This document shows, piece after piece, positions 1 to 64,000 of a DNA stretch of 64,000 nucleotides; the first letter of the stretch is position 1, and the number at the start of each line of letters is the position of its first letter. The translations under genes were made by a program, and so were the position numbers. This stretch comes from Wenzhouxiangella sp. Its GTDB lineage: Bacteria; Pseudomonadota; Gammaproteobacteria; Xanthomonadales; Wenzhouxiangellaceae. The stretch lies in assembly GCA_007134485.1 (NCBI GenBank), contig SLKT01000040.1:16696-80695 (forward strand), written 5' to 3'. Below the pieces are notes generated by a model, which worked only from the letters and a program-made list of their open reading frames with translations, ran no database searches and was not told the origin of the DNA.

Positions 1-349
1 CGGACGAGGCAGACGCCAAGAGTCGCAGCAAGCCGTTCAGCACTTGCCGCCCCGATTGCTCATCGTTCACTTCCGGGGGAGAAGTCACCTCCCCCTGAGC
101 ATCCAGGCATTGCACGAACACATCCAGTCGCCCATCACTTTCATTGACCTCACGGATGACCGCCGTGAGATCGTCACTGCCCGCAATATCCGACATGGCG
201 CCAATGGAGGTGCGTTCCGTCGGCCGCACGCCATGCTCGCCGGTCAATCGAATCATCCAGACAGCGCAATCGAGTTTCGGCAAACGAGCCATCCACAGCT
301 CGGCCTGCTCGCTGTCCGATAGTTTCTTGATCAGTTCAGGTGTATCCAC
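1..349 (-). CDS. Partial CDS (runs off window): degenerate Ser/Thr protein kinase-like (pseudokinase) N-terminal region
   Basis: Not in ORF track. Manual translation from GTG at 349, 16 nt after the PAAR stop, is open to base 1: MDTPELIKKLSDSEQAELWMARLPKLDCAVWMIRLTGEHGVRPTERTSIGAMSDIAGSDDLTAVIREVNESDGRLDVFVQCLDAQGEVTSPPEVNDEQSGRQVLNGLLRLLASASS. Spacing matches Hanks subdomains I-V, but the Gly loop and VAIK Lys are lost. Confidence 0.6.
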   Translation of the reverse strand, partial: MDTPELIKKLSDSEQAELWMARLPKLDCAVWMIRLTGEHGVRPTERTSIGAMSDIAGSDDLTAVIREVNESDGRLDVFVQCLDAQGEVTSPPEVNDEQSGRQVLNGLLRLLASASS

Positions 350-365
350 AAATCGAACCTGCCAC

Positions 366-761
366 TCAGGGCGCCAGGACCAGGACCTTGAACTGGCTTG
401 GGGCCAGTGAGGCGCCGGGCGCATTGGTGCTGTTTTGCATCGACATGCTGGTGACTCGGGTGGCCGGCATGCCACCGGTCAGGGTCGTGAAGGACCCGGT
501 CAGGTGCCGTGACGGGCCCATGACCATCCCCGATGCCACGCCCGTGCCTACCCCGGCATTGTCACCGTTGGTAAAAGGCGTTGTTGTTCCAAGGTTATGT
601 GCCGGCATGCCGGCAACCAGGATATTGGTCACATTCGGAATGGCGGTCATCCCGGTGGCTATATTGGGATAGGGCACAGGCACCGGACCAACCGGACTCG
701 GTGTGTTGCAGACATCCGGAAAGGCCATGTTCATGCCGCCCATTTGTGTATTGGAAAACAT
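366..761 (-). CDS. DUF4150 PAAR-like spike-tip protein, stand-alone (TagD-5-like)
   Basis: FPDVCNTP...PVPVPYPN motif typical of DUF4150; 131 aa with no toxin extension; downstream of vgrG. Confidence 0.9.
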   Translation of the reverse strand: MFSNTQMGGMNMAFPDVCNTPSPVGPVPVPYPNIATGMTAIPNVTNILVAGMPAHNLGTTTPFTNGDNAGVGTGVASGMVMGPSRHLTGSFTTLTGGMPATRVTSMSMQNSTNAPGASLAPSQFKVLVLAP

Positions 762-764
762 CGC

Positions 765-1427
765 TCACCCCAACTGGATCTGATCGGCGTCGATCTTGCC
801 GAGCTCGTCGGCCTTGGCAAGAATATGCTCACCCCGCAAGGTCATCGCATTGCGTGCCCTGAGGTCCAGCTGTCCTGCCTGGACTCGGTCCATTTGTTCG
901 GTCTTGCGGATAAAGGTCCGGGCCGACTGATGATGCTGGTCAGCGACGGTGTCCATTCTCCGGGTCACCGTTCGAATACGCTCAAAGGTTGTTTCCAACC
1001 GCTCGCCTACCCAACTTGCCGCCTTGCAGAAATGCTCGGCCAGCGCCGTGGAAAAACGGATCACCGGTCCATGAATCGAGACCAGGCGGTCACTGCCCAG
1101 ATCGAGTGCTTCTGCAGCACGCACCGACAGGCTGCCCGACGGACATTCAATCTCGACATCACCGGCGAAGCGCAATTTCAGATCACGACTATCATCACGC
1201 TCGAGGATGGCCAGAATCCAGCAGTCGGAACCGGCACAAAGTGCGCTGACACGGTCGCCCGGCTCGGGCGTCACCAGGCAGCTGTGCGCCACCGTGGCCA
1301 GACGAACAACGCCATCGTCCGACTGAATCTGCCACAGGCCGCCCTGTTCACCATGCACCACCCCAAGACTGTACTCGGGACTTGCCACCGGGTCATCAGG
1401 GATCATTGGCTTCTGCTCTACTTTCAT
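765..1427 (-). CDS. DUF3540 family T6SS accessory protein (TagC-5-like)
   Basis: SCLVTPEPGDRV...WILAILER motif, C-terminal KIDADQIQLG; lies between pentapeptide and DUF4150 genes. Confidence 0.85.
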   Translation of the reverse strand: MKVEQKPMIPDDPVASPEYSLGVVHGEQGGLWQIQSDDGVVRLATVAHSCLVTPEPGDRVSALCAGSDCWILAILERDDSRDLKLRFAGDVEIECPSGSLSVRAAEALDLGSDRLVSIHGPVIRFSTALAEHFCKAASWVGERLETTFERIRTVTRRMDTVADQHHQSARTFIRKTEQMDRVQAGQLDLRARNAMTLRGEHILAKADELGKIDADQIQLG

Positions 1428-1437
1428 CTTCTACTCC

Positions 1438-2565
1438 TCAGTCAATTGCAGGAGACCATTGTTCAGCCTCGAGTCTTTTTTGATCGGTGGAAAGCGCCAA
1501 CTTGCGATCCGGAAAATGTGCATCATCTTCGATCGCCTGGTGAAAGTTGGCCCGAAACAACGAACAATCCTGGAAATCTGCCGAACTCAAGTTGGCATGT
1601 GAGAAATCGGCATAGGTCAATTCCATACCACTGAAATCAGCCCCTTGGCACTGGGCCGCTTCCCAGCTTGACTGCCAGGCGGAACTGCCGGTCAGCTTGG
1701 CGCCATCAAGCCTTGCCTCATTGAACAAGCACTGAGTCAGATCGCAACCGGAAAGCTCCGCCTCTTCAAGGAATGCCTTGATGAAGATTGCATTGGCGGC
1801 AACCGAGCCGGCCAGCCTTGCGCCGGACAGCTTGGCCTCGGTGAAATTGCACTGAACAAGTTGGCAATCACGCAGATCGGCGCCAGTCAGGTCGGCATTG
1901 GCCAGTTGTGAGCGTGACAGATCCATGCCATGCAGATCCATGCCTGACAGGTCGGTGCTGATCAGTGTGCACATATCAAATCGAGCGCCGCGTAGATTTG
2001 AGCCCCGCAACGAGCCCTCACATACGATCAATCGTTCCAGGTTGGTTTCCTGAAAGTCCAGGCGAATGAGCTTGCTACTGGCAAACACCGTGTAGCTGAT
2101 GAGCGCATTGCGAAAGTCGGTATCGTGGATGGTGCAGGAAATAAAGCTGGTTCTTTCGAGGGCGGCCGAGCGCAGATCAACTTGATTGAGAACTGACTCG
2201 ACGAAATGAGCATCCCCGAATGAGCATTCAGACATATCCACTGTCTGCAACACGCAATCGTGGAATGTACATTCCTGGCCATTGACAGCATGAAGGCTTG
2301 AACCGGACAGATCACACTCTGTCAGCAATGTTTCCTTAAGCTTGGCATTGGCCAAATTGGCGTCAATCAGCTTGCAATCCGTCATCACCGCCTCTTCCAG
2401 GTTGGCCGATGACAAGTTGCTATTGCTGAAATCAACATCGGAAAAAATGATGCCAGACAAATCAGCATTACTCAGATTGACTCCGACAATCCGTGCATCT
2501 TCGACCACTCCGTGATTTCTCACGTGACGTCGGATGGCTCCCCGCGAACTCAACTCAATGGTCAT
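1438..2565 (-). CDS. Pentapeptide-repeat protein (TagB-5-like)
   Basis: Almost all of the 375 aa are A(D/N)LXX-type repeats (NLSNADLSG, ANLANAKLKE, ADLTGADLRD, ADFSHANLSSADF). Confidence 0.92.
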   Translation of the reverse strand: MTIELSSRGAIRRHVRNHGVVEDARIVGVNLSNADLSGIIFSDVDFSNSNLSSANLEEAVMTDCKLIDANLANAKLKETLLTECDLSGSSLHAVNGQECTFHDCVLQTVDMSECSFGDAHFVESVLNQVDLRSAALERTSFISCTIHDTDFRNALISYTVFASSKLIRLDFQETNLERLIVCEGSLRGSNLRGARFDMCTLISTDLSGMDLHGMDLSRSQLANADLTGADLRDCQLVQCNFTEAKLSGARLAGSVAANAIFIKAFLEEAELSGCDLTQCLFNEARLDGAKLTGSSAWQSSWEAAQCQGADFSGMELTYADFSHANLSSADFQDCSLFRANFHQAIEDDAHFPDRKLALSTDQKRLEAEQWSPAID

Positions 2566-5209
2566 GGTGTTGCTTCCGATCTTGCAGGCGGGGATAGATA
2601 TTCATGCGCCTGGTCAAGGCTTCGTCGATACGGGTTTTCTTGTCAGCGATAATCCGGGCCAGGTCTGCTGCGTAAAGGTTGGCCTTGTCAAAGGTCGCAC
2701 TACGCAGGTCAGCCCGGTGAAAGACACTTGAGATCCAATTCGCTCCGGTCATATCGCATTCTCTGAGATCCGCCCGCACCCATCTTGACTCGGGACCATG
2801 GGATTGACGGAATGAACTCCCGCCCGCGTTTACCTCACTGAAGTCGGCCTGGTCGAGTCGCGAATGACTGAAGTCGCAATTGAGCAGATTGGCACCAAAC
2901 CAGTTGGTTCGGCCAAGATTGGCCGACTGAAAACTGCTTTGAGAAAAGTCACAACCCTTGACAAACACGACCTTATCCAGGCTGGCATGGCCGAAATCTG
3001 AACTGCGCCCTGTACAGGCCACGAATACCACCTTGCCCAGAGTTGCCCCCTGCCAATTTGTATTGCCCAGCGAAGACTTGAGGAAAATCGATTTCTGGAA
3101 TTCCACCTCGGAAAAATTACAGCTATCCATGTTCATTTCGAGAAAAACGAGGTCCTGGCCCTTGACGGCGGAAAAATCGCACCGGCGGATTCGAGCCTGC
3201 AAGAACACCTGCATACCCGAAATGACAGCTCCACTGAAGTCCGAATCACCGATTCGGGCCGATTCCAGCACGGTATCTTCAAGACTGGCCTGCCTTGCCG
3301 TGACCTGGATCAGACTGGCCTTGCCCAGATTGGCCTCATCCAGACAGGCGCCGTCCAGGTTGGTTTCGCGCAGATGCGAGTGGGCCAGTACCGCACCCGA
3401 AAGATTTGCGCCACTAAGGTTGGTTCGGGTGAGCACAGCCGATTCCAGGAATACCCCGGACAAATCCCGACCGGCCAGATTCAGCCCGCTGAGATCAACA
3501 CCGCAGAAATCCATCCCGGAAACACTTTGCCCATTGGCCAGCATGGCGATCAGTAACTTGACCTGTTCACTGGAACTGCCCAGGGCTTTGACCGGCTTCT
3601 GGTGATGCGCGCTGATTCGATACAGGTCCTTCAAGCCATGCTCGGATTCCTTCCACTGCTCGAACACGGCCGGATCATCAAGCATGGCTTCCAGCTCAGC
3701 CGGATCGGCCCCCAACTCCCGCACCCGCCTGATTTGTTCTTGCAAGTCCTCCAACATGGCTTGTGCGTTGAATTTTGGCGGCCCCAGCCCCTGATCATCA
3801 TCCTTGAGCACTTCATCCATCGAGAAATCCAGTTCAGGGCGCTTGTCCAGTTCCTGACTGATCCGGTCTCGCGCTTCATCCCGACGCTGGTAACCCTCGA
3901 GCATGGAGTCATACATCAACTGGTACTTCTCATTCAGATAAGCCTCGAGATCATCCGGATCCGGAAGATCCGACGACTGATCGAGGTCCGGCGTTGCATG
4001 CTCGGGAAATTCGTGACCCAGTTCCCGCGTCTTTTCACGGGCCTCCTTTTGCGCGGAATCCAGTCTGTCTTCAATATTGCGAACCAGTGCAGACTGATCT
4101 TCATCACCAAGCTGGTCAAGTACATCCTGGACCACGGATCTGGCCAGACCGGTGGGCATCAGGGGCTCATCGTTGATCATGTCCAGCATGTTCTCCCCCG
4201 GGTCCAGCCGACGATTCATGACCGCATGATAATGATCAAGTGTTCGTGCCTGTTCCGGAAATTCAGCGCCCAGTATCAGCGTTTCGACATCATGGGCATC
4301 ATACTCGGCCACACCGATGCTGCCCTGGTAAACAAGAACCAACAGCTCAACCTCGGGCAGAAACCACAACGTCGTCAATACGGTCTTGGCCTCATGCAAG
4401 ACCTGCTCCTGCTTGAGGCGATAAAAACAACGGGTCCTCAATTGCGGCACCTCGCCCTCCAGCACGGGTTGGTCAGCGTGCATGCCCTGGATCCGAAATC
4501 TTTCACCGCCGTTCCAAAACCCATCGGACCATTGATCGGGTGAGGCCATATTGAAATATTCCCAGCCGATATCATCCGGAAAGCCCGGGAACCGAGTTTT
4601 CAACCAGGCATCATCATGTGTACCCGCCAGCGTCCTGCGTTGCGGCCAAGATACATCAAGCGGCCCCAGTCCGGCCGGATCAGGACGCTGGCTCTTGAGG
4701 CCAACCGGTTTTTTCGGGTCTTCAATATTGGGCAACGGCCAGCGCCCGGCATTCGGTCCCGCATCGATCTTGTGCATGCCCTTGCCCAATGGATTGCGCT
4801 CAAATCCTTCGCCGCCAAACGCGTATTGCCAGTCCATCGGCAAGACCTCGAACGGTTGCGGCTGGGTGATGCGATCACCTTCGAAATAACGATCGCCGAA
4901 AACTCTCAGCTCCTTGACATGCTCACCCACCTGAATCCTGAGCGGCATGGCCTTGATCGGCTTTCCGCCCGGTGCATGGGCATTTCCGACAACCAGAAAC
5001 TCGCCATGTTTTTTGGGGATGCCTGCATCCAGGATTCCATGCTCGCCCAGCTCCGGCAGGGCTTGCTGCCATAATTCGGCTTCCATTAACATCTCCAGGT
5101 CCCGCAGCAAGGGCACCGCAGCGATGATGGAAAAACCGAGATACGCCCGAGCGCCATACTCAAACGGACGCGTGACCACGCTCAACTGAAGGGGCTTAAC
5201 GATTCTCAT
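2555..5209 (-). CDS. DUF2169 adaptor/chaperone fused to C-terminal pentapeptide repeats (TagAB-5-like)
   Basis: N-terminal DUF2169 motifs (LDAGIPKKHGEFLVVG, ELRVFGDR, YAFGG, NPLGKG, DDAWLKTRFPGFPDD), acidic helical linker, about 300 aa of pentapeptide repeats; first gene after vgrG. Confidence 0.9.
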   Translation of the reverse strand: MRIVKPLQLSVVTRPFEYGARAYLGFSIIAAVPLLRDLEMLMEAELWQQALPELGEHGILDAGIPKKHGEFLVVGNAHAPGGKPIKAMPLRIQVGEHVKELRVFGDRYFEGDRITQPQPFEVLPMDWQYAFGGEGFERNPLGKGMHKIDAGPNAGRWPLPNIEDPKKPVGLKSQRPDPAGLGPLDVSWPQRRTLAGTHDDAWLKTRFPGFPDDIGWEYFNMASPDQWSDGFWNGGERFRIQGMHADQPVLEGEVPQLRTRCFYRLKQEQVLHEAKTVLTTLWFLPEVELLVLVYQGSIGVAEYDAHDVETLILGAEFPEQARTLDHYHAVMNRRLDPGENMLDMINDEPLMPTGLARSVVQDVLDQLGDEDQSALVRNIEDRLDSAQKEAREKTRELGHEFPEHATPDLDQSSDLPDPDDLEAYLNEKYQLMYDSMLEGYQRRDEARDRISQELDKRPELDFSMDEVLKDDDQGLGPPKFNAQAMLEDLQEQIRRVRELGADPAELEAMLDDPAVFEQWKESEHGLKDLYRISAHHQKPVKALGSSSEQVKLLIAMLANGQSVSGMDFCGVDLSGLNLAGRDLSGVFLESAVLTRTNLSGANLSGAVLAHSHLRETNLDGACLDEANLGKASLIQVTARQASLEDTVLESARIGDSDFSGAVISGMQVFLQARIRRCDFSAVKGQDLVFLEMNMDSCNFSEVEFQKSIFLKSSLGNTNWQGATLGKVVFVACTGRSSDFGHASLDKVVFVKGCDFSQSSFQSANLGRTNWFGANLLNCDFSHSRLDQADFSEVNAGGSSFRQSHGPESRWVRADLRECDMTGANWISSVFHRADLRSATFDKANLYAADLARIIADKKTRIDEALTRRMNIYPRLQDRKQHHDH

Positions 5210-5262
5210 AGGCGCTGAACGAGTTTACCTCCACATCAGACAGATTGCGTGCAAGAGGTCGC

Positions 5263-7518
5263 TCACAAGTCGATTTTCAGGTCGCTCAGATCGACTTCGA
5301 AGTCTCCGATACACAAATCCACTCCCTTCTTCGCCAGGTTGGTCAGACGCTTCTGCAAGGCAATCTTTTCTTTCATCATTTTGATGTGGGACATCTTGAG
5401 TGTGAACAGGGTCTTCGACGCATCCATGCCGGTCACGCCCATATTTATAGCTTTGAGATCCACATTAAGGCCTGCGATTACGGAGACCGCCGTGGTCTTG
5501 AAATCGGATGTATTGCCCGCGACTCCAATGGTGCTGCCCTGCAGATTGATCTGGAATTCCCCGAAGTGCGTATGGTGCGGGACGGTCAGGGTGATCTGTC
5601 CGCCTGATATGAGGTCAATGTCCTTCTTGGACTCGATCTTGATTTTCCCATCAACATCCTTTTTCCATTTGCCGCCTACCTCCTCAATCTGATCACCACC
5701 GACATCACGCTCCTCATCACCCTTGACTTCAAATTCTCGATCACCCTCGACAGTCACCGTCTGCTTGCCCTCGACAGTCGCTGTCTGTTCGCCCTTGACG
5801 GTATCGGTATCGTCTCCTTCTACCGTGCGCGTATCATCACCTTCTATGGTTTGAGTTCGATCCTTCTTGACATCGATTGTTTCGTCACCTTCCACCAGTA
5901 CCGAGCGATCATTCTCGACGCTGACATCCATATCCCTTTCAGCATGAATGGCGATCCTTTCTTCGCCCTTCTTGTCCTCGAAACGAATCTCGTTGAAATT
6001 ACCCGTCCCGCCTTCCGGCGTGCTACGGGTCTTTACGCCGGACTGCGTGGCATCCTCGAATGGAGGCCGATTTTCACCGTTGTAGACCGCCCCGGTAATG
6101 ATCGGTCGATCAGGGTTGCCATCCAGGAACTCAACGATCACTTCATGGCCAATGCGCGGAAAAAAGAACGCACCCCATCCCTTTCCGGCCCAGGCCTGCG
6201 ATACGCGCACCCGGCAGGAACTGTTCTCGTCATGTTTTCCTTCCCGGTCCCAATGAAACTGGACCTTGACCCGACCATGGTCATCAACATCGATTTCCTT
6301 GCCTTCGGGGCCTACCACGACTGCAGTCTGCGGACCATGAACGATGGGATGCGGTGTTTTCCGCTTTGGCTGGTAAGTAACACTGGACGGAACGGCCGTC
6401 AGGGTGACACGATAGTCGACCTCCTCGTCGACCCAGGTGCGCGTGTGGTCGTATTCAGGTAAAGTCAGTTCATGGCGAGTTGTACTGACCAGATATTCTC
6501 GCTCCTGATCAGAGCGATCGTGGTGGTCAAGCTTGAACTGATAACCCGGCACCAGGGTTCGAATTCGCCCTTGCCCAGCCAGCACCTCGAATCCAGACTG
6601 CATTTCCTCTTTTCGTATCGTGGCTGCACGAACCAGGGGGCCGGTACTGATTTCATCACTTCGATGTTGAGGGAAGCGCGCCGGATAGTCGTAATGTTCC
6701 AGGGAAACCGAACCGGGGCCGGCAAACTCCTCCGATTCCTGAACCTTTGACTTGGCCTCCATGAGATTGGGCTGCATGTAGTTGTAGTCACGCAACTCCA
6801 CGGACTCGATCCTGATCTCCCGCCGCATGCGCCAATCATGGATATGCAGCCCAGGGCCTCCCTCGGCATCCGGATCCCAGACCACCGTATCCATTTCATC
6901 CGAAACGTCCGAATGAGCGACGGATAATGGATCATGAACAGTCGAGTCATCGGCCAGAATCAGGACATGTTTTCCATCTTCGTGACGGAAGAAGTAATGA
7001 ATCCCCTCTTCTTCCATCAAACGCGAGACGAAGTCGAAATCACTCTCACGGTACTGGACGCAGTAATCGCGAACCGGGTAATCATCAACACCCAGTTCAT
7101 CCAGAAAATCACTGAGACCATGATCCTCGAAAACTTGCTTGATGATTTCCGGTGTCGCGCGATTCTGGAAAATCCGGCTGTTGCGTGTCCGGGTCAAAAA
7201 CCAGAGCCAGGGTCGCAAGCGAACATGGTAGACGGCCAGGTCGGAGGCACGGAAACCGACAAATGACATACTTGTGATGTTGCCACAGAACCAGCGCTTG
7301 CCACCTTTGACAGCTTCGAGCTCAACCTGGGCATGGCGGCCCAGCAATTGATCAAGGTCGATATCTGTCCGACTACTCTTGTCTCCCAAAACAACCAACT
7401 CAAACTCGAAAAGCTCGCTGATCCCCTCGTTCCCTTCAAAGCGCTGCAGGACGAGAAAATCCTCATCCTGTCCATCGATCAGAAATTTCGCCTGGCGGTT
7501 GCCCTGTATCTGAACCAT
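5263..7518 (-). CDS. vgrG: T6SS spike protein VgrG with gp5-type repeats and short C-terminal extension
   Basis: YCVQYRESDFDFVSRLMEEEGI, GPQTAVVVGP, GRVKVQFHWDR, PRIGHEVIVEFLDGNPDRP, NEIRFEDKKGEE; 8-aa VEGD repeats. Confidence 0.97.
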   Translation of the reverse strand: MVQIQGNRQAKFLIDGQDEDFLVLQRFEGNEGISELFEFELVVLGDKSSRTDIDLDQLLGRHAQVELEAVKGGKRWFCGNITSMSFVGFRASDLAVYHVRLRPWLWFLTRTRNSRIFQNRATPEIIKQVFEDHGLSDFLDELGVDDYPVRDYCVQYRESDFDFVSRLMEEEGIHYFFRHEDGKHVLILADDSTVHDPLSVAHSDVSDEMDTVVWDPDAEGGPGLHIHDWRMRREIRIESVELRDYNYMQPNLMEAKSKVQESEEFAGPGSVSLEHYDYPARFPQHRSDEISTGPLVRAATIRKEEMQSGFEVLAGQGRIRTLVPGYQFKLDHHDRSDQEREYLVSTTRHELTLPEYDHTRTWVDEEVDYRVTLTAVPSSVTYQPKRKTPHPIVHGPQTAVVVGPEGKEIDVDDHGRVKVQFHWDREGKHDENSSCRVRVSQAWAGKGWGAFFFPRIGHEVIVEFLDGNPDRPIITGAVYNGENRPPFEDATQSGVKTRSTPEGGTGNFNEIRFEDKKGEERIAIHAERDMDVSVENDRSVLVEGDETIDVKKDRTQTIEGDDTRTVEGDDTDTVKGEQTATVEGKQTVTVEGDREFEVKGDEERDVGGDQIEEVGGKWKKDVDGKIKIESKKDIDLISGGQITLTVPHHTHFGEFQINLQGSTIGVAGNTSDFKTTAVSVIAGLNVDLKAINMGVTGMDASKTLFTLKMSHIKMMKEKIALQKRLTNLAKKGVDLCIGDFEVDLSDLKIDL

Positions 7519-7528
7519 GAGCTATCTC

Positions 7529-10285
7529 TCAGTCAAAAGTGTAGCGAAATGCCTCATCGGCCACGTCCACCTTGATCTGTTTAACCTCATCGCCTTCCAG
7601 GCGCCGAGTCAGCAACTCGCGGCTGACCTCCGGCAGAAGCGTATTGGTCAGAATGGCATCGATCATTCGACCACCGCTCTCCAGTTCCTTGCAGCGACTG
7701 ATGACCAGGTCAATGACATCGTCACTGTAGGTGAATGGCACCTCGTAGTGATCGGTGACACGCTTCTCGATCCGGCCCAGTTGCAGGCGGGCAATCTGGT
7801 CGAGCACAGCATCGCTGAGTGGATAATAGGGAATGACCACCAACCGGCCCAGCAGTGCGGCCGGAAAGACTTTAAGCAAGGGCTCGCGTAGCGACTTGGC
7901 CAGGCTATCGGTATCCGGCATCAGATCCGGATCCTGGCACATGTTCATGATCAGGTCACTGCCGACATTGGATGTCAGCAGAATGATGGTGTTCTTGAAA
8001 TCAATCAAACGGCCTTCACCATCTTCCATGACCCCCTTGTCAAAGACCTGGAAGAAAATCTCGTGGACATCGGAATGCGCCTTTTCCACTTCGTCAAGCA
8101 GCACCACGCTATACGGTTTGCGCCGAACCGCTTCGGTGAGAATGCCACCTTCTCCATAGCCGACATAGCCGGGAGGTGCACCCTTGAGGGTCGATACGGT
8201 ATGTGCTTCCTGAAATTCGCTCATATTGATGGTAATGAGATTGCGCTCACCGCCGTACAGCGTCTCGGCCAGGGCCAGGGCCGTTTCGGTCTTGCCCACG
8301 CCGGAAGGGCCGGCCAGCATGAATACACCGATCGGCTTGGACGGATTGTCCAGCCGGGCGCGGGCGGTCTGGATGCGCTTGGAAACCATGCTCAGGGCAT
8401 TATCCTGGCCCACCACACGCTGCGACAAGGTCTGATCCAGATTCAGAACCGTGCGCAATTCATCCTTGACCATTCGCCCGACCGGTATGCCGGTCCAGTC
8501 AGCCACCACGCTGGCGATCGACTGCTCATCGACGGCCGGATGCAGCAATGGTGTCTCACCCTGGACCTCGACCAGCTTGTCGTGCAATGTCTCCAGTTCG
8601 GCCAACAAGGCTTCACGATCGATCTCTTCGTCCTCATCCTGCGCATCCTCCTCAGCCTTCTTATCCTCGGCTGCGTGATCGGACCCGTCATCGTCCTCAC
8701 GCAATTCCTCGGCCTCTTCCAGTGCCTGGGCCGCCTCCTCGACCACTTCCTTTTCAGGATGCAGCTTCTGGCGAATGTCGAGAATCTGTGCGACCAGATC
8801 CTTCTCGCCGTTCCAACGCTCCTCTAGCTTTTCGCATCGCTCTTTCTCCTCGGCCAGTGCAGCTTCAACCCGGTCACGTCGATCACCGATGGCAATGCCG
8901 ACATCCTCCTCGCGTCCGATGATCTCAAGCTCCAGTTCCAGCGCCTGGATGTTTCGTCGACAATCCTCGAGTTCGGCCGGTACGGCGTGTAAGGCCGTGG
9001 CCACCCGGGCGCAAGCGGTGTCCAGCAGGCTGACCGACTTGTCAGGCAACTGGCGGTCGGGAATGTAGCGACTGGACAGTTTGACCGAGGCTTCCAGCGC
9101 TTCGTCAAGGATCAATACCTTGTGATGGTTTTCCATGGCCGGCGAAATGGCCCGCATCATGCGGATGGCCTTGTCGATGGCCGGTTCGTCAATCTTGACC
9201 ACCTGAAAGCGCCGAGTCAGCGCCGGATCCTTTTCAATGTGCTTCTTGTACTCGGCCCAGGTTGTCGCGGCAATGGTTCGCAACTCGCCACGGGCCAGTG
9301 CCGGCTTGAGCAAGTTGGCCGCATCGCCGGTACCGGCAGAACCACCGGCGCCGATCAGTGTATGGGCCTCGTCAATGAACAGGATGATCGGCTTGGGTGA
9401 GGATTGCACTTCTTCGATCACGTTCTTGAGACGGTTCTCGAATTCACCCTTCATGCTGGCGCCGGCTTGAAGCAGTCCGACATCAAGCACACGCAGGGAA
9501 ACATTCATCAATGTCGGCGGTACATCGCCGCGCGCGATTCGCAAGGCAAAGCCTTCCACCGCGGCGGTCTTGCCGACACCCGCCTCACCGGTGAGAATCG
9601 GATTGTTCTGCTTGCGTCGCATCAGAATGTCGATGATCTGGCGAATCTCTTCGTCACGACCGACGATATCGTCCATTTCACCCTTGCGAGCCTTTTCGGT
9701 CAAATCAATGGAAAACTGCTGCAAGGCTTCCATCTTGCCATCGCCGCCGGGCCGGGCGTCACTGGCCTCTCCGGGCTCTCCCTGCTCTTCCAGTCCCGAG
9801 TCACGCTCCTCGATGGAACCGGAGGTGATCTCGTCGAAATCGTCTCCGAGTTGCTCGGGTTTGATCTTCTTGAATTCAACGGAAATATTGAGCAGCGCAT
9901 TGCGCAAGCTTGACGTCTTGAGTATCCCCAGCAACAGATGCCCCGAGCGGACCTTGCGTGCGTTGTACAGCAAGGAGGCCCACACCCAGGCGCGCTCCAC
10001 CGCCTCTTCGAGATGAGATGACAGGTCCGAGATCGAGGTTGCCCCGCGCGGCAGGCGATCAAGTGACTCGGTCATGTCCTTGGCCAGACGCGATGGATCA
10101 ATATCGAAATGCTTGATGATCTGTTGCAAATCGGAATGTTCGACCTGCAGGATCTGCTGAAACCAGTGCACCAATTCCACGTACGGGTTGCCCCGCATCT
10201 TGCAGAAGACGGTGGCACTTTCTATGGCCTTGTAGCAGGTGCTGTTAAGTTTGTTGAACAGTGCAACACGCGAAATTTCTGCCAT
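7529..10285 (-). CDS. tssH: T6SS AAA+ ATPase ClpV/TssH
   Basis: Two Walker A motifs (GEAGVGKT, GPSGVGKT), ClpV-type N-terminus, GAPPGYVGY loop. Confidence 0.97.
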   Translation of the reverse strand: MAEISRVALFNKLNSTCYKAIESATVFCKMRGNPYVELVHWFQQILQVEHSDLQQIIKHFDIDPSRLAKDMTESLDRLPRGATSISDLSSHLEEAVERAWVWASLLYNARKVRSGHLLLGILKTSSLRNALLNISVEFKKIKPEQLGDDFDEITSGSIEERDSGLEEQGEPGEASDARPGGDGKMEALQQFSIDLTEKARKGEMDDIVGRDEEIRQIIDILMRRKQNNPILTGEAGVGKTAAVEGFALRIARGDVPPTLMNVSLRVLDVGLLQAGASMKGEFENRLKNVIEEVQSSPKPIILFIDEAHTLIGAGGSAGTGDAANLLKPALARGELRTIAATTWAEYKKHIEKDPALTRRFQVVKIDEPAIDKAIRMMRAISPAMENHHKVLILDEALEASVKLSSRYIPDRQLPDKSVSLLDTACARVATALHAVPAELEDCRRNIQALELELEIIGREEDVGIAIGDRRDRVEAALAEEKERCEKLEERWNGEKDLVAQILDIRQKLHPEKEVVEEAAQALEEAEELREDDDGSDHAAEDKKAEEDAQDEDEEIDREALLAELETLHDKLVEVQGETPLLHPAVDEQSIASVVADWTGIPVGRMVKDELRTVLNLDQTLSQRVVGQDNALSMVSKRIQTARARLDNPSKPIGVFMLAGPSGVGKTETALALAETLYGGERNLITINMSEFQEAHTVSTLKGAPPGYVGYGEGGILTEAVRRKPYSVVLLDEVEKAHSDVHEIFFQVFDKGVMEDGEGRLIDFKNTIILLTSNVGSDLIMNMCQDPDLMPDTDSLAKSLREPLLKVFPAALLGRLVVIPYYPLSDAVLDQIARLQLGRIEKRVTDHYEVPFTYSDDVIDLVISRCKELESGGRMIDAILTNTLLPEVSRELLTRRLEGDEVKQIKVDVADEAFRYTFD

Positions 10286-10286
10286 G

Positions 10287-11324
10287 TCAATTCTCTCTCA
10301 GTCCGGATTCAAAGGATGGGCTGTGGAAAAAGTCGATGCCGTCATCGTTGGTTTTTAGTCCATGCAACCAGGTGGAATATCCCAGTTCGCCGTACTTGCC
10401 CAGTTGGGCGACCGGCTTGTCCATGCCCGGAACATACATGCGATATTCCCAGGATAGTTCATGGCCGACGTAGCTGTTCACGATGGCCGTCATTCTCCTG
10501 GCCGTCGGACGACCCGGCAGCAACGCCTCATACTGTGAACGTGACAATGGCCCTATCACGAGCGCGAAGCGAAACTGTCTTTCAAAGGACTTCTCTCCAA
10601 TGACCGCATTCACTCCGAGACAGCCCGAGTCACGGGATCGTCCAAGGTAAAGCCGACTCTCTTCCGGGAACTCCAGCCACTCCGGTTGGAACTCCTCAAG
10701 AGCAACCGGGATGTCCAGTTGCTGAGACAGAATCCCCAGCAAACCCTCGGCATCATGCTTTTGACGGGCGAGATGGCCGGCATGAAATCTCCTTGCCTCG
10801 TCGGGCATCCAGTCATGTCCATCCAGCCCCGGCATACCAACACCGGCAAGGGCGCCGACATACTTGTCGAAATGATTGGCGCCGGCATGATCCTCGGAAA
10901 CCGCCGGCTGCGCATCCGCCCAGATGCGATAGAACAATGATACCAGTCGATGATGAAAGACATCGCAGAAGCGCACGATGGTTTCGTCGTGCCAGGAAAG
11001 CTGACGTTCCATGGCGTACTCGGTCAGGTGCATCGGCAACGGACCATTGGGACCGAAAATACCGTGGAAGTTCTGATACAGTCGAGCCGGGCGGTGCTGG
11101 TTGCCCTTGTCGACTGCCTTCAGCGTCGATGGCGCAAAATTCAGGTAAGGCTGCTGACCCAACCGGATCGGATCCTGACGGGCACGACGCGATTGTCCGA
11201 AACCCGGAGCATCCGGCACCGCGGCTTCCAGCAGGCGCAAGGCGGTATAGAACCCGAACGAGCTCGGATTCTCCTCGAACTGCTGGACTAGATCGTCAAC
11301 CTTCGTCCGGTCAGTAGCGGCCAT
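10287..11324 (-). CDS. tssG: T6SS baseplate subunit TssG
   Basis: FGPNGPLPMHLTE, FHHRLVSLFYRIW motifs; between tssF and clpV. Confidence 0.95.
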   Translation of the reverse strand: MAATDRTKVDDLVQQFEENPSSFGFYTALRLLEAAVPDAPGFGQSRRARQDPIRLGQQPYLNFAPSTLKAVDKGNQHRPARLYQNFHGIFGPNGPLPMHLTEYAMERQLSWHDETIVRFCDVFHHRLVSLFYRIWADAQPAVSEDHAGANHFDKYVGALAGVGMPGLDGHDWMPDEARRFHAGHLARQKHDAEGLLGILSQQLDIPVALEEFQPEWLEFPEESRLYLGRSRDSGCLGVNAVIGEKSFERQFRFALVIGPLSRSQYEALLPGRPTARRMTAIVNSYVGHELSWEYRMYVPGMDKPVAQLGKYGELGYSTWLHGLKTNDDGIDFFHSPSFESGLREN

Positions 11325-13162
11325 CGAACAATTTCACCTCGATCAGTCGTGTGCAGATGGGTTTCAGTGAATGAATTGATACTTGCATAACGCGCAAAGA
11401 ACTCACGCAGAATTCTTCCCAGCAGAAAGACACCGACACCCTCGAAACTGGATTCATCAAGCGTCAAGTCGATCTGGATACCACGGCCGGCGGTAATCGG
11501 GCCTCCGAGCGGAAGTCGCCGTATGACCGATCTGGCCTGAATATCCTGCACCCCTTCGATCTGACGACGCAGAGCGCCATCGGAAAGATCGGCATACAGT
11601 TCGAGCAACTCACGCAATGACGCAGCGCCATTACCCTCACGATCATTGAGCAGGGACAGGTAGTTCAGGTTCAGGTGACTGAGCAATCGCCAGGCGGCAT
11701 CGCCGCTGGAAAATCGTGGTCGCGGCGTCGTCGGCCCGGCAACACAGTACACCTTCTCGACCGGCGCACTGCTGAGCAGGGAAAAGTCCTCTCCGGTATT
11801 CAGCGGCATGTGCAGTGGCAGGTCACGGTTGGTGCACAGCGCCTTTACGCCAACCTGTTTGAGGTTTTCGCTGTAGGGGGCTGATCGATTGTCAACGATG
11901 GTAATGAAAACCTCGCTACCGACGTAGCTGGAGCGGGTCCCGTTGACATGCTGACGTTTCGAAAGCTTTCGAGGCGCGCGCTTTTGCGTGTAGAAGGCAT
12001 TCTCGTCACGGCTGGAAGCTCGATCCTGTGACCAGAAAAAAGGGCGGAACTCGCGCGCTTCCTTGCTGCCGGCGCTGTAGCCCTTGACCTCCTCGATGGT
12101 GTGAATTTCGAAATCCATCGGACGGGTGCGATCGGCCACAACATGCAGATCGGTATCGCGGCGTGAAACATGAATGCGGCCGCAGTGGCGTGGAAAGAGA
12201 TTGATGACCGGGGCACAGAACAACAGGAAGTTTTCGGCATCCATGGCGTTCTCGAGCACATCGGCAGCGCGATTGAAGTAAATCACCACCTCGAATCCGG
12301 TTGCGCTGGAGCCGGAAAAAGCCGACCGCAAGCCCTTCAGGCGGGTAAACTGGAATCGCTCGGGGAAGGCAAAGTATTCCTGCAGCAGTCGATACCCCTG
12401 AAAGGAACGATATCCGTAGGGCAGCATGGCCTCATCCGAGTCAAACCCCGGCATCTCGACCGAATCGGCTCCTCGGGTCACCACCCGATCGTTCTCGCCA
12501 CCTCGCGCCCTGACCGCAAAACCGAGGTTGCAGGCGTGCAACTGCTCCATCATCCTGGAGACCACATCACCGCCACCCTTGACGTAGAACTCGAGCTCAT
12601 CGAGTTCGATTTCGTCCATGGTCAATCCGGCGGTGGCCGCAAACTTCAAACGAAGTCCCGAACGCGTGTCGGGTGGCGGATTCACGCCGAGCGCGGCAAC
12701 GTCGCCACGGGTCGGCAGGAACTGGGCCTGTTCAACTCGAATCGGCCACAATACCGTCTTCTGGCGGGTCCGGAATTCACATGCAGTCTGCTCACCACGC
12801 CCGAACTGACCACGCAGCGCGGTATCCACGCCAATCGGGAACCCCTCGGCCAGCGAGCCCTCGGTCAGGTCGGGCTCGAAGCGCACCACGCACATCGAAG
12901 GCGTCGGCGCCAGAAAGTGTGGGTAGACCACTTCAAGCAGATGCTGGGTGAAGTGTTCGTACTCATGATCGATCTTGAGTTGCAAGCGGGCCGCCAGGAA
13001 GGCAAACCCTTCCAGCAGGCGTTCGACGTATGGGTCCGCGCACTCGAATTCATCAAGGCCCAGCCGTCCGGCGATCTTGGGGAATTCCTTGGCGAACTCT
13101 CCCCCCAGCTCACGCAGATGCTGAAGTTCGGTGTTGTAGAACTTGAGCAGCAATGGGTCCAT
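11288..13162 (-). CDS. tssF: T6SS baseplate subunit TssF
   Basis: YNTELQHLRELGGEFAKEFPKIAGRL, DPYVERLLEGFAFLAAR, GYRLLQEYFAFPERF, YASINSF. Confidence 0.97.
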   Translation of the reverse strand: MDPLLLKFYNTELQHLRELGGEFAKEFPKIAGRLGLDEFECADPYVERLLEGFAFLAARLQLKIDHEYEHFTQHLLEVVYPHFLAPTPSMCVVRFEPDLTEGSLAEGFPIGVDTALRGQFGRGEQTACEFRTRQKTVLWPIRVEQAQFLPTRGDVAALGVNPPPDTRSGLRLKFAATAGLTMDEIELDELEFYVKGGGDVVSRMMEQLHACNLGFAVRARGGENDRVVTRGADSVEMPGFDSDEAMLPYGYRSFQGYRLLQEYFAFPERFQFTRLKGLRSAFSGSSATGFEVVIYFNRAADVLENAMDAENFLLFCAPVINLFPRHCGRIHVSRRDTDLHVVADRTRPMDFEIHTIEEVKGYSAGSKEAREFRPFFWSQDRASSRDENAFYTQKRAPRKLSKRQHVNGTRSSYVGSEVFITIVDNRSAPYSENLKQVGVKALCTNRDLPLHMPLNTGEDFSLLSSAPVEKVYCVAGPTTPRPRFSSGDAAWRLLSHLNLNYLSLLNDREGNGAASLRELLELYADLSDGALRRQIEGVQDIQARSVIRRLPLGGPITAGRGIQIDLTLDESSFEGVGVFLLGRILREFFARYASINSFTETHLHTTDRGEIVRWPLLTGRRLTI

Positions 13163-13185
13163 GACTTGATCGCTGTCCTCGGTCC

Positions 13186-13701
13186 CTAGCGAACCGCTGA
13201 CCCGGCGGCATCAACCACATCCACGTCACCGCTTTCCAGGTCCATCTCGGTCTTGAGAAACAGCTCTGTCGGCATGGGCTGGGCCCATAACTGCCCCACG
13301 ATCTCGAACACGATCGCATTTCGATTCATGTTTTCAGGTGAGACCACGGAGCGAATATCCAGGCTATTGGTGAGGATCCGCGGCTCATAGGTCAGTATGG
13401 CTGTCTTGACCATGCGCTCGATCTGGTCGCTGCTCAGGCCTGAAACCGCCGCTCCCGACAGATCTGGCATGCCATAGTTGAGCACCGAACGCTGGACCTC
13501 GGGATAATCGGAAAGATCCTGCAACGCCTCCATATGCCCCGTATTCAGCAGCCAGGCCAGGTCACGCTTGACCAGTGCACGCAGGCGATTCATGCTGATG
13601 ACTCGCCGACTGCGGCTTTCCGATTGTTCATCCGGCGCCTCATCGGTCAACCTGTCCAACAAGGACGGTTGAAGTCGCTCGGTATGGGACAGTTCAGCCA
13701 T
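13186..13701 (-). CDS. tssE: T6SS baseplate gp25-like subunit TssE
   Basis: LQPSLLDRLTD, DLAWLLN, SVLNYGMPD, YEPR. Confidence 0.95.
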   Translation of the reverse strand: MAELSHTERLQPSLLDRLTDEAPDEQSESRSRRVISMNRLRALVKRDLAWLLNTGHMEALQDLSDYPEVQRSVLNYGMPDLSGAAVSGLSSDQIERMVKTAILTYEPRILTNSLDIRSVVSPENMNRNAIVFEIVGQLWAQPMPTELFLKTEMDLESGDVDVVDAAGSAVR

Positions 13702-13704
13702 CGA

Positions 13705-14553
13705 TCAGGAACCATCGGGGCGCGCGGGCGCCTGGTCCATTTCAGCTTGTCCTTCTCCGGGTTGCTGGTCGATACTGATTTCGGTAATCCCCAGGAAGGG
13801 ATAATCATTTTGATCGGTGACCATCAGTCGCTGGCCATGGCCGATCACCAATTCATTGCCCAACTCCTCCCACTCGGTCAGGCGAGCCAGGGCCAACCGT
13901 GAATCTTCCGCCGTCTCCGAGCCGGGATAACGCACCGGTATGAAACCGACCGCCTCACCCTCATTCGCCCACTTGAATTCGGCCGGCGCCCAGACAAGAT
14001 CACGCAAGTCTTCCGGCGCTTCCATTCGGAGGCTTGCAATACAGTCAATCGGCACCCAGTAGTAGTAGCCATTGATGAAAGCCTCGAGGACCGGGCCCAG
14101 GCGTCCGTCCGCATCGGCAATCCATTCGAAAGGTTCGCCGTTGATGGTCCCCTTGCTCTCCGGCGCATTCTCGAACGCCTGATCACGCAAGCGCTCGGCC
14201 TCCTCGGCCTGTCCGGCGGCCAATGCGGCCAGACCGGCCGAGAGATCGGCAGTCCATTGTGACGGCTTGCCGAACATCAGCGCCGTGCGCTTGCCGGCAA
14301 ACACGGCCTGGCGAATGTGCTCGCACTGGATGACGGCGTCATAGGTTTCGAACATGGGCACCGTCGAGGCGTCCATGTCCTTGAGGACATACAACTGCCG
14401 TCGCGCCCGCTCCCATTGTCCCAGGATACAAAAGAGCTGGAACAGAAATACGCGCGGCGCGGTGGCCGAGGCGTCTTTTCGGACCTGCTCGGTGACTTTT
14501 TCAAGACAACCGGCAAGATCACCGGACTTCAGTAAAGCCTCAGCTTGTTCCAT
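13705..14553 (-). CDS. tagJ: T6SS accessory protein TagJ (ImpE/SciE family)
   Basis: RVFLFQLFCILGQWERA, FEWIADADGRLGPVLE, DLRDLVW, GFIPVRYPGS; between hcp and tssE. Confidence 0.92.
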   Translation of the reverse strand: MEQAEALLKSGDLAGCLEKVTEQVRKDASATAPRVFLFQLFCILGQWERARRQLYVLKDMDASTVPMFETYDAVIQCEHIRQAVFAGKRTALMFGKPSQWTADLSAGLAALAAGQAEEAERLRDQAFENAPESKGTINGEPFEWIADADGRLGPVLEAFINGYYYWVPIDCIASLRMEAPEDLRDLVWAPAEFKWANEGEAVGFIPVRYPGSETAEDSRLALARLTEWEELGNELVIGHGQRLMVTDQNDYPFLGITEISIDQQPGEGQAEMDQAPARPDGS

Positions 14554-14571
14554 GATTCAACCTCAAAGATG

Positions 14572-14598
14572 ACGGGAACGGCGTGTCGCCGTTCCCGT
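14572..14598 (-). terminator. 12-bp perfect stem-loop after hcp (leaky terminator or mRNA stabiliser)
   Basis: ACGGGAACGGCG-3 nt-CGCCGTTCCCGT, 17 nt after the hcp stop; only a weak T run (CATCTTTG) follows on the minus strand. Confidence 0.7.
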
Positions 14599-14615
14599 GA
14601 AACGACAGCGCCCGA

Positions 14616-15101
14616 TCAGGCCTCTTCGTTGGCCCGGATATCCCAGCCTGTCTCGACGGTCGCCCCGGACGATCCATCGTCTTCCTGGGGCGTGTATTCC
14701 ATCTTGAACTTGGCGAAGTTGAGCGTGATCGTTTCGGTGACACGTTCATCGTCGGACGTTGAGCCGGTTTGTATGTCGGAGACCATCACATCTTCCAGGG
14801 TCAGCACCAGGTATTCGACCGGTTCATCACCACCCGCCTTGCGGAAGGTCAGTACGGCCTCATCCTCGTGTTTGCCATTGCAGCACAGCTTCCACAGGTT
14901 GGGGGTGGCCTGATCGACCCACTTGTTGATGGTGATATCCTGGACAGACACCTTGCCGGAACCACCACCACGGCCGCGATGCATGGTGCCTGACTGGTGA
15001 GCGCCCCAGGACCAGCTCAGCACCTCGATTTCATCCTCGTGCCCGGCAACCTTGGAGTCACCATCAATGTCTCCGAATTTCAAGAAAATATCTGTGGCCA
15101 T
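14616..15101 (-). CDS. hcp: T6SS tube protein Hcp (TssD)
   Basis: GHEDEIEVLSWSWG, GGGSGKVSVQDITINKWVDQATPNL, ETITLNFAK. Confidence 0.97.
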   Translation of the reverse strand: MATDIFLKFGDIDGDSKVAGHEDEIEVLSWSWGAHQSGTMHRGRGGGSGKVSVQDITINKWVDQATPNLWKLCCNGKHEDEAVLTFRKAGGDEPVEYLVLTLEDVMVSDIQTGSTSDDERVTETITLNFAKFKMEYTPQEDDGSSGATVETGWDIRANEEA

Positions 15102-15190
15102 ATTAATTACTCCTCATTTATCATATGAAATGCCCGGTAGCCGGACACCGATTCCGTAGCGTCCCTGCAATTCACTACACGATATGAAGC

Positions 15191-16687
15191 TTACCCGCCC
15201 TTCGCTGATGGCAGTTTTGAAACCAGCCTCAGCGACACCGACAGGCCTTCGAGCTGGTAATGCGGTCGCAGGTAGAATTGCGACGTGTAGTAACCAGGAT
15301 TGCCTTCGACTTCCTGTACCCGAACTTCGGCTGCGGCCAGTGGCTTGCGGGCCTTGGTGTCTTCCGAGCTGTTGGCCGGGTCGCCATCGACATACTGCAT
15401 GATCCATTTCGATAGCCAGCGCTCCATGTCATCGCGCTCACGGAACGAACCCACCTTGTCACGGACAATGCATTTGAGATAGTGGGCAAATCGGCAACTG
15501 GCGAACAGATAAGGCAGTCGCGCAGAAAGCTGCGCATTGGCCGTGGCATCCGGATCATCATACTCAGCCGGTTTCTGCAGCGACTGAGCCCCAATGAAGG
15601 CGGCAAAGTCCGTGTTCTTTCTGTGAATCAGCGGCATCAGGCCGATCTTGGCCAATTCGGCCTCACGGCGGTCACTGATGGCGATCTCGGTGGGACACTT
15701 CATGTCCACCCCACCATCGTCGGTCGGGAAGGTATGGGTCGGCAAGCCATCCACCGCACCTCCGGATTCCACGCCGCGAATACGGGTGCACCATCCATAC
15801 TTCTTGAAGGCGCCGGTGACATTGGTCGCCATGGCATAGGCGGAATTGGCCCAGGTGTACTTGCCGGAATCCGCACCTTCGGTGTCTTCCTCGAAGTTGA
15901 ATTCCTCGACCGGATCGCCCTTTTCGCCGTACGGCAGGCGGGCCAGGAAGCGCGGCATGGTCAGGCCCAGATAACGCGAGTCCTCGGATTCGCGCAATGA
16001 CTTCCAGGCGGCATACTCGGGTGTCGACGTCAGCTTGCCCAGGTCGCGCGGGTTGGCCAGCTCGCTCCACGAATCCATCTGCAGCAGATTGGGTCCGGCC
16101 GCGGCCAGGAACGGCGCATGGGCGGCGGCAGCGATCTGCGCCATGCCATTGAGCACGGCGACATCCTTGGCATTGTGATCAAAGGTATAGTCACCCACCA
16201 GGCACCCGAAGGGCTCACCACCCAGCTGGCCGTATTCCTCTTCGTAGATCTTCTTGAACAACGGCGACTGATCCCAGGATGCACCGGGGTAACGCTTGAA
16301 CATCTTGGCCAGCTCATCCTTGCTGATGTTCATCACCCGGATCTTGAGCATCTCGTCGGTTTCGGTATTCATGACGTGGTAGTGCAATCCGCGCCAGGAA
16401 CCTTCCAGCGTCTGGAACTCCTCGTGGTGAAGGATTTCGTTGACCTGCTCGGTCAGGCGCTGATCGATCTCGGCGATCAGTGCATTGATGGTAGTCACGG
16501 CATCGCTGGATACCAGCGCGACCCCTTCGAGCACGTGCTCTGCCAGCACCTTGACCGCTGATTCGACCTCGGACTTGGCGCGTGAGCTCTTGGGTTTGAA
16601 CTCCTTTTGCAACAGTGAGGTAAAGTCGTCCTGTTCAACCGCCTCTTCAGTTCCTTCCTGTTGCGCGGCTTCTTTTTCCTTGGCCAT
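15191..16687 (-). CDS. tssC: T6SS contractile sheath large subunit TssC
   Basis: EGSWRGL, EEEYGQLGGEPFG, YLGLTMPRFLARLPYG, KCPTEIAISDRREAEL. Confidence 0.98.
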   Translation of the reverse strand: MAKEKEAAQQEGTEEAVEQDDFTSLLQKEFKPKSSRAKSEVESAVKVLAEHVLEGVALVSSDAVTTINALIAEIDQRLTEQVNEILHHEEFQTLEGSWRGLHYHVMNTETDEMLKIRVMNISKDELAKMFKRYPGASWDQSPLFKKIYEEEYGQLGGEPFGCLVGDYTFDHNAKDVAVLNGMAQIAAAAHAPFLAAAGPNLLQMDSWSELANPRDLGKLTSTPEYAAWKSLRESEDSRYLGLTMPRFLARLPYGEKGDPVEEFNFEEDTEGADSGKYTWANSAYAMATNVTGAFKKYGWCTRIRGVESGGAVDGLPTHTFPTDDGGVDMKCPTEIAISDRREAELAKIGLMPLIHRKNTDFAAFIGAQSLQKPAEYDDPDATANAQLSARLPYLFASCRFAHYLKCIVRDKVGSFRERDDMERWLSKWIMQYVDGDPANSSEDTKARKPLAAAEVRVQEVEGNPGYYTSQFYLRPHYQLEGLSVSLRLVSKLPSAKGG

Positions 16688-16689
16688 GA

Positions 16690-17211
16690 TCAGCCCTCCT
16701 TGCTTTCGTCGTCATCCGGCTTCGGTGCGTCAGTCAGCGACTTGAGCAACTCCGGATCGTTGATGGCCTTGGAAATCAGTTCCTCGGCGCCTGCCTTGCC
16801 ATCCATGTAGGTGACCAAGTTTGAGAGCTGGGTGCGAGCCTCGAGTAGTTTGCGCAAGGGCTCGACCTTGCGAGCCACCGCCGCCGGAGAGAAGTCATCC
16901 ATACTCTCGAAGGTCAGATCGACGCTCAATTCACCCTCGTCATCCGACAGGGTATTCTTGACCCGAAAGGCCGCACGCGGCTTCATGGCCTTCATGCGAT
17001 CATCGAAGTTATCCATGTCGAACTCCAGGAACTTGCGCTGATCAATCGGCGGCAGCGGATCCTCCTGCTTGCCGGCAAGGTCGGCCATGATCCCCATCAC
17101 GAACGGGATCTGAACTTTCTTCTCGGCGCCGTACAGCTCGACGTCATATTCGATCTGAACGCGCGGAGCACGATTTCTTGCAATGAATTTCTGTCTGCTT
17201 TGCTTGGCCAC
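16690..17211 (-). CDS. tssB: T6SS contractile sheath small subunit TssB
   Basis: QKFIARNRAPRVQIEYDVELYGAEKKVQIPFVMG; start moved to GTG at 17211, 7 nt after AAGGAG. Confidence 0.97.
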   Translation of the reverse strand: MAKQSRQKFIARNRAPRVQIEYDVELYGAEKKVQIPFVMGIMADLAGKQEDPLPPIDQRKFLEFDMDNFDDRMKAMKPRAAFRVKNTLSDDEGELSVDLTFESMDDFSPAAVARKVEPLRKLLEARTQLSNLVTYMDGKAGAEELISKAINDPELLKSLTDAPKPDDDESKEG

Positions 17212-17265
17212 TTTCAAACTCCTTGATCAGAGACCGGGCCAGCCCCCGGCCTGTTTTAGGTTCCC

Positions 17266-18315
17266 TTAGTCTTTCTTGTCCTTCTTGCTGCCCGAGACGA
17301 TTTCGAACTCCTTGAGTCCGCCGGGGGCAAGATCTTTCAGAATCGACGTGAAATCCTGAGATACCAGCCGCTTGGCCCGCTGCACCAGCAGCGGCACGGG
17401 GCTGGAAGGCTCATTCTTGTTGAAGTATTCGGTGACACGATCAAGCATCTTGATCGCGTCCTCGCGAGAATGGATCTCTCCGGGCGCCGCAGGTGCGGCG
17501 GCCGGCGCACCGGCCGTTCCAGCTTCGACATCACCACCTGCTTCGGGACCGGCGCCGGCAGCAACGCCCCTGCGCTCGAGCGCATCCTGCAGCGCTGGAC
17601 GAACATCCCGACACAGGCGGAACAGATCGTCCAGGGACAGCTGATCGGCGGCTTCGACCTTTCCATTGAATGTCGACTCGATGGCCTTGGCCTGCTCGGA
17701 AAGCTGATCAAATCGGGACAGGGTCTCCTGCAATTCCTCCAGGTCGATATCCATCAGCGCCTGGTTGATCGCCGACACCTGAGGTGTTTCCTCATCCTTG
17801 GGCGTGTTGAGAAATTCACCGGCAATCAGGTAGTCGCGAATCGTGAACTTGCCAATCGCCGCCGACGCCACCAGCACGGTCTGGCGCAACAGACGAATGT
17901 AGCCTTCGGAAGCGCCCAGCTCACCGAGCGTATGCAAGCGCTCGGTCGCATCGCCTTCGTCGATGAGCGGGTCGAGATGGTCCCAGTACTGATCAAGCAT
18001 CCGAGCGATGAGCTCGAAGCCGGCCGTCGCACCGGCCAGACCTTCGCGGGCGGTCAGGGCCTTGGTCAGTAGCACTGCGACGCGGAGGGATTTGGCCTGA
18101 TCAAACAGGGCCTCACCCTTTTCTCTCACGGCGCGCCAATCAGGCTCCTCGGCAGGAATGACCTCGTCGCCCATGACATGTTCTTCGCGGCCCTGGGCGA
18201 GTCGTTCGAGCTCGGAATACTCAGGAGTGAAGACAAAATCATCGAGCTCTTCACCGCACGGGTGCTCGTCGGAGACGGGCTTGAGCAATCGATCAATGTC
18301 CAGCAGTTCGCTCAT
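17266..18315 (-). CDS. tssA: T6SS TssA (ImpA N- and C-terminal domains)
   Basis: LLKPVSDEHPCG, EEPDW, KSLRVAVLL, YFNKNEPSSPVPLLVQRA. Confidence 0.94.
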   Translation of the reverse strand: MSELLDIDRLLKPVSDEHPCGEELDDFVFTPEYSELERLAQGREEHVMGDEVIPAEEPDWRAVREKGEALFDQAKSLRVAVLLTKALTAREGLAGATAGFELIARMLDQYWDHLDPLIDEGDATERLHTLGELGASEGYIRLLRQTVLVASAAIGKFTIRDYLIAGEFLNTPKDEETPQVSAINQALMDIDLEELQETLSRFDQLSEQAKAIESTFNGKVEAADQLSLDDLFRLCRDVRPALQDALERRGVAAGAGPEAGGDVEAGTAGAPAAAPAAPGEIHSREDAIKMLDRVTEYFNKNEPSSPVPLLVQRAKRLVSQDFTSILKDLAPGGLKEFEIVSGSKKDKKD

Positions 18316-18353
18316 TGCGAAAACACTCCGTTTGGCGCCCCTCAGGTGTGCCG

Positions 18354-18383
18354 ATCATACAACATCATCCCGGATTTACGCAA
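18354..18383 (-). promoter_or_regulatory. Candidate sigma70 promoter for the tssA-vgrG operon
   Basis: TTGCGT-N18-TATGAT on the minus strand, about 40 nt upstream of the tssA ATG; pattern match only. Confidence 0.45.
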
Positions 18384-18467
18384 AGATGGTGATCGGGCGC
18401 ACATTCCATTCAAACCATCCTGGCCGGGCCCTTGAAGGCGCCGGAATACGAAAACATTTTCCTTACG

Positions 18468-18496
18468 CTGAAATAAAACGTAAACCGGGCTAGAAT
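18468..18496 (+). promoter_or_regulatory. Candidate sigma70 promoter for the divergent 88-aa ORF
   Basis: CTGAAA-N17-TAGAAT in an AT-rich stretch; overlapped by inverted repeat TTACG-N11-CGTAA (18463-18483). Confidence 0.45.
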
Positions 18497-18524
18497 CCTG
18501 TCATCTAAATGCGAGTCTGATCGA

Positions 18525-18791
18525 ATGCCTCGAATCAAGGAAGTCGAATTCTGGAGCTTCATGGACGCCCTTCGAAAGGCCTCCGACAAGGGTGGGAAGA
18601 TCGAGCCCATCGACAAGGAGGACTGGCGAAAGTACCTGAAGGAGAACCGCATGAGTGAACCGATGATGGTCGAGTTCGCCAAGTCGCGGTTCATGACCTT
18701 CGAGCGGGTCATCATTGATGACGACTCCGAGTGGGTCGGGTTCTACATGTACTCGGTTGATGACGAGGGGGCGCTCAAGTGGGAGTCGTGA
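18525..18791 (+). CDS. Hypothetical 88-aa protein inside the T6SS cluster, opposite strand
   Basis: Strong GC3 codon bias (AAG, GAC, TTC, GAG, ATC), globular charged/aromatic composition, own candidate promoter; 3' end overlaps pppA convergently by 49 bp. Confidence 0.75.
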   Translation: MPRIKEVEFWSFMDALRKASDKGGKIEPIDKEDWRKYLKENRMSEPMMVEFAKSRFMTFERVIIDDDSEWVGFYMYSVDDEGALKWES

Positions 18792-19486
18792 ATATGCACG
18801 CTGATCGCGGTGCAATTGTCACGTGAGTCGTTTTCAAGCGCGCGTTCGACCAATGCCTTGGCCGGGTCTCCGGCCGAATCCAGCACATCGATCATTTCAT
18901 CCTTGCTGACCGAGCCGCTGACACCATCGGAGCACAGCACCCAGACATCTCCGGGACGCGCCTCCAGCACCAGGCAGTCAAGCTGCAGATCACTATTGGC
19001 GCCCACCGCCCGGGTAATGGCCTGCGAACCGGGCTGATCAGCTTCCATCTCCTTGCCGGTCGTCCGGGCCACCTCACGTGCATAGCTGTGGTCTTCGGTC
19101 ATCTGGCGCAGCTTGCCGTTGCGAAGCCGGTACACCCGACTATCACCCGCCCACAGCACCATGGCCCGGTCGAGGTGAATCACCAGCAAGGCGACCGTTG
19201 ATCCGATCTGACCCAGCTCATGGGAGCGGGCATACTCGCGCAGTTGGCTGTTGCATTCGAGCAGGCTGGTCTTGAGAGTATTGACCATCCCGCCCACGCG
19301 CGCCGGCAGGTCGATCTCGCCAAGCCGCTCGACGATCGTGCGCGAAGCGTAGTCCCCAGCCTGGTGCCCGCCCATGCCATCACACACCACCCACAAACCG
19401 CGTTCGGGCTGGACCAGCAGTGCATCTTCATTGCGCTGCCGGTAATGGCCCTGATCGGTGTACCCGTAACTCTTGATCTCCATCAC
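18743..19486 (-). CDS. pppA: PP2C-family Ser/Thr phosphatase (PppA/TagG-like)
   Basis: RQRNEDA, VVCDGMGGH, WAGDSRVY, ITRAVG, LCSDGV, SRDNCT; directly after tagF. Confidence 0.9.
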   Translation of the reverse strand: MMEIKSYGYTDQGHYRQRNEDALLVQPERGLWVVCDGMGGHQAGDYASRTIVERLGEIDLPARVGGMVNTLKTSLLECNSQLREYARSHELGQIGSTVALLVIHLDRAMVLWAGDSRVYRLRNGKLRQMTEDHSYAREVARTTGKEMEADQPGSQAITRAVGANSDLQLDCLVLEARPGDVWVLCSDGVSGSVSKDEMIDVLDSAGDPAKALVERALENDSRDNCTAISVHIHDSHLSAPSSSTEYM

Positions 19487-20313
19487 CTTGTCCCTTGAAA
19501 GTGATCCTCTTGTGCGTGATCCAACGGGTCTGCGTCATCTTCGTCCAGGTCCCAGTTCGAATCGGATTCATCGTGACCATCTTCACCGATCACGCCCCCT
19601 CCTTCCCAACCGGCAGCTTCGAAGCTTCCATCAATCAGGCCCGAAAAGGCCGATGCGGCTGGCATCCCCCGATCGATCAGCAAACACGGCGCTATGCGTT
19701 CCGAGCCTTGCGTCCACCACAAGGAAAAGCCCGGATAGATTTCAGACAGCGCGTCCGACCCGACCGACGAGAGCACGTCCTGGGTCGTGACGTTCGAGCC
19801 GAGTTGGTAATGACGCCCGGAGTCGTGGAGCGGCATCCAGAGTTCGGAAGTCCTCACCAGGCCGGGGGCTTGATCGGCGCCGGGCAGCTCCGACAGACGG
19901 GACTCGAGCGTGTCCGGCTCGAATCCGTCTTCCAGGCAGTCAAGCGCCAGTGAGCGTGCCTGGTCGAACCAGCCCTGCCAGCTGTACAAGGCCGCCAGCG
20001 GCGGGCACTCCCCGGCATCGACCATGACGGTGAATGGAAAATAGCGACCGACCCGATCGACACTGGGAATCATGACTCCAAGCCAGGTTGACTGACCAAG
20101 GGCGCCTGCGGCGGCGGCAAAGTGCCAGACCGGGGCCACCGAATAATAGTCAATCCACGCTTCCCCCAGTCGCTCCCGACTGGCCGCCATGCCATCCTGC
20201 AACCATTCGTCCCATCGCGCGACCACCTCGCGATCAAGGGTTCGCGTGATGAAGTCACCGAGACGGGGGATTTTTCCGTAACAACCCGACCGTCCCTGAA
20301 TGACCTGGTCCAT
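19483..20313 (-). CDS. tagF: T6SS post-translational repressor TagF (DUF2094)
   Basis: YGKIPRLGDF, WDEWL, GVMIPSVDRVGRYFPF, SLWWTQGS. Confidence 0.93.
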   Translation of the reverse strand: MDQVIQGRSGCYGKIPRLGDFITRTLDREVVARWDEWLQDGMAASRERLGEAWIDYYSVAPVWHFAAAAGALGQSTWLGVMIPSVDRVGRYFPFTVMVDAGECPPLAALYSWQGWFDQARSLALDCLEDGFEPDTLESRLSELPGADQAPGLVRTSELWMPLHDSGRHYQLGSNVTTQDVLSSVGSDALSEIYPGFSLWWTQGSERIAPCLLIDRGMPAASAFSGLIDGSFEAAGWEGGGVIGEDGHDESDSNWDLDEDDADPLDHAQEDHFQGTR

Positions 20314-20332
20314 GCCTGTGTCCTTGACTGTT

Positions 20333-23300
20333 TCAGAGAGTGTTGGGGCACTGGAACTGCTGCACCAGGTCCTCGGTCAGGGGGTTGACCAGCGCATGCG
20401 TTCGAAGCTCGTAGGTGGCCTTGCGCCCGCCCATGGAGAATTCGACGATCTGGGTTTCCGGCGTGCTGCCGGCCTCGCGCTGGAACTGATCCAGAAAGCG
20501 CAGCAACGCCCATGGACCATCCCGGGTCATGCTGGAGCGGCCACTTTCGGCCGGGGGGTCGAATTGCAGTCGGACCGTGGAGTCTCCCTGATCCGGCCAG
20601 CGCACCGTCGTCCAGCGCACCGGTCCATGAAAATATTCGACCGATTGTTCGCCAATGCGCAAGCTGAGTCGATTGATCGACTGGTCCATGTCCACCGGCC
20701 GCAGATCCAGTGGGATGATCGGTCGCTGACCACCCTCCGGGAAGAACGCGTCGCGAATACGACGAGCCCGTTCGAACTGGCGAATGCTGCTTGATGACAG
20801 GGACGGCGAACCCGGTTGTGGCGGACGCCAGCTCCACGGCGAGCTGCTGGTATCAGCATACTGCCTCAGATTCTCCTCGAAAAATTCGTCGATCAGTCCA
20901 TCATGACCGAACAGGCGACCAAATTCCTGCAGCGACAACTCTTCGGATGCTCCCGACCGAAACGGATAGCGGCGGCCGGTCAGTTCACGGCACGAGGCGA
21001 GTACCTGATTGGTCCATTCCCGCTGCACTTGGGAGCGTGTGTCGTCAGCCGTCAACTGGACAATGCGGGTTGAAAACAGGTTGAACCAGCCGGATACCGG
21101 CTCCGGCAAATCGAGGGCTTCCTCGCGCAGGTTGCGGGTCAGGTCCGCGGTCGTACCGAGTCCGGTGGCCACGCCCCGGGCGGAATCCTCGAAGTTGATG
21201 GCCAGTTGGCGAAGTGTTCCCAATGGCTGGTTGATCGGCCAGTCATCCTGCTGATCGGGATCACCGGCGAGACGAACCAGGGACCGGAAATGTGATTCAA
21301 CCGCGGTTTCCGGATCGGTCGAATCGGAGCCTTCTCCAGCCGCACCGGCCAGGCGACGCGCATCCGAGGACATTCGACGGGTGGCCTGACGCTGCACGAT
21401 CCGGCTGCCGGCTTCACCCAGGGCCGACAAACGCCCCCCGTTTTCCTCGTCGTCATCGCCGCGGGTCAGACTGACTTCATCAGCCACCGCACCCACCAGC
21501 CGGCGTATCGGTGAACGCCGCTCGGAGGCGGCTCGCAGGACACGAATGGCATCCTGGCTGCTGCCGAATCCGACGATTTCCAGATCCTCCAGCAAGCTTT
21601 CCCAGTGCATCACGAACTCGCGGAAATACAACTCCAGGGCTTCCTCCATCAAGCGGTTCAGCTCTCGCATGTCATCGAGTCGACCGCGCTCTTCATCACC
21701 CAGCACCCAGGTTTCATCCAGTAATTCGCGTGCCGTGGAACGCAGGTTCTGCATGACGATCTTGTGATAACCGTCATAGGTATACAGGGGCGGAATGCCC
21801 TCGTCGAGGGAACGACCGCTGGAGCGCTGGAACACCTGGTCGGCCAGTGATCCGGCCTGCTCGGAGACCTTGAAAGGCAGCACCGACCGGGTAGCCTCGG
21901 CATCGAATTCCAGGCGTTGCAGCACCCATCGCGACATCGGGATGGAGCGCAGCACGTCGCGCGCATCGGCAATCAGATGCTCATCCAGTCCGTAGTCGAC
22001 CGGCACATCGAGTGTTTCGGCCAATGCGGTGACATGCATGCGAAGATCCTCGAGCTCATGACTGGTCAGTCCGCGCGGCGGGAACTCATCGAGATCAATC
22101 TGGTACCAGATGTCGATCATCTCCGGCTCATAGCGCGACGGTCGCTCCAACATCAGGTATGTACGCAAGGTCTCGTAGAGGGTCTCCTCGGCATCATGAC
22201 TCTGGCTCAGTCGTTCCTCGAGACGATTCACCAATTGCGGAAGGAGCAGTTTCTCCAGCAGCCGCTCGTACGTGCGCCGCGCCTCACGCCCCATTCGATC
22301 CCCCTGGTACAAACCCCACCCGGCCTGGCGAGGCGCTCGTTCATCACGCTCGGCATGTCCATGCGGCAACACGCGGGTCTGGTTGAGGATGAAGATCACT
22401 TCATTGATATCGGCGGGTCGCTCATCGATGGCGCGCAGGTTCAGACGCAACTCATCGGACGCCTCGTCCATGCCCTCAATCAGGCCCTGGTTGTGCATGT
22501 AGCTGACCGACCACAGGCCAACCGCGCTGACCAGGACCACAACACTGAACACCGTCACCGCCATCTGGATGATCCTGCGACGCCGCTCACCGCGTGCATC
22601 GACCCCGGCCAGGGCCGCCTCGGGAAAGACGACATCGTTGAGCAGCCGGGTCAGGAAATAGCTGCGCCCCTGCCCGCCGGCCTGGGCCGCGCCGGTCGCG
22701 CTGATCCCGAATGATCGCGACAGCGCGCCCATCACACGGTCGATCGGCGTGCCCTCCTGGGTGGCGCTGGTGAAGTAGCAGCCGCGCAGCAGCAGGTCTT
22801 GCTCGTAGCGACTGGGCGAAAAGACCTCTTCGAGGAACTGTTCGAGTATCGGGTGCAGGGCGCCGAACTGTTGCGGAAACGAGTACAAGGCCTGGCGTCG
22901 CTGCCCCGAACGCTCATGCTGCAGCTTGTCGATCACCTGGTCCCCAAGACGCTTGCCCAGGCTCTTGAGCTCGTCGGGCAATTGCTGGATGGCGCGACCC
23001 TTTTCCGAGTCCTCGACATCAAAGGTTACCCCCCAGACCTGTTCACGCTCACGCAGGCCGAGATCATCGAAGAATTCGTTGAATCCGGCCAGCAGGTCGC
23101 ACTTGGTCAGGATGACATAGACCGGGAATCGCACCCCCAGTTCGCTTTGCAACTCCTGCAGCCGGCTGCGGATCGCCTGGGCATGATTGCGCAGTTCGGC
23201 TTCGCTGAACGTGAGCAGATCCGACACGCTGATGGCCACCAGGGCGCCGTTGATCGGCTGGCGCTTGCGGTAACGCTTGAGTAGCCCCAAAAACCCCTTC

Positions 23301-23887
23301 CAGGCGCCGGCATCGCGATTTCGGTCACTGTCCTGGGTAGTGTAGCGTCCGGCCGTATCGATCAACACGGCATCATTGGTGAACCACCAGTCACAATGCC
23401 GGGTGCCGCCCACGCCCTTGAGCGCCTCGACCCCGAATCGCTCGGCCAGGGGAAACTTCAGCCCTGAATTGACCAGCGCGGTGGTCTTTCCCGCTCCCGG
23501 GGGGCCGATGATCAGGTACCACGGAATCTGGTAGAGGCGCTTGCGCTCGCCCGACCCACCCAGACGCGCCTTCTTGAGCACATCCATGGCCTCCTGAAGG
23601 CGCTCCTGCAACAGTTCGACCTCCTCGGCCGAAGCATCCTCGTCGGGCGTAGACTCGACCACCTGCTGGGCCAATTCCTCGTTGTACCGTCGCCCGACCA
23701 TCCATGCCCGGGTCTTCTTGACGACCCACCAGACAAACAGCAGGATGATGATGGCCAGGCGCCAGTAGGGATGCTCGAGCGGCACCCAGTCGCCGATTGC
23801 AATCAGGGGACCGACGAACCAGATGACCAGCGAAATGGCCGTCAGGGCGAGCAACGGAATCAGGATATGGCGCACGAAAGCAATCAT
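20333..23887 (-). CDS. tssM: T6SS membrane complex subunit TssM (IcmF)
   Basis: N-terminal TM helices, PWYLIIGPPGAGKTT, CDWWFT, LIDTAGRY, TSATQEG, RSYFL. Confidence 0.97.
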   Translation of the reverse strand: MIAFVRHILIPLLALTAISLVIWFVGPLIAIGDWVPLEHPYWRLAIIILLFVWWVVKKTRAWMVGRRYNEELAQQVVESTPDEDASAEEVELLQERLQEAMDVLKKARLGGSGERKRLYQIPWYLIIGPPGAGKTTALVNSGLKFPLAERFGVEALKGVGGTRHCDWWFTNDAVLIDTAGRYTTQDSDRNRDAGAWKGFLGLLKRYRKRQPINGALVAISVSDLLTFSEAELRNHAQAIRSRLQELQSELGVRFPVYVILTKCDLLAGFNEFFDDLGLREREQVWGVTFDVEDSEKGRAIQQLPDELKSLGKRLGDQVIDKLQHERSGQRRQALYSFPQQFGALHPILEQFLEEVFSPSRYEQDLLLRGCYFTSATQEGTPIDRVMGALSRSFGISATGAAQAGGQGRSYFLTRLLNDVVFPEAALAGVDARGERRRRIIQMAVTVFSVVVLVSAVGLWSVSYMHNQGLIEGMDEASDELRLNLRAIDERPADINEVIFILNQTRVLPHGHAERDERAPRQAGWGLYQGDRMGREARRTYERLLEKLLLPQLVNRLEERLSQSHDAEETLYETLRTYLMLERPSRYEPEMIDIWYQIDLDEFPPRGLTSHELEDLRMHVTALAETLDVPVDYGLDEHLIADARDVLRSIPMSRWVLQRLEFDAEATRSVLPFKVSEQAGSLADQVFQRSSGRSLDEGIPPLYTYDGYHKIVMQNLRSTARELLDETWVLGDEERGRLDDMRELNRLMEEALELYFREFVMHWESLLEDLEIVGFGSSQDAIRVLRAASERRSPIRRLVGAVADEVSLTRGDDDEENGGRLSALGEAGSRIVQRQATRRMSSDARRLAGAAGEGSDSTDPETAVESHFRSLVRLAGDPDQQDDWPINQPLGTLRQLAINFEDSARGVATGLGTTADLTRNLREEALDLPEPVSGWFNLFSTRIVQLTADDTRSQVQREWTNQVLASCRELTGRRYPFRSGASEELSLQEFGRLFGHDGLIDEFFEENLRQYADTSSSPWSWRPPQPGSPSLSSSSIRQFERARRIRDAFFPEGGQRPIIPLDLRPVDMDQSINRLSLRIGEQSVEYFHGPVRWTTVRWPDQGDSTVRLQFDPPAESGRSSMTRDGPWALLRFLDQFQREAGSTPETQIVEFSMGGRKATYELRTHALVNPLTEDLVQQFQCPNTL

Positions 23888-25245
23888 GAGCGCTCACCGC
23901 TGCTTGCCGTCACAACGATATCGACCCGGCGGTTGCGCGCCCTGCCCTCGGCACTGTCATTGCTGGCCAACGGCTCGGTGTCGGCACGACCCTCGGCCTT
24001 GAACCGCCCTGGATCATCGGAAACCACCTTGAGAATGCGTTCGACCGATTCGGCCCGCGCCTCGGACAGGTACCAGTTTGACGGGAAGCGCAGTGTTCGA
24101 ATCGGAATATTGTCGGAATGCCCGCTGACCAGCACTCGGCCCTCGACCTCGTTGATTGCGCGCGCGATGCGTTCGATCACCGGCAGGCGATCCGGTTCGA
24201 CCCGGGCACTGGCCGATTCGAACAAGCCATCACCGGCCAGTCGCAGGGTGACCTGACGTCCATCCGCCTCAAGCAGGATGTTGCCGTCATCAATATCCTC
24301 TGCCAGCAGCTCGCGCAGGGTCTGAGCCAGATCCTCACTGGTTGCCGGCGCGCTGCGTTCGCTCATGTCGAGTTGCTCCATGGCTTCGGCATTGATCATT
24401 GCAAGGCGAGTCATCAATGGGTCCGAATCACGATGCAACAGGTAGCTGAATGTAAAAAACGTGGCCAGCATCAAGGCCGCAGCGATCGAAGCAATGGCCC
24501 AGGGGGGCAGGTAGTTGCTCAACCCGACTTTGCCGGCCTGTGCGCCACGCCAGCGCATCGACAGGTCGTGGTCGCGCTCGCGGCGCTGGTTACGGATCGC
24601 CTCGAACAGCGAATCACGCACTCGCTCGAGCTTCTCTCGCCCATCCGGCGCCGCCCCGTGGGCGCCCTCGAACCCGAGACCAAGCACCACGTACAGAAAC
24701 TCCAGCAGATCGATATTGGACGCGCTGTCACGCTTGACCTTTTCAATGATGCGAAAGACCTGCTCGCCACCCCAGGTTTCACGGTGAAAGGTACTGAGCA
24801 GACTCTTCTCCTGCCAGCGGCTTCGTCCACCCCACGGCGTGCCCAGAACGACCTCGTCCAGAAAGGCGCACAGGGTGTAATGGGCATAGCGAATCACATC
24901 GGAGCTGTAACCGGCACGCGTGGCATCCTCCTGGAACTGCTTGAGCTGCTTGACGATGCGGTTGCGCAGTTCGCGAAGATCGGGTTCGCTGGTTGCGGTG
25001 CGCAGATGAGACGCCAGGCTCAGCAACCGGGCACCGGCGGCTTCCAGCGGGTTCAGTCCGGGACCAACCGAGAGCTCCTCGACACCCGGGCCCTGCGGCT
25101 GTCGAGCGGATGACCCCGGCGGGGACGGGGGTGGAGGTGGCGCCCCGGTCCGGCCCTGATTTCCACCACGCCCGCCTGGAACGGGTTTGATCACCGTCCG
25201 GTCGGAATCGCCGCCTGATGGGAAAAACGGGTCCTTGTTGCTCAT
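23884..25245 (-). CDS. tssL: T6SS TssL (DotU) fused to OmpA-like peptidoglycan-binding domain
   Basis: YTLCAFLDE, SLLSTFHRETWGGEQVF, TM helix, GHSDN...NWYLSEARA...RNRRVDI. Confidence 0.95.
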   Translation of the reverse strand: MSNKDPFFPSGGDSDRTVIKPVPGGRGGNQGRTGAPPPPPSPPGSSARQPQGPGVEELSVGPGLNPLEAAGARLLSLASHLRTATSEPDLRELRNRIVKQLKQFQEDATRAGYSSDVIRYAHYTLCAFLDEVVLGTPWGGRSRWQEKSLLSTFHRETWGGEQVFRIIEKVKRDSASNIDLLEFLYVVLGLGFEGAHGAAPDGREKLERVRDSLFEAIRNQRRERDHDLSMRWRGAQAGKVGLSNYLPPWAIASIAAALMLATFFTFSYLLHRDSDPLMTRLAMINAEAMEQLDMSERSAPATSEDLAQTLRELLAEDIDDGNILLEADGRQVTLRLAGDGLFESASARVEPDRLPVIERIARAINEVEGRVLVSGHSDNIPIRTLRFPSNWYLSEARAESVERILKVVSDDPGRFKAEGRADTEPLASNDSAEGRARNRRVDIVVTASSGERS

Positions 25246-25302
25246 GGGCCGGTCACCTTTGCCCTGTATTCAGGGGGTTTGATCGGAATGGCCGTCATCC
25301 GT

Positions 25303-26637
25303 TCACTGTCTGATCGCCCACAACTCCATTTCCAGGTCAGGGTACTCACCGGAAACGTGAATGGCAATGCCACCGCTGGTCTTGAGATCCTTCCAGTACT
25401 GGCTGGACCGATCCAGCTCGAAATAATTGAATCCGGCGTGATACGGAATCTGGCGGGGCGCGACCGGCAGGGGCGATACACCAATGCCGCGCACCTGCTT
25501 GTTGACCAGCTCACGAATCACCTCGACCGAACCGATCTTGATCTGGCGCGGAAACTGACTGCGCAATTTGTCACCTGAAAGTGAGGCCTTGGCCGCCAGA
25601 ACGAATATCGCGTCATCGACCAGCGATTTGTCCGGAATTCGGCCGACGCGAATTCCGTACTTTTTCTCGACAAGAGAAATGTTGACCGCGTTCTGCTCGA
25701 TCACCATGCTCAACGCATTTCTCAGGTCCAGCATGACCGGATGAAAGCTCTCCTGCAGCGCCGAATGACGATATTCAGGATAGGCGCCGGCCATCTTCTT
25801 CTGACTGGAGAATGTTGCCAGCTCCCCGGCCAGCGACAGCATCGCCTCATAGAGACGCTCCGGATGCAGTTGATTGCGCTGGCTTAGATGACTGAACAGC
25901 GGGATGGCCCGGTTGACCAGCATCAGCAACAAAAAGTCTGCGATTTCGGCCACACCGCCCCGTCCCGACTGGGACACGCGCGCCGCCAGCGCTTCTGCAC
26001 GATGATTGAGCAGCCCGAGAATCTCCTTGGCATAGCCGACCAGATTCGGATGCCCCTGGCAATTGCCCATGGTCGGGACGAAATCCGGATCGGTGATCAA
26101 GGATCCGTCGGACCGCCGCTCAACGACCCGGGCCAGCGGTATGCAGGCATACTCGCTGCGATCATCGTCCTCGACGAGAAAGCGAGCATTGATCCTGCCG
26201 ATTTCGATATCAGCCACCACGGTGGAGCCGGCCACGGAATCGCGCGTTTCCATCAGGTCGGAGCGAAAACGGGCCAATTGCTCCTCGCCATCGGGTCGGT
26301 CAAACTCCACCCGCCCGGATTTCATGATGGGCACCGCGAGATAAACCACGCTGTTTTTCAGTTGTTCCGGCACATCAAGCGGGGCCGGTGCCTCGTCTTC
26401 GGACGGAAAACTGAATGGCGTACCATCGGGAAATACACCCGTGCCGACCTCCAGGGCGATCTTGCCTACCTTGAGCGCGGCTTCATCGAGCTTGACCTGG
26501 TCGAAGCCCCAAGCATCCGGACGCGCCAGGCTGTCGCGGGTGTCAACGAACCGCTGAACATAACGATCGAACTGCTGGAAGTGTTGCGGTCGGAGGAACA
26601 TGCCTTCCGACCAGATCACCTTGCTTTTCCAGGACAT
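25303..26637 (-). CDS. tssK: T6SS baseplate subunit TssK
   Basis: KVIWSEGMFLRPQHFQQ, LHPERLY, LPVAPRQIPYHAG. Confidence 0.97.
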   Translation of the reverse strand: MSWKSKVIWSEGMFLRPQHFQQFDRYVQRFVDTRDSLARPDAWGFDQVKLDEAALKVGKIALEVGTGVFPDGTPFSFPSEDEAPAPLDVPEQLKNSVVYLAVPIMKSGRVEFDRPDGEEQLARFRSDLMETRDSVAGSTVVADIEIGRINARFLVEDDDRSEYACIPLARVVERRSDGSLITDPDFVPTMGNCQGHPNLVGYAKEILGLLNHRAEALAARVSQSGRGGVAEIADFLLLMLVNRAIPLFSHLSQRNQLHPERLYEAMLSLAGELATFSSQKKMAGAYPEYRHSALQESFHPVMLDLRNALSMVIEQNAVNISLVEKKYGIRVGRIPDKSLVDDAIFVLAAKASLSGDKLRSQFPRQIKIGSVEVIRELVNKQVRGIGVSPLPVAPRQIPYHAGFNYFELDRSSQYWKDLKTSGGIAIHVSGEYPDLEMELWAIRQ

Positions 26638-26744
26638 CAGTTCACCTGTGCGTCAATTGGACCGGGACAGTCACGCTCACCGGGCGTGACCATCAAAACC
26701 GGCCTCAGTATACATAACCGAATCGCGATGACCGACCGCCACGC

Positions 26745-27227
26745 TCAACGACGTTGGATGGAGACCTGGTTGCGCTCGACTCGCACGTCCAGGTTGTTCT
26801 CCTGGTTCGAATCCAGCACCTCGACCGCCCGCCAGCGGGCATGTTCGATATCGCGGTAGGCAGCCACCACGGCAACATAACCACTGCCGGACTCCGCCGT
26901 GAAACTCAAGCGCTCTTGCTGACCCGGCTCGAGCTGGTATTCCCAGCGAGACACCCGGTCAGCACCCAGCACCGCCGAGTCCTGCTCCAGCAGGGTAAAG
27001 AAGTCGGCGCCCTCGAAGACCCCGGCCGAGCGCAGTTCATAGACTCTGACCAGCACCGGTGACGGGCGGTCGTTGCGATCGGGATTGACATCACTGCTGG
27101 CCGATAGGTCGATACTGGCCGTGGTCGGTGGAGGGGTTGTATCGCGAGCGCAACCGGCCAGCACCATCAACGTGGCGACCACCAGCAGTATTGATAAACG
27201 ATTGATGCGGCTAAGTCGTGAGTTCAT
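26745..27227 (-). CDS. tssJ: T6SS outer-membrane lipoprotein TssJ
   Basis: Start moved to ATG 27227 (AAGGA immediately upstream); lipobox LAGC; VNPDRNDRPSPVLVRVYEL, VAVVAAYRD. Confidence 0.93.
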   Translation of the reverse strand: MNSRLSRINRLSILLVVATLMVLAGCARDTTPPPTTASIDLSASSDVNPDRNDRPSPVLVRVYELRSAGVFEGADFFTLLEQDSAVLGADRVSRWEYQLEPGQQERLSFTAESGSGYVAVVAAYRDIEHARWRAVEVLDSNQENNLDVRVERNQVSIQRR

Positions 27228-27300
27228 ATCCTTTTCCCTGTGTAGCGAAAGCCAAAACAGACTTCCGCCATGTGTAGTGTCATGATGCACTGATCGACGA

Positions 27301-28809
27301 TCACTCGCCATCACCCTGACTTCGACGACCTGCGATCTGACGCTCGATCTCGCTGGAAGAACGCTCATAGGCCTCGGCGAATTCACGCACGAAGATCTTC
27401 TTGGCATCGTCTCGCAAGTTGGCCGAGATCTCCTCGTAATGGCTGGTGAACAGGTTCCAGCATTTTGCTTCTCTGATCAAGGGGGCTGAAGCCGAGATCG
27501 GGGAAATCTTCTTCAGCTTGCTTTCGAGTTGCTCCGGGTTGAACTGGCGAATGACCGATTCGATAGCGCCCTGGACGGCGGCCAGAATGGCCATCTGATG
27601 AGCACGCAAGTCATTGAGCGCCTGCTCGAACGATTCGGCGCCACTGATGAATCCGGGCACATCGCGCTCGACAAATACTCTGCGCATGGCCTCCTCGGTG
27701 GTTGGCGAGAACTTGAGCGGGTTGTTGCGGGTGCTCGAGATGCGCGTCTGATCGATGCGGAATTCGTTCTTGATCTCGGCCCGGCTGGCCAGCAACTGCA
27801 TCAATCCCTCGCCGACCATGTGAACGACCTGGCCCAATTGCTCGGCAAAATCCTCCGGATCAATGTCATCGGCGGCATCCTCGATGCCCAATTCCTGCAG
27901 AATCCTGAGCATCACATCGCCGCGCCCGACCGAACCGCTCGCGGCCGGCTGCGGCTTGGGCCGTGGCGGCGGCTTGGCGGAGCGCTCGGGCGGTGGCGTG
28001 GCCGGAGCGGACTGTTGCGACGCCGACTTTTCAGAATGATCGGTTCTGGATTCGGATGGTTTGTCAGCAGATGCCTGTGACGATGCGGCGGCGGGAGGCT
28101 CGAAAAACCCGGTCAGCAGTGCGTCCCACTCATCCGGAATCTCGTCATCGGATTCGCGACCGGCATCCGGAGCGGCGAAGAACTCGCGCTCCGGCGATTG
28201 CTGAAATTCGGCCGAATCGGATCGCGAGCCCGTTTCTTCCTCGCTTTCATCATCGAGATCCAGTCCGCCGTCATCGTCGCCGAAATGATCGGCATCGAAC
28301 TGCGGGCCCGTATCATCGTCCTGTCCGACCGACTCCTGGCCGGTCGTACCCGGCTGGCGGCCTTCGAGCAGATCATCGAATTCGTCACGCTCGGTATCGC
28401 TGTCCGGAACCTGTCCGCGCTCGGTATCGACCAGCAGACTGTCGAGCTCGGATAAATCGGCTCCATCGTTGATGGTGGCGCCAGGTCGGGCCTGTTCAAT
28501 TCGAACCCGGATCTGGAATTCACCGATGTACAGCAGATCACCATCGCCAAGACCTGCACTGCGCTGCTTGCCGATCAGACGGTCCGGATCGTTGTGGAAG
28601 GTGCCGTTGGTGCTCAAATCCTCAATGACAAAATCGTCACCCTCGCACATGATTCTGGCATGGCGGCCCGAGGTGTAAAACTTCGGGTCCGGCAAGACCC
28701 AGTCATTATCGGACGAACGTCCGAGTGTGCCCCCGTGTTCATCGAAGGTGACTTGACTGCCCTCCAGGGCGGGATCAGAACACTTTTCAACGGTCAGGGT
28801 GATTTGCAT
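27301..28809 (-). CDS. tagH: T6SS FHA-domain protein Fha/TagH
   Basis: FHA motifs (LGRSSDNDWVLPD, SGRHA, DLSTNGTF), long acidic/Pro linker, C-terminal NNPLKFS...DLRAHQMA. Confidence 0.93.
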   Translation of the reverse strand: MQITLTVEKCSDPALEGSQVTFDEHGGTLGRSSDNDWVLPDPKFYTSGRHARIMCEGDDFVIEDLSTNGTFHNDPDRLIGKQRSAGLGDGDLLYIGEFQIRVRIEQARPGATINDGADLSELDSLLVDTERGQVPDSDTERDEFDDLLEGRQPGTTGQESVGQDDDTGPQFDADHFGDDDGGLDLDDESEEETGSRSDSAEFQQSPEREFFAAPDAGRESDDEIPDEWDALLTGFFEPPAAASSQASADKPSESRTDHSEKSASQQSAPATPPPERSAKPPPRPKPQPAASGSVGRGDVMLRILQELGIEDAADDIDPEDFAEQLGQVVHMVGEGLMQLLASRAEIKNEFRIDQTRISSTRNNPLKFSPTTEEAMRRVFVERDVPGFISGAESFEQALNDLRAHQMAILAAVQGAIESVIRQFNPEQLESKLKKISPISASAPLIREAKCWNLFTSHYEEISANLRDDAKKIFVREFAEAYERSSSEIERQIAGRRSQGDGE

Positions 28810-28965
28810 GAGATTCGGCGATGCACCTTACCGGGTTCGAGTCAATCGTTCAGAGCCGTTTCGAGAAACGGATCGCGCACCGAATGGCCAGCACATCAAA
28901 CCGGCCCGATGTCGAGCCACCTAGTGTAAATGAAGCTTGCAGTTGTGACCAATTTCTCGCATCCG

Positions 28966-31197
28966 TCATTTGACCAGCGCCCTGCATCGCTCCAGCAAAC
29001 GACTTTCAGAGGCCAGCACCAGGTTGGCGGCATCACCGAGCGGGATATAGCAATCGGCCCCGGTCAATCGGCTTATCGGCTTGCCGCCCAGTCCATGCTC
29101 GACAAGCTTCGTGATCACGCCTTCACCGACACCACCATCCGGTCGTCCCTCGTCAAAGACCATGACGGCGCTGCAATCGCGAGCATTGCCGACGATGGCG
29201 TCCCGGTCCAGGGGTTTTAGCCAGCGCAGGTCGACGACGCGGGTCGCAATGCCGTGTGCCGAACGCAATCTGGCGGCCGTGCGCAATGCCATGGGCACGC
29301 CGTTGCCGTAGGTGATGATCAACAGATCCGATGCATCATCGTGATAAGTGCGCGCACGCCACGGGGACATGTGTTCGCATGGTGGCGGATAGGGAAACTG
29401 CCATTGGCCGTCATCGCTTTCATGCAGGTCCTTGGTCATGTACAGCGCGATGGGCTCTATGAACGCGCAAACCCGCCCGTCCACCTGGGCCAGCGCCGCC
29501 ATGGTCCTGAGCATTGTGACCGCATCGTCTCCGCGCGAGGGACAGCCGATGACCAGGCCGGGAATGTCACGCAGCGCGGTCAGCGAATTGTCGTTATGAA
29601 AATGCCCCCCGAAACCACGCTGGTAGCCAAGTCCGGCAATGCGCATCACCATGGGATTACGAAACTGGCCATCGGAGAAGAACTGCAGGGAACAGGCTTC
29701 GCCGCGAATCTGGTCACAGGCATTGTGAAAATAGGCCAGGTACTGGATCTCCGGAATGGGCAGATAACCCATGCTGCCCAATCCCTGGGCCAGCCCCAGA
29801 ATGGTGGTCTCGTCCAGCAGGGTATTGAAAACCCGCCTGGATCCGAATCGCTTCCACAGCCCGCGGGTCACCGTGTAGACACCGCCCTTGCGGGCGACAT
29901 CTTCCCCGAACACCAGGGCGTTGGAATATTTCAGCATCAGGTCACTCAGCGCCTGATTGATCTGAATGGCCAGGTGTCGGGACGGTTGATGTTCGGGCAA
30001 GTTTCGCTCGGAACCGAACGCGTCGAGACGCATATTCGGCTCCACGACCCGCTCGGCCTCGGCACGAACAGCGTCAGGCCGATATGGGGCCAGTGGCGCC
30101 GCAACGGCCTCAAGGGTCGTCAACCGAGGGCTGCCGTCGGCCCGGTCGGCCTCGTCAAGGCAGTGCCGGCGCAATTGCTCGTAGCGTTTACGGACACTCG
30201 CGGGCGTCATCAATCCGCGCGCCACCACGTATTCGGCACTGCGCAGCAGCGGGTCCAGGGCTTCGGCTGCTTCCAGTTCGGCGGGTGGCCGGTACTCCAC
30301 CTCGAAATCGGTGCCGGCATGCCCCATCAGTCGGGTGGTCTTGAGGTGCAAAAACACCGGGCGACGCCGGCGTCGACAATCGGCAACGGCTGCGGCGACT
30401 GTATCGTGACCTGCACACAGGTCAATGCCATCGGCAAAACGATAGTCCAGGCCCTGGCGTGACTGCACGCTCTCGGCCACCCACCGTCGCGGGCTGGCCA
30501 CCGAGATGCCGATACCGTTGTCCTCGCAGACCAGCAAGATCGGCAAGGCCAGATTCTGATGACAGGTCCATGAGCAGGTATTCAGGGCCGCCTGGGCCGT
30601 GGCGTGATTGAGACTGGCGTCCCCGAAGCTGCACACCACGATACTGTCATCGGGGATTGGCAGCTCGTGCCCGCCTGCCGCACCTCGTCCAATGGCCAGC
30701 GCGGCTCCGACCGCCTTGGGCAAATGTGAAGCGATGGTCGAGGTCTGGGGCAACACCCACAACGGCCTGCTGCCCCAGACCTTGTGGCGCCCGCCTGAGG
30801 CCGGATCGGCACTGGCCGCGGCAAAGGACAGGCAGGTATCGCGCACGAAATCCAGTGCCTCGTCCTTGCGATAACGCTCGGCCATGAAGGCACCGGAACG
30901 ATAGTGAAGAAAGGCCGGATCGGTCGCCCGCGTCAGCCGTCCGATCATGGCGTTGCCCTCGTGACCGGACGAGCCGATGGTATAGAACACCTTGTTTTCC
31001 AGGCGCTTGACCCGGGCCATGAGATCGAGCTGGCGCGAGACCATCTGGCTGTCGAACAACTCGAGCAGGTCGGCATCGGCCAGCGAATGCCCACGCCTGG
31101 CCGCAACCCGACCCGCCTCGAGTTCATCCAGGTAGTGCAGAAAATTTCGATCAACCACTTCGGCGCGGTTGATCTGACGGGCAACATTCCGTGTCAT
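28966..31197 (-). CDS. Fused E1 alpha/beta 2-oxoacid dehydrogenase (TPP-dependent, transketolase-like C-terminus)
   Basis: FYTIGSSGHEG, TPP motif GDA...EDNG, FGEDVARKGGV, RVFNTLLDE, PIPEIQY, VVDLRWLKPLD. Confidence 0.88.
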   Translation of the reverse strand: MTRNVARQINRAEVVDRNFLHYLDELEAGRVAARRGHSLADADLLELFDSQMVSRQLDLMARVKRLENKVFYTIGSSGHEGNAMIGRLTRATDPAFLHYRSGAFMAERYRKDEALDFVRDTCLSFAAASADPASGGRHKVWGSRPLWVLPQTSTIASHLPKAVGAALAIGRGAAGGHELPIPDDSIVVCSFGDASLNHATAQAALNTCSWTCHQNLALPILLVCEDNGIGISVASPRRWVAESVQSRQGLDYRFADGIDLCAGHDTVAAAVADCRRRRRPVFLHLKTTRLMGHAGTDFEVEYRPPAELEAAEALDPLLRSAEYVVARGLMTPASVRKRYEQLRRHCLDEADRADGSPRLTTLEAVAAPLAPYRPDAVRAEAERVVEPNMRLDAFGSERNLPEHQPSRHLAIQINQALSDLMLKYSNALVFGEDVARKGGVYTVTRGLWKRFGSRRVFNTLLDETTILGLAQGLGSMGYLPIPEIQYLAYFHNACDQIRGEACSLQFFSDGQFRNPMVMRIAGLGYQRGFGGHFHNDNSLTALRDIPGLVIGCPSRGDDAVTMLRTMAALAQVDGRVCAFIEPIALYMTKDLHESDDGQWQFPYPPPCEHMSPWRARTYHDDASDLLIITYGNGVPMALRTAARLRSAHGIATRVVDLRWLKPLDRDAIVGNARDCSAVMVFDEGRPDGGVGEGVITKLVEHGLGGKPISRLTGADCYIPLGDAANLVLASESRLLERCRALVK

Positions 31198-31230
31198 GGA
31201 AACTTGGGCGTCTGGACTCTGGAGCCTACG

Positions 31231-32394
31231 CTAAAAGGCATTCAGCCCGGTCAGTTCACGACCGACCACGAGTTGATGCACGGTTTCGGTGCCTTCATAG
31301 GTAATCACCGACTCCAGATTCAAGGCATGGCGAATGGCGACGTATTCGAGGGTGATGCCCGAGCCACCAAGCAGATCACGGCAATCGCGGGCAATATCCA
31401 GCGCCATGCGCACGTTGTTCCACTTGGCCATGGAGATCTGGGTCGGATGAACCCGGCCCTCGTCCTTGAGCCGGCCCAGGCGCAGACTCATCAACTGGGC
31501 CTGGGTGATACGCAGGGCCATGTCGGCCAGGCGCAACTGAACGGCCTGGTTGGCCGCCAGGGGACGGCCGAACAGCTCGCGGTCGGCGGTATAGTCGAGC
31601 GCTTCGGTCAGACAGGCGATGGCGGCGCCGATCGGCCCCCAGGTAATGCCATAGCGGGCCTGGCTCAGACACGACAACGGGCCTTTCAGACCGGTCACGC
31701 CGGGTAGCCGATTGGCTTCCGGCACGCGCACGTTGTCGAAATACAGCTCCGAAGTAATCGAGGCGCGCAGAGACATCTTGGCGTGGATGTCACGGACCGA
31801 GTATCCCTTGAAATCCTTTTCGACGATGAATCCCTGGACGCCATCATCGGTACGCGCCCAGACAATGGCAATATCGGCGATCGAGCCACTCGTGATCCAC
31901 ATCTTGGCGCCGTTGAGGATCCAGTCGTCACCATCGCGGCGGGCATGGGTTTTCATGTTGGCCGGGTCGGAACCACCGTGCGGCTCGGTCAGGCCGAAAC
32001 AGCCGATCACCTTGCCGGCGGCCATATCCGGAAGCCAGCGCTGCTTCTGCTCCTCGGAGCCGTAGGCATGAATGGGGAACATGCACAGTGACGACTGAAC
32101 GGAAACGAAGCTTCGCAGTCCCGAATCACCACGTTCGAGTTCCTGGCAGATCAGGCCGTAACTGACTGCGTTCAGGCCGGCACAGCCGTAGCCCTCCAGG
32201 CTCGAACCCAGCAGACCAAGATCGGCGATTTCCGGGATCAGTTCATCGGGAAACCTGCCCTGATCGAAACACTCGGCGATCAGCGGCAAGGCGCGGTCAT
32301 CGACAAATCGCGCCACGCTGTCGCGAATCATTTGTTCTTCTTCGGACAACTGGCTGTTGATCTCATAGAGATCGACGGGATTCAGGGATCGCAT
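31231..32394 (-). CDS. gcdH: Glutaryl-CoA dehydrogenase-like acyl-CoA dehydrogenase
   Basis: GCFGLTEPHGGSDP, LNGAKMWIT, SLRASIT, ITYEGT, terminal LTGLNAF; start moved to MRSLNPVD at 32394. Confidence 0.85.
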   Translation of the reverse strand: MRSLNPVDLYEINSQLSEEEQMIRDSVARFVDDRALPLIAECFDQGRFPDELIPEIADLGLLGSSLEGYGCAGLNAVSYGLICQELERGDSGLRSFVSVQSSLCMFPIHAYGSEEQKQRWLPDMAAGKVIGCFGLTEPHGGSDPANMKTHARRDGDDWILNGAKMWITSGSIADIAIVWARTDDGVQGFIVEKDFKGYSVRDIHAKMSLRASITSELYFDNVRVPEANRLPGVTGLKGPLSCLSQARYGITWGPIGAAIACLTEALDYTADRELFGRPLAANQAVQLRLADMALRITQAQLMSLRLGRLKDEGRVHPTQISMAKWNNVRMALDIARDCRDLLGGSGITLEYVAIRHALNLESVITYEGTETVHQLVVGRELTGLNAF

Positions 32395-32525
32395 TGGTCG
32401 GGCTCGGTTCAGGGAGATGCCTATTTTAAGCCATGCGCAACAAGCCCATGGCACGAACTCTTTCCCCGCAGTGACCGGCCTCGCTATAATAGCCAGCTTT
32501 ACGAACCACTCAACGGCTCAAATCG

Positions 32526-32858
32526 ATGCTGAAGCGATCGCTAATTACCGGATTCATTGCTCTGCTGCTGGCCCTGCCGGCACAGGCTGAGATGCGCGGC
32601 GACCCCGAAGAGGGTCGGATCATTGCCTACACCTGTACCGGCTGCCATGGCATCCCATTCCACAAGAATGTCTATCCAACCTACTCGGTGCCTCGGATCG
32701 GCGGACAGAGCTACGGCTATATTGTCTCCTCGCTCAAGGCCTATCGGTCCGGTGAGCGTCGACATCCGACCATGGAAGCCCAGGCCAATACCCTGTCGGA
32801 ACAGGACATCCATGATGTGGCCGCCTATTTCGTCACCCTGACGGAGGAGCAGCAATGA
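32526..32858 (+). CDS. Monoheme class I cytochrome c (c4/c553-like), exported
   Basis: Signal peptide ending AQA, CTGCH, HPTM axial Met. Confidence 0.9.
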   Translation: MLKRSLITGFIALLLALPAQAEMRGDPEEGRIIAYTCTGCHGIPFHKNVYPTYSVPRIGGQSYGYIVSSLKAYRSGERRHPTMEAQANTLSEQDIHDVAAYFVTLTEEQQ

Positions 32859-33190
32859 TGCGTCTGATCTTTTCGATTGCCGTGATTGCCCTGATTTCGG
32901 TGGCCATGAATGCCCAGGCCGGCAACCCGAATCGCGGCAAGGAGTTGGCCCAGGAGGTGTGCGCATCGTGCCACGGCATGGACGGCAACCTGGTGCTTGA
33001 CGACGACTACCCCAAGCTCGGTGGCCAGCATGCCGATTACCTGGAATTCGCCCTCAAGGCCTATCGGTCCGGAGATCGCGACAATGAGCTGATGTCTCCG
33101 TTTGCCGAGGATCTCAGTGATCGCGACATACGCGACCTGGCCGCCTGGTATTCCCGCCAGGAAGGATTGATCGACCTCAGGATCCGGTAA
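32855..33190 (+). CDS. Monoheme class I cytochrome c (c4/c553-like), exported
   Basis: Signal peptide, CASCH, YPKLGGQHADY, ELMSP; ATGA overlap with previous gene. Confidence 0.9.
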   Translation: MMRLIFSIAVIALISVAMNAQAGNPNRGKELAQEVCASCHGMDGNLVLDDDYPKLGGQHADYLEFALKAYRSGDRDNELMSPFAEDLSDRDIRDLAAWYSRQEGLIDLRIR

Positions 33191-34190
33191 CCAGCCGGCT
33201 CGCCAGCCACGGCAGGGATTCATCGTAGCGCCAGTCGATGCCCGAGTGGCTGCCATCGAATTCCTCGAATTGATGGTCAATGCCGGCCGCCGTCAGCCGC
33301 TGGTGCAGTTCGCGCGTGCCGTAGTGAATGAAGTATTGATCGCGAAAGCCGACATCGATCCACAGCCCGCTCAGGCCCGATAGCGCATCGACACTGCTGT
33401 CGACCCGCTCGACGGGGTCGAACGCCAGCCATTGGCGCCAGGTTGCCTGATCCAGTCGGCAGGTTCTCAGATCAAACGGCAGCCGCAAGCTTAAAGGTCG
33501 ATCCGGATCCGGCGAGTAGCTGGCCGCCAGGCACAGGGTCATCAGGGTGTGAAAATCCGCGCCGCGGGGACGCTGGTCGCGCCAGAAGGCGCGCACAAAG
33601 GCCTCGATGTCGCCATCATGACGCCCCAGCACATCGCAGCACAGTGGAAAGTCTCGCTGGTAGACCCGGTCGAATCCACAATCGCCCGCATGACTGGCCA
33701 CCGCGCTGAATGCGCCCGGATGAGCCATTGCCAGGTGCAGCGCACCGAAGCCGCCGGAGGACTTGCCGAAAACCGCCCGCGCAGTGGCATCGGGAATGGT
33801 CCGATAGTGCTCGTCGATGGCCGGAATGAGCTCTTCGATCAGGTAGTCGGCATAGTTGCCCATGGCCAGCGTATTGACGTACTGATTGCCGCCCAAGGAG
33901 GTATAGCAGTCCGGAAACACCACGATCACCTCAGGGATACGCCGCTCGGCGATCAACCGGTCCAGTCGGTCGGGCAGATTCTCACCATGGTTGCGCCAGT
34001 TGACCTGGCCCGGACCGGCATTGGTGTAGGCGGCCAGACACCACAGGACCGGGTAACGCGCCTGCCCGGCCTCGTAACCGGGCGGCAGATAGACGGGGTG
34101 AGTTCTGTCGACGGGATCATTCAGGCGGTTGCCGGACAACACCTTCGAGTGATGCTCGAAATCGACCACCTGGCCGCGCTTTGACGGCAT
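33177..34190 (-). CDS. Alpha/beta hydrolase of the Fes/esterase family
   Basis: VYLPPGY, GKSSGG nucleophile elbow, IDVGFRDQY, FDGSH; start moved to ATG 34190. Confidence 0.85.
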   Translation of the reverse strand: MPSKRGQVVDFEHHSKVLSGNRLNDPVDRTHPVYLPPGYEAGQARYPVLWCLAAYTNAGPGQVNWRNHGENLPDRLDRLIAERRIPEVIVVFPDCYTSLGGNQYVNTLAMGNYADYLIEELIPAIDEHYRTIPDATARAVFGKSSGGFGALHLAMAHPGAFSAVASHAGDCGFDRVYQRDFPLCCDVLGRHDGDIEAFVRAFWRDQRPRGADFHTLMTLCLAASYSPDPDRPLSLRLPFDLRTCRLDQATWRQWLAFDPVERVDSSVDALSGLSGLWIDVGFRDQYFIHYGTRELHQRLTAAGIDHQFEEFDGSHSGIDWRYDESLPWLASRLVTGS

Positions 34191-34239
34191 GCTTGGACGA
34201 AGGGTTCGACTGGCCGACGTTTCATCCATGACCACCCCG

Positions 34240-36126
34240 TCAGCCGGCCAGCGGCATGATCTTGCGCTTGCGCGGCGGAAGCTGCCCGATCTCCGGAACC
34301 AGTTCCACGAGAATCGCCCGAAGCCGGCCATTGTCGTATCGAAGCACGGCCTGCTCGGCCCGCCCGAGTCGTTCGATCATCCAGTCGGGGGTGGCATTGC
34401 CGGCGCGAGTCAGGTAAATCTTTTCATGGTCGGTGCGGACATACGACTCATCGGCATGGAAAAGCTCCTCGAACAGCTTTTCGCCCGGGCGCAGACCGGT
34501 GTAGACGATCTCGATATCCCGACCCGGCTCCTTGCCGGCCAGACGAATCAACTGCTCGGCCAGGTAACTGATGCGCACCGGTTCACCCATGTCCAGCACG
34601 AAGACCTCGCCACCCTTGCCGAGCACGCCGGCCTGCAGGATCAATTGACCCGCCTCGGCGATGGTCATGAAGTAGCGGGTGATTTCCGGGTGAGTCACGG
34701 TCACCGGACCGCCGCGCCGAATCTGTTCATTGAACAACGGAACCACCGAGCCGGTCGAGTTGAGCACGTTGCCGAAACGCACGGTGATGAAACGAGTTTG
34801 TGACTGACGATTGAGATGCTGGCAATACAATTCGGCAACCCGCTTGGTCGCACCCATGACATTGGTCGGGTTGACCGCCTTGTCGGTCGAGATCAGGACG
34901 AACGTTTCGACCCCGTAGTGCGCCGCGGCATCAGCAACCCTGCGGGTACCAATCACGTTATTGCGAAACGCCTCGCGAATCTGGTTCTGGAGCATGGGCA
35001 AATGCTTGTAGGCCGCGGCATGAAAGACCACCTCGGGCCTGGAGCGCTCCATCAGGTTGTCGATCGTGGCCGAGTCGCAGATATCGCCCAACACGGTTTC
35101 GACAATCAGATCCCTGAATTCCCCTTTCAACCTGTGGTCGATTCGGTAGAGGTTGTATTCGCTGTTGTCGAGGACCACCAGCGCGGCCGGGTCAAGGCGG
35201 GCAATCTGCCGACACAGCTCGGCGCCGATCGAGCCACCACCGCCGGTGACCAGCACTCGCTTGCCGGCCAGCCCGGCGCGAATCGACTCCCAGTCCAGGG
35301 ACACGGGATCCCTTCCGAGCAGATCATCGATGGCAACCGGTTTCAGATCATCGAAACGGGTAAAGCTGCTGCCCAGTTCCTTGAGCGTTGGCAAGGTCTT
35401 GAAGTCGACCTCGGCGCGCTCGCAGATCTCGACGATTCGCTGCATTTGCTGGTTGGTGGCCGAGGGAATGGCAATGACGACCAGGTCGATGGCCGCTTCA
35501 CGCACCACCCGCGGCAATCGATCAATGGCGCCCAGTACCGGCACACTCCTGATCTCGGCATTGCGCAGACGCTTGTTGTCATCAAGGAAACCCACGATGT
35601 CGTAGTCCCCCCGGCGACGCAACTCCGGAACCAGCAGTCGGCCGGACCGTCCGGCGCCCAGGATAAGGGTGCGCTGAGTGAGCCGTCGACGGCGAACTTC
35701 CATGCGCATGTCCTTGAACACGCGGTAGGTCAGTCGCGGCAGCCCGAGCAACACCAGCAACAGGACCGGGAACACCCAGACCATCAGAACCATCAACTCC
35801 ACGGGGGCTTCGAGCAACAACAGGACCGCCGCACCGGCGACGGCGCCCAATAGTGCGGCGCGCACAAGGTTGCCGAGATCCGGCAAGCTGGCGAATCGCC
35901 ACACTCCGCGATACAGGCCGGCCCGCCATTGCAAAAACCCCTGGATGATCAAGATCAGGTTGATTTCAATGGCAAGCTGCTGCCAGCCGATGGCCGATTC
36001 GCCGAGCAGCCAGAGGGTGCCCAGTCGAGCAGTCAACCAGGCGATCACGATCATGGACAGGTCATGCAGCACCACCAGCGCGCGCAGGTTGAGCACTGCT
36101 GCTCTTCGTCCCGTCCGTTCAGTCAT
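34240..36126 (-). CDS. Polysaccharide biosynthesis nucleoside-diphosphate sugar dehydratase/epimerase (WbpM/CapD family)
   Basis: N-terminal TM helices, ILGAGRSG, VTGGGGSIGAEL, HAAAYKH, ISTDKAVNPTNVMGATK, RFGNV, GLRPGEKLFEEL. Confidence 0.93.
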   Translation of the reverse strand: MTERTGRRAAVLNLRALVVLHDLSMIVIAWLTARLGTLWLLGESAIGWQQLAIEINLILIIQGFLQWRAGLYRGVWRFASLPDLGNLVRAALLGAVAGAAVLLLLEAPVELMVLMVWVFPVLLLVLLGLPRLTYRVFKDMRMEVRRRRLTQRTLILGAGRSGRLLVPELRRRGDYDIVGFLDDNKRLRNAEIRSVPVLGAIDRLPRVVREAAIDLVVIAIPSATNQQMQRIVEICERAEVDFKTLPTLKELGSSFTRFDDLKPVAIDDLLGRDPVSLDWESIRAGLAGKRVLVTGGGGSIGAELCRQIARLDPAALVVLDNSEYNLYRIDHRLKGEFRDLIVETVLGDICDSATIDNLMERSRPEVVFHAAAYKHLPMLQNQIREAFRNNVIGTRRVADAAAHYGVETFVLISTDKAVNPTNVMGATKRVAELYCQHLNRQSQTRFITVRFGNVLNSTGSVVPLFNEQIRRGGPVTVTHPEITRYFMTIAEAGQLILQAGVLGKGGEVFVLDMGEPVRISYLAEQLIRLAGKEPGRDIEIVYTGLRPGEKLFEELFHADESYVRTDHEKIYLTRAGNATPDWMIERLGRAEQAVLRYDNGRLRAILVELVPEIGQLPPRKRKIMPLAG

Positions 36127-37222
36127 TCTGGTGACCTTGTTCTCCTGGGTTATTCGATTGCACCCGATGCCAGCCCGCCAGCATCAGCCCGACCACGACC
36201 AGGGCCAGCCAGAAATCATGCTCGCGAAAGGCCAGTCCGATCAGGAAAATCGGGCATATGATCAGCATGTTGACCAACCCGTACAAGATCAGCACCTGAG
36301 CGTGTGTCCAACCCGATGCGATCAGCCGCTGGTAGGCATGGGACCGATGTGGAGTATACCATTGCTCCCCTTTGCGCATCCTGTGCAACAGGGTGGCCGT
36401 GGCATCGACCACGAAAACCGCACATACAATCAGGCTGATCCAGATGCTGAATGCACCGCTGGTCGCGCCGTGCAAGGCAAGCCCGGCGATCACACCGCCA
36501 ACCAGCAAGGATCCTGAATCGCCCATGAAAACGCGCGCCGGGGGACGATTCCAGAATAGAAACCCAAAACAGGCGCCGGCCAGGCACCAAGCCACCGATG
36601 CCCCGAACCAGGCCTGTTCAAGGGCGAATGCCAAACCGAATGCAAGACCACACCAGGCCCCCTGCCCGGCTGCCAAGCCGTCCGAACCATCCATGAAATT
36701 ATGCAGGTTGATCATCCAGATCAACGCGATCACGGCCAGTGCCGTCCAGAGCCACCCGGCCTCGATGGCCAGATTGCCCAGATGAACCGCACTCGGCGCA
36801 CCCCACCACCAGACCACCAGCGCAGCGATCAGCAACTGGGCAGCCAGGCGCCACCTGACCCTGAGATCATGTCGGTCATCCAGCCAACCCAGCACCGTCA
36901 AGGCAATGGCCATCAATAACCATGCCCAGGCCTGTGGGAAATGCACCGACAGCAAAAGCATGGATACGCCTAGCCCCACAGCCATGGCGAGGCCACCACC
37001 GCGCGGCGTCGGCCGGGCATGCGAACGGCGCGCGTCCGGAAGGTCAACCAGCTCCCGGGCCAGAAGGTAGCGCCGCAGCGGCCAAACCATAATCACGGTC
37101 AGGAGCAAAGCTGCCACCGGCGCGAGCCAGATGATTGGTTCGACGATTGACTCGACGATTGGCTGAACAATCGGCTCAACAATCGGCTCAATAGTCGGGC
37201 CGCCGATCGAGCCTGCCATCAT
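36119..37222 (-). CDS. MraY/WecA-type polyprenyl-phosphate sugar-1-phosphate transferase (GT4, WbpL-like)
   Basis: RSHARPTPRGGG, GWLDD, NLHNFMDGSDG, FMGDSGS, HRSHAYQ; start placed at ATG 37222 overlapping lapB stop (ATGA). Confidence 0.9.
   Translation of the reverse strand: MMAGSIGGPTIEPIVEPIVQPIVESIVEPIIWLAPVAALLLTVIMVWPLRRYLLARELVDLPDARRSHARPTPRGGGLAMAVGLGVSMLLLSVHFPQAWAWLLMAIALTVLGWLDDRHDLRVRWRLAAQLLIAALVVWWWGAPSAVHLGNLAIEAGWLWTALAVIALIWMINLHNFMDGSDGLAAGQGAWCGLAFGLAFALEQAWFGASVAWCLAGACFGFLFWNRPPARVFMGDSGSLLVGGVIAGLALHGATSGAFSIWISLIVCAVFVVDATATLLHRMRKGEQWYTPHRSHAYQRLIASGWTHAQVLILYGLVNMLIICPIFLIGLAFREHDFWLALVVVGLMLAGWHRVQSNNPGEQGHQND
37136..37192 (-). repeat. Imperfect 12-bp in-frame tandem repeat encoding IEP-IVEP-IVQP-IVES-IVEP
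   Basis: ATTGAGCCG ATTGTTGAGCCG ATTGTTCAGCCA ATCGTCGAGTCA ATCGTCGAACCA on the minus strand. Confidence 0.85.
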
Positions 37223-38379
37223 TCGCCAAGCACGCCCGTGATCGCCCGCGTCGTGTTCCAGCGTCGGCAGCTCGGGCAAAGCCAGTGATAGGAACTGCCG
37301 CTGAAACCACAATGATTGCAGCGATAGCGTGGCTGCCCCTCGAGCAATCGCTGCATCAGGTCGCGAATCAGTTCCGGACCCACCTGATCCAGGCTGACAC
37401 CCTGGCGATTGAGCAAATCCATCAGATATTCCAGACCGCGCACCGTCGGCCGCCGGGCCAACTGCTCGAGCAGGTAATCAACGGCGGACTGAAGATTCTC
37501 TTCGGCCTTGAGGCGGGCCAGTGTCAACACCGGCGTGGTCAGCTTGCTGTGCTCGGCCAGCCCGGCGAGCCACTCGCGCAGTTCGTCCAGCGCACCCGTG
37601 TACTGATGACACTCGACGATGCGATCGAGTACCTGGATGGCACAGTCACCCTCGATTTCGCAGGCATCACGGTAGTGGCTGGCCGCCGTCTCCCAGTCCT
37701 GCAGCTGCCAGGCCAGATCCCCTTGCAACAGACGGGCTCGCGGATTTCTGGGGTCATGATGGCGAGCCTGACGTAGAAGCTGGAGTACCCGGTCATGATT
37801 CCCGGCCTTGAGCTCCTGACAGGCCATCTCGCAGTGAAACTGTGCAATCAGGGCGTGACGGTCGACATTGTCGCCCTGCAAGTGCCGAGCCTTGTCGATC
37901 GCCTTCTCCCAGTCCTTTTCCTGCTGATAGATGTCAAGCAACTGCCGAGTGGGAACCTGAGCGCGCGGATCATGCTCGAGCAATTCACTGAACAAGCGTT
38001 CGGCACGATCCAGGAGCCCGGCACGCATGTAGTCCTCTCCCAGCTCGTAGAGCGCCTGGGAACGCTGCTCATCGGTCAAGGAAGGGCGTGAAATAATGTG
38101 CTTGTGAAACCGGATGGCCTTGTCCATCTCGCCCCTGCGGCGAAACAGATTGCCCAGGGCCAGGTGCGTTTCCACGGTATCGCGGTTGATTTCAGCGATC
38201 TCCAGGAATACTTCGATGGCCTTGTCCGGTTGCTCATTGAGCAGGTAGTTCAGCCCGCGGAAGTAGTTGCTGGAAAGCACCTTCTGACGCCGCCGCGTCG
38301 AGCCATGATATCGACCGATCCACCACCCACCTGCTGCAGCCAACGGCAGAAGTACGAGGACAAGCGCCAGCTCAAACAT
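37219..38379 (-). CDS. lapB: LPS assembly protein B (YciM)
   Basis: N-terminal TM, YFRGLNYLLNEQPDKAI, TPRs, C-terminal CNHCG...CPSC. Confidence 0.96.
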   Translation of the reverse strand: MFELALVLVLLPLAAAGGWWIGRYHGSTRRRQKVLSSNYFRGLNYLLNEQPDKAIEVFLEIAEINRDTVETHLALGNLFRRRGEMDKAIRFHKHIISRPSLTDEQRSQALYELGEDYMRAGLLDRAERLFSELLEHDPRAQVPTRQLLDIYQQEKDWEKAIDKARHLQGDNVDRHALIAQFHCEMACQELKAGNHDRVLQLLRQARHHDPRNPRARLLQGDLAWQLQDWETAASHYRDACEIEGDCAIQVLDRIVECHQYTGALDELREWLAGLAEHSKLTTPVLTLARLKAEENLQSAVDYLLEQLARRPTVRGLEYLMDLLNRQGVSLDQVGPELIRDLMQRLLEGQPRYRCNHCGFSGSSYHWLCPSCRRWNTTRAITGVLGE

Positions 38380-38638
38380 TGTCGCCGGATAGCTCGGAAC
38401 CCTTCTTGGCTTTCTTGCGACCGTGGCGTACCCGCCAAGGCAAGTGGAAAATGACCAGGTAAATCAACAGTCCGGCAATGACGCCAATCGCGAAAACCAG
38501 CATCAGCAGCCCGCCCAGGCTCAGTGAGAACTCCAGACCGGGAAGGTAGACATTGACCGATTGCGGGTTCATCACACCGATGACCAGGCCAATGATGATG
38601 CCGAACAAACAGCCGAGCAGGACCAACCAGCGAAACAT
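38372..38638 (-). CDS. lapA: LPS assembly protein A
   Basis: Two TM segments with NPQSV; between ihfB and lapB. Confidence 0.8.
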   Translation of the reverse strand: MFRWLVLLGCLFGIIIGLVIGVMNPQSVNVYLPGLEFSLSLGGLLMLVFAIGVIAGLLIYLVIFHLPWRVRHGRKKAKKGSELSGDNV

Positions 38639-38671
38639 CAGCGCTCCATTTGCCTGGTCAGATACGATGAC

Positions 38672-38956
38672 CTACGCGCGGTTGTTGACCCGCTCGCGCA
38701 GGGCCTTGCCGGGCTTGAAGTGTGGCACATACTTGCCGGGCAGAGCAACGGGGTCGCCGGTCTTGGGGTTGCGACCCATACGTGGGGGGCGAAAGTGAAG
38801 GGAAAAGCTGCCAAAGCCACGAATCTCGATGCGCTCGCCTTCGGCCAGAGCCCGGCTGAGCTGTTCCAGTATGGATCGAACCGCCAGCTCGACATCAGCC
38901 TGGCTGAGGTGAGTCTGGTCGGCGGCCAGTCGCTCGATCAATTCGGATTTGGTCAT
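38672..38956 (-). CDS. ihfB: Integration host factor beta
   Basis: [38 protein letters not shown]. Confidence 0.98.
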
Positions 38957-38975
38957 CACACTATCCCCTGAAAAT

Positions 38976-39007
38976 TGAACCGGCGCCCAGATCTGGACAC
39001 CGGTTCA
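38976..39007 (-). terminator. Long hairpin between rpsA and ihfB (terminator or processing site)
   Basis: TGAACCGGTGTCCAG-AT-CTGGGCGCCGGTTCA with two G:U pairs, followed by ATTTT on the minus strand. Confidence 0.7.
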
Positions 39008-39019
39008 TGGTCTTTGGCA

Positions 39020-40693
39020 TCAGTCTTTGCCAAGTTGCTCCTTGAGCAGGTCCCCAAGGGAAGTACCTGAAGTACCACCACCTCGGGACTTGTACTGGTC
39101 GAGCGCCTCGGCCAGTTCCGCGTCATCCTTGGCGCGAACCGAAAGGGTCAGGTTGCGGGTCTTTCGATCCAGGGCCACGAACTTGGCCTCGATCTCGTCT
39201 CCCTCGGAGACCACCTTGGTGGCATCCTCGACACGCTCCTTGGCCAGATCGGCCGCCTTGATGTAGCCATCGACACCATCGGCCAGTTCGACCACCGCAC
39301 CGCGCGGATCAACCGACTTGATCTTGCCGTTGACAATCGAACCTCGCGGATGCTCGGCCATGTAGGTGGCGAATGGATCCTGTTCGAGCTGCTTGATGCC
39401 GAGCGAAATGCGCTCACGCTCCGGGTCCACGGCCAGCACCACCGCTTCGACTTCCTCACCCTTGCGGAAATTGCGAATGGCATCTTCTCCAGGGGTCATC
39501 CAGGAGATATCGGACAGGTGAACCAGGCCGTCGATGCCGCCGTCCAGGCCAATGAAGATGCCGAAATCGGTAATCGACTTGATCGCACCGCTGACCTTGT
39601 CGCCCTTGTTATGCGTGGCGGCAAAGGCTTCCCAGGGATTGGGCGTGCACTGCTTCATGCCAAGCGAGATGCGTCGGCGCTCCTCGTCGACATCCAGCAC
39701 CATGACCTCGACTTCCTGGCCAACATGCACCACCTTGGCCGGATTGACGTTCTTGTTGGTCCAGTCCATTTCCGAGACGTGCACCAGGCCCTCGACGCCG
39801 TCCTCGATCTCGACGAAACAACCGTAGTCGGTGATGTTGGTGACCTTGCCGAACAGACGCGAAGTCGGCGGATAACGGCGGTCGATATTGCTCCAGGGAT
39901 CGTCGCCCAGTTGCTTGAGACCCAGCGAAACACGCATGCGCTCGCGATCGAAACGCAACACGCGCACTTCCAGTTCGTCGCCGACTTCGACCACTTCGGA
40001 GGGGTGACGGACCCGCTTCCAGGCCATGTCGGTGATATGCAGCAGGCCATCGATGCCACCCAGATCCAGGAACGCGCCGTAATCGGTCAGATTCTTGACC
40101 ACGCCCTTGACCACCGCACCTTCATTGAGGCGCTCGATGAGATCGTCACGCTCGGCGGCATACTCGTGTTCGACCACGGCGCGGCGGCTGACGACCAGGT
40201 TGTTGCGTCGACGATCAAGCTTGATGATCTTGAATTCGAGATCCTTGCCTTCCAGGTAGCCGGGATCGCGCACCGGGCGCACATCGACCAGCGAGCCGGG
40301 CAGGAAGGCGCGAATGCCATCGATATTGACGGTGAATCCGCCCTTGACCTTGCCGGTGATCTGACCGATGACGTTTTCCTCGGCCTCGAACACCTTCTCC
40401 AGGGTGGTCCAGACACGAGAGCGCTTGGCCTTTTCACGCGACAGGCGGGTTTCGCCGAAACCGTCCTCGACGGCATCCAGTGAAACCTCGACCTCGTCAC
40501 CGACTTCCACTTCGAGTTCGCCATCCGGCTTCTCGAACTGATGGATGGGCACGATGCCCTCGGACTTGAGGCCGGCATTGATGACGACGACATCGTCACG
40601 AATCTCGACAACCCTGCCCATGACGATCGCACCGGGGCGAAGGTCCTTTTCGGACAGGCTCTGTTCAAATAGTTCTGCAAAAGTTTCGGTCAT
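39020..40693 (-). CDS. rpsA: 30S ribosomal protein S1
   Basis: [10 protein letters not shown], six S1 repeats ([28 protein letters not shown]); 557 aa from ATG 40693. Confidence 0.99.
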
Positions 40694-40800
40694 TACGCTA
40701 GGTTCATCCTGCAAGATCTGCGCGAGCTGTGCGTTCAATTGCGCGTTTCTCTTTTCATCATCTGCACCCGTTCAAGCGAGCGCTCGTTCAACAAATGCCC

Positions 40801-40824
40801 GCTTCCATGTCCAGACATGGAAGC
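40801..40824. promoter_or_regulatory. 11-bp perfect inverted repeat in the cmk-rpsA spacer
   Basis: GCTTCCATGTC-CA-GACATGGAAGC. Confidence 0.6.
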
Positions 40825-40844
40825 CGGCGGCTCATGAATTCATT

Positions 40845-41567
40845 TCACGTCCCCGACGAGTCAACGCGTCGCTGAACCTCGTCAAGCACGCGATTGACGA
40901 CCTGTTCGAGTGTCAGCCGGGTCGAATCGATCACCACGGCATCATCGGCAGCCACCGTCGGCGACACCGCTCGTTCGCGGTCGCGCCGGTCGCGCGCCTC
41001 AAGGTCGCGAAAAAGACGGAGAAATTTAACACTTTCTCCTTTTTCTTTCAACTGTTTATATCGCCGATTTGCCCTTTCCTCGACGCTGGCGTCCAGAAAA
41101 ATCTTGATCGGCGCATCGGGAAAGACCACCGTGCCCATGTCGCGACCGTCGGCAACCAGGCCCGGAGGCCGTCGAAAACCACGCTGCAGATCGAGCAATG
41201 CTGCCCTGACGGCGGGCAATACAGCGACTTTCGAGCTCATCGCGCTGACCGACTCGGTGCGCAGGCGATCATCAACGGCACGGCCATCCAGAAACACCAG
41301 AATGCCGTTGTCACCGGCCTCGAACTGCAAGTCCAGCGATTCGCATAGACTCACCAACCCGGCCTCGTCGTCCGCCTTAAGGCCTTTTTCCAGCGCGGCA
41401 GCCGCGACGGCCCGGTAGACTGCTCCCGAGTCAAGCACATGCCAGTCCAGTGCCCGGGCCACCCGTGCCGACACCGAGCCCTTGCCCACACCGGAAGGCC
41501 CATCAATGGTCAGGACGGGAGCCTTTTCTCGAGTCCCGAGTCCCGAGTCCCGAGTCCCGGCCATCAT
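40845..41567 (-). CDS. cmk: Cytidylate kinase
   Basis: TIDGPSGVGKG, LDSGAVYR, VADGRDMGTVVFPDA, FLDASVEERANRR; start at ATG 41567 overlapping aroA stop. Confidence 0.96.
   Translation of the reverse strand: MMAGTRDSGLGTREKAPVLTIDGPSGVGKGSVSARVARALDWHVLDSGAVYRAVAAAALEKGLKADDEAGLVSLCESLDLQFEAGDNGILVFLDGRAVDDRLRTESVSAMSSKVAVLPAVRAALLDLQRGFRRPPGLVADGRDMGTVVFPDAPIKIFLDASVEERANRRYKQLKEKGESVKFLRLFRDLEARDRRDRERAVSPTVAADDAVVIDSTRLTLEQVVNRVLDEVQRRVDSSGT
41531..41558 (-). repeat. (GGGACTC)4 heptamer tandem repeat, G-quadruplex pattern, inside the cmk 5' coding region
   Basis: GAGTCCC x4 on plus strand; GGG-ACTC-GGG-ACTC-GGG-ACTC-GGG on the mRNA strand. Confidence 0.9.
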
Positions 41568-42859
41568 ACCCACTCCATTTCCGCGCCCAGGGCGCGCATG
41601 TCGTCGACGAATCCCGGATAGCTGGTGCGAATCCACTCGGCATTGTCGATGATCACCGGCGAGTCAGCCACCAGGCCGAGCACGGCCAGGCTCATGGCAA
41701 TGCGGTGATCGCCACCACTGTCCACCTGTCCACCCCGTATGCGACCACCATGGATCAGCGCGCCATCGGCGCTCTCCTCGAGCTCAACGCCCAGCCTGGC
41801 CAATTGCCCGCACATGACCGCCAGACGATCGGACTCCTTGACCCGCAACTCGGCCGCGCCCTGGATTCGGGTACGATCGGCGGCAACGGCCGACAGCGCC
41901 ATGATGACCGGAAACTCATCGATCGACAGCGGCACCCATTCCATCGGCACATCAATGCCGACCAGCTCGCTGTCGCGCACATCGAGACCACCAACCGGCT
42001 CACCGCCCAGATCCTCGCCCAGGGCGATTTCAAGGCGCCCGCCCATGGCTTGCAGAATGCGAATGACCCCATCGCGGGTTGGATTGAGACCGACATTGTC
42101 GATGCGGATCTCCGATCCGGGCACCAGCAGGCCCGCCGCGATCACGAATGCCGCGGCACTGAGATCGCCGGGAACATGAAAATCACCGCCGTGCAAAACC
42201 TGCCCCCCGGATACCCCGATTCCCGGCTGGCCATCATGAAGCCCGGCGCCGAAGGCCGGCAGCAGGCGTTCGGTATGGTCACGGCTGGGCCCGGGTTCGA
42301 TCACCACCGTATTGCCCTCGGCAGCCAGGCCGGCCAGCAGAATGGCGGACTTGACCTGGGCGCTGGCGACCGGTAACTGGTAGCGAATACCGGTCAGTGT
42401 TCGCGGACTCAATTTCAGGGGCGCATGGCCCTGGTCCGACTCGATCATCGCACCCATGCCAGTCAATGGCTTGATGATGCGCGCCATCGGACGGCTCGAC
42501 AACGAGTGATCGCCGATCAGCTCCAGCGTCGAACCGAACAATTCACCTCGCCCGGCCAATGCCCCGCACAGCAGGCGCATGCCGGTGCCCGAATTGCCCA
42601 GATCAAGCGGTCCCTCCGGAGCCTTCAGGGGACCGGGATCGATCACGATTTCATCATCGCGATCCTCGATTCGAGCGCCCAGGGCGCCCATGGCGTTGAG
42701 CGTGGCCCGGGTGTCGGCACTGTCAAGAAACCCGGTCACCCGGGTGCGACTGCGCGCGAGTCCACCGAGAATCGCCAGTCGATGCGAAATCGACTTGTCT
42801 CCCGGCGGGACATAGGCACCCTTCAGGGGAGTATCGGCTGGCGCTACTCGCAATTTCAT
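41564..42859 (-). CDS. aroA: EPSP synthase
   Basis: PGDKSISHR, LGNSGT, ASAQVKS, SRDHTE, LRVKESDR, DHRIAM. Confidence 0.98.
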   Translation of the reverse strand: MKLRVAPADTPLKGAYVPPGDKSISHRLAILGGLARSRTRVTGFLDSADTRATLNAMGALGARIEDRDDEIVIDPGPLKAPEGPLDLGNSGTGMRLLCGALAGRGELFGSTLELIGDHSLSSRPMARIIKPLTGMGAMIESDQGHAPLKLSPRTLTGIRYQLPVASAQVKSAILLAGLAAEGNTVVIEPGPSRDHTERLLPAFGAGLHDGQPGIGVSGGQVLHGGDFHVPGDLSAAAFVIAAGLLVPGSEIRIDNVGLNPTRDGVIRILQAMGGRLEIALGEDLGGEPVGGLDVRDSELVGIDVPMEWVPLSIDEFPVIMALSAVAADRTRIQGAAELRVKESDRLAVMCGQLARLGVELEESADGALIHGGRIRGGQVDSGGDHRIAMSLAVLGLVADSPVIIDNAEWIRTSYPGFVDDMRALGAEMEWV

Positions 42860-43980
42860 TGACCAAGGACCTGCCTGAGCGCGGCCAGTACGCGTTCATT
42901 CTGCGCCGGTGTGCCAATGGTGATGCGCAGATAATTATCGAGGCCGTAGTTGCCGACCGGGCGAACGATCACGCCCTGGCGCAAGAGCTTTTCATTGAGC
43001 TCATCGCCACTGGTCTCGAATTCGGCCAGCACGAAATTGGCCGCCGACGGAATCACTCCGGCGCCCATGGCCTCGAGCCCCGAACGCAGCAACTTCATGC
43101 CCTCGGCATTGATCGTTCTGCTGCGGGCAATGAAGTCATGATCGTCGAGGGCGGCCCGAGCGGCGGTCAGGGCCAGTGCATTGACGTTGAAGGCCGGGCG
43201 TACGCGGTTGAGCAGGTCGGCAATACCCGGGTTGGACAGCGCATAACCGATGCGCAGGCCCGCCAGGCCATAGGCCTTGGAAAAGGTCCGGGTCACGACC
43301 AGGTTGGGAAACTCCTCCAGCCAGGTCGAGGCATCGCCAAGGCGGTCCCCTTCGGCATATTCCGTATAGGCCTCGTCGACCACGCAGATGACATGCCCCG
43401 GCAATGAACCGACAAAGTCCTTCAGGCGCTGACCGTCCAGCCAGGTGCCGGTGGGATTGTTGGGATTGGCGACAAATACCAGCCGGGTCTCGGGTCCGAC
43501 CCGTTGATACAGCGCCCTGAGGTCATGGCCCAACGGCATGGCATGATCGCGCGGCAGGGCCGGGGCAACCTGCGCGGTGGCGCCGACCATCTGGGTGGCG
43601 ATGGGATAGACCGCGAAGCAGTACTGCGAAAACACCGCCTCCAGACCGGGCTGGAGAAACGCCTGGGCGAGAAACACCAGCACATCGTTGGAGCCGTTGC
43701 CCAGGGTGATGCAGGCCGGGTCGACGGCATGTCTGGCCGCCAGTGCCTGCTTGAGTTCGAAGCCATTGGCGTCCGGATACAGCCATAGATCATCGAGCTC
43801 TCCGGCAATCGCCGCGAGCGCCTTCGGACTGGCGCCGAGCGGATTCTCGTTGGAGGCCAACTTGATCGAATCGCTCACCCCGTATTCGCGCTCAAGTTCG
43901 GAAATCGGCTTGCCGGGCGTATAGGGCATGAGTTCACGAACACCGGGCACGGCCAGTTCACTGTAGTCGTAATTCTTCAT
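42856..43980 (-). CDS. hisC: Histidinol-phosphate aminotransferase
   Basis: YTPGKP, KLASNENPLG, NPNNPTG, DEAY, RTFSKAYGLAGLRIGY. Confidence 0.95.
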   Translation of the reverse strand: MKNYDYSELAVPGVRELMPYTPGKPISELEREYGVSDSIKLASNENPLGASPKALAAIAGELDDLWLYPDANGFELKQALAARHAVDPACITLGNGSNDVLVFLAQAFLQPGLEAVFSQYCFAVYPIATQMVGATAQVAPALPRDHAMPLGHDLRALYQRVGPETRLVFVANPNNPTGTWLDGQRLKDFVGSLPGHVICVVDEAYTEYAEGDRLGDASTWLEEFPNLVVTRTFSKAYGLAGLRIGYALSNPGIADLLNRVRPAFNVNALALTAARAALDDHDFIARSRTINAEGMKLLRSGLEAMGAGVIPSAANFVLAEFETSGDELNEKLLRQGVIVRPVGNYGLDNYLRITIGTPAQNERVLAALRQVLGQ

Positions 43981-43994
43981 GGCATCAGCTTGTT

Positions 43995-45149
43995 TCAGGG
44001 GGGCGGTGAATCGGAGGCTTCGCTGTCGGGAAGTCGACCCAGCACCGCCCGCGGATAGGATCCAAGCACCTTGACCAGGCGCGCCTCGCCATCGAGATCA
44101 GCCATGGCGGCTTTCAGTCCATCGTCTTCGACATGGCCGTCGACATCGATGAAGAATACGTAATCCCATCGCCCCTGCCGACTGGGCCGGGACTCGATGC
44201 GATTCATGTTGACCTGGTGGCGGGCCAGCGGTTCGAGCAGCTTGAACAGGGCGCCGGGACCATCGCGACCGGCCACCAGCAAGGTGGTCTTGTCATCGCC
44301 CGAGGGGGGCAGCAGATCACGGCCGAGCACCAGGAAACGGGTGGTGTTGTCGACGTGATCCTCGATGTTGGCAAACAGCACCGGCAGACCATAAACCTCG
44401 GCGGCGTGGCGACCGGCGATGGCGGCGGCATCGGGCGCGTGCCGGACCCGTCGGGCCGCCTCGGCGTTGCTGGACACCGGCACGGTCTCGGCCCGGGGCA
44501 GGTTGGCCGCCAGCCAGTGCTTGCACTGGGCCAGCGACTGGGGGTGGGAGTAGACCCGCTCGATGTCATCCAGGCGCCGGGCCCGGGTCAGCAGGTGCTG
44601 ATGGATGCGCATCTCGACCTCGGCGGCAATCTTGAGATCGGAATGCAGAAACATGTCCAGGGTGTGCGAGACAATGCCCTGGGTGGAGTTTTCGACCGGC
44701 ACCACGCCGAAATCGGCCTCGCCGGCCTGGACCTGCATGAAAACCTCTTCGATGCTCGGCTGGGCCAGGCCGTTGACCGAATGGCCGAACTGGCGATAAA
44801 CGGCTTGCTGGGTAAACGTGCCCTCGGGACCGAGATAGGCAATTCGCATCGGTTCCTGCTGGGCCAGGCAGGCGGACATGATCTCGCGAAACACCCTGAG
44901 CATCACCGCATCGCTCAACGGCCCTTCATTTCGCTCGATCACCTTCTTGAGCACCTGGGCTTCACGGTCGGGCCGATAGTAGGCAGCCGCGGCCTCCAGT
45001 TGTCCCTTGGCCCTGCGAACCGCAGCCGCCAGCTCCGCCCGCTCGGCAATCAGTTGCTGAATCTGCCGATCCAGCTCGTCAATACGCGCCCGGATCTCCG
45101 GCAACTCGAGATTGGCTTTGACCTGAACGGGTTTGTCAGACGCAGTCAA
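43995..45149 (-). CDS. pheA: Chorismate mutase / prephenate dehydratase (P-protein)
   Basis: RARIDELD, YRPDREAQV, LGPEGTFT, PVENSTQG, HPQSLAQC, NTTRF, IESRP; TTG start after GGAG. Confidence 0.96.
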   Translation of the reverse strand: MTASDKPVQVKANLELPEIRARIDELDRQIQQLIAERAELAAAVRRAKGQLEAAAAYYRPDREAQVLKKVIERNEGPLSDAVMLRVFREIMSACLAQQEPMRIAYLGPEGTFTQQAVYRQFGHSVNGLAQPSIEEVFMQVQAGEADFGVVPVENSTQGIVSHTLDMFLHSDLKIAAEVEMRIHQHLLTRARRLDDIERVYSHPQSLAQCKHWLAANLPRAETVPVSSNAEAARRVRHAPDAAAIAGRHAAEVYGLPVLFANIEDHVDNTTRFLVLGRDLLPPSGDDKTTLLVAGRDGPGALFKLLEPLARHQVNMNRIESRPSRQGRWDYVFFIDVDGHVEDDGLKAAMADLDGEARLVKVLGSYPRAVLGRLPDSEASDSPPP

Positions 45150-45168
45150 ACGACTTCTCCAGGGATCG

Positions 45169-45240
45169 GGGAGACGGGAGACGGGAGACGGGAGACGAAA
45201 ACCCTACCCTTGCTCGTCTTCCGTCTTCCGTCTTCCGTCT
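45169..45240. repeat. Paired heptamer arrays (GGGAGAC)4 and (CGTCTTC)3+, imperfect inverted repeat
   Basis: 45169-45196 and 45215-45240 in the serS-pheA spacer. Confidence 0.9.
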
Positions 45241-45245
45241 ATCCA

Positions 45246-47814
<2,569 letters not shown>

Positions 47815-47822
47815 TTATCCGG

Positions 47823-48689
47823 TCAGTCGTCGGTCCGCATCTGGTCGAAGTATCGGAAGAACTCCGAACGCGTATCCATCAGCATGACGTCCTTTTCGGT
47901 TCCGAAGCTCTTGTCGTAGGCTTCCAGGCTGCGCCAGAACGAATAGAATTCACGGTCGCGCTCGAAGGCCTCCGCGTAGATCTCGATGGCGCGGGCGTCA
48001 CCTTCACCACGCAGGCGCTGGGCATCTCGTTCGGCATCGGCGAGCAGCACACGCACCTGACGGTCAGCGTCAGCACGAATGCGCTCGGCCCGCTCGCGAC
48101 CGAGCGAGCGCAACTCGTTGGCAAACTCGGTTCGCTGGGTTTCCATTCGCTCGAACACGGAATTGAGGACCTCGTCGGTCAATTCGATCTTCTTGATCCG
48201 CACATCGATCACATCCAGACCGAAGTCCTGGAACCGTCGGTCGGCGCGAACGACCAGACCCTCCATCATCTCGCGACGCTGCTCCGAGACCACTTCACTG
48301 AGGGTTCGCTGGGCAAATTCATCGCGCAGGTCATTACGGATCAGCTGGCTCAGGCGCGCACGGGCAAACATCATGTCGCCCCCTTGCGTTGAAACATAGA
48401 ACTCACGCGGATCGGTAACTCGCCACTTGACGTAGTAGTCAACCTCGACGAACTTCTGCTCGGCAGTGTTCATCTGCTCCGGACGCATGTCCAGGGTAAT
48501 CATGCGCTTTTCGATCTTGTGCACGTTGTTGATGAACGGCATCTTGAAATGCAATCCCGGTTCATAGTCCGCGCGCACGACCTCTCCAAGGCGGAACTTG
48601 ATGGCGAACTCGGTCTCCTTGACCACGAATACGCTGTTGAGCCCGATGACCAGGGCCACGATGATGATGATCGGAATGAAAATTCTCAT
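47823..48689 (-). CDS. hflC: FtsH modulator HflC
   Basis: N-terminal TM, PGLHFKMP, SPFH domain, FYSFWRSLEAY; start moved to ATG 48689. Confidence 0.96.
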   Translation of the reverse strand: MRIFIPIIIIVALVIGLNSVFVVKETEFAIKFRLGEVVRADYEPGLHFKMPFINNVHKIEKRMITLDMRPEQMNTAEQKFVEVDYYVKWRVTDPREFYVSTQGGDMMFARARLSQLIRNDLRDEFAQRTLSEVVSEQRREMMEGLVVRADRRFQDFGLDVIDVRIKKIELTDEVLNSVFERMETQRTEFANELRSLGRERAERIRADADRQVRVLLADAERDAQRLRGEGDARAIEIYAEAFERDREFYSFWRSLEAYDKSFGTEKDVMLMDTRSEFFRYFDQMRTDD

Positions 48690-48690
48690 G

Positions 48691-49845
48691 TCAGCGTCCC
48701 TCCCGGCCGCGGCGGGCCCGAGCATCGGTTTGTGACATTCGCTGCTGTTCCTGGGGTGACATCAGGGGCGATGGCGGTGGCGGCGCAGCGCCGTGGCCCT
48801 CGCGCATGGTATCGAGCGGCAAATAGAACATGTTGTTGGAATCGGTCACATCCATCAGGATCTTGGCAGAGCGCCCGTAGACCTTCTCCAGGGTTTCGAG
48901 GTAAAGACGCTCACGGGTCACCTCGGGCGCCAGGGCGTACTGGTCATAAATGGCGACAAACCGGTCGGCCTCACCAGTCGCCTGGGCGATGATGGCATCG
49001 CGATAGCCCTGGGCTTCCTCGAGCACTCGAGCTGCCCGACCACGCGCCTCCGGCACCTCCTGGTTGGCGTACGCCTGGGCTTCGTTGGCAAAGCGGATCT
49101 GGTCCTCTCGGGCGCGAACGACATCGTCAAAGGCCGAGCGAACCTGGCTGGGTGGACGAACCTGCTGAAGGTTGAAAGAAGTGATATCGATACCCGGGTC
49201 GTAGCGCGAGATGATCTCCTCGAGCAGCGCCTGGCTGTCAAGGGCAACCTGGCCTCGACCGATCTCGAGGATGAAGTCCATGTTGTTGGTGCCGACGATT
49301 TCGCGCATGGCGCTATCGGCGGCCTGGGCCAGCGAGTCGATCGGGTCCTCGACATTGAACAGGAATTTCTCCGGTTCAACGATTCGATATTGCACCGCGA
49401 AGGCCAGGTCGATGAGGTTCTCATCACCGGTCAGCATGCGGCTCTGGCTTTCCAGGGAACTGACCCGGCTGACGTTGACCTTGATGACTTCCTCGATCGG
49501 TCGCGGCATGGTGATATTGAAACCCGGCGTCAGCGTGCGACTGTATTCACCGAAACGCAGCACGACGCCGCGCTCGGATTCGTCGACAATATGAATGGAG
49601 TTCCAGGCAATCCAGATCAGCAACAACACGCCGACCAGCAGAAACAGGCCGCCCATTGACGGGCCACCCCTTCCTGACGATCCGCGCTTGTCATCACCAC
49701 CACCGCCGCCCATGATCTTCTTCAAGCGGCGCTGGACGTTGGCGAAGACCTCATCGAGGTCGGGCGGTTGCTGACCATTGCCGCCTTTCCAGGGATCGCG
49801 GTCACCACCGCCACCACTTCCCCGTCCGGGTTCATTCCAGGGCAT
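48691..49845 (-). CDS. hflK: FtsH modulator HflK
   Basis: MPWNEPG, DPW, QQPPDLDE, LTGDENL, VTRERLYLET; start moved to ATG 49845. Confidence 0.96.
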   Translation of the reverse strand: MPWNEPGRGSGGGGDRDPWKGGNGQQPPDLDEVFANVQRRLKKIMGGGGGDDKRGSSGRGGPSMGGLFLLVGVLLLIWIAWNSIHIVDESERGVVLRFGEYSRTLTPGFNITMPRPIEEVIKVNVSRVSSLESQSRMLTGDENLIDLAFAVQYRIVEPEKFLFNVEDPIDSLAQAADSAMREIVGTNNMDFILEIGRGQVALDSQALLEEIISRYDPGIDITSFNLQQVRPPSQVRSAFDDVVRAREDQIRFANEAQAYANQEVPEARGRAARVLEEAQGYRDAIIAQATGEADRFVAIYDQYALAPEVTRERLYLETLEKVYGRSAKILMDVTDSNNMFYLPLDTMREGHGAAPPPPSPLMSPQEQQRMSQTDARARRGREGR

Positions 49846-49941
49846 TGACTTCTCCGTAGATTCCGATTGCCTGTGGGTAAGAAAATTCTTGGATTCCGGT
49901 AGCGCTCGCACAACCTGATGGCGCGCCGTCTACCGGGCCGA

Positions 49942-51249
49942 CTAGTTTAACAGGAGTTGCTCGGCCAGTTTACCGTCAGGACCGTCAAGGCGGGTCAATT
50001 GCCGCACATCGCGCCGGTCCAGATCAACCTCGAGCTCACTGCCGCCCCGGTCATCAACGCGTTCGGTGCGTACCACGCCCAGCTCGAACAGCCGGGCGCG
50101 CAGACGCTGACGCTTGGCCGGCAGGTGAATCCAGCGGTGAATGCGACCTTCGCCGATGCGCTCGCCAATGGCCTCGGCCAATGCATCCATGCCTGCGCCG
50201 GTGCGCGCCGACACCCACACGGCGCTCACCTTCCCGGAAGCATCGCGCTCCAGACCGGCCGCATGCTCCGACAGGTCGACCTTGTTAAAGACTTTCAGGT
50301 GTTCCAGGTCGCCGGCCCCGATGTCATTGAGCACCTCTTCAACGACGCCCTGATGGCGCAACCGGTCGGGATCGACACAATCGATGACGTGAATCACCAG
50401 GGTCGCCGACAGCGTCTCTTCGAGTGTCGCGCGAAACGCCGCGATCAGCTCATGCGGCAGATCACGAATGAATCCGACCGTGTCGGAGACCAGCACGGTG
50501 CCTCCGTCAAGTCCCTGGATTCGCCGCACGGTCGGGTCCAGGGTTGCGAACAATTGGTCCTTTTCCAGCACCTCGGCCGAGGTCATGCGATTGAACAGGG
50601 TGGATTTGCCGGCATTGGTGTAACCGACCAGCGCGACCAGTGGCGCCTCGCCGCGCTCACGCGCTCGACGACCCTGGGCGCGACGCTGCTCGACCTTGGC
50701 CAGTCGGGCGGTCAACTGACGAATGCGATTGCCAAGCAGGCGGCGATCGGTTTCGAGCTGGGTTTCACCCGGCCCGCGCAAACCGATTCCGCCGCGCTGG
50801 CGTTCGAGGTGAGTCCAGCCACGAACCAACCGGGTGGACAGGTGTTTGAGCTGAGCCAGCTCAACCTGCAACTTGCCTTCATGGGAGCGTGCTCGCTGGG
50901 CGAAGATGTCCAGAATCAAGGTGGTGCGGTCGAGCACGTTGCACTTGAACCGTCGCGCCAGGTTGCGCTCCTGGACCGGGCTCAGCCGGGCGTTGACCAG
51001 GACCAGCCCGACCTGGTGCTCGGCGATCTGCTCAGCCACCTCCTCGACCTTGCCCGACCCAACCAGATAGCGTGGATCCGGCCGATCCCGCGGCGCCTTG
51101 ACCTCGGCCACAATCTCCAGACCAGCGGATTCGGCCAGCAGCCGGAACTCTTCTCGCGAATCGGCATCATCCCCGACTTCCATAATCGGATGGAGCAACA
51201 AGGTGGCCGAACTTGCGGCCCGTTGGGCCGATGAAGCGGAATCGATCAG
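49942..51249 (-). CDS. hflX: Ribosome-splitting GTPase HflX (probable CTG start at 51249; ORF track start 51201)
   Basis: [51 protein letters not shown]; GAGGAG 8 nt before a CTG that overlaps the hfq stop. Confidence 0.95.
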
Positions 51250-51485
51250 GGTTCAGACTCCTCGTCGCCCGGATCAAGTCGCACGTTGCGCGCCGGAACG
51301 ACGGTCGAAATGGCATGTTTGTAGATCATCTGGCTGACCGAATTCTTGAGCAAGACCACAAAGTTATCGAACGATTCGATCTGCCCCTGCAACTTGATCC
51401 CGTTGACCAGATAGATCGCGACCGGAATGCGCTCCCGACGCAATGCATTCAGGAATGGATCCTGCAGCGATTGACCTTTAGACAT
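51246..51485 (-). CDS. hfq: RNA chaperone Hfq
   Basis: [38 protein letters not shown]. Confidence 0.99.
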
Positions 51486-51567
51486 ATTATTCTCCTTTGA
51501 ATTCTCAGTCTATCGTTGTTGAGGGATCGTTTGCATTCCATGCGATTTCGCCCGGCTGCAAGCCCAT

Positions 51568-52533
51568 TCAGCCGAGTCTGCCTCGCTGTCGTGAAAATCT
51601 CTCTACCTGATTGAAAATTCTCTTAATTGTAAGGCTTCTGCCCGGATCATACCAGAGTGCGCCTGAAAACTGTCGCAATGCGGTCAACTGCCGCTTGGCC
51701 AGCTGCCGGGTGGCGGATCGGGCTCGGTCGACGAATGCCTGTCGATCAAGCCGCCCATCGAGATACTGCCAGGCCTGGCGATAACCGACACTGCGCATGG
51801 ACGGCGATGACACACTCAGCGCGCGACGTCGACGCAAAGCCGAAACCTCATCGAGAAACCCCGCCTCCAGCATTTGGTCAAGCCGTATGCCGATACGCTG
51901 ATGCAATACATGGCGATCAGTCGGGGTCAACACAAGTCGGAGCGTGACCAGGCGCGGCAAGCGATTGTGACGATGAAAACAACTGGGCCCCTTGCCGGTC
52001 AGTCGGACAATCTCGATGGCGCGCTGGATTCTCTGTGGATCATTGACTGAAATCGAGGCGGCCGCCTGCGAGTCGATTCGCGCCAACTCGGCATGCAGGG
52101 CCGCCCAACCGCTGGATTCGGCCTGACGAGCGATCTGGCGACGCACTTCCGGGTCAGCGCCTGGCAAGCGGTCCAGGCCATAGATCAGGGCACGCAACCA
52201 CATCATGGTGCCGCCAACCAGTAGCGGTAAACGCTTGTTGCGTGCCGATTGCTCCATGCAGGCCCGGCAATCACGCTCGAAATCCGCCGCCGAATAGGCT
52301 TGCTCGGGCTCACAGACATCGATCAGGGCATGGGGAAAGCGTTGGCGAGTGGCGGCGTCAACCTTGGCCGAGCCGATATCCAGGCCGCGGTAAACCTGGG
52401 TCGAATCGACACTGATCAAGTCAACCGGGAAACGCTCGGCCAGGGCCAGTGCAATCGCGGTCTTGCCGGCCGCCGTGGGTCCGGCCAGGATTACCGCCGG
52501 TGGCAGGACCGGATGGTCGTCGCTATTGTCCAC
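51568..52533 (-). CDS. miaA: tRNA dimethylallyltransferase
   Basis: GPTAAGKT, ISVDSTQVYRGLDIGSAK, VGGT, RSVGYRQ, TRQLAKRQ. Confidence 0.97.
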   Translation of the reverse strand: MDNSDDHPVLPPAVILAGPTAAGKTAIALALAERFPVDLISVDSTQVYRGLDIGSAKVDAATRQRFPHALIDVCEPEQAYSAADFERDCRACMEQSARNKRLPLLVGGTMMWLRALIYGLDRLPGADPEVRRQIARQAESSGWAALHAELARIDSQAAASISVNDPQRIQRAIEIVRLTGKGPSCFHRHNRLPRLVTLRLVLTPTDRHVLHQRIGIRLDQMLEAGFLDEVSALRRRRALSVSSPSMRSVGYRQAWQYLDGRLDRQAFVDRARSATRQLAKRQLTALRQFSGALWYDPGRSLTIKRIFNQVERFSRQRGRLG

Positions 52534-54283
52534 GCAGGAACAGCCGGTCCAGCGACTTCATGTCCATCTGCACCCAGGTCGGCCGTCCATGATTGCATTG
52601 ATCGCTACGCTCGGTGCGCTCCATGTCCCGCAGCAGGCCGTTCATCTCGTCGAGCGTCAAGCGGCGGTTGGCCCGCACCGATCCGTGGCAGGCCATGGTG
52701 GAGAGCAATTCATCAATGGCCGACTCCACTCGGGTGCTGTCACCCAATTCGACCAGATCGGCCAACACATCGCGCACCAGGACGATGCTGTCGGCCCGGG
52801 CCAGCAAGGTCGGTACGGCCCGGATCACCAGGCTTTCCGGGCCGGCCAGGCCCAGGTCGAAGCCAAGCTGATTGAGCGCATTCGCATGCGTTTCCAGTGC
52901 GTTGGCTTCGCGCCGCGAAATGGCCAGCTTCTCGGGGACCAGCAAGCGCTGGGACTTGACCCGCTCCTGAGACCAGGTGCTCTTGAGTTGCTCGTAGACA
53001 ATGCGTTCGTGAGCAGCATGCATGTCGACCACGATCAGACCCTGGGCGTTTTCGGCCAGCACAAACACACCATGAATCTGGGCAACGGCAAATCCCAGGG
53101 GTGGAATGTCCTGCGCGTCCTCACCGCCTTCGGACTGACGGATCGATGCCAGCTCGGCATAGCGCGCAACGCTGTCTCTCACCCCGAGGCCCAGCCCGCC
53201 CTGCTGACCCGATGCCGCGGGGCCGGAATGACCGGATCGCGCGAACGCCTCATCGGGCGTCGCGGACGCACCGGCCGATCCACCGGGCCGGGTCTCGGCC
53301 AAGAACGAGTGTATCGTCGAAAACAGGAAGTCATGAACCAGACGACTGTCACGGAACCGGACTTCGGTCTTTTGCGGATGAACATTGACGTCGACCCGAC
53401 CCGGATCAATGTCAAGCTTGAGCACGAAGGCCGGATGGCGACCGTGAAACAGCACGTCCCGATAGGCCTGGCGAATGGCATGGGCCACCAGCCGGTCCTT
53501 GACCAGGCGGCCATTGACGAAAAAGAACTGCAAGTCGGCTTGACTGCGCGAGAAGTTCGGCCGGGCAATCCAGCCGGACAAACGCAAGCCGGCATGCTCG
53601 CGTTCAATGTTCAGCGATTGCTCGACAAACTCATTGCCGCACACCTCGCCCACCCGACGTTGTTCACCGGCCTGATCCGACACCGATGGCAGACGCCGAA
53701 CCGCTCGCCCGTTGTTGATCAGTTCAAAGCCGATCCCCGGGCAGGCCAGGGCCATGCGCCGGACCAGTTCATCGATGTGGTTGTACTCGGTCCGTTCGGT
53801 ACGCAGGAACTTGCGCCGGGCCGGGGTGTTGTAGAACAGGTCGCCGACCTCGATGACGGTCCCGGGCGGCATCCCTGACGGGGCCGGTTCGCCGACCTGC
53901 CCGCCTTCGGCCGTGACTTCGAAACCGCTGTCCTGGTCGGGCGGCCGCGAGGCCAGGCGGACCCGCGCCACCGAGGCAATCGAGGGCAGCGCCTCACCGC
54001 GAAACCCCAGACTCGCCACCCCTTCCAGATCCTCCAGGCAGGCGATCTTGCTGGTCGCATGGGCGCTCAAGGCCAGGATCAGTTCATCGCGTGCAATGCC
54101 GCGACCATCGTCACTGACCCGTATTCTGCGCGTCCCGCCCTGCTCCACTTCCACGCGGATCTTTCCAGCACCGGCATCAATGCTATTTTCGACCAGCTCC
54201 TTGACCACCGACGCCGGACGCTCAACCACTTCCCCCGCAGCGATCTGGTTGACTAGATGGACTGGAAGCTGACGGATGGACAT
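52523..54283 (-). CDS. mutL: DNA mismatch repair protein MutL
   Basis: NQIAAGEVVERPASVVKELVENS, GFRGEALPSI, DMHAAHERI, ACHGS, CNHGRPT. Confidence 0.98.
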   Translation of the reverse strand: MSIRQLPVHLVNQIAAGEVVERPASVVKELVENSIDAGAGKIRVEVEQGGTRRIRVSDDGRGIARDELILALSAHATSKIACLEDLEGVASLGFRGEALPSIASVARVRLASRPPDQDSGFEVTAEGGQVGEPAPSGMPPGTVIEVGDLFYNTPARRKFLRTERTEYNHIDELVRRMALACPGIGFELINNGRAVRRLPSVSDQAGEQRRVGEVCGNEFVEQSLNIEREHAGLRLSGWIARPNFSRSQADLQFFFVNGRLVKDRLVAHAIRQAYRDVLFHGRHPAFVLKLDIDPGRVDVNVHPQKTEVRFRDSRLVHDFLFSTIHSFLAETRPGGSAGASATPDEAFARSGHSGPAASGQQGGLGLGVRDSVARYAELASIRQSEGGEDAQDIPPLGFAVAQIHGVFVLAENAQGLIVVDMHAAHERIVYEQLKSTWSQERVKSQRLLVPEKLAISRREANALETHANALNQLGFDLGLAGPESLVIRAVPTLLARADSIVLVRDVLADLVELGDSTRVESAIDELLSTMACHGSVRANRRLTLDEMNGLLRDMERTERSDQCNHGRPTWVQMDMKSLDRLFLRGQ

Positions 54284-54349
54284 GGGTGGTGGAGGTGGGT
54301 TGAGGAACGCGTCTGTCGGAGCATTTATGGTAACCCGGTTGGGGGGAAG

Positions 54350-54398
54350 CGGTTTCCGGTTTACGGTTTCCGTCTCCCATCTCCCGTCTCCCGTCTCC
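54350..54398 (-). repeat. Seven contiguous heptamers (CGGTTT[C/A])3-(C[G/A]TCTCC)4 between amiB and mutL; G-quadruplex pattern on the mRNA strand
   Basis: Minus strand reads GGG-AGAC-GGG-AGAC-GGG-AGAT-GGG then GGAAACCGTAAACCGGAAACCG. Confidence 0.9.
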
Positions 54399-54406
54399 CG
54401 TTGGAG

Positions 54407-55723
54407 TCAGCTCCCGCCCGGAATCACCAGCACGGACCCGGGATGAATCACATCCCCATTGAGGTTGTTGGCCTCGCGCAGGCGTCCCACCGACACCTGG
54501 TAGCGTTGTGCGATAAGGCCCAGGGACTCGCCCCGTGACACGACATGGCGATCGCGCACACGGTTAGCCGCAAACCAGGTGCCTTGCGGCGCATTGCGCT
54601 CGAAATGACGCTGCACGCCGGCGGTAATGGCCTCGGCGACCTGGCGACGGTGGGTGGCATTATTGAGATTCTGCTCATCCTGCGGGTTGCTGATGAAGCC
54701 GACCTCGATCAGCACGCTCGGGACATCGGGCGAGCGCAGAACCACGAAGTTGGCGCGCTCGACTCGGCTGCGATGCCGTCGGCCGACGTGGCCGAGCTGA
54801 TCGAGGATCTGCTCGGCGGCATCGTTGCTGTACTCCAGGGCAGCGCTTTGTGATAGATCGAGCAGCACGGAGTTGAGCATGTCATCGCCCCGGTCCAGCT
54901 TGACGCCACCGACCAGATCCGACTGGTTCTCGCTTTCGGCCAGCAGGCGGGCGGCCTCACTGGACGCGCCGCTTCGTGACAGCACATAGACCGAGCTGCC
55001 GCGCACGCGAAAATCCTGGAAGGCATCGGCATGCAGGGACACGAAAAGATCGGCCTTGGCCTTGCGAGCGCGATTGTAGCGCTCGTGCAGGGGCACAAAA
55101 TAATCACCGGTGCGGATCAGGACCGCGCGCATACCGGGTTTGTCGTCGATATGCTTGGCCAACTCTCTGGCAATGGCCAGCGTCACCTCTTTTTCCTGGG
55201 TGCCGCTGGGACCGATTGCCCCCGGGTCTTCGCCGCCGTGTCCGGGATCAATGGCGACGATCATGTCACGCTCGCCCCGGGTGGCCTCGCGCACTACTTC
55301 GCGAACCCGCTCGGCCGGGCTCTGGGCATCTTCGGGGGTCAGATCAATGACAAGGCGATGGCCGTACTTGCCGGCCGGGTCGAGCAGAAAGCTTTGCGGT
55401 TTGGCGCCGGCCTCGAGATCAAAAACCACGCGCAAGTCCGTACCGTTGCGCACGCCATGACGCACACCCCGGATCACCCCGCCACGTTCGCTATCGAACG
55501 GCAACTCACCGGCCGTCGCGGCGCCATCGATGTCGACAACCACTCGGGCCGGATCATCCAGGGTGAACAATCGGTACTCGACACGCTGGTCGAGATCAAG
55601 TACGGCCCGGGTGCTGTCGGGACCCGCCCAGACGCGCAGATTCTCGATTTCGGCCGCCCAGGACAGCGAAACCCCGACCACCAGGACGGCAGCGAAGCAG
55701 ATTTTGGCCTTGAGCATTGACAT
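54407..55723 (-). CDS. amiB: N-acetylmuramoyl-L-alanine amidase (AMIN, Amidase_3, LysM), AmiB/AmiC type
   Basis: Signal peptide, IDPGHGGEDPGA, FVSLHADA, PSVLIEVGFISN, C-terminal LysM; directly upstream of mutL. Confidence 0.9.
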   Translation of the reverse strand: MSMLKAKICFAAVLVVGVSLSWAAEIENLRVWAGPDSTRAVLDLDQRVEYRLFTLDDPARVVVDIDGAATAGELPFDSERGGVIRGVRHGVRNGTDLRVVFDLEAGAKPQSFLLDPAGKYGHRLVIDLTPEDAQSPAERVREVVREATRGERDMIVAIDPGHGGEDPGAIGPSGTQEKEVTLAIARELAKHIDDKPGMRAVLIRTGDYFVPLHERYNRARKAKADLFVSLHADAFQDFRVRGSSVYVLSRSGASSEAARLLAESENQSDLVGGVKLDRGDDMLNSVLLDLSQSAALEYSNDAAEQILDQLGHVGRRHRSRVERANFVVLRSPDVPSVLIEVGFISNPQDEQNLNNATHRRQVAEAITAGVQRHFERNAPQGTWFAANRVRDRHVVSRGESLGLIAQRYQVSVGRLREANNLNGDVIHPGSVLVIPGGS

Positions 55724-55853
55724 CAACGGCGTCCACCATGAACTGACCCGCTAACAATGATGCACTCAAATGATCAATATTTCAAGCTAAAACTGATAGA
55801 TACAAGCATTTCCCAGAACCAGGGTTCAGTTCAGGCCGTAACTCTGAACTTAC

Positions 55854-56345
55854 TCATCCCGTCCGGCCCAGCTCGCGGGAGCCGTGCTCCTCATCCCGGC
55901 TTTCCCCATCTCGCAATCCGAGCAGCACCTCAAGCTGTTCACTCTTCTCATTCGACAGAAGATCGGCCAGGGTGTATCGATTCAGAGTCGCCAGGAATTG
56001 TGCAAGCGCTTCACCAAGCATTCCCTTCAGTCGACAGGCCGGAGTGATCACGCATTGATTGTCGGAGCGGAAGCATTCGACCAGCCCCAGATCGGGCTCC
56101 ATGACCCGAACCACTTCACCAATACGGATTTCGTCCGCTGCACTAGACAGGTTCAATCCGCCACCGACTCCGCGAACGGAACGCACGTAGCCACTGGCCG
56201 CCAGCCGCTGAACGACTTTCATCAGGTGGTTTCTCGAGATTCCATAGGCCTCTGAAATCTCCCGGATGGTGCTACGCTCGTCGGGCCTGAGACCCAGGTA
56301 AATCAGTACTCTGAGTGAATAGTCGGTGTAGTGGGTCACTCTCAT
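55854..56345 (-). CDS. nsrR: Rrf2-family NO-responsive repressor NsrR
   Basis: TDYSLRVLIYL, SRNHLMKVV, RGVGGG, LVECF...CVITPACRL (three Cys). Confidence 0.85.
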   Translation of the reverse strand: MRVTHYTDYSLRVLIYLGLRPDERSTIREISEAYGISRNHLMKVVQRLAASGYVRSVRGVGGGLNLSSAADEIRIGEVVRVMEPDLGLVECFRSDNQCVITPACRLKGMLGEALAQFLATLNRYTLADLLSNEKSEQLEVLLGLRDGESRDEEHGSRELGRTG

Positions 56346-56474
56346 GGTTCGTCTGTCAGCAGCCAGGCCGGGAACCGGATCGGATACTGAATGCCTCCGC
56401 TAGGTTTAGGATTCCGTCAACATCTGAACCGTTTTATAACGCAGGATCGACATCACTCACTTGAGCAGCGTCAA

Positions 56475-56486
56475 TAAATGCATTCA
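56475..56486. promoter_or_regulatory. Possible NsrR half-site upstream of nsrR
   Basis: TAAATGCATTCA, palindromic AATGCATT core, resembles the AANATGCATTT half-site; no good second half-site. Confidence 0.3.
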
Positions 56487-56530
56487 AAAAAGTGTTTTTA
56501 GGACAATTGACCGATTTTAGTCAAGTGTTC

Positions 56531-57331
56531 TCAGCGGGCAGGCAAGAACTTGAGCGGATCCTCGGGCCGGCCATCACGGCGAATCTCGAAATGCAGGATT
56601 TCTTCATCGCGCTCGTTGCGACCCATTTCGGCAATCGCCTGGCCTGCCCGAACCCGGTCTCCCTCATTGACCAGACGACGCCGGTTATGCCCATAGGCAG
56701 ACAACATGCTTTCCGAGTGCTTGATGATGATCAGGTCGCCATATCCGATCAGAGCGGCGCCACTGTAGACCACATCCCCCTCGGCGGCGGCGACCACGGT
56801 CTGTCCGGACTCACCGCCAATTCCGATCCCGCGCCGTGTCGCCGAGGGATCGAACGGCCGGGTGACTCGCCCTTCAGTCGGCCAGCGCCAATCCACACCG
56901 GCCACGCGCCGGGTCTCATCCGGATCGGCTGATTCGTCCGGCCTGGACTCCGGTTCCGGGGCCTTCGGTTGCGGGACTTCCTCCTTGGTTTCGGTTGGAG
57001 TGGTCTCGGCGACGCGCGGTGGAGCGCTCATGCGCAGCTCCTGACCCGGCCGGATGGTGTAGGGCTCATCAATATCATTCCAGTCGGCCACCTTTCGCCA
57101 ATCCAGACCGAAGCGAAAGGCTATCGAGTAAAGGGTGTCTCCCCGACGCACTTCGTAAATGGGCGGGGGTGGTTGAACGGGCGGGCGGGTGTCCGTGGGC
57201 GGTGCCGGAACTCGCGGCTCATCGACCGGGTCCGGGCGCCAGGGGCCACAGGCGGTAACCAGCGCCATGGCCAACAGCACAAGCAGAAACATTCGAACTG
57301 GTGCGAGACCACATGGGCGCCTCGGAGACAT
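56531..57331 (-). CDS. nlpD: LysM + M23 lipoprotein NlpD
   Basis: Lipobox VTAC, VRRGDTLYSIAFRFG, WRWPTEG, YGDLIIIKH, LHFEIR; downstream of pcm; exact start uncertain. Confidence 0.92.
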   Translation of the reverse strand: MSPRRPCGLAPVRMFLLVLLAMALVTACGPWRPDPVDEPRVPAPPTDTRPPVQPPPPIYEVRRGDTLYSIAFRFGLDWRKVADWNDIDEPYTIRPGQELRMSAPPRVAETTPTETKEEVPQPKAPEPESRPDESADPDETRRVAGVDWRWPTEGRVTRPFDPSATRRGIGIGGESGQTVVAAAEGDVVYSGAALIGYGDLIIIKHSESMLSAYGHNRRRLVNEGDRVRAGQAIAEMGRNERDEEILHFEIRRDGRPEDPLKFLPAR

Positions 57332-57345
57332 CAGGTCACCCGACT

Positions 57346-58005
57346 CTACTCAAGGCCACCCAGCAGCGGCACGAACACCACAAGCCCAAGATCTTCACGT
57401 TCGAATCCCTTGTCCGTGCGCGTGGTACGAATCAGGCGCTGATGGCGCCCTTCCTGTTCGGGAGCCACAAGAACACCGCCAACCGCCAATTGTTCAAGCA
57501 GTGAATCCGGAATCAAGCCACCGGCCGTGACCAGGATGGCGTCGAAGGGCGCCTGGGTCGGCCAGCCGTTCAATCCATCGGCATGGCGAGTGTAAATGTT
57601 GTGCATCCCAAGACTGTGGAAACGCTGGCGCGCCAGGCGCACCAGCTCGCCGATCCGCTCGGTGCTGAAGACCTTGTCGGCCACGCGGCTCAGGATTGCG
57701 GCTTGGTAGCCTGAGCCCGTGCCGATCTCAAGCACCTTGGACAATCTGCCGTCACCAAGCACCGCCTGGGTCATCAGGGCCACCACGTAGGGTTGCGAGA
57801 TGGTCTGTCCCCGACCAATGGGCAAGGCGGTATCTTCGTAGGCACGCGAAGAAAGCGCTTCATCGACAAACAGGTGACGCGGGGTCACCCTGATCGCCTC
57901 GAGTACCCGCTCGTCGCGTATACCCTTGGCGCGCAGGCGACTGACCAGGCGCTGGCGCGTGTTCTCCGAGGTCATGCCGATGCCCCGCTGGGCCGCAGGT
58001 GTCAT
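57346..58005 (-). CDS. pcm: Protein-L-isoaspartate O-methyltransferase
   Basis: [36 protein letters not shown]. Confidence 0.97.
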
Positions 58006-58775
58006 TCCCTCCCCCCACTGGAATTTAGATGGTCGATCCAGTGACTGACCTGATCAAGCGCCTGATACCGGGTCAGGTCGACGTGAATGGGCGTCACCGA
58101 GACAAATCCCTGGCGGATTGCATTGAAGTCGGTGCCGGGGCCGTTGTCCTGCTCGCCGCCCGGCGGGCCGATCCAGTAGAAGCTGCGCCCGCGGGGGTCA
58201 TTGAGCGGTATGACATCCTCGGATCGATGTCGGTGCCCAAGCCGAGTGGTTTCAAAGCCCCTGACCTCTTCCCAGGGCAAATCGGGTACGTTGACATTGA
58301 GAATCGTGTCCGCCGGCAGCGGTTCGGCGATCAGACGCTGCATCAGGATGCGCGCCACCCGGGCGGCGGTTTCGTAATAACTAGGGCCTTCGCGGCCGTA
58401 AACCAGAGACACGGCCATCGCCGGGAGACCGAGAAATCGACCCTCCATGGCCGCGGCCACTGTCCCGGAATAGAGCACATCATCGCCGAGATTGGCGCCG
58501 GCATTGATGCCGGAAACCACCATGTCCGGCTCCTCTTCGAGCAAGCCCGTGATGGCAATATGCACGCAATCGGTGGGTGTGCCGAATACCCGGTAGGCGC
58601 CGTCACTACGTCGGTCCACCCGAATCGGCTGATCCAGGGTCAGAGAGTTGCTGGCGCCCGATCGATCCCGATCCGGAGCAACCACGGTCACCTCTCCACA
58701 CTCTGCAAGTCGCTCGGACAACAGGCGAATTCCCGGTGCGTACAGGCCATCGTCGTTGGATATGAGAATATGCAT
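58002..58775 (-). CDS. surE: 5'/3'-nucleotidase SurE
   Basis: [48 protein letters not shown]. Confidence 0.98.
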
Positions 58776-58837
58776 GCTTGAATGGTCCTCGGTCAGACGT
58801 CACTATAAATGCTTGCAAGCCGCTTCGGAGAGTTTTG

Positions 58838-59371
58838 ATGGCCATCGACGATGACGAACGCGAACTGTTTCGCAGCTCGGTCGGTCCAGTGCGCCGAATT
58901 CAGGCAGAGCGCCGTCACCAGCCGCAACCGGCCGCTCGGCCCGTACCCGCGCAGCGTCAGGCCGACGAGACAGCCGTTCTGGACGAAATGGCCCATGGCC
59001 CGATCGATTTCGACCACATCGAATCCGGAGAGGAGCTGCAATGGCTTCGTCCGGGGATGCAGAAGCGAATTGTAAAGCGTTTGCGTCGTGGACACTGGCG
59101 TGTTCAGGATGAAATCGATCTTCACCAGATGAATACCGAGGCCGCTGCAAATTCGATCCGGACATTCATACGCCTGGCCGAGCGCGATGGCTTGAGCTGT
59201 GTCAAGATCATCCATGGCAAAGGCTTGAGGTCCGGGCCCGATGGCCCTCGCCTCAAGCGCCTGACGGCCCGATTGCTCAGCCGCATGAGCCCGGTTTGCG
59301 CATTTTCCTCTGCGCCCGCCCATGACGGCGGCACGGGTGCAGTCTATGTGCTGTTGAAACCCGGGCGTTGA
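58838..59371 (+). CDS. Smr/MutS2 domain protein
   Basis: RLRRG, IDLH, KIIHGKG, GGTGAVYVLL; start moved to ATG 58838 after GGAG. Confidence 0.92.
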   Translation: MAIDDDERELFRSSVGPVRRIQAERRHQPQPAARPVPAQRQADETAVLDEMAHGPIDFDHIESGEELQWLRPGMQKRIVKRLRRGHWRVQDEIDLHQMNTEAAANSIRTFIRLAERDGLSCVKIIHGKGLRSGPDGPRLKRLTARLLSRMSPVCAFSSAPAHDGGTGAVYVLLKPGR

Positions 59372-59377
59372 CTCGAC

Positions 59378-59698
59378 ATGGACGGTGCGATAGCTGCATT
59401 CCTTGTTCTCGGCCTGGTCGCACTATGGTGGTACTCGGCCATCCAGGCGCGCGACCTGGCGCGTGATGTCGCCCGGGATTTCTGCAAGCGCCAGGGCTGG
59501 CAGTTGCTCGATCAGACGGTCGCCTTGATTTCAATGCGCCCGATTCGGCACAACGACCGCATGAGCTGGAAACGTCGCTATCGTTTCGACTTCAGCCCGG
59601 ATGGCGGGAAACGGCTCAGTGGCGAGTTGATGCTGATCGGCTACCGCCTGGAGACGATCTCCGCGGATCTGGAAAATGGGGGACGTCTGATTGAATGA
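59378..59698 (+). CDS. DUF3301 family membrane-anchored protein
   Basis: N-terminal TM, CKRQGWQLLDQTVAL, RYRFDFSPDG..R..GEL. Confidence 0.8.
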   Translation: MDGAIAAFLVLGLVALWWYSAIQARDLARDVARDFCKRQGWQLLDQTVALISMRPIRHNDRMSWKRRYRFDFSPDGGKRLSGELMLIGYRLETISADLENGGRLIE

Positions 59699-59702
59699 CT
59701 CT

Positions 59703-59824
59703 CGAGACGGGAGACGGGGAGGATTCAGGGGTCAGGGGTAAGTCTACTAAATCGAGGGCGGTGGATAACCTGAACCCTGAACCCTGAACCCTGAACCCTG
59801 AAACCTAAACCGGAACCCGGAAAC
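59703..59824. repeat. Composite heptamer arrays in the convergent DUF3301/sspB spacer
   Basis: (GAGACG)-type x2 at 59703-59716, (TCAGGG)-type x2 at 59724-59737, eight in-register heptamers at 59769-59824 starting with (CCTGAAC)4. Confidence 0.9.
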
Positions 59825-59842
59825 CGTCAGTTCCCCTGCCCC

Positions 59843-60265
59843 CTACTTGACTACCTTCAGATTTGGCCGGCGCGGGTCGGAATCGTCTTCGGCGTCGCTC
59901 TTGCCATCGCCGGACTTGGATTCACGCCCCTCGGCCTGGCCGAGATCTTCTTCCTCGGGGAACATCATGCCGCGTCCGTTCTCACGGGCATAGACGGCCT
60001 GGACGGCCGGCATGGGAACACTGACGGCGCGGGACACGCCACCGAAACGGGCCACGAAAGTGATCAACTCGTTGTCCATGATCAGATCGCGGACGGCCTG
60101 GGGGCTGACATTGAGAATGACCTTGCCATCCTGCAACGCCTCGTTCGGCACCTCGACGCCATCCACACCGCCATCAACCAGCAGGTGAGGCGTCAATCCG
60201 GAATCAACGATCCATTCATGAACCGCTCGAACCAGGTACGGCCGACTCGAAACCATTTCGATCAA
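59843..60265 (-). CDS. sspB: ClpXP adaptor SspB
   Basis: SSRPYLVRAVHEWI, TPHLLVD, ARFGG, AVYARENG.GMMF, RRPNLKVVK. Confidence 0.96.
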   Translation of the reverse strand: MIEMVSSRPYLVRAVHEWIVDSGLTPHLLVDGGVDGVEVPNEALQDGKVILNVSPQAVRDLIMDNELITFVARFGGVSRAVSVPMPAVQAVYARENGRGMMFPEEEDLGQAEGRESKSGDGKSDAEDDSDPRRPNLKVVK

Positions 60266-60876
60266 TCCTTCTCGCGCAGCAGGCGTTCGACTTCGGTCAG
60301 GCTGCGCTGAAATGAATCGCGCTGGAACATTCGTTCCATGTAACGATTCAGATTCGGCGCAGAGCGCTGATCCAGGTTGATGTCATAGGAAGGAAGACGC
60401 CACAGCAGCGGAGCCAGCGCACAGTCAACCAGCGACAGCTCGTCATTGAGCAGATACGGGGTCAGTCCGAACAGATCATCGGATGCGGTCAGGCTGTCAC
60501 GCAACTGCCCCCGGGCGGTGGCCACCTTTTTTTCTCCCCCCGAGGTCTCGATGATCTCGCCAGCTTCAATCCAGTCTCGATTCATTCGATACATGGCCAG
60601 CCTCAGCCGGGACCGCGAAACCGGATCAACCGGCATCAGCGGCGGGTGCGGATAGCGCTCGTCCAGGTACTCGGCCACCACCCACGTGCCATACAGCACC
60701 ATGTCGCGATCAACCAGGGTCGGGGTCTCGCTGTACGGATTGAGGTCGGCAAGATCCGCAGTAGCTGCCCGATCCTGCTCAACGTGAATGATCTCGACGT
60801 TGATGCCTTTTTCGGCCAGAACGAATCGCACTCGGTGACAATTGAGGCAGTTCTCCGAAGAATACAATGCCATCAT
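60262..60876 (-). CDS. sspA: Stringent starvation protein A (GST fold)
   Basis: HRVRFVLAEKG, LNPYSETPTLVDRD, EYLDERYPHPPLMPVDP, LAPLLWRL. Confidence 0.96.
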   Translation of the reverse strand: MMALYSSENCLNCHRVRFVLAEKGINVEIIHVEQDRAATADLADLNPYSETPTLVDRDMVLYGTWVVAEYLDERYPHPPLMPVDPVSRSRLRLAMYRMNRDWIEAGEIIETSGGEKKVATARGQLRDSLTASDDLFGLTPYLLNDELSLVDCALAPLLWRLPSYDINLDQRSAPNLNRYMERMFQRDSFQRSLTEVERLLREKD

Positions 60877-60930
60877 GTTCCAGTCCCTCTTTCCGTTATT
60901 GCGTTGTGTCGAACAGGCCGACGCGAAAAA

Positions 60931-61671
60931 TCACTTCTTCACGTCCTTCCAGTACTCCTGGTACAGGAGCCAGGAGATGAAGGTGAACAAGGACAGGAAC
61001 AAAAAGACCCAGATTCCCAGTCGCTTGCGTGTGAGCTGGGCGGGCTCAGAAATGTATTCCATGAATGCAACCAGGTCGCGAATGGCGCGATCATATTCGG
61101 TCGGCGACATTGCGCCGGGCTGATCGAGCTCCAGAGAGACCACCTCGGTGCGAACCTCACCGCCGGAGGCCTCGCGCTGCTCGGTCACCGCCCGTTGAAT
61201 ACCCTGCAACTCCCAGAGCACGTGCGGCATGGACGGATGTTCCAGGACCGTGTTGTTCCAGCCATCATCGGTCAGATAGAAGCTGCGCATGAAGGTGTAA
61301 ATCCAGTCCGGACCACGAGATCGAGCCGTCAGGGTCAAATCCGGCGGAACCACGCCGAACCATTCCTCGGCATCCTCATCGCGCATCGCGGCCAGCAGGT
61401 AATCGGAGAGCTCCTGATCACCAAACGCCAGGTTTCCGAGCACCTCTTCCTCGCTCAGATCAAGATCATTGACCAGGTGCTGGTAACGCACGAACTCGGC
61501 CGAGTGGCAACTCATGCAGTAGTTGACGAACAGGGTCGCGCCACGCTGGACGGAGGCCTGGTCGAAGACATTGCTGCCAGCATGATCGAGGTCACCGTAC
61601 TTGCCGGCGGCCTGAAGGCTCAACGATGCCAGCAAAAGCATCGCGCCCATGGAGACTATACGGTCAATCAT
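60931..61671 (-). CDS. petC: Cytochrome c1
   Basis: QRGATLFVNYCMSCH, PPDLTL, MPHVL, C-terminal TM and EYWKDV. Confidence 0.96.
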   Translation of the reverse strand: MIDRIVSMGAMLLLASLSLQAAGKYGDLDHAGSNVFDQASVQRGATLFVNYCMSCHSAEFVRYQHLVNDLDLSEEEVLGNLAFGDQELSDYLLAAMRDEDAEEWFGVVPPDLTLTARSRGPDWIYTFMRSFYLTDDGWNNTVLEHPSMPHVLWELQGIQRAVTEQREASGGEVRTEVVSLELDQPGAMSPTEYDRAIRDLVAFMEYISEPAQLTRKRLGIWVFLFLSLFTFISWLLYQEYWKDVKK

Positions 61672-62909
61672 CAGTGCGTCACTCGCTCAGGTACGGGTTT
61701 GGTCTTTTCAAAACGGGTCCAGATCGGCATCAGAATGAAAAAGGCGAAATAGAGAAACGTCCAGAACCTCAATTCGAACGTACTCGATTCCTGAGACAGG
61801 CCCAGCATGCCCAAGCGGATGAAAGCCACGGCGAAGATGAACAGCGCCAGCTTGGACATCCAGCTCCGATATCGGATGGACTTGACCGGACTGCGATCCA
61901 GCCAGGGCACCAGATAGAGAATCAATACCGCCGCTCCCATCAGGAGCACGCCCATCAGCTTGTCAGGCACGGCCTGCAGGATCGCGTAGAACGGTGTGAA
62001 GTACCACACCGGCGGAATATGATCAGGCGTGACCAGCGGATCGGCAGGAATGAAATTATCCGGCTTGAGGAAATAGCCACCGAACTCCGGTGCGAAAAAG
62101 ATGATGAACGCGGCAATCAACAGGAAGAACGATGCGCCGAAGATATCCTTGACGGTGTAGTAGGGATGGAACGGGATGCCGTCACGCGGGCGACCATTCT
62201 CGTCCTTGTTGGCCTTGATCTCGATACCGTCGGGATTGTTGGAGCCGACTTCATGCAGGGCGGCCAGGTGAAGCACCACCAGCAGCAGCAGAACCATGGG
62301 CAAGGCCACCACGTGCAGGGCGAAGAACCGGTTCAAGGTGGCATCGGCGACAAAGTAATCGCCGCGAATCCACTCGACCAGCCCGTCACCGATGTAGGGC
62401 ACGGCGCCAAACAGGGAAATGATGACCTGGGCGCCCCAGTAAGACATCTGGCCCCACGGCAACACATAGCCCATGAAGGATTCGGCCATCAGGACCAGGT
62501 AGATGGTCACACCCAGTATCCAGACCAGTTCACGCGGTTTCTGATACGAGCCATACATCAGGGCGCGGAACATGTGCAGGTAGACCACCACGAAAAACAG
62601 TGACGCGCCAGTCGAGTGCATGTACCGAATCAGCCAGCCCCACTCGACATCACGCATGATGTATTCGACCGAGGCAAACGCCAGTTCTGCGTCCGGCTTG
62701 TAATGCATGGTCAGAAAAATGCCGGTTACGATCTGGTTGACCAGCACCAGCAGCGACAACGAGCCGAAGAAGTACCACAGGTTGAAATTCTTGGGCGCGT
62801 AGTACTCGGTCAGGTGCTTGCGATTGAATTCGGCAATCGAGGAACGCTCATTGATCCAGTCATTGACCACTTCGAAGGGCCTGGAAAAATTGATTGCGGG
62901 CTTGGCCAT
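61671..62909 (-). CDS. petB: Cytochrome b
   Basis: YAPKNFN, GWLIRYMHSTGAS, LPWGQMSYWGA, TLNRFFALH, PFHPYY, PVWYF. Confidence 0.98.
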   Translation of the reverse strand: MAKPAINFSRPFEVVNDWINERSSIAEFNRKHLTEYYAPKNFNLWYFFGSLSLLVLVNQIVTGIFLTMHYKPDAELAFASVEYIMRDVEWGWLIRYMHSTGASLFFVVVYLHMFRALMYGSYQKPRELVWILGVTIYLVLMAESFMGYVLPWGQMSYWGAQVIISLFGAVPYIGDGLVEWIRGDYFVADATLNRFFALHVVALPMVLLLLVVLHLAALHEVGSNNPDGIEIKANKDENGRPRDGIPFHPYYTVKDIFGASFFLLIAAFIIFFAPEFGGYFLKPDNFIPADPLVTPDHIPPVWYFTPFYAILQAVPDKLMGVLLMGAAVLILYLVPWLDRSPVKSIRYRSWMSKLALFIFAVAFIRLGMLGLSQESSTFELRFWTFLYFAFFILMPIWTRFEKTKPVPERVTH

Positions 62910-62911
62910 GA

Positions 62912-63538
62912 TCAGGCAGCTCCTTCTTCTGGATCCATTCCGATCATGACGTTGTCATCATCGATGAATGAATACGGGGGCACCAGCAGGTTGCGAATGG
63001 CCGGCACCCCGCGAAAAACCCGGCCGGCCAGGTCGAAAGTCGAGCGGTGGCACGGACAGAAGAATCCGCCCTTCCAATCCGAGTCGAAGGGCTGTGGTCC
63101 GATTTCCGGCACCACCTGCGGCACGCAGCCCAGATGGGTGCAGTGAACATTCAGCACCAGAATTTCAGGACGAATAGAGCGATGGACGTTGCGTGCATAG
63201 ACCGGCTGTTGATCGGCAACCGAAGACTCGGGATCACGCAGACGCTCGGCCAGCCCGGGCAATTCCTCCAGCATGCGATCAGTCCGGCGCATGATGCCGA
63301 TGGTCTGCCCACGCCACTGCACCCGGGTCAGCTGACCCGGCTCGAGGTTTCCGATATAGACTTCGACCGGCGCACCCACAATGCGCGCCTTGGAGCTGGG
63401 CTGCAGAGAGGAAAGAAATGGCCAGGCGGCAGCGCCGACGCCGGCCGCGCCGATCACGCCAGTGGTCGCCATCAGCAACCGGCGCCGACCCAGGTCGGTC
63501 TGCGGCTGGATGGAATCAAGTGATTCGGTTTCGGACAT
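62912..63538 (-). CDS. petA: Rieske Fe-S protein of the bc1 complex
   Basis: Tat motif GRRRLL, CTHLGC, FFCPCH. Confidence 0.97.
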   Translation of the reverse strand: MSETESLDSIQPQTDLGRRRLLMATTGVIGAAGVGAAAWPFLSSLQPSSKARIVGAPVEVYIGNLEPGQLTRVQWRGQTIGIMRRTDRMLEELPGLAERLRDPESSVADQQPVYARNVHRSIRPEILVLNVHCTHLGCVPQVVPEIGPQPFDSDWKGGFFCPCHRSTFDLAGRVFRGVPAIRNLLVPPYSFIDDDNVMIGMDPEEGAA

Positions 63539-63725
63539 GAATTACTCCCGATCTAACGAGTCTAGTCCGGACAGCCAGTGGCTGATCGGCTTTCCGGATG
63601 GTTCTTGACGAATGGCCTCGAATTCGCCCGAAACAGGGCCGGAGCGGACCGGTTTGGCCAACCCCACTTCAGGCGCACATTGATGTTCAATCGGCTATTT
63701 TAGCGAAAAATTAAGGATAAGCACA

Positions 63726-63756
63726 ATTATACTTGCCTGGAAATGAAGTTCGTCAA
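63726..63756 (-). promoter_or_regulatory. Candidate petABC promoter with 19-bp spacer
   Basis: TTGACG-N19-TATAAT on the minus strand. Confidence 0.5.
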
Positions 63757-63846
63757 TGCCCGAACCCCGGCCAGGCAGGCCCTCAAGCCCCTTATAATCG
63801 GCCCTGTACAGCTCGTCCACCCGGTCCAAGACCAACAGTTCCCGTC

Positions 63847-64000
63847 GTGAAGATTTTTCTCCAGTTCACCAGTCAGTTCGTTCTGCTCGGCTTGGCGATC
63901 GCCTTTGTCATCGTATTCTTTCGTCCCGACCTGCTGCCGGCGCTCGATCAGGCCCAGACGGCACCGGGTCCGACCTCCTACGCCGATGCCGTCAATCGGG
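63847..64000 (+). CDS. degS: Partial CDS: DegS/AlgW-type HtrA protease N-terminus
   Basis: Not in ORF track. GTG start: MKIFLQFTSQFVLLGLAIAFVIVFFRPDLL...GPTSYADAVNR; TM anchor plus SYADAV motif; TATAAT at 63793. Confidence 0.75.
   Translation, partial: MKIFLQFTSQFVLLGLAIAFVIVFFRPDLLPALDQAQTAPGPTSYADAVNR

What the first reader, a model, noticed from the sequence alone, without database searches (positions are those of the whole stretch)
1..28809. Hybrid T6SS: H1-type regulated core joined to a Burkholderia T6SS-5-like pentapeptide/DUF3540/DUF4150 spike module
Seen: core order and accessories (fha, tagF, pppA, tagJ, TssL-OmpA) follow the P. aeruginosa H1-T6SS layout, while the four genes after vgrG are DUF2169+pentapeptide, pentapeptide, DUF3540 and DUF4150. 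Known: that four-gene set is the tagAB/B/C/D module of Burkholderia T6SS-5, where VgrG carries a large membrane-fusion domain. Here VgrG lacks such a domain and the PAAR is bare. Inference: the module is a general alternative spike-assembly machine used here for a different, unknown target such as predation or competition.
Basis: partly seen in the sequence, partly recalled or inferred. Interest (0 to 1): 0.8.

Follow-up and report, generated by a model that had tools for sequence, protein, structure and literature searches.

The report
H1-type T6SS with Tvp spike chaperones
This is a complete bacterial type VI secretion "spear gun" whose tip is built with a helper gene set (Class III Tvp) characterised in Serratia in 2026.

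Summary
Observation confirmed: 21 co-directional minus-strand genes (window 366-28809) form a full T6SS. Order: fha-tssJKLM-tagF-pppA, then tssABC-hcp-tagJ-tssEFG-clpV-vgrG, then DUF2169+pentapeptide, pentapeptide, DUF3540, and a bare 131-aa DUF4150/PIPY cap.

The "hybrid" reading fails by its own refutation test. The four genes are the Class III Tvp system (TvpAB/TvpB/TvpC/Paar1), shown in Serratia marcescens Db10 to chaperone VgrG-PAAR spike assembly (PMC13373197). A 2026 review lists PpkA, PppA, Fha, TagF and TagJ for Serratia's T6SS.

In my survey of 66 loci, the module adjoins H1-type cores in Wenzhouxiangella-like Gammaproteobacteria and several betaproteobacterial families. TssC and TvpAB trees give the same groups.

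Extras, none experimentally tested:
- The cluster continues past the window start with an intact membrane Ser/Thr kinase and a periplasmic Sel1-caspase protein. The latter's close orthologs were found in four of the five other T6SS-positive congeners, plus one fragment elsewhere.
- vgrG-tvpAB-tvpB-tvpC is unusually divergent among congeners (31-52% identity against TssC 88-93%).
- The genome has a second, orphan vgrG-Tvp set and no canonical PAAR.

This scan has already met the module in at least 28 other genomes. Verdict: new member of a known kind, low interest.

The parts
27301..28809 (-). fha (TagH): FHA + T6SS_FHA_C
   Evidence: Pfam, (179 and 49 bits)
26745..27407 (-). tssJ lipoprotein
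   Evidence: Pfam T6SS-SciN
25303..26637 (-). tssK
   Evidence: Pfam T6SS_VasE 521 bits
23884..25245 (-). tssL with C-terminal OmpA peptidoglycan-binding domain
   Evidence: Pfam DotU + OmpA; TM-like segment near residue 246
20333..23887 (-). tssM
   Evidence: Pfam IcmF domains
19483..20313 (-). tagF
   Evidence: Pfam TagF_N; TIGR03373
18743..19486 (-). pppA-like PP2C phosphatase
   Evidence: Pfam PP2C_2/PP2C
17266..18315 (-). tssA (TIGR03363 type, 349 aa)
   Evidence: Pfam ImpA_N; TIGR03363 227 bits
16690..17217 (-). tssB sheath small subunit
   Evidence: Pfam T6SS_VipA
15191..16687 (-). tssC sheath large subunit, H1 type
   Evidence: Pfam VipB + VipB_2; best PDB match 5n8n_B 807.6 bits, next best 501.8
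14616..15101 (-). hcp (only copy in the genome)
   Evidence: Pfam; whole-genome search
13705..14553 (-). tagJ (ImpE/HsiE1)
   Evidence: Pfam ImpE; PDB HsiE1 4uqy 236.6 bits
13186..13701 (-). tssE
   Evidence: Pfam GPW_gp25
11288..13162 (-). tssF
   Evidence: Pfam 723.7 bits
10287..11324 (-). tssG
   Evidence: Pfam 309.9 bits
7529..10285 (-). clpV (tssH)
   Evidence: Pfam AAA_2, AAA_lid_9, ClpB_D2-small
5263..7518 (-). vgrG, 751 aa, no effector domain; about 110 aa extend beyond the region that matches P. aeruginosa VgrG1
   Evidence: Pfam; PDB 4mtk 442 bits over residues 19-641; C-terminal sequence
2555..5209 (-). tvpAB (tagAB): DUF2169 + pentapeptide repeats, 884 aa
   Evidence: Pfam DUF2169 264.8 bits + Pentapeptide
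1438..2565 (-). tvpB (tagB): pentapeptide-repeat protein, 375 aa
   Evidence: Pfam Pentapeptide 193 bits
765..1427 (-). tvpC (tagC): DUF3540, 220 aa
   Evidence: Pfam 161.6 bits; AF2 model with OB-fold at residues 18-76
366..761 (-). bare PAAR-like cap (tagD/Paar1; DUF4150/PIPY), 131 aa
   Evidence: Pfam PF13665 126 bits; PVPY motif at residues 28-31
1..349 (-). 5' part of a membrane Ser/Thr kinase gene that continues beyond the window (G000:C178:15143-17044); a Sel1/coiled-coil/caspase gene follows at C178:13338-14996
   Evidence: Pfam Pkinase 157.6 bits and Peptidase_C14 + Sel1; sequence motifs and TM segment; conserved synteny

Best explanation
The window holds the single, complete H1-type (subtype i3-like) type VI secretion cluster of a Wenzhouxiangella-like gammaproteobacterium (a MAG of 3.35 Mb, 60% GC). 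Its VgrG spike is capped by a small DUF4150/PIPY protein with the help of a Class III Tvp chaperone set: TvpAB, TvpB and TvpC. The mechanism below is inferred by homology to Serratia marcescens Db10. TvpAB (its DUF2169 domain shields the hydrophobic cap) and TvpB first assemble with the cap on a trimer of TvpC, a VgrG mimic that lacks the gp27 hub. VgrG then replaces TvpC. The pentapeptide beta-helices occupy the baseplate cavity that an effector domain would otherwise fill, and they stay in the cell when the sheath fires. Firing is probably gated post-translationally by Fha, the PP2C phosphatase and TagF. The kinase input would come not from a PpkA gene beside pppA but from a membrane Ser/Thr kinase encoded directly behind the cap gene. 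The module is native to this type of cluster, not a graft from a Burkholderia T6SS-5-like system.
For: All domain calls hold. The core is H1-type. TssC scores 807.6 bits against the P. aeruginosa H1 sheath 5n8n_B, with the next best structure at 501.8. TagJ matches HsiE1 at 236.6 bits. VgrG is closest to P. aeruginosa VgrG1. TssA matches TIGR03363. The same four-gene set has been characterised as the Class III Tvp system, with a pre-complex model. DUF2169 is a chaperone of DUF4150/PIPY domains, and synteny type C accounts for about 37% of DUF2169 genes. A review table lists TagE, F, G, H and J for Serratia, and TagAB, B, C and D for Burkholderia T6SS-3, -4 and -5. In the survey of 66 loci the module lies beside tagF, fha, pppA or a kinase in 16. 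H1-type TssC (70-75% identical to the window's) lies within about 12 kb of the module in Pusillimonas, Pollutimonas, Alcaligenes, Aquabacterium and Paracandidimonas. TssC and TvpAB trees give the same major groups. The TvpC model has an N-terminal OB-fold. The kinase follows the cap gene in nine loci (L017, L018, L019, L022, L024, L025, G040, G003 and this one), and in G040 and two Wenzhouxiangella MAGs it lies directly upstream of fha.
Against: Nothing was tested experimentally in this organism. The monomer AF2 model of TvpC does not show the trimeric beta-prism (pLDDT 78, pTM 0.48). The paper describes Tvp-served VgrGs as 'alternative' spikes beside PAAR-served ones, whereas both VgrGs here use Class III sets. 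No effector or immunity gene was identified in or next to either set. The kinase differs from PpkA: it has about 230 extra N-terminal residues, no vWA domain, and a short TPR-like periplasmic tail. Orthology to PpkA is therefore not shown. The trees were 'quick' IQ-TREE runs with some long branches.
Confidence: 0.85

Rival explanations
1. True hybrid: a spike module from a Burkholderia T6SS-5-like (non-H1) system was grafted by horizontal transfer onto an H1-type core.
For: GC3 of vgrG, tvpAB and tvpB (0.585-0.631) lies at about the 5-10th percentile of long ORFs in the genome (mean 0.71, sd 0.06), while the flanking core genes are at 0.65-0.75. There is an identity cliff at the clpV/vgrG and tvpC/cap boundaries against congeners.
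Against: In the TvpAB tree, the in-cluster copies of the genus form one clade (SH-aLRT 97). A branch with support 95 separates modules linked to H1-type cores from those linked to other core types, mirroring the TssC tree. The combination recurs in Serratia, Pantoea and several betaproteobacterial families. Even the P. aeruginosa H1 cluster carries a DUF2169/DUF4150 (Class II) module behind vgrG1b.
Confidence: 0.05
2. The pentapeptide-repeat proteins are the secreted cargo (DNA-mimic, Qnr/MfpA-like or PipB2-like effectors), not chaperones.
For: NCBIfam gives sub-threshold similarity to Qnr, MfpA and PipB2 pentapeptide families. No other effector is visible in the cluster.
Against: All those hits are far below the curated cut-offs and reflect only the repeat. 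The Serratia authors report never having detected TvpAB or TvpB as secreted, and both are required for assembly. No immunity gene is adjacent. DUF2169 fusion and strict linkage to DUF4150 point to chaperoning.
Confidence: 0.05
3. An add-on to the main reading, not exclusive of it. The vgrG-tvpAB-tvpB-tvpC block is a diversifying or exchangeable cassette. Either VgrG itself acts on the target, as proposed for Serratia VgrG1, or the two spike sets in one cell must stay orthogonal, which would drive rapid co-divergence of VgrG, TvpC and the pentapeptide domains while the cap stays conserved.
For: Within the genus, TssC is 88-93% and ClpV 75-82% identical. VgrG (39-45%), TvpAB (31-50%), TvpB (34-49%) and TvpC (26-52%) are much lower, while the cap is 63-75%. 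The rank order is incongruent: G003 is nearest in the core and flanks but farthest in the cassette. At comparable TssC identity, other lineages keep TvpAB at 47-74%. Divergence is greatest in the VgrG C-terminal extension and in the pentapeptide part of TvpAB. The genome carries two complete sets.
Against: TvpAB identity falls steeply with TssC identity in all lineages, so much of the effect may be a gene-specific rate. There are only six genomes, all MAGs. No dN/dS or breakpoint analysis was done. No immunity gene like Serratia vai1 lies behind vgrG.
Confidence: 0.3

Closest known systems
Class III Tvp system of Serratia marcescens Db10 (VgrG1-TvpAB-TvpB-TvpC-Paar1; Monlezun, Earl & Coulthurst, EMBO J 2026, PMC13373197)
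   Same: Same five protein families in the same order behind vgrG. The cap is small and effector-less. VgrG is 700-800 aa without a toxin domain. The module sits inside a T6SS cluster for which a review lists Fha, PppA, TagF, TagJ and a Ser/Thr kinase.
   Different: No vai1-like immunity gene or extra ORF lies between vgrG and tvpAB (53-nt gap). The module is at the 3' end of the cluster, behind clpV-vgrG. The genome's other VgrG also uses a Class III set rather than PAAR-Rhs proteins. No canonical PAAR was found in the 94.6%-complete genome.
Pseudomonas aeruginosa H1-T6SS (PA0070-PA0099)
   Same: Same order in both halves: fha-tssJ-tssK-tssL-tssM-tagF-pppA and tssA-tssB-tssC-hcp-tagJ-tssE-tssF-tssG-clpV-vgrG. 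TssC, TagJ and VgrG have their best solved-structure matches in H1 proteins. TssL carries a peptidoglycan-binding domain.
   Different: The two halves are in tandem on one strand rather than divergent. No ppkA lies beside pppA, and no tagQRST is in the window. The kinase is encoded behind the cap gene and has a different architecture. H1 uses a Class II Tvp set (DUF6484, DUF2169, TvpD) with the Tse7 effector, not Class III.
Burkholderia pseudomallei/thailandensis T6SS-5 tagAB-5, tagB-5, tagC-5, tagD-5 (PMC6335564)
   Same: Same four accessory families in the same order directly behind vgrG. The overall order tssA...clpV-vgrG-tagAB-tagB-tagC-tagD-tssJKLM is colinear with the layout in congeners G040 and G002.
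   Different: VgrG here lacks the VgrG-5 C-terminal domain. There is no virAG. Fha, TagF, PppA, TagJ and a kinase are present. The core sheath is H1-type.
PpkA with TagR (P. aeruginosa), the kinase and periplasmic activator of the threonine phosphorylation pathway
   Same: A bitopic Ser/Thr kinase with a cytoplasmic kinase domain and a periplasmic tail. It is encoded in the T6SS cluster together with Fha and a PP2C phosphatase. A signal-peptide-bearing periplasmic protein is encoded next to it.
   Different: There is no vWA domain and there are extra N-terminal residues. The periplasmic neighbour is a Sel1 + coiled-coil + caspase-like (C14) protein with an H377/C433 dyad, unrelated to TagR. 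The functional link rests only on synteny and co-occurrence.

Membership tests
Class III Tvp accessory system | TvpA: a DUF2169-containing protein | tested here: met
   PF09937 264.8 bits at residues 37-294 of the 884-aa protein
Class III Tvp accessory system | Pentapeptide-repeat extension on TvpA (TvpAB) plus a separate pentapeptide protein TvpB | tested here: met
   PF00805/PF13599 in residues ~560-860 of TvpAB and throughout the 375-aa TvpB
Class III Tvp accessory system | TvpC of the DUF3540 family (not DUF6484) | tested here: met
   PF12059 161.6 bits, profile positions 2-199 of 199
Class III Tvp accessory system | TvpC fold: OB-fold plus beta-prism, a VgrG mimic without a gp27 domain | tested here: inconclusive
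   The AF2 monomer (34-sequence alignment, pLDDT 78) gives a confident OB-fold at residues 18-76 and a long helix at 131-183. Foldseek finds IF1/RsgA OB-folds, with phage P2 gpV only at rank 29. A trimeric prism cannot appear in a monomer model.
Class III Tvp accessory system | Small DUF4150/PIPY cap without effector domain, carrying the P(I/V)P(Y/F) motif | tested here: met
   PF13665 126 bits; 131 aa; PVPY at residues 28-31
Class III Tvp accessory system | Genes directly downstream of a long (700-800 aa) vgrG without a toxin domain | tested here: met
   VgrG is 751 aa. The order is vgrG-tvpAB-tvpB-tvpC-cap with gaps or overlaps of 53 nt or less. Beta-prism length was not measured.
Class III Tvp accessory system | TvpC pre-complex replaced by VgrG; genes required for T6SS activity | not testable with these tools
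   Needs pull-downs and deletion mutants
H1-type (i3-like) T6SS with threonine phosphorylation pathway | Sheath TssB/TssC of the H1 lineage | tested here: met
   TssC scores 807.6 bits to 5n8n_B, against 501.8 (9n4v), about 400 (V. cholerae) and 387 (M. xanthus). It falls in a 100-supported clade of 20 H1-type sequences.
H1-type (i3-like) T6SS with threonine phosphorylation pathway | TagJ/HsiE1 accessory protein | tested here: met
   PF07024 154 bits; PDB HsiE1 4uqy 236.6 bits
H1-type (i3-like) T6SS with threonine phosphorylation pathway | Fha, PppA (PP2C) and TagF encoded with tssJKLM | tested here: met
   order fha-tssJ-tssK-tssL-tssM-tagF-pppA
H1-type (i3-like) T6SS with threonine phosphorylation pathway | PpkA kinase (N-terminal kinase, TM, periplasmic vWA) next to pppA | tested here: not met
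   No kinase lies beside pppA. A different-architecture Ser/Thr kinase lies behind the cap gene: Pkinase at residues 277-514 of the ORF, a TM-like segment near 542-562, no vWA.
H1-type (i3-like) T6SS with threonine phosphorylation pathway | TagQRST sensor module | not tested
   None is recognisable in the cluster. The rest of the genome was not searched for them.
Burkholderia T6SS-5 | VgrG-5 with a large C-terminal domain | tested here: not met
   VgrG has no domain beyond Gp5_trimer_C, only about 110 aa of extension
Burkholderia T6SS-5 | virAG in the cluster; no fha, tagF, pppA or tagJ | tested here: not met
   fha, tagF, pppA and tagJ are present, and no two-component genes are in the cluster.

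The most novel reading that the evidence does not exclude
In this Wenzhouxiangella-like lineage a single H1-type T6SS fires two spikes, each built by its own Class III Tvp set, with no canonical PAAR. One set is native and in the cluster. The other is an orphan island whose TvpAB groups with modules of non-H1 systems. The vgrG-tvpAB-tvpB-tvpC block would then be a diversifying, exchangeable cassette, with VgrG itself as the weapon or with set orthogonality as the selective force. The usual PpkA/TagQRST input would be replaced by a new pair: a membrane kinase behind the cap gene and a periplasmic Sel1-caspase-like protease.
Probability: 0.25. Interest if true: 0.5.

Novelty: new member of a known kind. 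Interest (0 to 1): 0.25.

Why it matters
The main claim does not open a new question. The module's role as a spike-assembly chaperone set, and its presence in H1-like, Fha/PpkA-regulated systems, were published in 2025-2026, and this scan has already met it in at least 28 genomes.

The locus is still useful as a natural test case for that model:
- A genome whose only two VgrGs both depend on Class III Tvp sets, with no canonical PAAR, argues that Tvp spikes need not be "alternative" spikes.
- The sharp divergence of vgrG, tvpAB, tvpB and tvpC, against a conserved cap and core, suggests which partners co-evolve.
- The kinase and periplasmic caspase-like pair is a candidate new input to the threonine-phosphorylation switch.

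Tried and rejected
- ORF 2-475(-) as the DUF4150 gene: no Pfam hit even at E=10. The real gene is 366-761(-).
- Small ORFs between pppA and tssA (18410-18715(-), 18501-18815(-), 18525-18791(+)): no Pfam or NCBIfam hit.
- TvpC against the VgrG C-terminal 251 aa by BLASTP: no significant similarity (E 0.81). The mimicry, if real, is structural only.
- The search for homologous proteins with TvpC returned only 7 hits because of its word-based limits. The survey therefore used a degenerate C-terminal pattern. That pattern is biased to this subfamily and did not recover Serratia or Burkholderia T6SS-5 loci, so no named reference of those is in my trees.
- Cross-phylum transfer of the in-cluster cassette looked possible from raw scores: Thermodesulfovibrionia TvpAB scores higher than the congener G003. 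I rejected it after the tree placed all in-cluster genus copies in one clade.
- Forcing the island-2 TvpAB into the genus clade: AU p = 0.019. The group was chosen after seeing the tree and the branch is long, so this is only suggestive.
- Literature search for T6SS in Wenzhouxiangella: nothing relevant.
- Canonical PAAR (PF05488) in the genome: no match. DUF4280 (PF14107): no match, but the controls were silent for that model, so this result is uninformative.

Full report
**Observation.** The region is a single co-directional (minus-strand) T6SS cluster.
- In transcription order the first half is fha, tssJ, tssK, tssL (DotU + OmpA), tssM, tagF and a PP2C phosphatase.
- The second half is tssA (TIGR03363), tssB, tssC, hcp, tagJ/ImpE, tssE, tssF, tssG, clpV and vgrG.
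- Behind vgrG come DUF2169 + pentapeptide (884 aa), pentapeptide (375 aa), DUF3540 (220 aa) and DUF4150 (131 aa).
- VgrG (751 aa) has no domain beyond Gp5_trimer_C. It matches P. aeruginosa VgrG1 over residues 19-641 and then has about 110 further residues.
- The DUF4150 protein is bare and carries the P(I/V)P(Y/F) motif as PVPY at residues 28-31.
- One correction: the DUF4150 gene is 366-761. The ORF that runs off the window start (2-475) has no Pfam hit in the window and belongs to the next gene.

**Beyond the window.** The window is G000:C178:16696-80695 in a 3.35-Mb, 206-contig, 60%-GC genome of 94.6% completeness. The gene directly behind the cap gene is an intact Ser/Thr kinase (Pkinase 157.6 bits).
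- It has a Gly-rich loop, a VALK lysine (K310), HADLKPQN, and DFG. One TM-like segment lies near residues 542-562, followed by a short C-terminal tail.
- A 552-aa protein follows. It has a signal-peptide-like N-terminus, Sel1 repeats, a coiled coil, and a caspase-like C14 domain that retains His377 and Cys433.

**What is known.** A full-text search found that the four-gene set has been worked out.
- Sachar et al. 2025 (PMC11883445) showed that DUF2169 proteins chaperone DUF4150 ("PIPY") tips. They defined "synteny type C" (DUF2169-pentapeptide, pentapeptide, DUF3540, DUF4150) as about 37% of DUF2169 genes in 4505 genomes.
- Monlezun, Earl and Coulthurst 2026 (PMC13373197) named the Serratia marcescens Db10 genes TvpAB, TvpB and TvpC. 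[quoted passage not shown]
- The same paper defined this as the Class III Tvp system. [quoted passage not shown]
- A 2026 review lists TagAB, TagB, TagC and TagD for Burkholderia T6SS-3, -4 and -5. It lists PpkA, PppA, Fha, TagF and TagJ for Serratia's T6SS.
The combination with an H1-style regulated core is the very system in which the module was characterised.

**Core type.**
- TssC scores 807.6 bits against the P. aeruginosa H1 sheath (5n8n_B), against 501.8 for the next structure and about 390-400 for the V. cholerae and M. xanthus sheaths.
- TagJ matches HsiE1.
- The gene order equals the two H1 operons, placed in tandem rather than divergently.
- The H1-like description is therefore right, except that no ppkA sits beside pppA.

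**Survey.** A pattern scan with a TvpC alignment returned 66 loci. I annotated them with the window's proteins as phmmer queries.
- The closest are MAGs named Gammaproteobacteria bacterium CSSed11_52R1 (75% TvpC identity) and Wenzhouxiangella or Wenzhouxiangellaceae (38-44%). One of these, L021, equals a genome the tool labels "same genus".
- The full module lies beside tagF, fha, pppA or a kinase in 16 loci.
- In Pusillimonas, Pollutimonas, Alcaligenes, Aquabacterium and Paracandidimonas, a TssC 70-73% identical to the window's lies within about 12 kb of the module. The Pusillimonas TssC scores 820 bits to 5n8n.
- The module also accompanies other sheath types: M. xanthus-like (5urw) in Myxococcaceae and Nitrospirae, and 9n4v-like in Thermodesulfovibrionia.

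**Trees.** A TssC tree (32 rows) has three groups.
- H1-type: the genus, Rhodocyclaceae/Zoogloeaceae with Aquabacterium and Caldimonas, and Alcaligenaceae (support 100).
- Thermodesulfovibrionia, Geobacter and Smithella.
- Myxococcota with Solimicrobium and Nitrospirae.

A TvpAB tree (32 rows) recovers the same units. Solimicrobium groups with Nitrospirae, and Thermodesulfovibrionia with Smithella. A branch with support 95 separates modules of H1-type clusters from the rest. The genus's in-cluster copies form one clade (support 97). Core and module are thus broadly congruent, and the finding's stated refutation condition is met.

**Fast-diverging spike block.** Per-gene identities against congeners show a cliff.

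| Comparison | Core and flanks | vgrG / tvpAB / tvpB / tvpC | Cap and downstream |
|---|---|---|---|
| G003 (same gene order) | tssB 89, tssC 90, tssK 79, tssF 74, clpV 82 | 40 / 31 / 34 / 31 | cap 66, kinase 70, caspase protein 72 |
| G040 | clpV 75 | 39 / 41 / 40 / 33 | cap 68 |
| G052 | clpV 82 | tvpAB 38, tvpB 41, tvpC 38 (vgrG not recovered) | cap 69 |

- G003 is closest in the core but farthest in the block.
- Divergence is strongest in the VgrG C-terminal extension and in the pentapeptide half of TvpAB.
- GC3 of vgrG, tvpAB and tvpB is 0.585-0.631, against a genome mean of 0.71.
- Across all lineages TvpAB identity falls quickly with TssC identity, but the genus pairs are the extreme: 30-37% at TssC 89-93%, against 47-74% elsewhere.
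- I read this as a fast-evolving, possibly exchanged cassette. It has not been tested by codon models.

**Second set, no PAAR.**
- The genome has one TssC, one Hcp, two VgrGs and two DUF4150 genes. It has no PF05488 PAAR.
- The second VgrG (contig C153) is followed by its own tvpAB, tvpB, DUF3540 and cap genes, and is flanked by uvrB and autotransporter/FG-GAP genes.
- Its TvpAB sits on a long branch among modules of non-H1 systems. Forcing it into the genus clade is disfavoured (AU p = 0.019, a post hoc test).
- Within the genus, the T6SS and TvpAB were found in 6 of 25 sampled species.

**Kinase and caspase-like neighbour.**
- The kinase follows the cap gene in nine loci. In G040, G002 and G031 it lies immediately upstream of fha. 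This fits a PpkA-like role.
- Close orthologs (60-86% identity) of the Sel1-caspase protein were found in G055, G044, G057 and G040, which are four of the five other T6SS-positive congeners. One fragment also occurs in a T6SS-negative genome, and G052 lacks it.
- More distant, longer homologs occur in other families without a T6SS.
- A periplasmic activator of the kinase, analogous to TagR, is an inference from synteny and co-occurrence only.

**Mechanism.**
- Shown here: family membership, order, linkage, core type, tree congruence, and an OB-fold in the TvpC model.
- Inferred by homology: the TvpC pre-complex, replacement by VgrG, cavity filling by the pentapeptide helices, retention of the chaperones in the cell, and gating by Fha, the phosphatase, TagF and the kinase.
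- Unknown: effectors and targets. No toxin or immunity pair was identified in or next to either set.

**Verdict.** This is a new member of a known kind, and other follow-ups in this scan reached the same family for at least 28 genomes.

Noticed in passing
G000:C178:4649-6088 (-), i.e. L001:4649-6088, about 7 kb beyond the end of the cluster: An orphan 479-aa ORF fuses a TssB/VipA-like N-terminus (PF05591, residues 20-106) to a TssC/VipB N-domain (PF05943, residues 182-454) and lacks the VipB_2 C-terminal domain. It lies among housekeeping genes (gltX, an SLT transglycosylase, a GntP-like permease). Homologs at 29-33% identity to TssC were seen only in the T6SS-positive congeners G055, G040, G052 and G044, and in G002.
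   Followed up: partly
G000:C153:15779-23528 (L006:7779-15529, +): A second, orphan vgrG-tvpAB-tvpB-DUF3540-DUF4150 island has low GC3 (0.52-0.68). Its 303-aa TvpC matches DUF3540 only in its C-terminal half. It is flanked by uvrB and by autotransporter and FG-GAP/PKD genes. The genome has no canonical PAAR, so both spikes appear to be Tvp-dependent.
   Followed up: partly
window 1-349 (-) and G000:C178:13338-17044: The ORF at the window start is the N-terminal extension of an intact membrane Ser/Thr kinase, not a pseudokinase. It is followed by a signal-peptide Sel1/coiled-coil/caspase-like protein that keeps its His/Cys dyad. Close orthologs of that protein were found in four of the five other T6SS-positive congeners, plus one fragment in a T6SS-negative genome.
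   Followed up: partly
L028, L040, L050, L053-L056, L058, L060-L062, L065, L066, L070, L072, L079 and the short contig L043 (Bordetella and Achromobacter), around locus coordinates 9800-10630: In these H1-like clusters (with tagJ) a separate DUF3540/TvpC-like ORF of about 220-270 aa sits between tssF and tssG, away from vgrG. This placement among baseplate genes is interesting given the reported TvpC-TssK interaction.
   Followed up: no
L024:13218-16587 (G003, same genus): In the congener G003, a 504-aa protein without clear domains and a 607-aa autotransporter are inserted between the kinase and the Sel1-caspase gene. An autotransporter gene also flanks the window genome's second Tvp island.
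   Followed up: no
window 18316-18742: The 427-bp gap between pppA and tssA is where H1 clusters carry ppkA. It holds only small ORFs with no family match (18410-18715(-), 18501-18815(-), 18525-18791(+)).
   Followed up: partly

Follow-up and report, generated by a model that had tools for sequence, protein, structure and literature searches.

The window (the whole 64,000-nucleotide stretch of Wenzhouxiangella sp. DNA that was analyzed) contains a complete T6SS cluster on the minus strand, with genes encoding TssM, TssL, TagF, PppA, TssA, TssB, TssC, Hcp, TagJ, TssE, TssF, TssG, and ClpV. The ClpV gene is followed, in this order, by genes for VgrG, a DUF2169-pentapeptide fusion, a pentapeptide protein, a DUF3540 protein, and a DUF4150 PAAR-like protein. 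This five-gene order is that of the Class III Tvp module (TvpAB/TvpB/TvpC/Paar1, called TagAB/TagB/TagC/TagD in Burkholderia). The DUF3540 gene, tvpC, is located near the 3' end of the cluster, and only the PAAR-like gene and a kinase gene lie beyond it. The module is composed of the following features.

5263-7518, minus strand: cognate VgrG, 751 aa (Pfam, periodicity, and AF2 monomer model)
2555-5209, minus strand: tvpAB/tagAB-type DUF2169 plus pentapeptide-repeat fusion, 884 aa (Pfam DUF2169, E 1.3e-78, and Pentapeptide)
1438-2565, minus strand: tvpB/tagB-type pentapeptide-repeat protein, 375 aa (Pfam Pentapeptide, E 3.8e-58, and conserved synteny)
1434-1437, minus strand: GGAG ribosome-binding site of tvpC, 6 nt before the ATG (sequence reading)
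765-1427, minus strand: tvpC/tagC-type gene (P0002) for a 220-aa DUF3540 protein (ORF translation and Pfam PF12059)
366-761, minus strand: PAAR-like cap gene, 131 aa, Tox-PAAR-like/DUF4150 (Pfam PF13665, E 8.9e-37)

At the very edge of the window, positions 2 to 349 of the minus strand encode the first 116 aa of a kinase-type ORF that follows the PAAR-like gene and is cut by the window boundary. It shares 50% identity (E 1e-33) with a 673-aa Pkinase-matching protein encoded behind the PAAR gene on contig L028 of a relative. The ORF resembles a PpkA-type kinase, is no pseudokinase, and may represent the ppkA gene that seems to be "missing" from the cluster.

The tvpC ORF runs from an ATG at 1427 to a stop codon at 765 to 767, and the coordinates given in the first-pass annotation are correct; the ORF is real and lies on the minus strand. 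The genes are tightly packed: the GGAG of tvpC stands right behind the TGA of the upstream pentapeptide gene, and 3 nt separate the tvpC stop codon from the ATG of the PAAR-like gene. TvpC matched the Pfam DUF3540 profile at E 2.9e-47 (161.6 bits; cut-off, 27.9) over positions 2 to 199 of its 199 positions. In Pfam searches, no second domain was found in TvpC at E values up to 10, including a gp27-like/Phage_GPD base; Phage_base_V was absent even at E 10, and DUF6484 (PF20093) was not matched. DUF3540 relatives numbered 1268 cluster representatives at E values up to 0.001. Their lengths lay between 201 and 248 aa, with almost all at 205 to 235 aa, so the family is uniform, and the identity of TvpC to the representatives beyond its own clade was at most 47%. 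The nearest named relative, and the one relative found in a single-protein search, belonged to a sediment Gammaproteobacteria MAG. The family alignment showed no run of 7 to 10 conserved columns. TvpC is a new DUF3540 member of the Class III Tvp module, for which a role has already been described in the 2026 study of Serratia.

The DUF3540 family was called entirely unstudied before 2026 (PMC11883445). TvpAB, TvpB, and TvpC were then named in Serratia marcescens by Monlezun, Earl, and Coulthurst (bioRxiv, February 2026; EMBO J 45:5101; PMC13373197), who found that VgrG1-dependent firing needs TvpAB, TvpB, TvpC, and Paar1. In the mass spectrometry of that study, VgrG1 pull-downs contained TvpAB, TvpB, and Paar1 and lacked TvpC, and TvpC pull-downs contained TvpAB, TvpB, and Paar1 and lacked VgrG1. 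The TvpC complex still formed without VgrG1, whereas the VgrG1 complex depended on TvpC. [quoted passage not shown] In Burkholderia, TagC is required for sheath assembly (PMC13584744).

The window protein shares with Serratia TvpC the DUF3540 family, a similar length, a short disordered N-terminal tail, and an OB-fold plus repeat stalk without gp27, and the neighbors (VgrG, a DUF2169-PRP fusion, a PRP protein, and a small DUF4150 PAAR) are also the same. In contrast to the Serratia arrangement, the window module lies inside the main T6SS cluster, right after clpV-vgrG, and its vgrG is followed by tvpAB without intervening immunity or effector genes. Moreover, Serratia VgrG1 has an exceptionally long prism, whereas the 751-aa VgrG of the window does not. 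The gene order tssF-tssG-clpV-vgrG-tagAB-tagB-tagC-tagD of the Burkholderia T6SS-5, in which TagC-5 (BPSS1506/BTH_II0860) is likewise a DUF3540 protein (PMC6335564 and PMC13584744), is the same as that in the window. The two differ in that tssJKLM follow tagD in Burkholderia T6SS-5, whereas in the window this place is taken by a kinase gene and tssJKLM are found at the opposite side of the cluster. The DUF6484 Class II TvpC proteins (PA0096 and VP1395) share the proposed role of a gp27-less OB-fold trimer that holds the PAAR protein before VgrG does, but their stalk, at 28 A, is much shorter, and their Pfam family is not that of the window TvpC.

Synteny was compared at 15 loci from within the genus, from elsewhere in the gammaproteobacteria, from further classes of the phylum, and from Myxococcota, including Panacagrimonas and Chondromyces. 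The genes for TvpAB, TvpB, TvpC, and the PAAR-like protein were clustered at all 15 loci. A VgrG gene was present in or near each cluster, directly before the module at most loci and in a different order at a few. The PAAR-like protein was the best-conserved partner, mostly at 55 to 71% identity and at 29 to 45% in the most divergent loci, compared to the lower identities of TvpC (25 to 33%) and VgrG (about 26 to 43%). The distribution of DUF3540 was patchy: it occurred in 7 of 36 same-genus genomes and in 12 of a phylum-wide sample of 401, 8 of them above the Pfam cut-off, and was not found in 24 genomes from other families of the same order. In two distant genomes (G436 and G239), the order was TvpAB, TvpB, PAAR-like, VgrG, and TvpC (L035, 9330 to 17052, and L036, 9607 to 18090). 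The VgrG-like protein of L035 has 582 aa with about 90 residues past the OB domain and no Phage_GPD match, and the TvpC gene begins 16 nt after its gene.

The genome that contains the window also carries a second, orphan Class III Tvp module (L003; contig C153:14000-30000, genes at 1779 to 9529). It encodes a VgrG of 729 aa, a DUF2169-PRP protein of 775 aa, a PRP protein of 634 aa, a 303-aa TvpC variant (P0009), and a Tox-PAAR-like protein. Similarity of this variant to DUF3540 was limited to its last 109 aa (hhalign probability, 97%), and no family was matched by its first 190 aa.

Within the 220-aa TvpC of the window, four segments were delimited.

1200-1376, minus strand: N-terminal OB-fold, residues 18 to 76 (AF2 strands, Foldseek, and the invariant C50 and D58)
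999-1190, minus strand: beta-prism-like segment, residues 80 to 143, with a repeat of about 8 residues (periodicity, DUF2345 matches, AF2, and covariation)
768-998, minus strand: eleven 7-residue rows, residues 144 to 220, ending in the tip motif (row layout and covariation)
768-809, minus strand: C-terminal tip motif, residues 207 to 220, the presumed PAAR-binding platform (family conservation)

The motifs quoted in the first-pass annotation are all found in this layout, with GVV at residues 22 to 24, PEPGDRV at 54 to 60, and ILAIL at 71 to 75, as are the repeats LETTFER/IRTVTRR/MDTVADQ (144 to 164) and FIRKTEQ/MDRVQAG (172 to 185) and the C-terminal KIDADQIQLG.

The AF2 monomer of TvpC was built on a 113-sequence alignment and had a mean pLDDT of 80. 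Behind a low-confidence tail of about 17 residues, the model contained five strands (residues 18 to 28, 31 to 36, 41 to 46, 59 to 65, and 68 to 76) at a pLDDT of about 95. When this model was compared to the PDB with Foldseek, the top matches were OB-folds, namely, the RsgA/YjeQ N-domain (E 2.4e-4), IF1, eIF1A, and CusF. At rank 26, the anti-feeding prophage was represented by its Afp8-like spike (6rbk_C), and P2 gpV (3qr8), for which such a comparison had been proposed, was indeed recovered at rank 34 (E 7.4e-3; 152 columns), beneath other OB-folds. The search against BFVD returned generic OB-folds and a few minor tail proteins only. Since both the AF2 strands and the Foldseek matches are those of an OB-fold, the fold is confirmed at the fold level. 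The most conserved parts of TvpC are the tip motif and an OB motif, A-x-S-C-L-V-x-P-x-x-G-D-R-V, in which Cys50 and Asp58 are invariant. When the OB region was aligned to the VgrG OB region with hhalign, 13 of 100 column shuffles scored as high as the real alignment. The resemblance of the TvpC OB-fold to the gp5/gpV type is thus at the level of the fold only and is not detectable by sequence. The protein had initially been proposed to be a second, miniature spike of the gpV/gp5 type; the OB-fold, the DUF2345 matches described below, and the published fold support this proposal, but a gpV-type OB domain could not be recognized by sequence.

In residues 80 to 143, hydrophobic residues followed a period of about 2 within a repeat of about 8 residues (7.8). 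Weak matches to DUF2345, the prism extension of VgrG, were obtained for 44 of 113 family members (best E, 5.2e-5), always at residues of about 75 to 130; in the reverse direction, the DUF3540 model gave sub-threshold matches in two VgrG ORFs, in the DUF2345/prism region. The AF2 monomer showed the segment as extended at a pLDDT of 85 to 91, just as a monomer model of the window's VgrG showed its bona fide beta-helix, and covariation at lag 8 was detected (p 0.024). Residues 80 to 143 bear the hallmarks of a VgrG-type prism. The family profile aligned only weakly with the C-terminal part of the window's VgrG family (hhalign E, 0.0043; probability, 8%), and BLASTP of TvpC against VgrG yielded no match. 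Sequence searches of the PDB, whether started from the single protein or from the family profile, returned marginal matches only, comprising designed Pizza propellers, uS17, and a SNARE chain, with the VgrG structures 8gra and 6sjl at E 0.4 to 0.8.

The segment that follows, residues 144 to 220, was laid out in eleven rows of 7 residues, and hydrophobicity autocorrelation at lag 7 was +0.35 for residues 144 to 190. To measure covariation, mean-field direct-coupling analysis was applied to 262 sequences (Neff, 233). Because a first pass was dominated by the indel columns 112 to 119 and 128 to 147, the analysis was limited to gap-free stretches. In residues 148 to 220, lag 7 was by far the strongest (mean, +0.79 versus a background of +0.11; Mann-Whitney p, 1.3e-13) and lag 2 came second (p 3.5e-8), while the helical lags 3 and 4 were weak; the lag-7 ladder was unbroken from 149 to 216. 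This indicated that the 7-residue spacing is a property of the family and not a product of chance. The known 8-residue beta-helix of VgrG, examined on a noisier alignment, gave analogous covariation at lags 8 and 2 without enrichment of lag 3. The lag-7/lag-2 pattern suggests stacked strands. The cognate VgrG itself comprises a gp27-like base, an OB domain, 8-residue gp5 repeats, and a C-terminal extension of about 140 aa. At window positions 5263 to 5700 (minus strand; VgrG residues of about 610 to 751), the period turns to about 7 after the gp5 repeats, the same register as in the TvpC stalk, with a period of 7.2 for residues 620 to 700 and a lag-7 autocorrelation of +0.33 for residues 700 to 751. 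The AF2 model of VgrG had a pLDDT below 50 for residues 649 to 751 and permitted no tip comparison with TvpC, and the tails of VgrG proteins encoded beside Tvp modules were too diverse for a profile.

The first-pass annotation had described these rows as beta-type repeats at roughly 7-residue spacing. The spacing was upheld by the row layout and the lag-7 covariation; the beta nature was shown in part only, since the AF2 monomer of the window TvpC forms one long helix at residues 130 to 182 (pLDDT up to 89), in contrast to the beta-prism published for Serratia TvpC. We therefore considered the possibility that residues of about 130 to 182 form a trimeric coiled-coil neck between a beta-prism at 80 to 128 and a beta tip at 186 to 220, in a protein with the same chaperone role. 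This arrangement would account for the single helix in the monomer, given that the VgrG beta-helix stayed extended in a like model. It is also consistent with the family hydrophobic moment, which peaks in this region at a period of 3.6 with 3-4 spacing, with the lack of proline in all 262 sequences and the low glycine content of the stretch, and with marginal profile matches of residues 138 to 190 to SNARE and coiled-coil chains. However, covariation favored lags 7 and 2 over lags 3 and 4 without interruption from 148 to 220, V, I, T, F, and Y are abundant in the stretch, and the Serratia orthologue was modeled by AlphaFold, both as a trimer and in the pre-complex, as a beta-prism throughout, at a pLDDT above 90 (PMC13373197). 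Neither Chou-Fasman propensities nor the Pro/Gly content discriminated between helix and strand. In the Serratia model, the heptad-spaced residues F138, L152, and I159 are surface residues that are buried by TvpAB helices (PMC13373197), and burial of heptad hydrophobics in this manner would explain the amphipathic pattern of the stalk. On this evidence, the assembled TvpC trimer is likely to contain a continuous prism, and a coiled-coil neck is rather unlikely. Since the monomer model and the hydrophobic moment, which point to a helix, conflict with the covariation and the published complex, which point to strands, there is also a slim chance that residues of about 130 to 185 act as a structural chameleon, adopting a helix or coiled coil when TvpC is free and a beta-prism with a 7-residue step when TvpC is clamped by TvpAB and TvpB. 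If so, this change of fold could power the transfer of the PAAR cap, together with the chaperones, from TvpC to VgrG.

The stalk ends in the family consensus ..LVK.DG.QIHLG, in which L209, K211, D213, Q216, and I217 are nearly invariant and G220 is invariant. In Serratia, the tip mutations V210Q and D199R/D204R/D206R abolished the function of TvpC without loss of the protein (PMC13373197). When mapped by consensus, I217, L219, D213, and D215 of the window protein probably correspond to these tip residues. The earlier suggestion that the DUF3540 protein carries the DUF4150 tip is supported by the adjacent gene at all loci, by the Serratia model with Paar1 on the TvpC tip, and by the tip mutants (PMC13373197).

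Considered together with the published work, the window TvpC (TagC) is, quite probably, a part of the Class III Tvp T6SS module that mimics the spike, holds the tip cap during assembly, and then hands this cap to VgrG. Three copies would form a miniature VgrG needle without gp27, made up of the OB-fold (residues 18 to 76), a trimeric repeat stalk (residues 80 to 220), and the conserved blunt tip. The DUF4150 PAAR-like protein would cap this tip, the DUF2169 domain of the 884-aa fusion would shield a hydrophobic surface of the cap, and the 884-aa and 375-aa proteins would wrap their pentapeptide solenoids around the stalk. The resulting cytoplasmic pre-complex would be an assembly intermediate in which the 751-aa VgrG subsequently takes the place of TvpC, VgrG alone having the gp27-like base that would be needed to seed the Hcp tube, and TvpC would be absent from the fired spike. 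TvpC is read as a temporary surrogate that is replaced by VgrG because the Serratia pull-downs were mutually exclusive and because the VgrG1 complex needed TvpC. The pre-complex, the exclusivity toward VgrG, and the essentiality are known from S. marcescens alone, and by analogy the same presumably holds in this uncultured gammaproteobacterium. In its predicted layout, with an OB-fold, a trimeric repeat needle behind it, and a blunt end that takes a PAAR-type cap, TvpC matches P2 gpV, T4 gp5, Mu gp45, and the VgrG needle; unlike these spikes, TvpC is not attached to a gp27/gpD hub and, according to the Serratia data, stays outside the injected structure.

A different arrangement had been put forward in the first-pass annotation, namely, a two-tier spike in which the OB-fold base of TvpC docks on the tip of VgrG, lengthens the needle, carries the cap, and is fired along with it. 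TvpC does have the layout of a spike, with its OB-fold and repeat stalk, and is encoded beside the cap gene; at L035, moreover, the gene for the short 582-aa VgrG-like protein is directly upstream of the DUF3540 gene. In addition, non-secretion was stated in the Serratia paper for TvpAB and TvpB only, and no statement on the secretion of TvpC was found there. The proposal does not agree, however, with the reciprocal Serratia pull-downs, in which TvpC and VgrG1 captured the same partners and excluded each other, TvpC being replaced by VgrG1 (PMC13373197). Furthermore, the VgrG of the window is itself already extended at its C terminus, by about 140 aa that show a period of about 7. Docking of an OB-fold trimer on a VgrG tip is not known from other systems, which also counts against stacking. 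A two-tier spike is therefore considered highly improbable. Least credible of all is a role for TvpC as secreted cargo in its own right or as a mini-spike that substitutes for VgrG: it is spike-like and its Serratia counterpart binds the cap (PMC13373197), but it has no toxin domain, its 220 aa conform to the uniform length of the family, a full-length VgrG gene is always nearby, and TvpC cannot seed Hcp because it lacks a gp27-like domain. In Serratia, moreover, a vgrG1 vgrG2 double mutant lost T6SS firing even though its tvpC was intact.

The reading of TvpC as a spike mimic that surrenders its cap to VgrG implies a replacement step, whose mechanism is still to be resolved according to the authors of the Serratia study (PMC13373197); how VgrG displaces TvpC is a question that the literature has raised before. 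The 7-residue covariation register, the ambiguity between helix and prism at residues 130 to 185, and the second module with its 303-aa TvpC variant are mildly new, and the ambiguity in the central stalk of TvpC is of interest to specialists. For the organism, an uncultured sediment gammaproteobacterium, these results confirm an intact Class III Tvp spike-assembly kit that lies within the core T6SS cluster. For the family, the 7-residue covariation register, the DUF2345 cross-matches, and the invariant tip provide independent family-wide sequence support for the published AlphaFold picture of TvpC as a mimic of VgrG.

Follow-up and report, generated by a model that had tools for sequence, protein, structure and literature searches.

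Heptamer arrays between Wenzhouxiangella genes share register, length and polarity and may be arms of IVS-like hairpin elements

Tandem repeats of seven-nucleotide units were recognised decades ago in cyanobacteria and in 2015 in Xanthomonas. The leading idea about them, formation of G-quadruplexes (G4s), is based mainly on their preference for four units. The GGGAATC heptamers of Xanthomonas and GGGGAYT heptamers of Nostoc PCC 7120 are ~90% intergenic with a four-unit mode (Rehm et al. 2015, PMC4692102). They lie less than 50 bp past a stop codon when on the coding strand or ahead of a start codon when on the non-coding strand, are rare between divergent genes, frequently occur as convergent pairs that can form stem-loops, and differ in length and sequence among close species; both units formed G4s in vitro (PMC4692102). 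Cyanobacterial STRR heptamers and a general excess of heptamer SSRs in prokaryotes have also been described (Mazel 1990; Mrazek 2007; both as cited in PMC4692102). The TAACTGA repeats of marine Beggiatoaceae, cyanobacteria and Bacteroidetes occupy over 150 sites per genome with 2–6 copies each (MacGregor 2015, PMC4679880). A different kind of element is the S23p-bearing intervening sequence (IVS) in the 23S rRNA of Coxiella, Leptospira, Brucella and Xanthomonas; in Coxiella its loop contains the S23p ORF, and RNase III cleaves its 28-bp terminal stem (PMC4990558).

The DNA studied here is a window of 64,000 nucleotides from Wenzhouxiangella sp. (contig SLKT01000040.1), for which the initial annotation had described four arrays of four GGG runs with 4-nt loops, each right after a stop codon. 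All four G-rich arrays were confirmed. The first is a solo array of (GGGACTC) x4.3 on the minus strand at 41530–41559, 4 nt past the aroA stop codon (41564–41566), which reads (CGAGTCC) x4.3 on the plus strand. It probably lies inside the reading frame of cmk, in an N-terminal extension whose probable start, an ATG, overlaps the aroA TGA. No complementary partner was found for it, and its fold scores z = −0.6 against shuffles. Past the amiB stop codon (54407–54409), an array of (GGGAGAC/GGGAGAT) x4.6 on the minus strand, or (CCGTCTC) x4.6 on the plus strand, begins after 5 nt (54370–54401). It is extended in the same 7-nt register by an array that had been overlooked, (GAAACCG) x3.3 on the minus strand at 54350–54372, ~66 nt upstream of the mutL start.

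The remaining two sites have arrays on both sides. In the serS–pheA spacer, (GGGAGAC) x4.1 occupies the plus strand at 45169–45197, ~19 nt upstream of where pheA starts (45149). For serS as well as pheA the G-rich strand is the antisense one, and the transcribed minus strand carries the C-rich arm, GTCTCCC. Its partner, a G-rich arm of (GGAAGAC) x3.7 on the minus strand at 45215–45240, had escaped notice; it has no GGG run and lies 5 nt past the serS stop codon (45246–45248). The two arms are separated by a loop of ~17 nt (45198–45214), and the predicted hairpin has −44.1 kcal/mol on the sense strand (z −3.5) and −56.8 on the antisense strand (z −6.5). The spacer between the convergent DUF3301 and sspB genes holds a composite element. 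On its plus strand, (GAGACGG) x2.1 followed by (TCAGGGG) x2.1 form the G-rich side at 59704–59739, beginning 5 nt past the DUF3301 gene stop codon (59696–59698); these two arrays (59704–59718 and 59725–59739) had likewise been overlooked. A centre at 59740–59768 separates them from the G-rich side for sspB, on the minus strand at 59769–59825 (sspB stop codon 59843–59845), which on the plus strand reads as a CCTGAAC-type array x7.9 at 59769–59822. There, CGGTTTC-like units begin ~20 nt past the stop codon and are followed by GGTTTAG, GGTTTCA and, ~40 nt past the stop codon, (GGGTTCA) x4, all in one 7-nt register. The placement right after a stop codon thus holds at aroA and amiB and loosely at sspB, but not for the array annotated at 45169–45196. 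Only one of the four annotated sites folds better than its own shuffles. Phase-variable contingency SSRs lie in the reading frames or promoters of surface or restriction genes and switch through changes in copy number; the genes adjoining the arrays described here are housekeeping genes with no common functional theme, and of these sites only the one at cmk is in-frame. Between 41000 and 60500, no array overlaps any of the 11 terminator-like sites (GC-rich stem-loop plus T run; chance expectation 14.1), and Rfam 15 gave no match at gathering score, the serS–pheA hairpin having only sub-threshold matches to microRNA precursors (30–38 bits versus cut-offs of 88–99).

The four annotated arrays are ordinary members of a population of ~520 (521) intergenic arrays of 7- or 8-nt units in ~270 clusters of the genome. 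Perfect arrays of at least three copies number 198 at period 7, as compared to 6, 9, 16 and 3 at periods 5, 6, 8 and 9, respectively, and copy numbers reach 35 per array. Although 90% of the genome is coding, 317 of the 409 heptamer arrays (77%) are intergenic, at densities of 1.9 per kb in convergent, 1.3 in tandem and 0.39 in divergent spacers. At least 59 heptamer units are present, including GGGAGAC, GGAAGAC, GGGGTCA, GGGTTCA, CGGTTTC, GGTGGTC and AAAGGTG, with AGGGATC in only 7 arrays, and octamer families without G runs are placed as the heptamer arrays are. Four G3 runs with 4-nt loops occur five times in the window (expectation 0.06), and the genome has 73 such sites versus ~1.6 in Markov simulations. 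Only 4-nt loops show this genome-wide excess; 5-nt loops occur at 15 sites, and each other loop length at no more than five.

The arrays are strand-asymmetric, that is G-rich on one strand and C-rich on the other, and not self-complementary. Their polarity is strict: all 97 two-sided clusters run from G-rich to C-rich, and of the arrays within 15 nt of a stop codon, 61 are G-rich on the sense strand versus 12 on the antisense strand (p = 5e-9). Solo arrays lie at a median of 6–11 nt past the stop codon of the gene that reads them as G-rich. C-rich partners adjoin their own G arm even where the next start codon is 158–275 nt away. Counts, density and polarity bear out the earlier proposal of a genome-wide intercistronic element, which is biased in position and strand and is no coincidence. 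Array length peaks at four heptamers or three octamers in every family, and from four to five units numbers fall four- to eight-fold; family A (GGGAGAC/GGAAGAC) counts 58 four-unit arrays versus 7 five-unit ones, and families C, D, E and I behave likewise. The 7-nt register, said to persist despite drift of the unit sequence, does so in the window, and genome-wide the junctions from family A to B and from C to B are in phase in 9 of 10 and 6 of 6 cases. Along the G strand, families follow one another towards the centre in an unvarying sequence (D to E 17:0, A to B 10:0, F first 11:0). An identical imperfect array is seen at 14 loci, and ~25 loci have a composite module whose linker is conserved. 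What the arrays have in common is the 7-nt register, a length of ~24–31 nt, a position few nt past a stop codon and strict polarity, not G4 shape.

In dominance of period 7, non-coding location, four-unit mode, strand rule, convergent pairs and scarcity between divergent genes, these arrays match the Xanthomonas and Nostoc repeats (PMC4692102) and belong to the same known class of bacterial heptamer repeats. That study, however, looked at the G4-capable unit only, and the units found here do not match its consensus GGGNATC or GGGGAYT. In contrast to those repeats, the many heptamer units and the octamers coexist here in one genome, most of them without G3 runs; the G tract contains the most variable position of the unit, families are stacked in fixed order, and pairs are tied to cassettes containing a PF05635 gene. 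As far as the STRR heptamers are summarised in that study, they share with the present arrays the presence of several unrelated units per genome, dispersed in non-coding DNA. Like the TAACTGA repeats, the arrays are intergenic heptamers with a patchy distribution across phyla, but TAACTGA repeats lie directly upstream of the start codon, consist of one AT-rich unit and form only one inverted pair. To our knowledge, neither polarity nor a length mode nor a connection to IVSs has been reported for STRR or other prokaryotic heptamer SSRs. The arrays also resemble the REP/BIME/REPIN elements of Enterobacteria and Pseudomonas in having hundreds of extragenic copies at gene 3' ends and inside operons, fewest between divergent genes, with inverted doublets that form hairpins and many decayed singlets. 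In contrast to REP, itself a short palindrome, their arms are tandem repeats of many sequences without self-complementarity. No match to RAYT (Y1 transposase, PF01797) was found in the 94.6%-complete assembly, in which controls matched.

The genome has a single gene of PF05635, the family of S23p or '23S rRNA intervening-sequence protein'. The gene (C167:1687–1992) lies between (GGGAGAC) x3.3 and (CCGTCTC) x4.6 in a cassette of ~457 nt between rpmG (L33) and a radC-like gene; no PF05635 ORF is present at the four window sites. Across 14 genomes of the genus, 17 of 30 PF05635 genes are bracketed by inverted arrays, with units specific to each copy and G-then-C polarity regardless of gene direction. 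In the sampled DNA, genomes with PF05635 have 0.081 arrays per kb and those lacking it 0.009, an association that rests on related genomes and small samples. Like an S23p IVS, the cassette has a small four-helix-bundle ORF between stem-forming terminal inverted repeats (~28 bp), is of similar size (428 nt in Coxiella), is sporadically distributed and looks selfish. Unlike the IVSs, which occupy helix 25 or 45 of 23S rRNA, the cassette and the window sites lie between protein-coding genes, their arms are tandem heptamers and most copies have no ORF; cleavage by RNase III has been seen in Coxiella, whereas here we infer it. The arrays are insertions: the orthologous spacers of the sister species G005 and G010 are array-free and 11–62 nt long, and those of G003, G006 and G013 are filled with other units. 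Unit types are species-specific within the genus, and the elements of G003 have common inverted termini of ~75 nt.

We consider it somewhat probable that the arrays are paired or orphaned arms of IVS-like intergenic hairpin elements, belonging to the Xanthomonas/Nostoc repeat class. Each element would consist of one or more G-rich arrays, a centre and one or more C-rich arrays, every array being one arm; the serS–pheA and DUF3301/sspB spacers would hold intact elements, and the arrays after aroA and amiB would be orphan arms. Since arrays of the same kind enclose the PF05635 gene in the genus, the gene-less pairs look like empty IVS-like hairpins. The arrays would be lineage-specific additions to the short spacers seen in the sister species, would sit at places that tolerate extra DNA, just past stop codons, and would change by slippage and by exchange of units, with the 7-nt register kept. 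Upon transcription, matched arms about four heptamers long (24–31 nt) would form a stem of double-stranded RNA, by analogy with the IVSs probably of the RNase III type, which could punctuate polycistronic transcripts or protect their ends; such processing, like any benefit to the cell, is what we infer from this likeness. Several results argue against the hairpin-element reading. In 47 of the 97 two-sided clusters the sides have no unit family in common and so cannot pair; for ~70% of arrays, no complementary partner lies within 250 nt; and cognate arms are not more complementary to each other than non-cognate arms of the same family. Folding favours neither strand (sense 24, antisense 25), the antisense being the better one at serS–pheA, and single arrays fold no better than shuffles. 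Moreover, one PF05635 gene faces ~270 clusters, and neither a Y1 transposase nor a reverse transcriptase was found in the 94.6%-complete assembly.

Alternatively, the arrays could be functionless SSRs, slippage favouring 7-nt units and purifying selection alone accounting for placement and polarity; for example, C-rich RNA past a stop codon would load Rho, and G-rich, Shine-Dalgarno-like RNA ahead of a start codon would disturb initiation. A role for polymerase slippage has been suggested before (cited in PMC4692102), and it fits the high copy numbers, the network of single-base steps that connects unit families in one register, the fast turnover of unit types between species at the same spacer, the neighbour genes without common functional theme and the lack of fine-scale covariation between arms. 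However, the sharp four-unit mode with its steep drop at five is not a slippage equilibrium, and many loci show identical imperfect arrays, linker-conserving modules and the same order of families. C-rich arms adjoin their G arm even far from start codons, and pairs enclose more than half of the PF05635 genes (17/30). We thus regard this explanation as unlikely.

Highly unlikely, in our judgement, is the proposal of the initial annotation that selection acts on G4 shape, that is, that the arrays are DNA or RNA G4s read by a factor, with four G runs and 4-nt loops as the unit of function. It draws on the ~45-fold enrichment of G3N4 x4 specifically at loop length 4, on the excess of four-unit over three-unit arrays in GGG families, on the six of six GGGACTC arrays with about four units, on the G4s formed in vitro by the Xanthomonas and Nostoc units (PMC4692102), and on a folding model allowing quadruplexes, which prefers the G4 for isolated arms. 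However, the same model prefers the hairpin once the complementary arm is present. The canonical motif (four G3+ runs, N1–7 loops) fits the four annotated arrays, but only 92 of the 521 in the population, and one of those four (45169–45197) is G-rich on the non-transcribed strand only. Where arrays contain GGG, its third G varies more than any other position (14–20% non-consensus), whereas variation in the supposed loops is mostly 0–4% per position, reaching ~10% in the GGGTTCA family, which is the reverse of what selection on G4 shape predicts. Only 15 of the 58 four-unit arrays of family A are pure GGGAGAC, the other 43 having at least one different unit. The four-unit mode with its sharp drop at five also appears in the GGG-less families NNCAAGG and CGGTTTC, and mode, stop placement and polarity are the same for GG-only, G-run-less and octamer units. 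Folding of the GGG subset into G4s is possible, but would be a side property of that subset rather than the unifying constraint. Very improbable, too, is a multivalent pad for a single-strand-binding protein (cold-shock-domain, S1-type OB-fold or CsrA-like) with ~7 nt per domain and four units for four domains or subunits: the strict period, the GG invariant in all major heptamer families, the nearly invariant non-tract positions, the four-unit mode independent of pairing, the polarity kept in the half of two-sided clusters unable to pair, and the similar proposal for the TAACTGA heptamers of Beggiatoaceae (PMC4679880) would suit it, but the variety of heptamers and the octamer families without GG do not, this analysis identified no candidate protein, and units that are species-specific within the genus cannot be accounted for by one conserved protein.

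Taken together, the dozens of unit sequences in one genome provide a natural control for the G4 idea. The four-unit preference on which that idea was mainly based persists where G tracts are absent, as do the polarity and the placement past stop codons, and no part of the unit is less conserved than the G tract. This shifts the focus from G4s to arm length, polarity and hairpin cassettes of the IVS type, and the hairpin-element reading predicts RNase III-dependent cuts in paired arms. The arrays also affect assembly and annotation, as they are found at 22% of the contig ends and, at cmk, inside start-proximal coding sequence. Loci from other phyla agree with this picture, with 278 period-7 rows and 46 G-then-C clusters versus 6. 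A bolder reading, to which we give little credence, is that array pairs across phyla are the dispersed, mostly empty form of one mobile family of S23p/IVS gene-in-hairpin cassettes. The arms of each copy would be rewritten in 7-nt words of its own by directional extension of 3' ends. Three features would then be accounted for: the G strand runs 5' to 3' towards the centre from both sides, here in every two-sided cluster and in most of those from other phyla; arm families follow one stacking order at many loci, as growth rings do; and arms settle at ~28 nt, which is as long as an RNase III stem. If the cassette reading is true, the elements would represent a general, undescribed operon-punctuating system of bacteria.

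Repeat analysis of the window recovered the four heptamer arrays described in the initial annotation, delimiting them as CGAGTCC (4.3 units, 41530–41559), GGGAGAC (4.1 units, 45169–45197), CCGTCTC (4.6 units, 54370–54401) and a CCTGAAC-type run of 7.9 units (59769–59822). It also revealed arrays missing from that account, namely a GGAAGAC array of 3.7 units that contains no GGG and lies 5 nt past the serS stop codon (45215–45240), and further arrays at 54350–54372, 59704–59718 and 59725–59739. The neighbouring genes, assigned by Pfam, are cmk (40845–41564), aroA (41564–42859), an aminotransferase gene (42856–43980), pheA (43995–45149), serS (45246–46523), mutL (52523–54283), amiB (54407–55726) and sspB (59843–60265), all on the minus strand, and a DUF3301 gene (59378–59698) on the plus strand. 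A location right after a stop codon, originally ascribed to all four arrays, applies on the sense strand to aroA (4 nt), amiB (5 nt) and, at ~20–40 nt, sspB, but not to the array at 45169–45197, which represents a C-rich arm on the transcribed strand ~19 nt before pheA. The 7-nt register does hold through unit changes, both in the window arrays and at junctions genome-wide. The motif G3N4G3N4G3N4G3 occurs five times in the window as compared to 0.06 expected occurrences. Only one window site, the serS-pheA spacer, folds clearly better than shuffled sequences (sense strand −44.1 kcal/mol, z −3.5; antisense strand −56.8 kcal/mol, z −6.5). This interval carries an additional 1.0–1.4 kb in all five congeners examined (loci L134, L137, L139, L141 and L143), which is absent here.

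The sole in-frame start of cmk is an ATG overlapping the aroA TGA (window 41520–41567). Because this ATG precedes the array, (GGGACTC)4 would be translated as 10 residues ahead of the Cmk P-loop, and any change in array copy number other than by three units would break the frame. The cmk N-terminus is shorter and array-free in the congeners G005 and G010.

Named records closest to the window are MAGs from soda-lake sediment, assigned to a gammaproteobacterium (88% identity) and to a Wenzhouxiangella sp. (84.5%). Across the assembly (3.35 Mb, 206 contigs, 60.5% GC), perfect arrays of at least three copies number 198 at period 7 as compared to 6, 9, 16 and 3 at periods 5, 6, 8 and 9, respectively. 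Tandem Repeats Finder yielded 403 heptamer and 118 octamer non-redundant arrays, with 59 distinct heptamer units genome-wide; these counts are lower bounds, since many arrays sit at contig ends. Contig ends are no more than 100 nt away from 119 arrays, and 22% of these ends (89 of 412) stop in a 7- or 8-nt array. The longest arrays, of up to 35 copies, are themselves cut off by contig ends, which together with the latter figure identifies the repeats as one of the main causes of assembly fragmentation. Of 409 heptamer rows, 317 are intergenic, with coding sequence making up 90% of the genome. Genes across the genome were positioned with a crude in-house codon-usage gene caller, and hence distances to start codons are approximate, whereas distances to stop codons are exact.

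The initial annotation attributed the arrays to selection for the shape of a G-quadruplex (G4), and the genome-wide count that it called for indeed returned 73 G3N4 fourfold sites as compared to ~1.6 in Markov simulations. With loops of 5 nt, the same G3 motif occurs at 15 sites, and each of the remaining loop lengths accounts for five at most. As a common denominator the G4 shape fails, as four G3 runs are present in only 92 of 521 arrays. They are lacking in the abundant units CCGTCTT, CCGGTTT, CACCTTT, CGGTGGT and NNCAAGG, and likewise in the octamers GTTGGTTT, GCGTCTTT and CGCAGAGR. A length rule, by comparison, is common to every family: the mode is four heptamers, followed by a steep fall at five (from 58 to 7 arrays in family A, which comprises the GGGAGAC/GGAAGAC arrays, from 19 to 6 for NNCAAGG and from 12 to 1 for CGGTTTC), and CGCAGAGR octamer arrays end at three units. 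Pure GGGAGAC makes up only 15 of the 58 four-unit arrays of family A. Variability within GGG-bearing arrays peaks at the third G (19.6%, 17.3% and 14.1% non-consensus), the putative loop bases mostly vary by 0–4% and by up to ~10% in the GGGTTCA family, and the invariant feature is a GG at constant phase. A folding model allowing quadruplexes preferred G4 only for isolated arms and the hairpin wherever a partner arm was available.

Array density is highest in convergent spacers (1.9 per kb), followed by tandem (1.3) and divergent ones (0.39). Up to 15 nt from a stop codon the sense strand is G-rich in 61 arrays as compared to 12, and beyond 50 nt it is C-rich in 58 as compared to 8. Solo arrays are located at a median of 6–11 nt past the stop codon of the gene for which the sense strand is G-rich, and this applies to both genes of convergent pairs. 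Each of these genes thus precedes its own sense-G-rich array, which rules out replication direction as the cause of the polarity. All 97 clusters containing both orientations run from G-rich to C-rich, an order that is identical when read from either strand; 47 of them share no unit family between the two sides, showing that polarity is independent of pairing. For approximately 30% of arrays a complementary partner exists no more than 250 nt away, and the G arm is the 5' one in ~70 cases as compared to 2. Proximity to start codons could also select for the C-rich orientation, but C-rich partners adjoin their G arm even when the next start codon is 158–275 nt away, which weakens this explanation. 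Polarity thus seems to be built into the element rather than to result from filtering at start codons.

Independent slippage does not account for the arrays. GGGGTCA-GGATTCA-GGGG, an imperfect word, is present at 14 loci whose flanks are unrelated, and a composite module, in which CGGTTT[CA] units are joined by a 9-nt linker to NNCAAGG units and then a centre starting with AAAAC, is found at ~25 loci (e.g. contig C126, 14520–14640). The composite module is followed by C-rich arrays; its linker is conserved while arm lengths vary, and it resembles a dispersed repeat. When unit families are designated A to F, their order along the G strand toward the centre is constant (D to E 17:0, A to B 10:0, F first 11:0) or, less strictly, preferred (C to B 6:2, C to E 6:1). 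Hairpins of 68–81 nt are built by an octamer family, in which three CGCAGAGR or ACGCAAAG units are followed by a variable AT-rich loop and the complement. At several loci of the genome, the G-rich arm of such hairpins lies 10–19 nt past a stop codon.

At the four window sites, the congeners G005 and G010 have spacers of 11–62 nt devoid of arrays; G003, G006 and G013 carry other units (AGGTTTC/CCTGAAA, GGTTGGCT and GTTCCGG), again in the order G-rich then C-rich. The elements of G003 share inverted termini of ~75 nt composed of four heptamers and a short GC-rich palindrome. The amiB-mutL spacer of G018 and G013 (L139/L137) is 220 nt long and contains, instead of heptamers, a pair of inverted CACGGAA-containing repeats with a period of ~10–11 nt. 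Arrays of the GGGAGAC type are confined to 7 of the 201 genomes from the order and to 3 of the 13 from the genus. Exact (GGGAGAC)4 is found in at least 120 stretches (L001–L120) from Gemmatimonadota, Bacteroidota, Acidobacteriota, Planctomycetota, Myxococcota and others; one unit thus recurs in very distant bacteria yet is patchy within the genus. Among the matches listed for those loci, period 7 leads (278 rows), and clusters run from G-rich to C-rich in 46 cases and in reverse in 6.

The only gene in the genome encoding a PF05635 (S23p) protein, the 23S rRNA intervening-sequence (IVS) protein, is located on contig C167 (1687–1992) between (GGGAGAC) x3.3 and (CCGTCTC) x4.6, forming a unit of ~457 nt (L153, C167:1623–2079) between an L33 gene and a radC-like gene. 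Genome G218 has the identical inverted-array arrangement with identical offsets. In 14 genomes of the genus, inverted 7- or 8-nt arrays bracket 17 of 30 PF05635 genes on both sides; the units are copy-specific and run from G-rich to C-rich regardless of gene direction. One-sided arrays accompany nine further PF05635 genes, four of which belong to loci truncated by a contig end. In sampled congener DNA, array density is 0.081 per kb in PF05635-positive as compared to 0.009 in PF05635-negative genomes, a difference that is only suggestive of a tie to PF05635 within the genus, given the small samples and the relatedness among these genomes. In Coxiella, the IVS measures 428 nt and contains an S23p ORF in a hairpin loop, and RNase III cleaves the 28-bp terminal stem of this hairpin (PMC4990558); four heptamers of the arrays described here likewise amount to 28 nt.

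In the reading favoured here, the arrays constitute the arms of IVS-like hairpin elements, most of them ORF-less. Matched arms would form a dsRNA stem of ~24–31 bp that RNase III might cut or that might shield 3' ends, and orphan arms would represent half-elements. Such an RNase III/dsRNA mode of action is tentative and in our view rather less likely than not. Several observations tell against the reading as a whole: many arms are unmatched, cognate arms show no compensatory variation, and the sense strand has no folding advantage over the antisense strand (24:25), which also speaks against selection at the RNA level for G-U over A-C pairs. A further point against the hairpin arms is the missing mobilising enzyme: the 94.6%-complete assembly has no match to a Y1 transposase or to RVT_1, and accordingly mobilisation by a REP/RAYT system and a reverse-transcriptase or telomerase-like writer were dismissed. 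An RNA-polymerase pause consensus (G-10 Y-1 G+1) suits GGGAGAC and GGTGGTC, but not GGGGTCA and CGGTTTC, when compared by hand. Provision of stop codons in three frames is contradicted by the commonest unit, GGGAGAC, which on direct reading contains no stop on either strand. Intrinsic terminators and a known RNA family were discarded, as no T-run terminator coincides with the arrays at 41000–60500 and an Rfam search gave no match above threshold.

A four-unit mode, placement at stop codons, convergent pairs and depletion from divergent spacers have been described for Xanthomonas and Nostoc (Rehm et al. 2015; PMC4692102), and the arrays of this genome thus represent further members of a class already known. 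That the arrays belong to this class of heptamer repeats and, moreover, are not driven by G4 formation is in our judgement highly probable. To the known picture, the present genome adds a within-genome control against the G4 explanation, a strict polarity together with a constant stacking order of families, and a quantitative, albeit suggestive, link to PF05635 within the genus.
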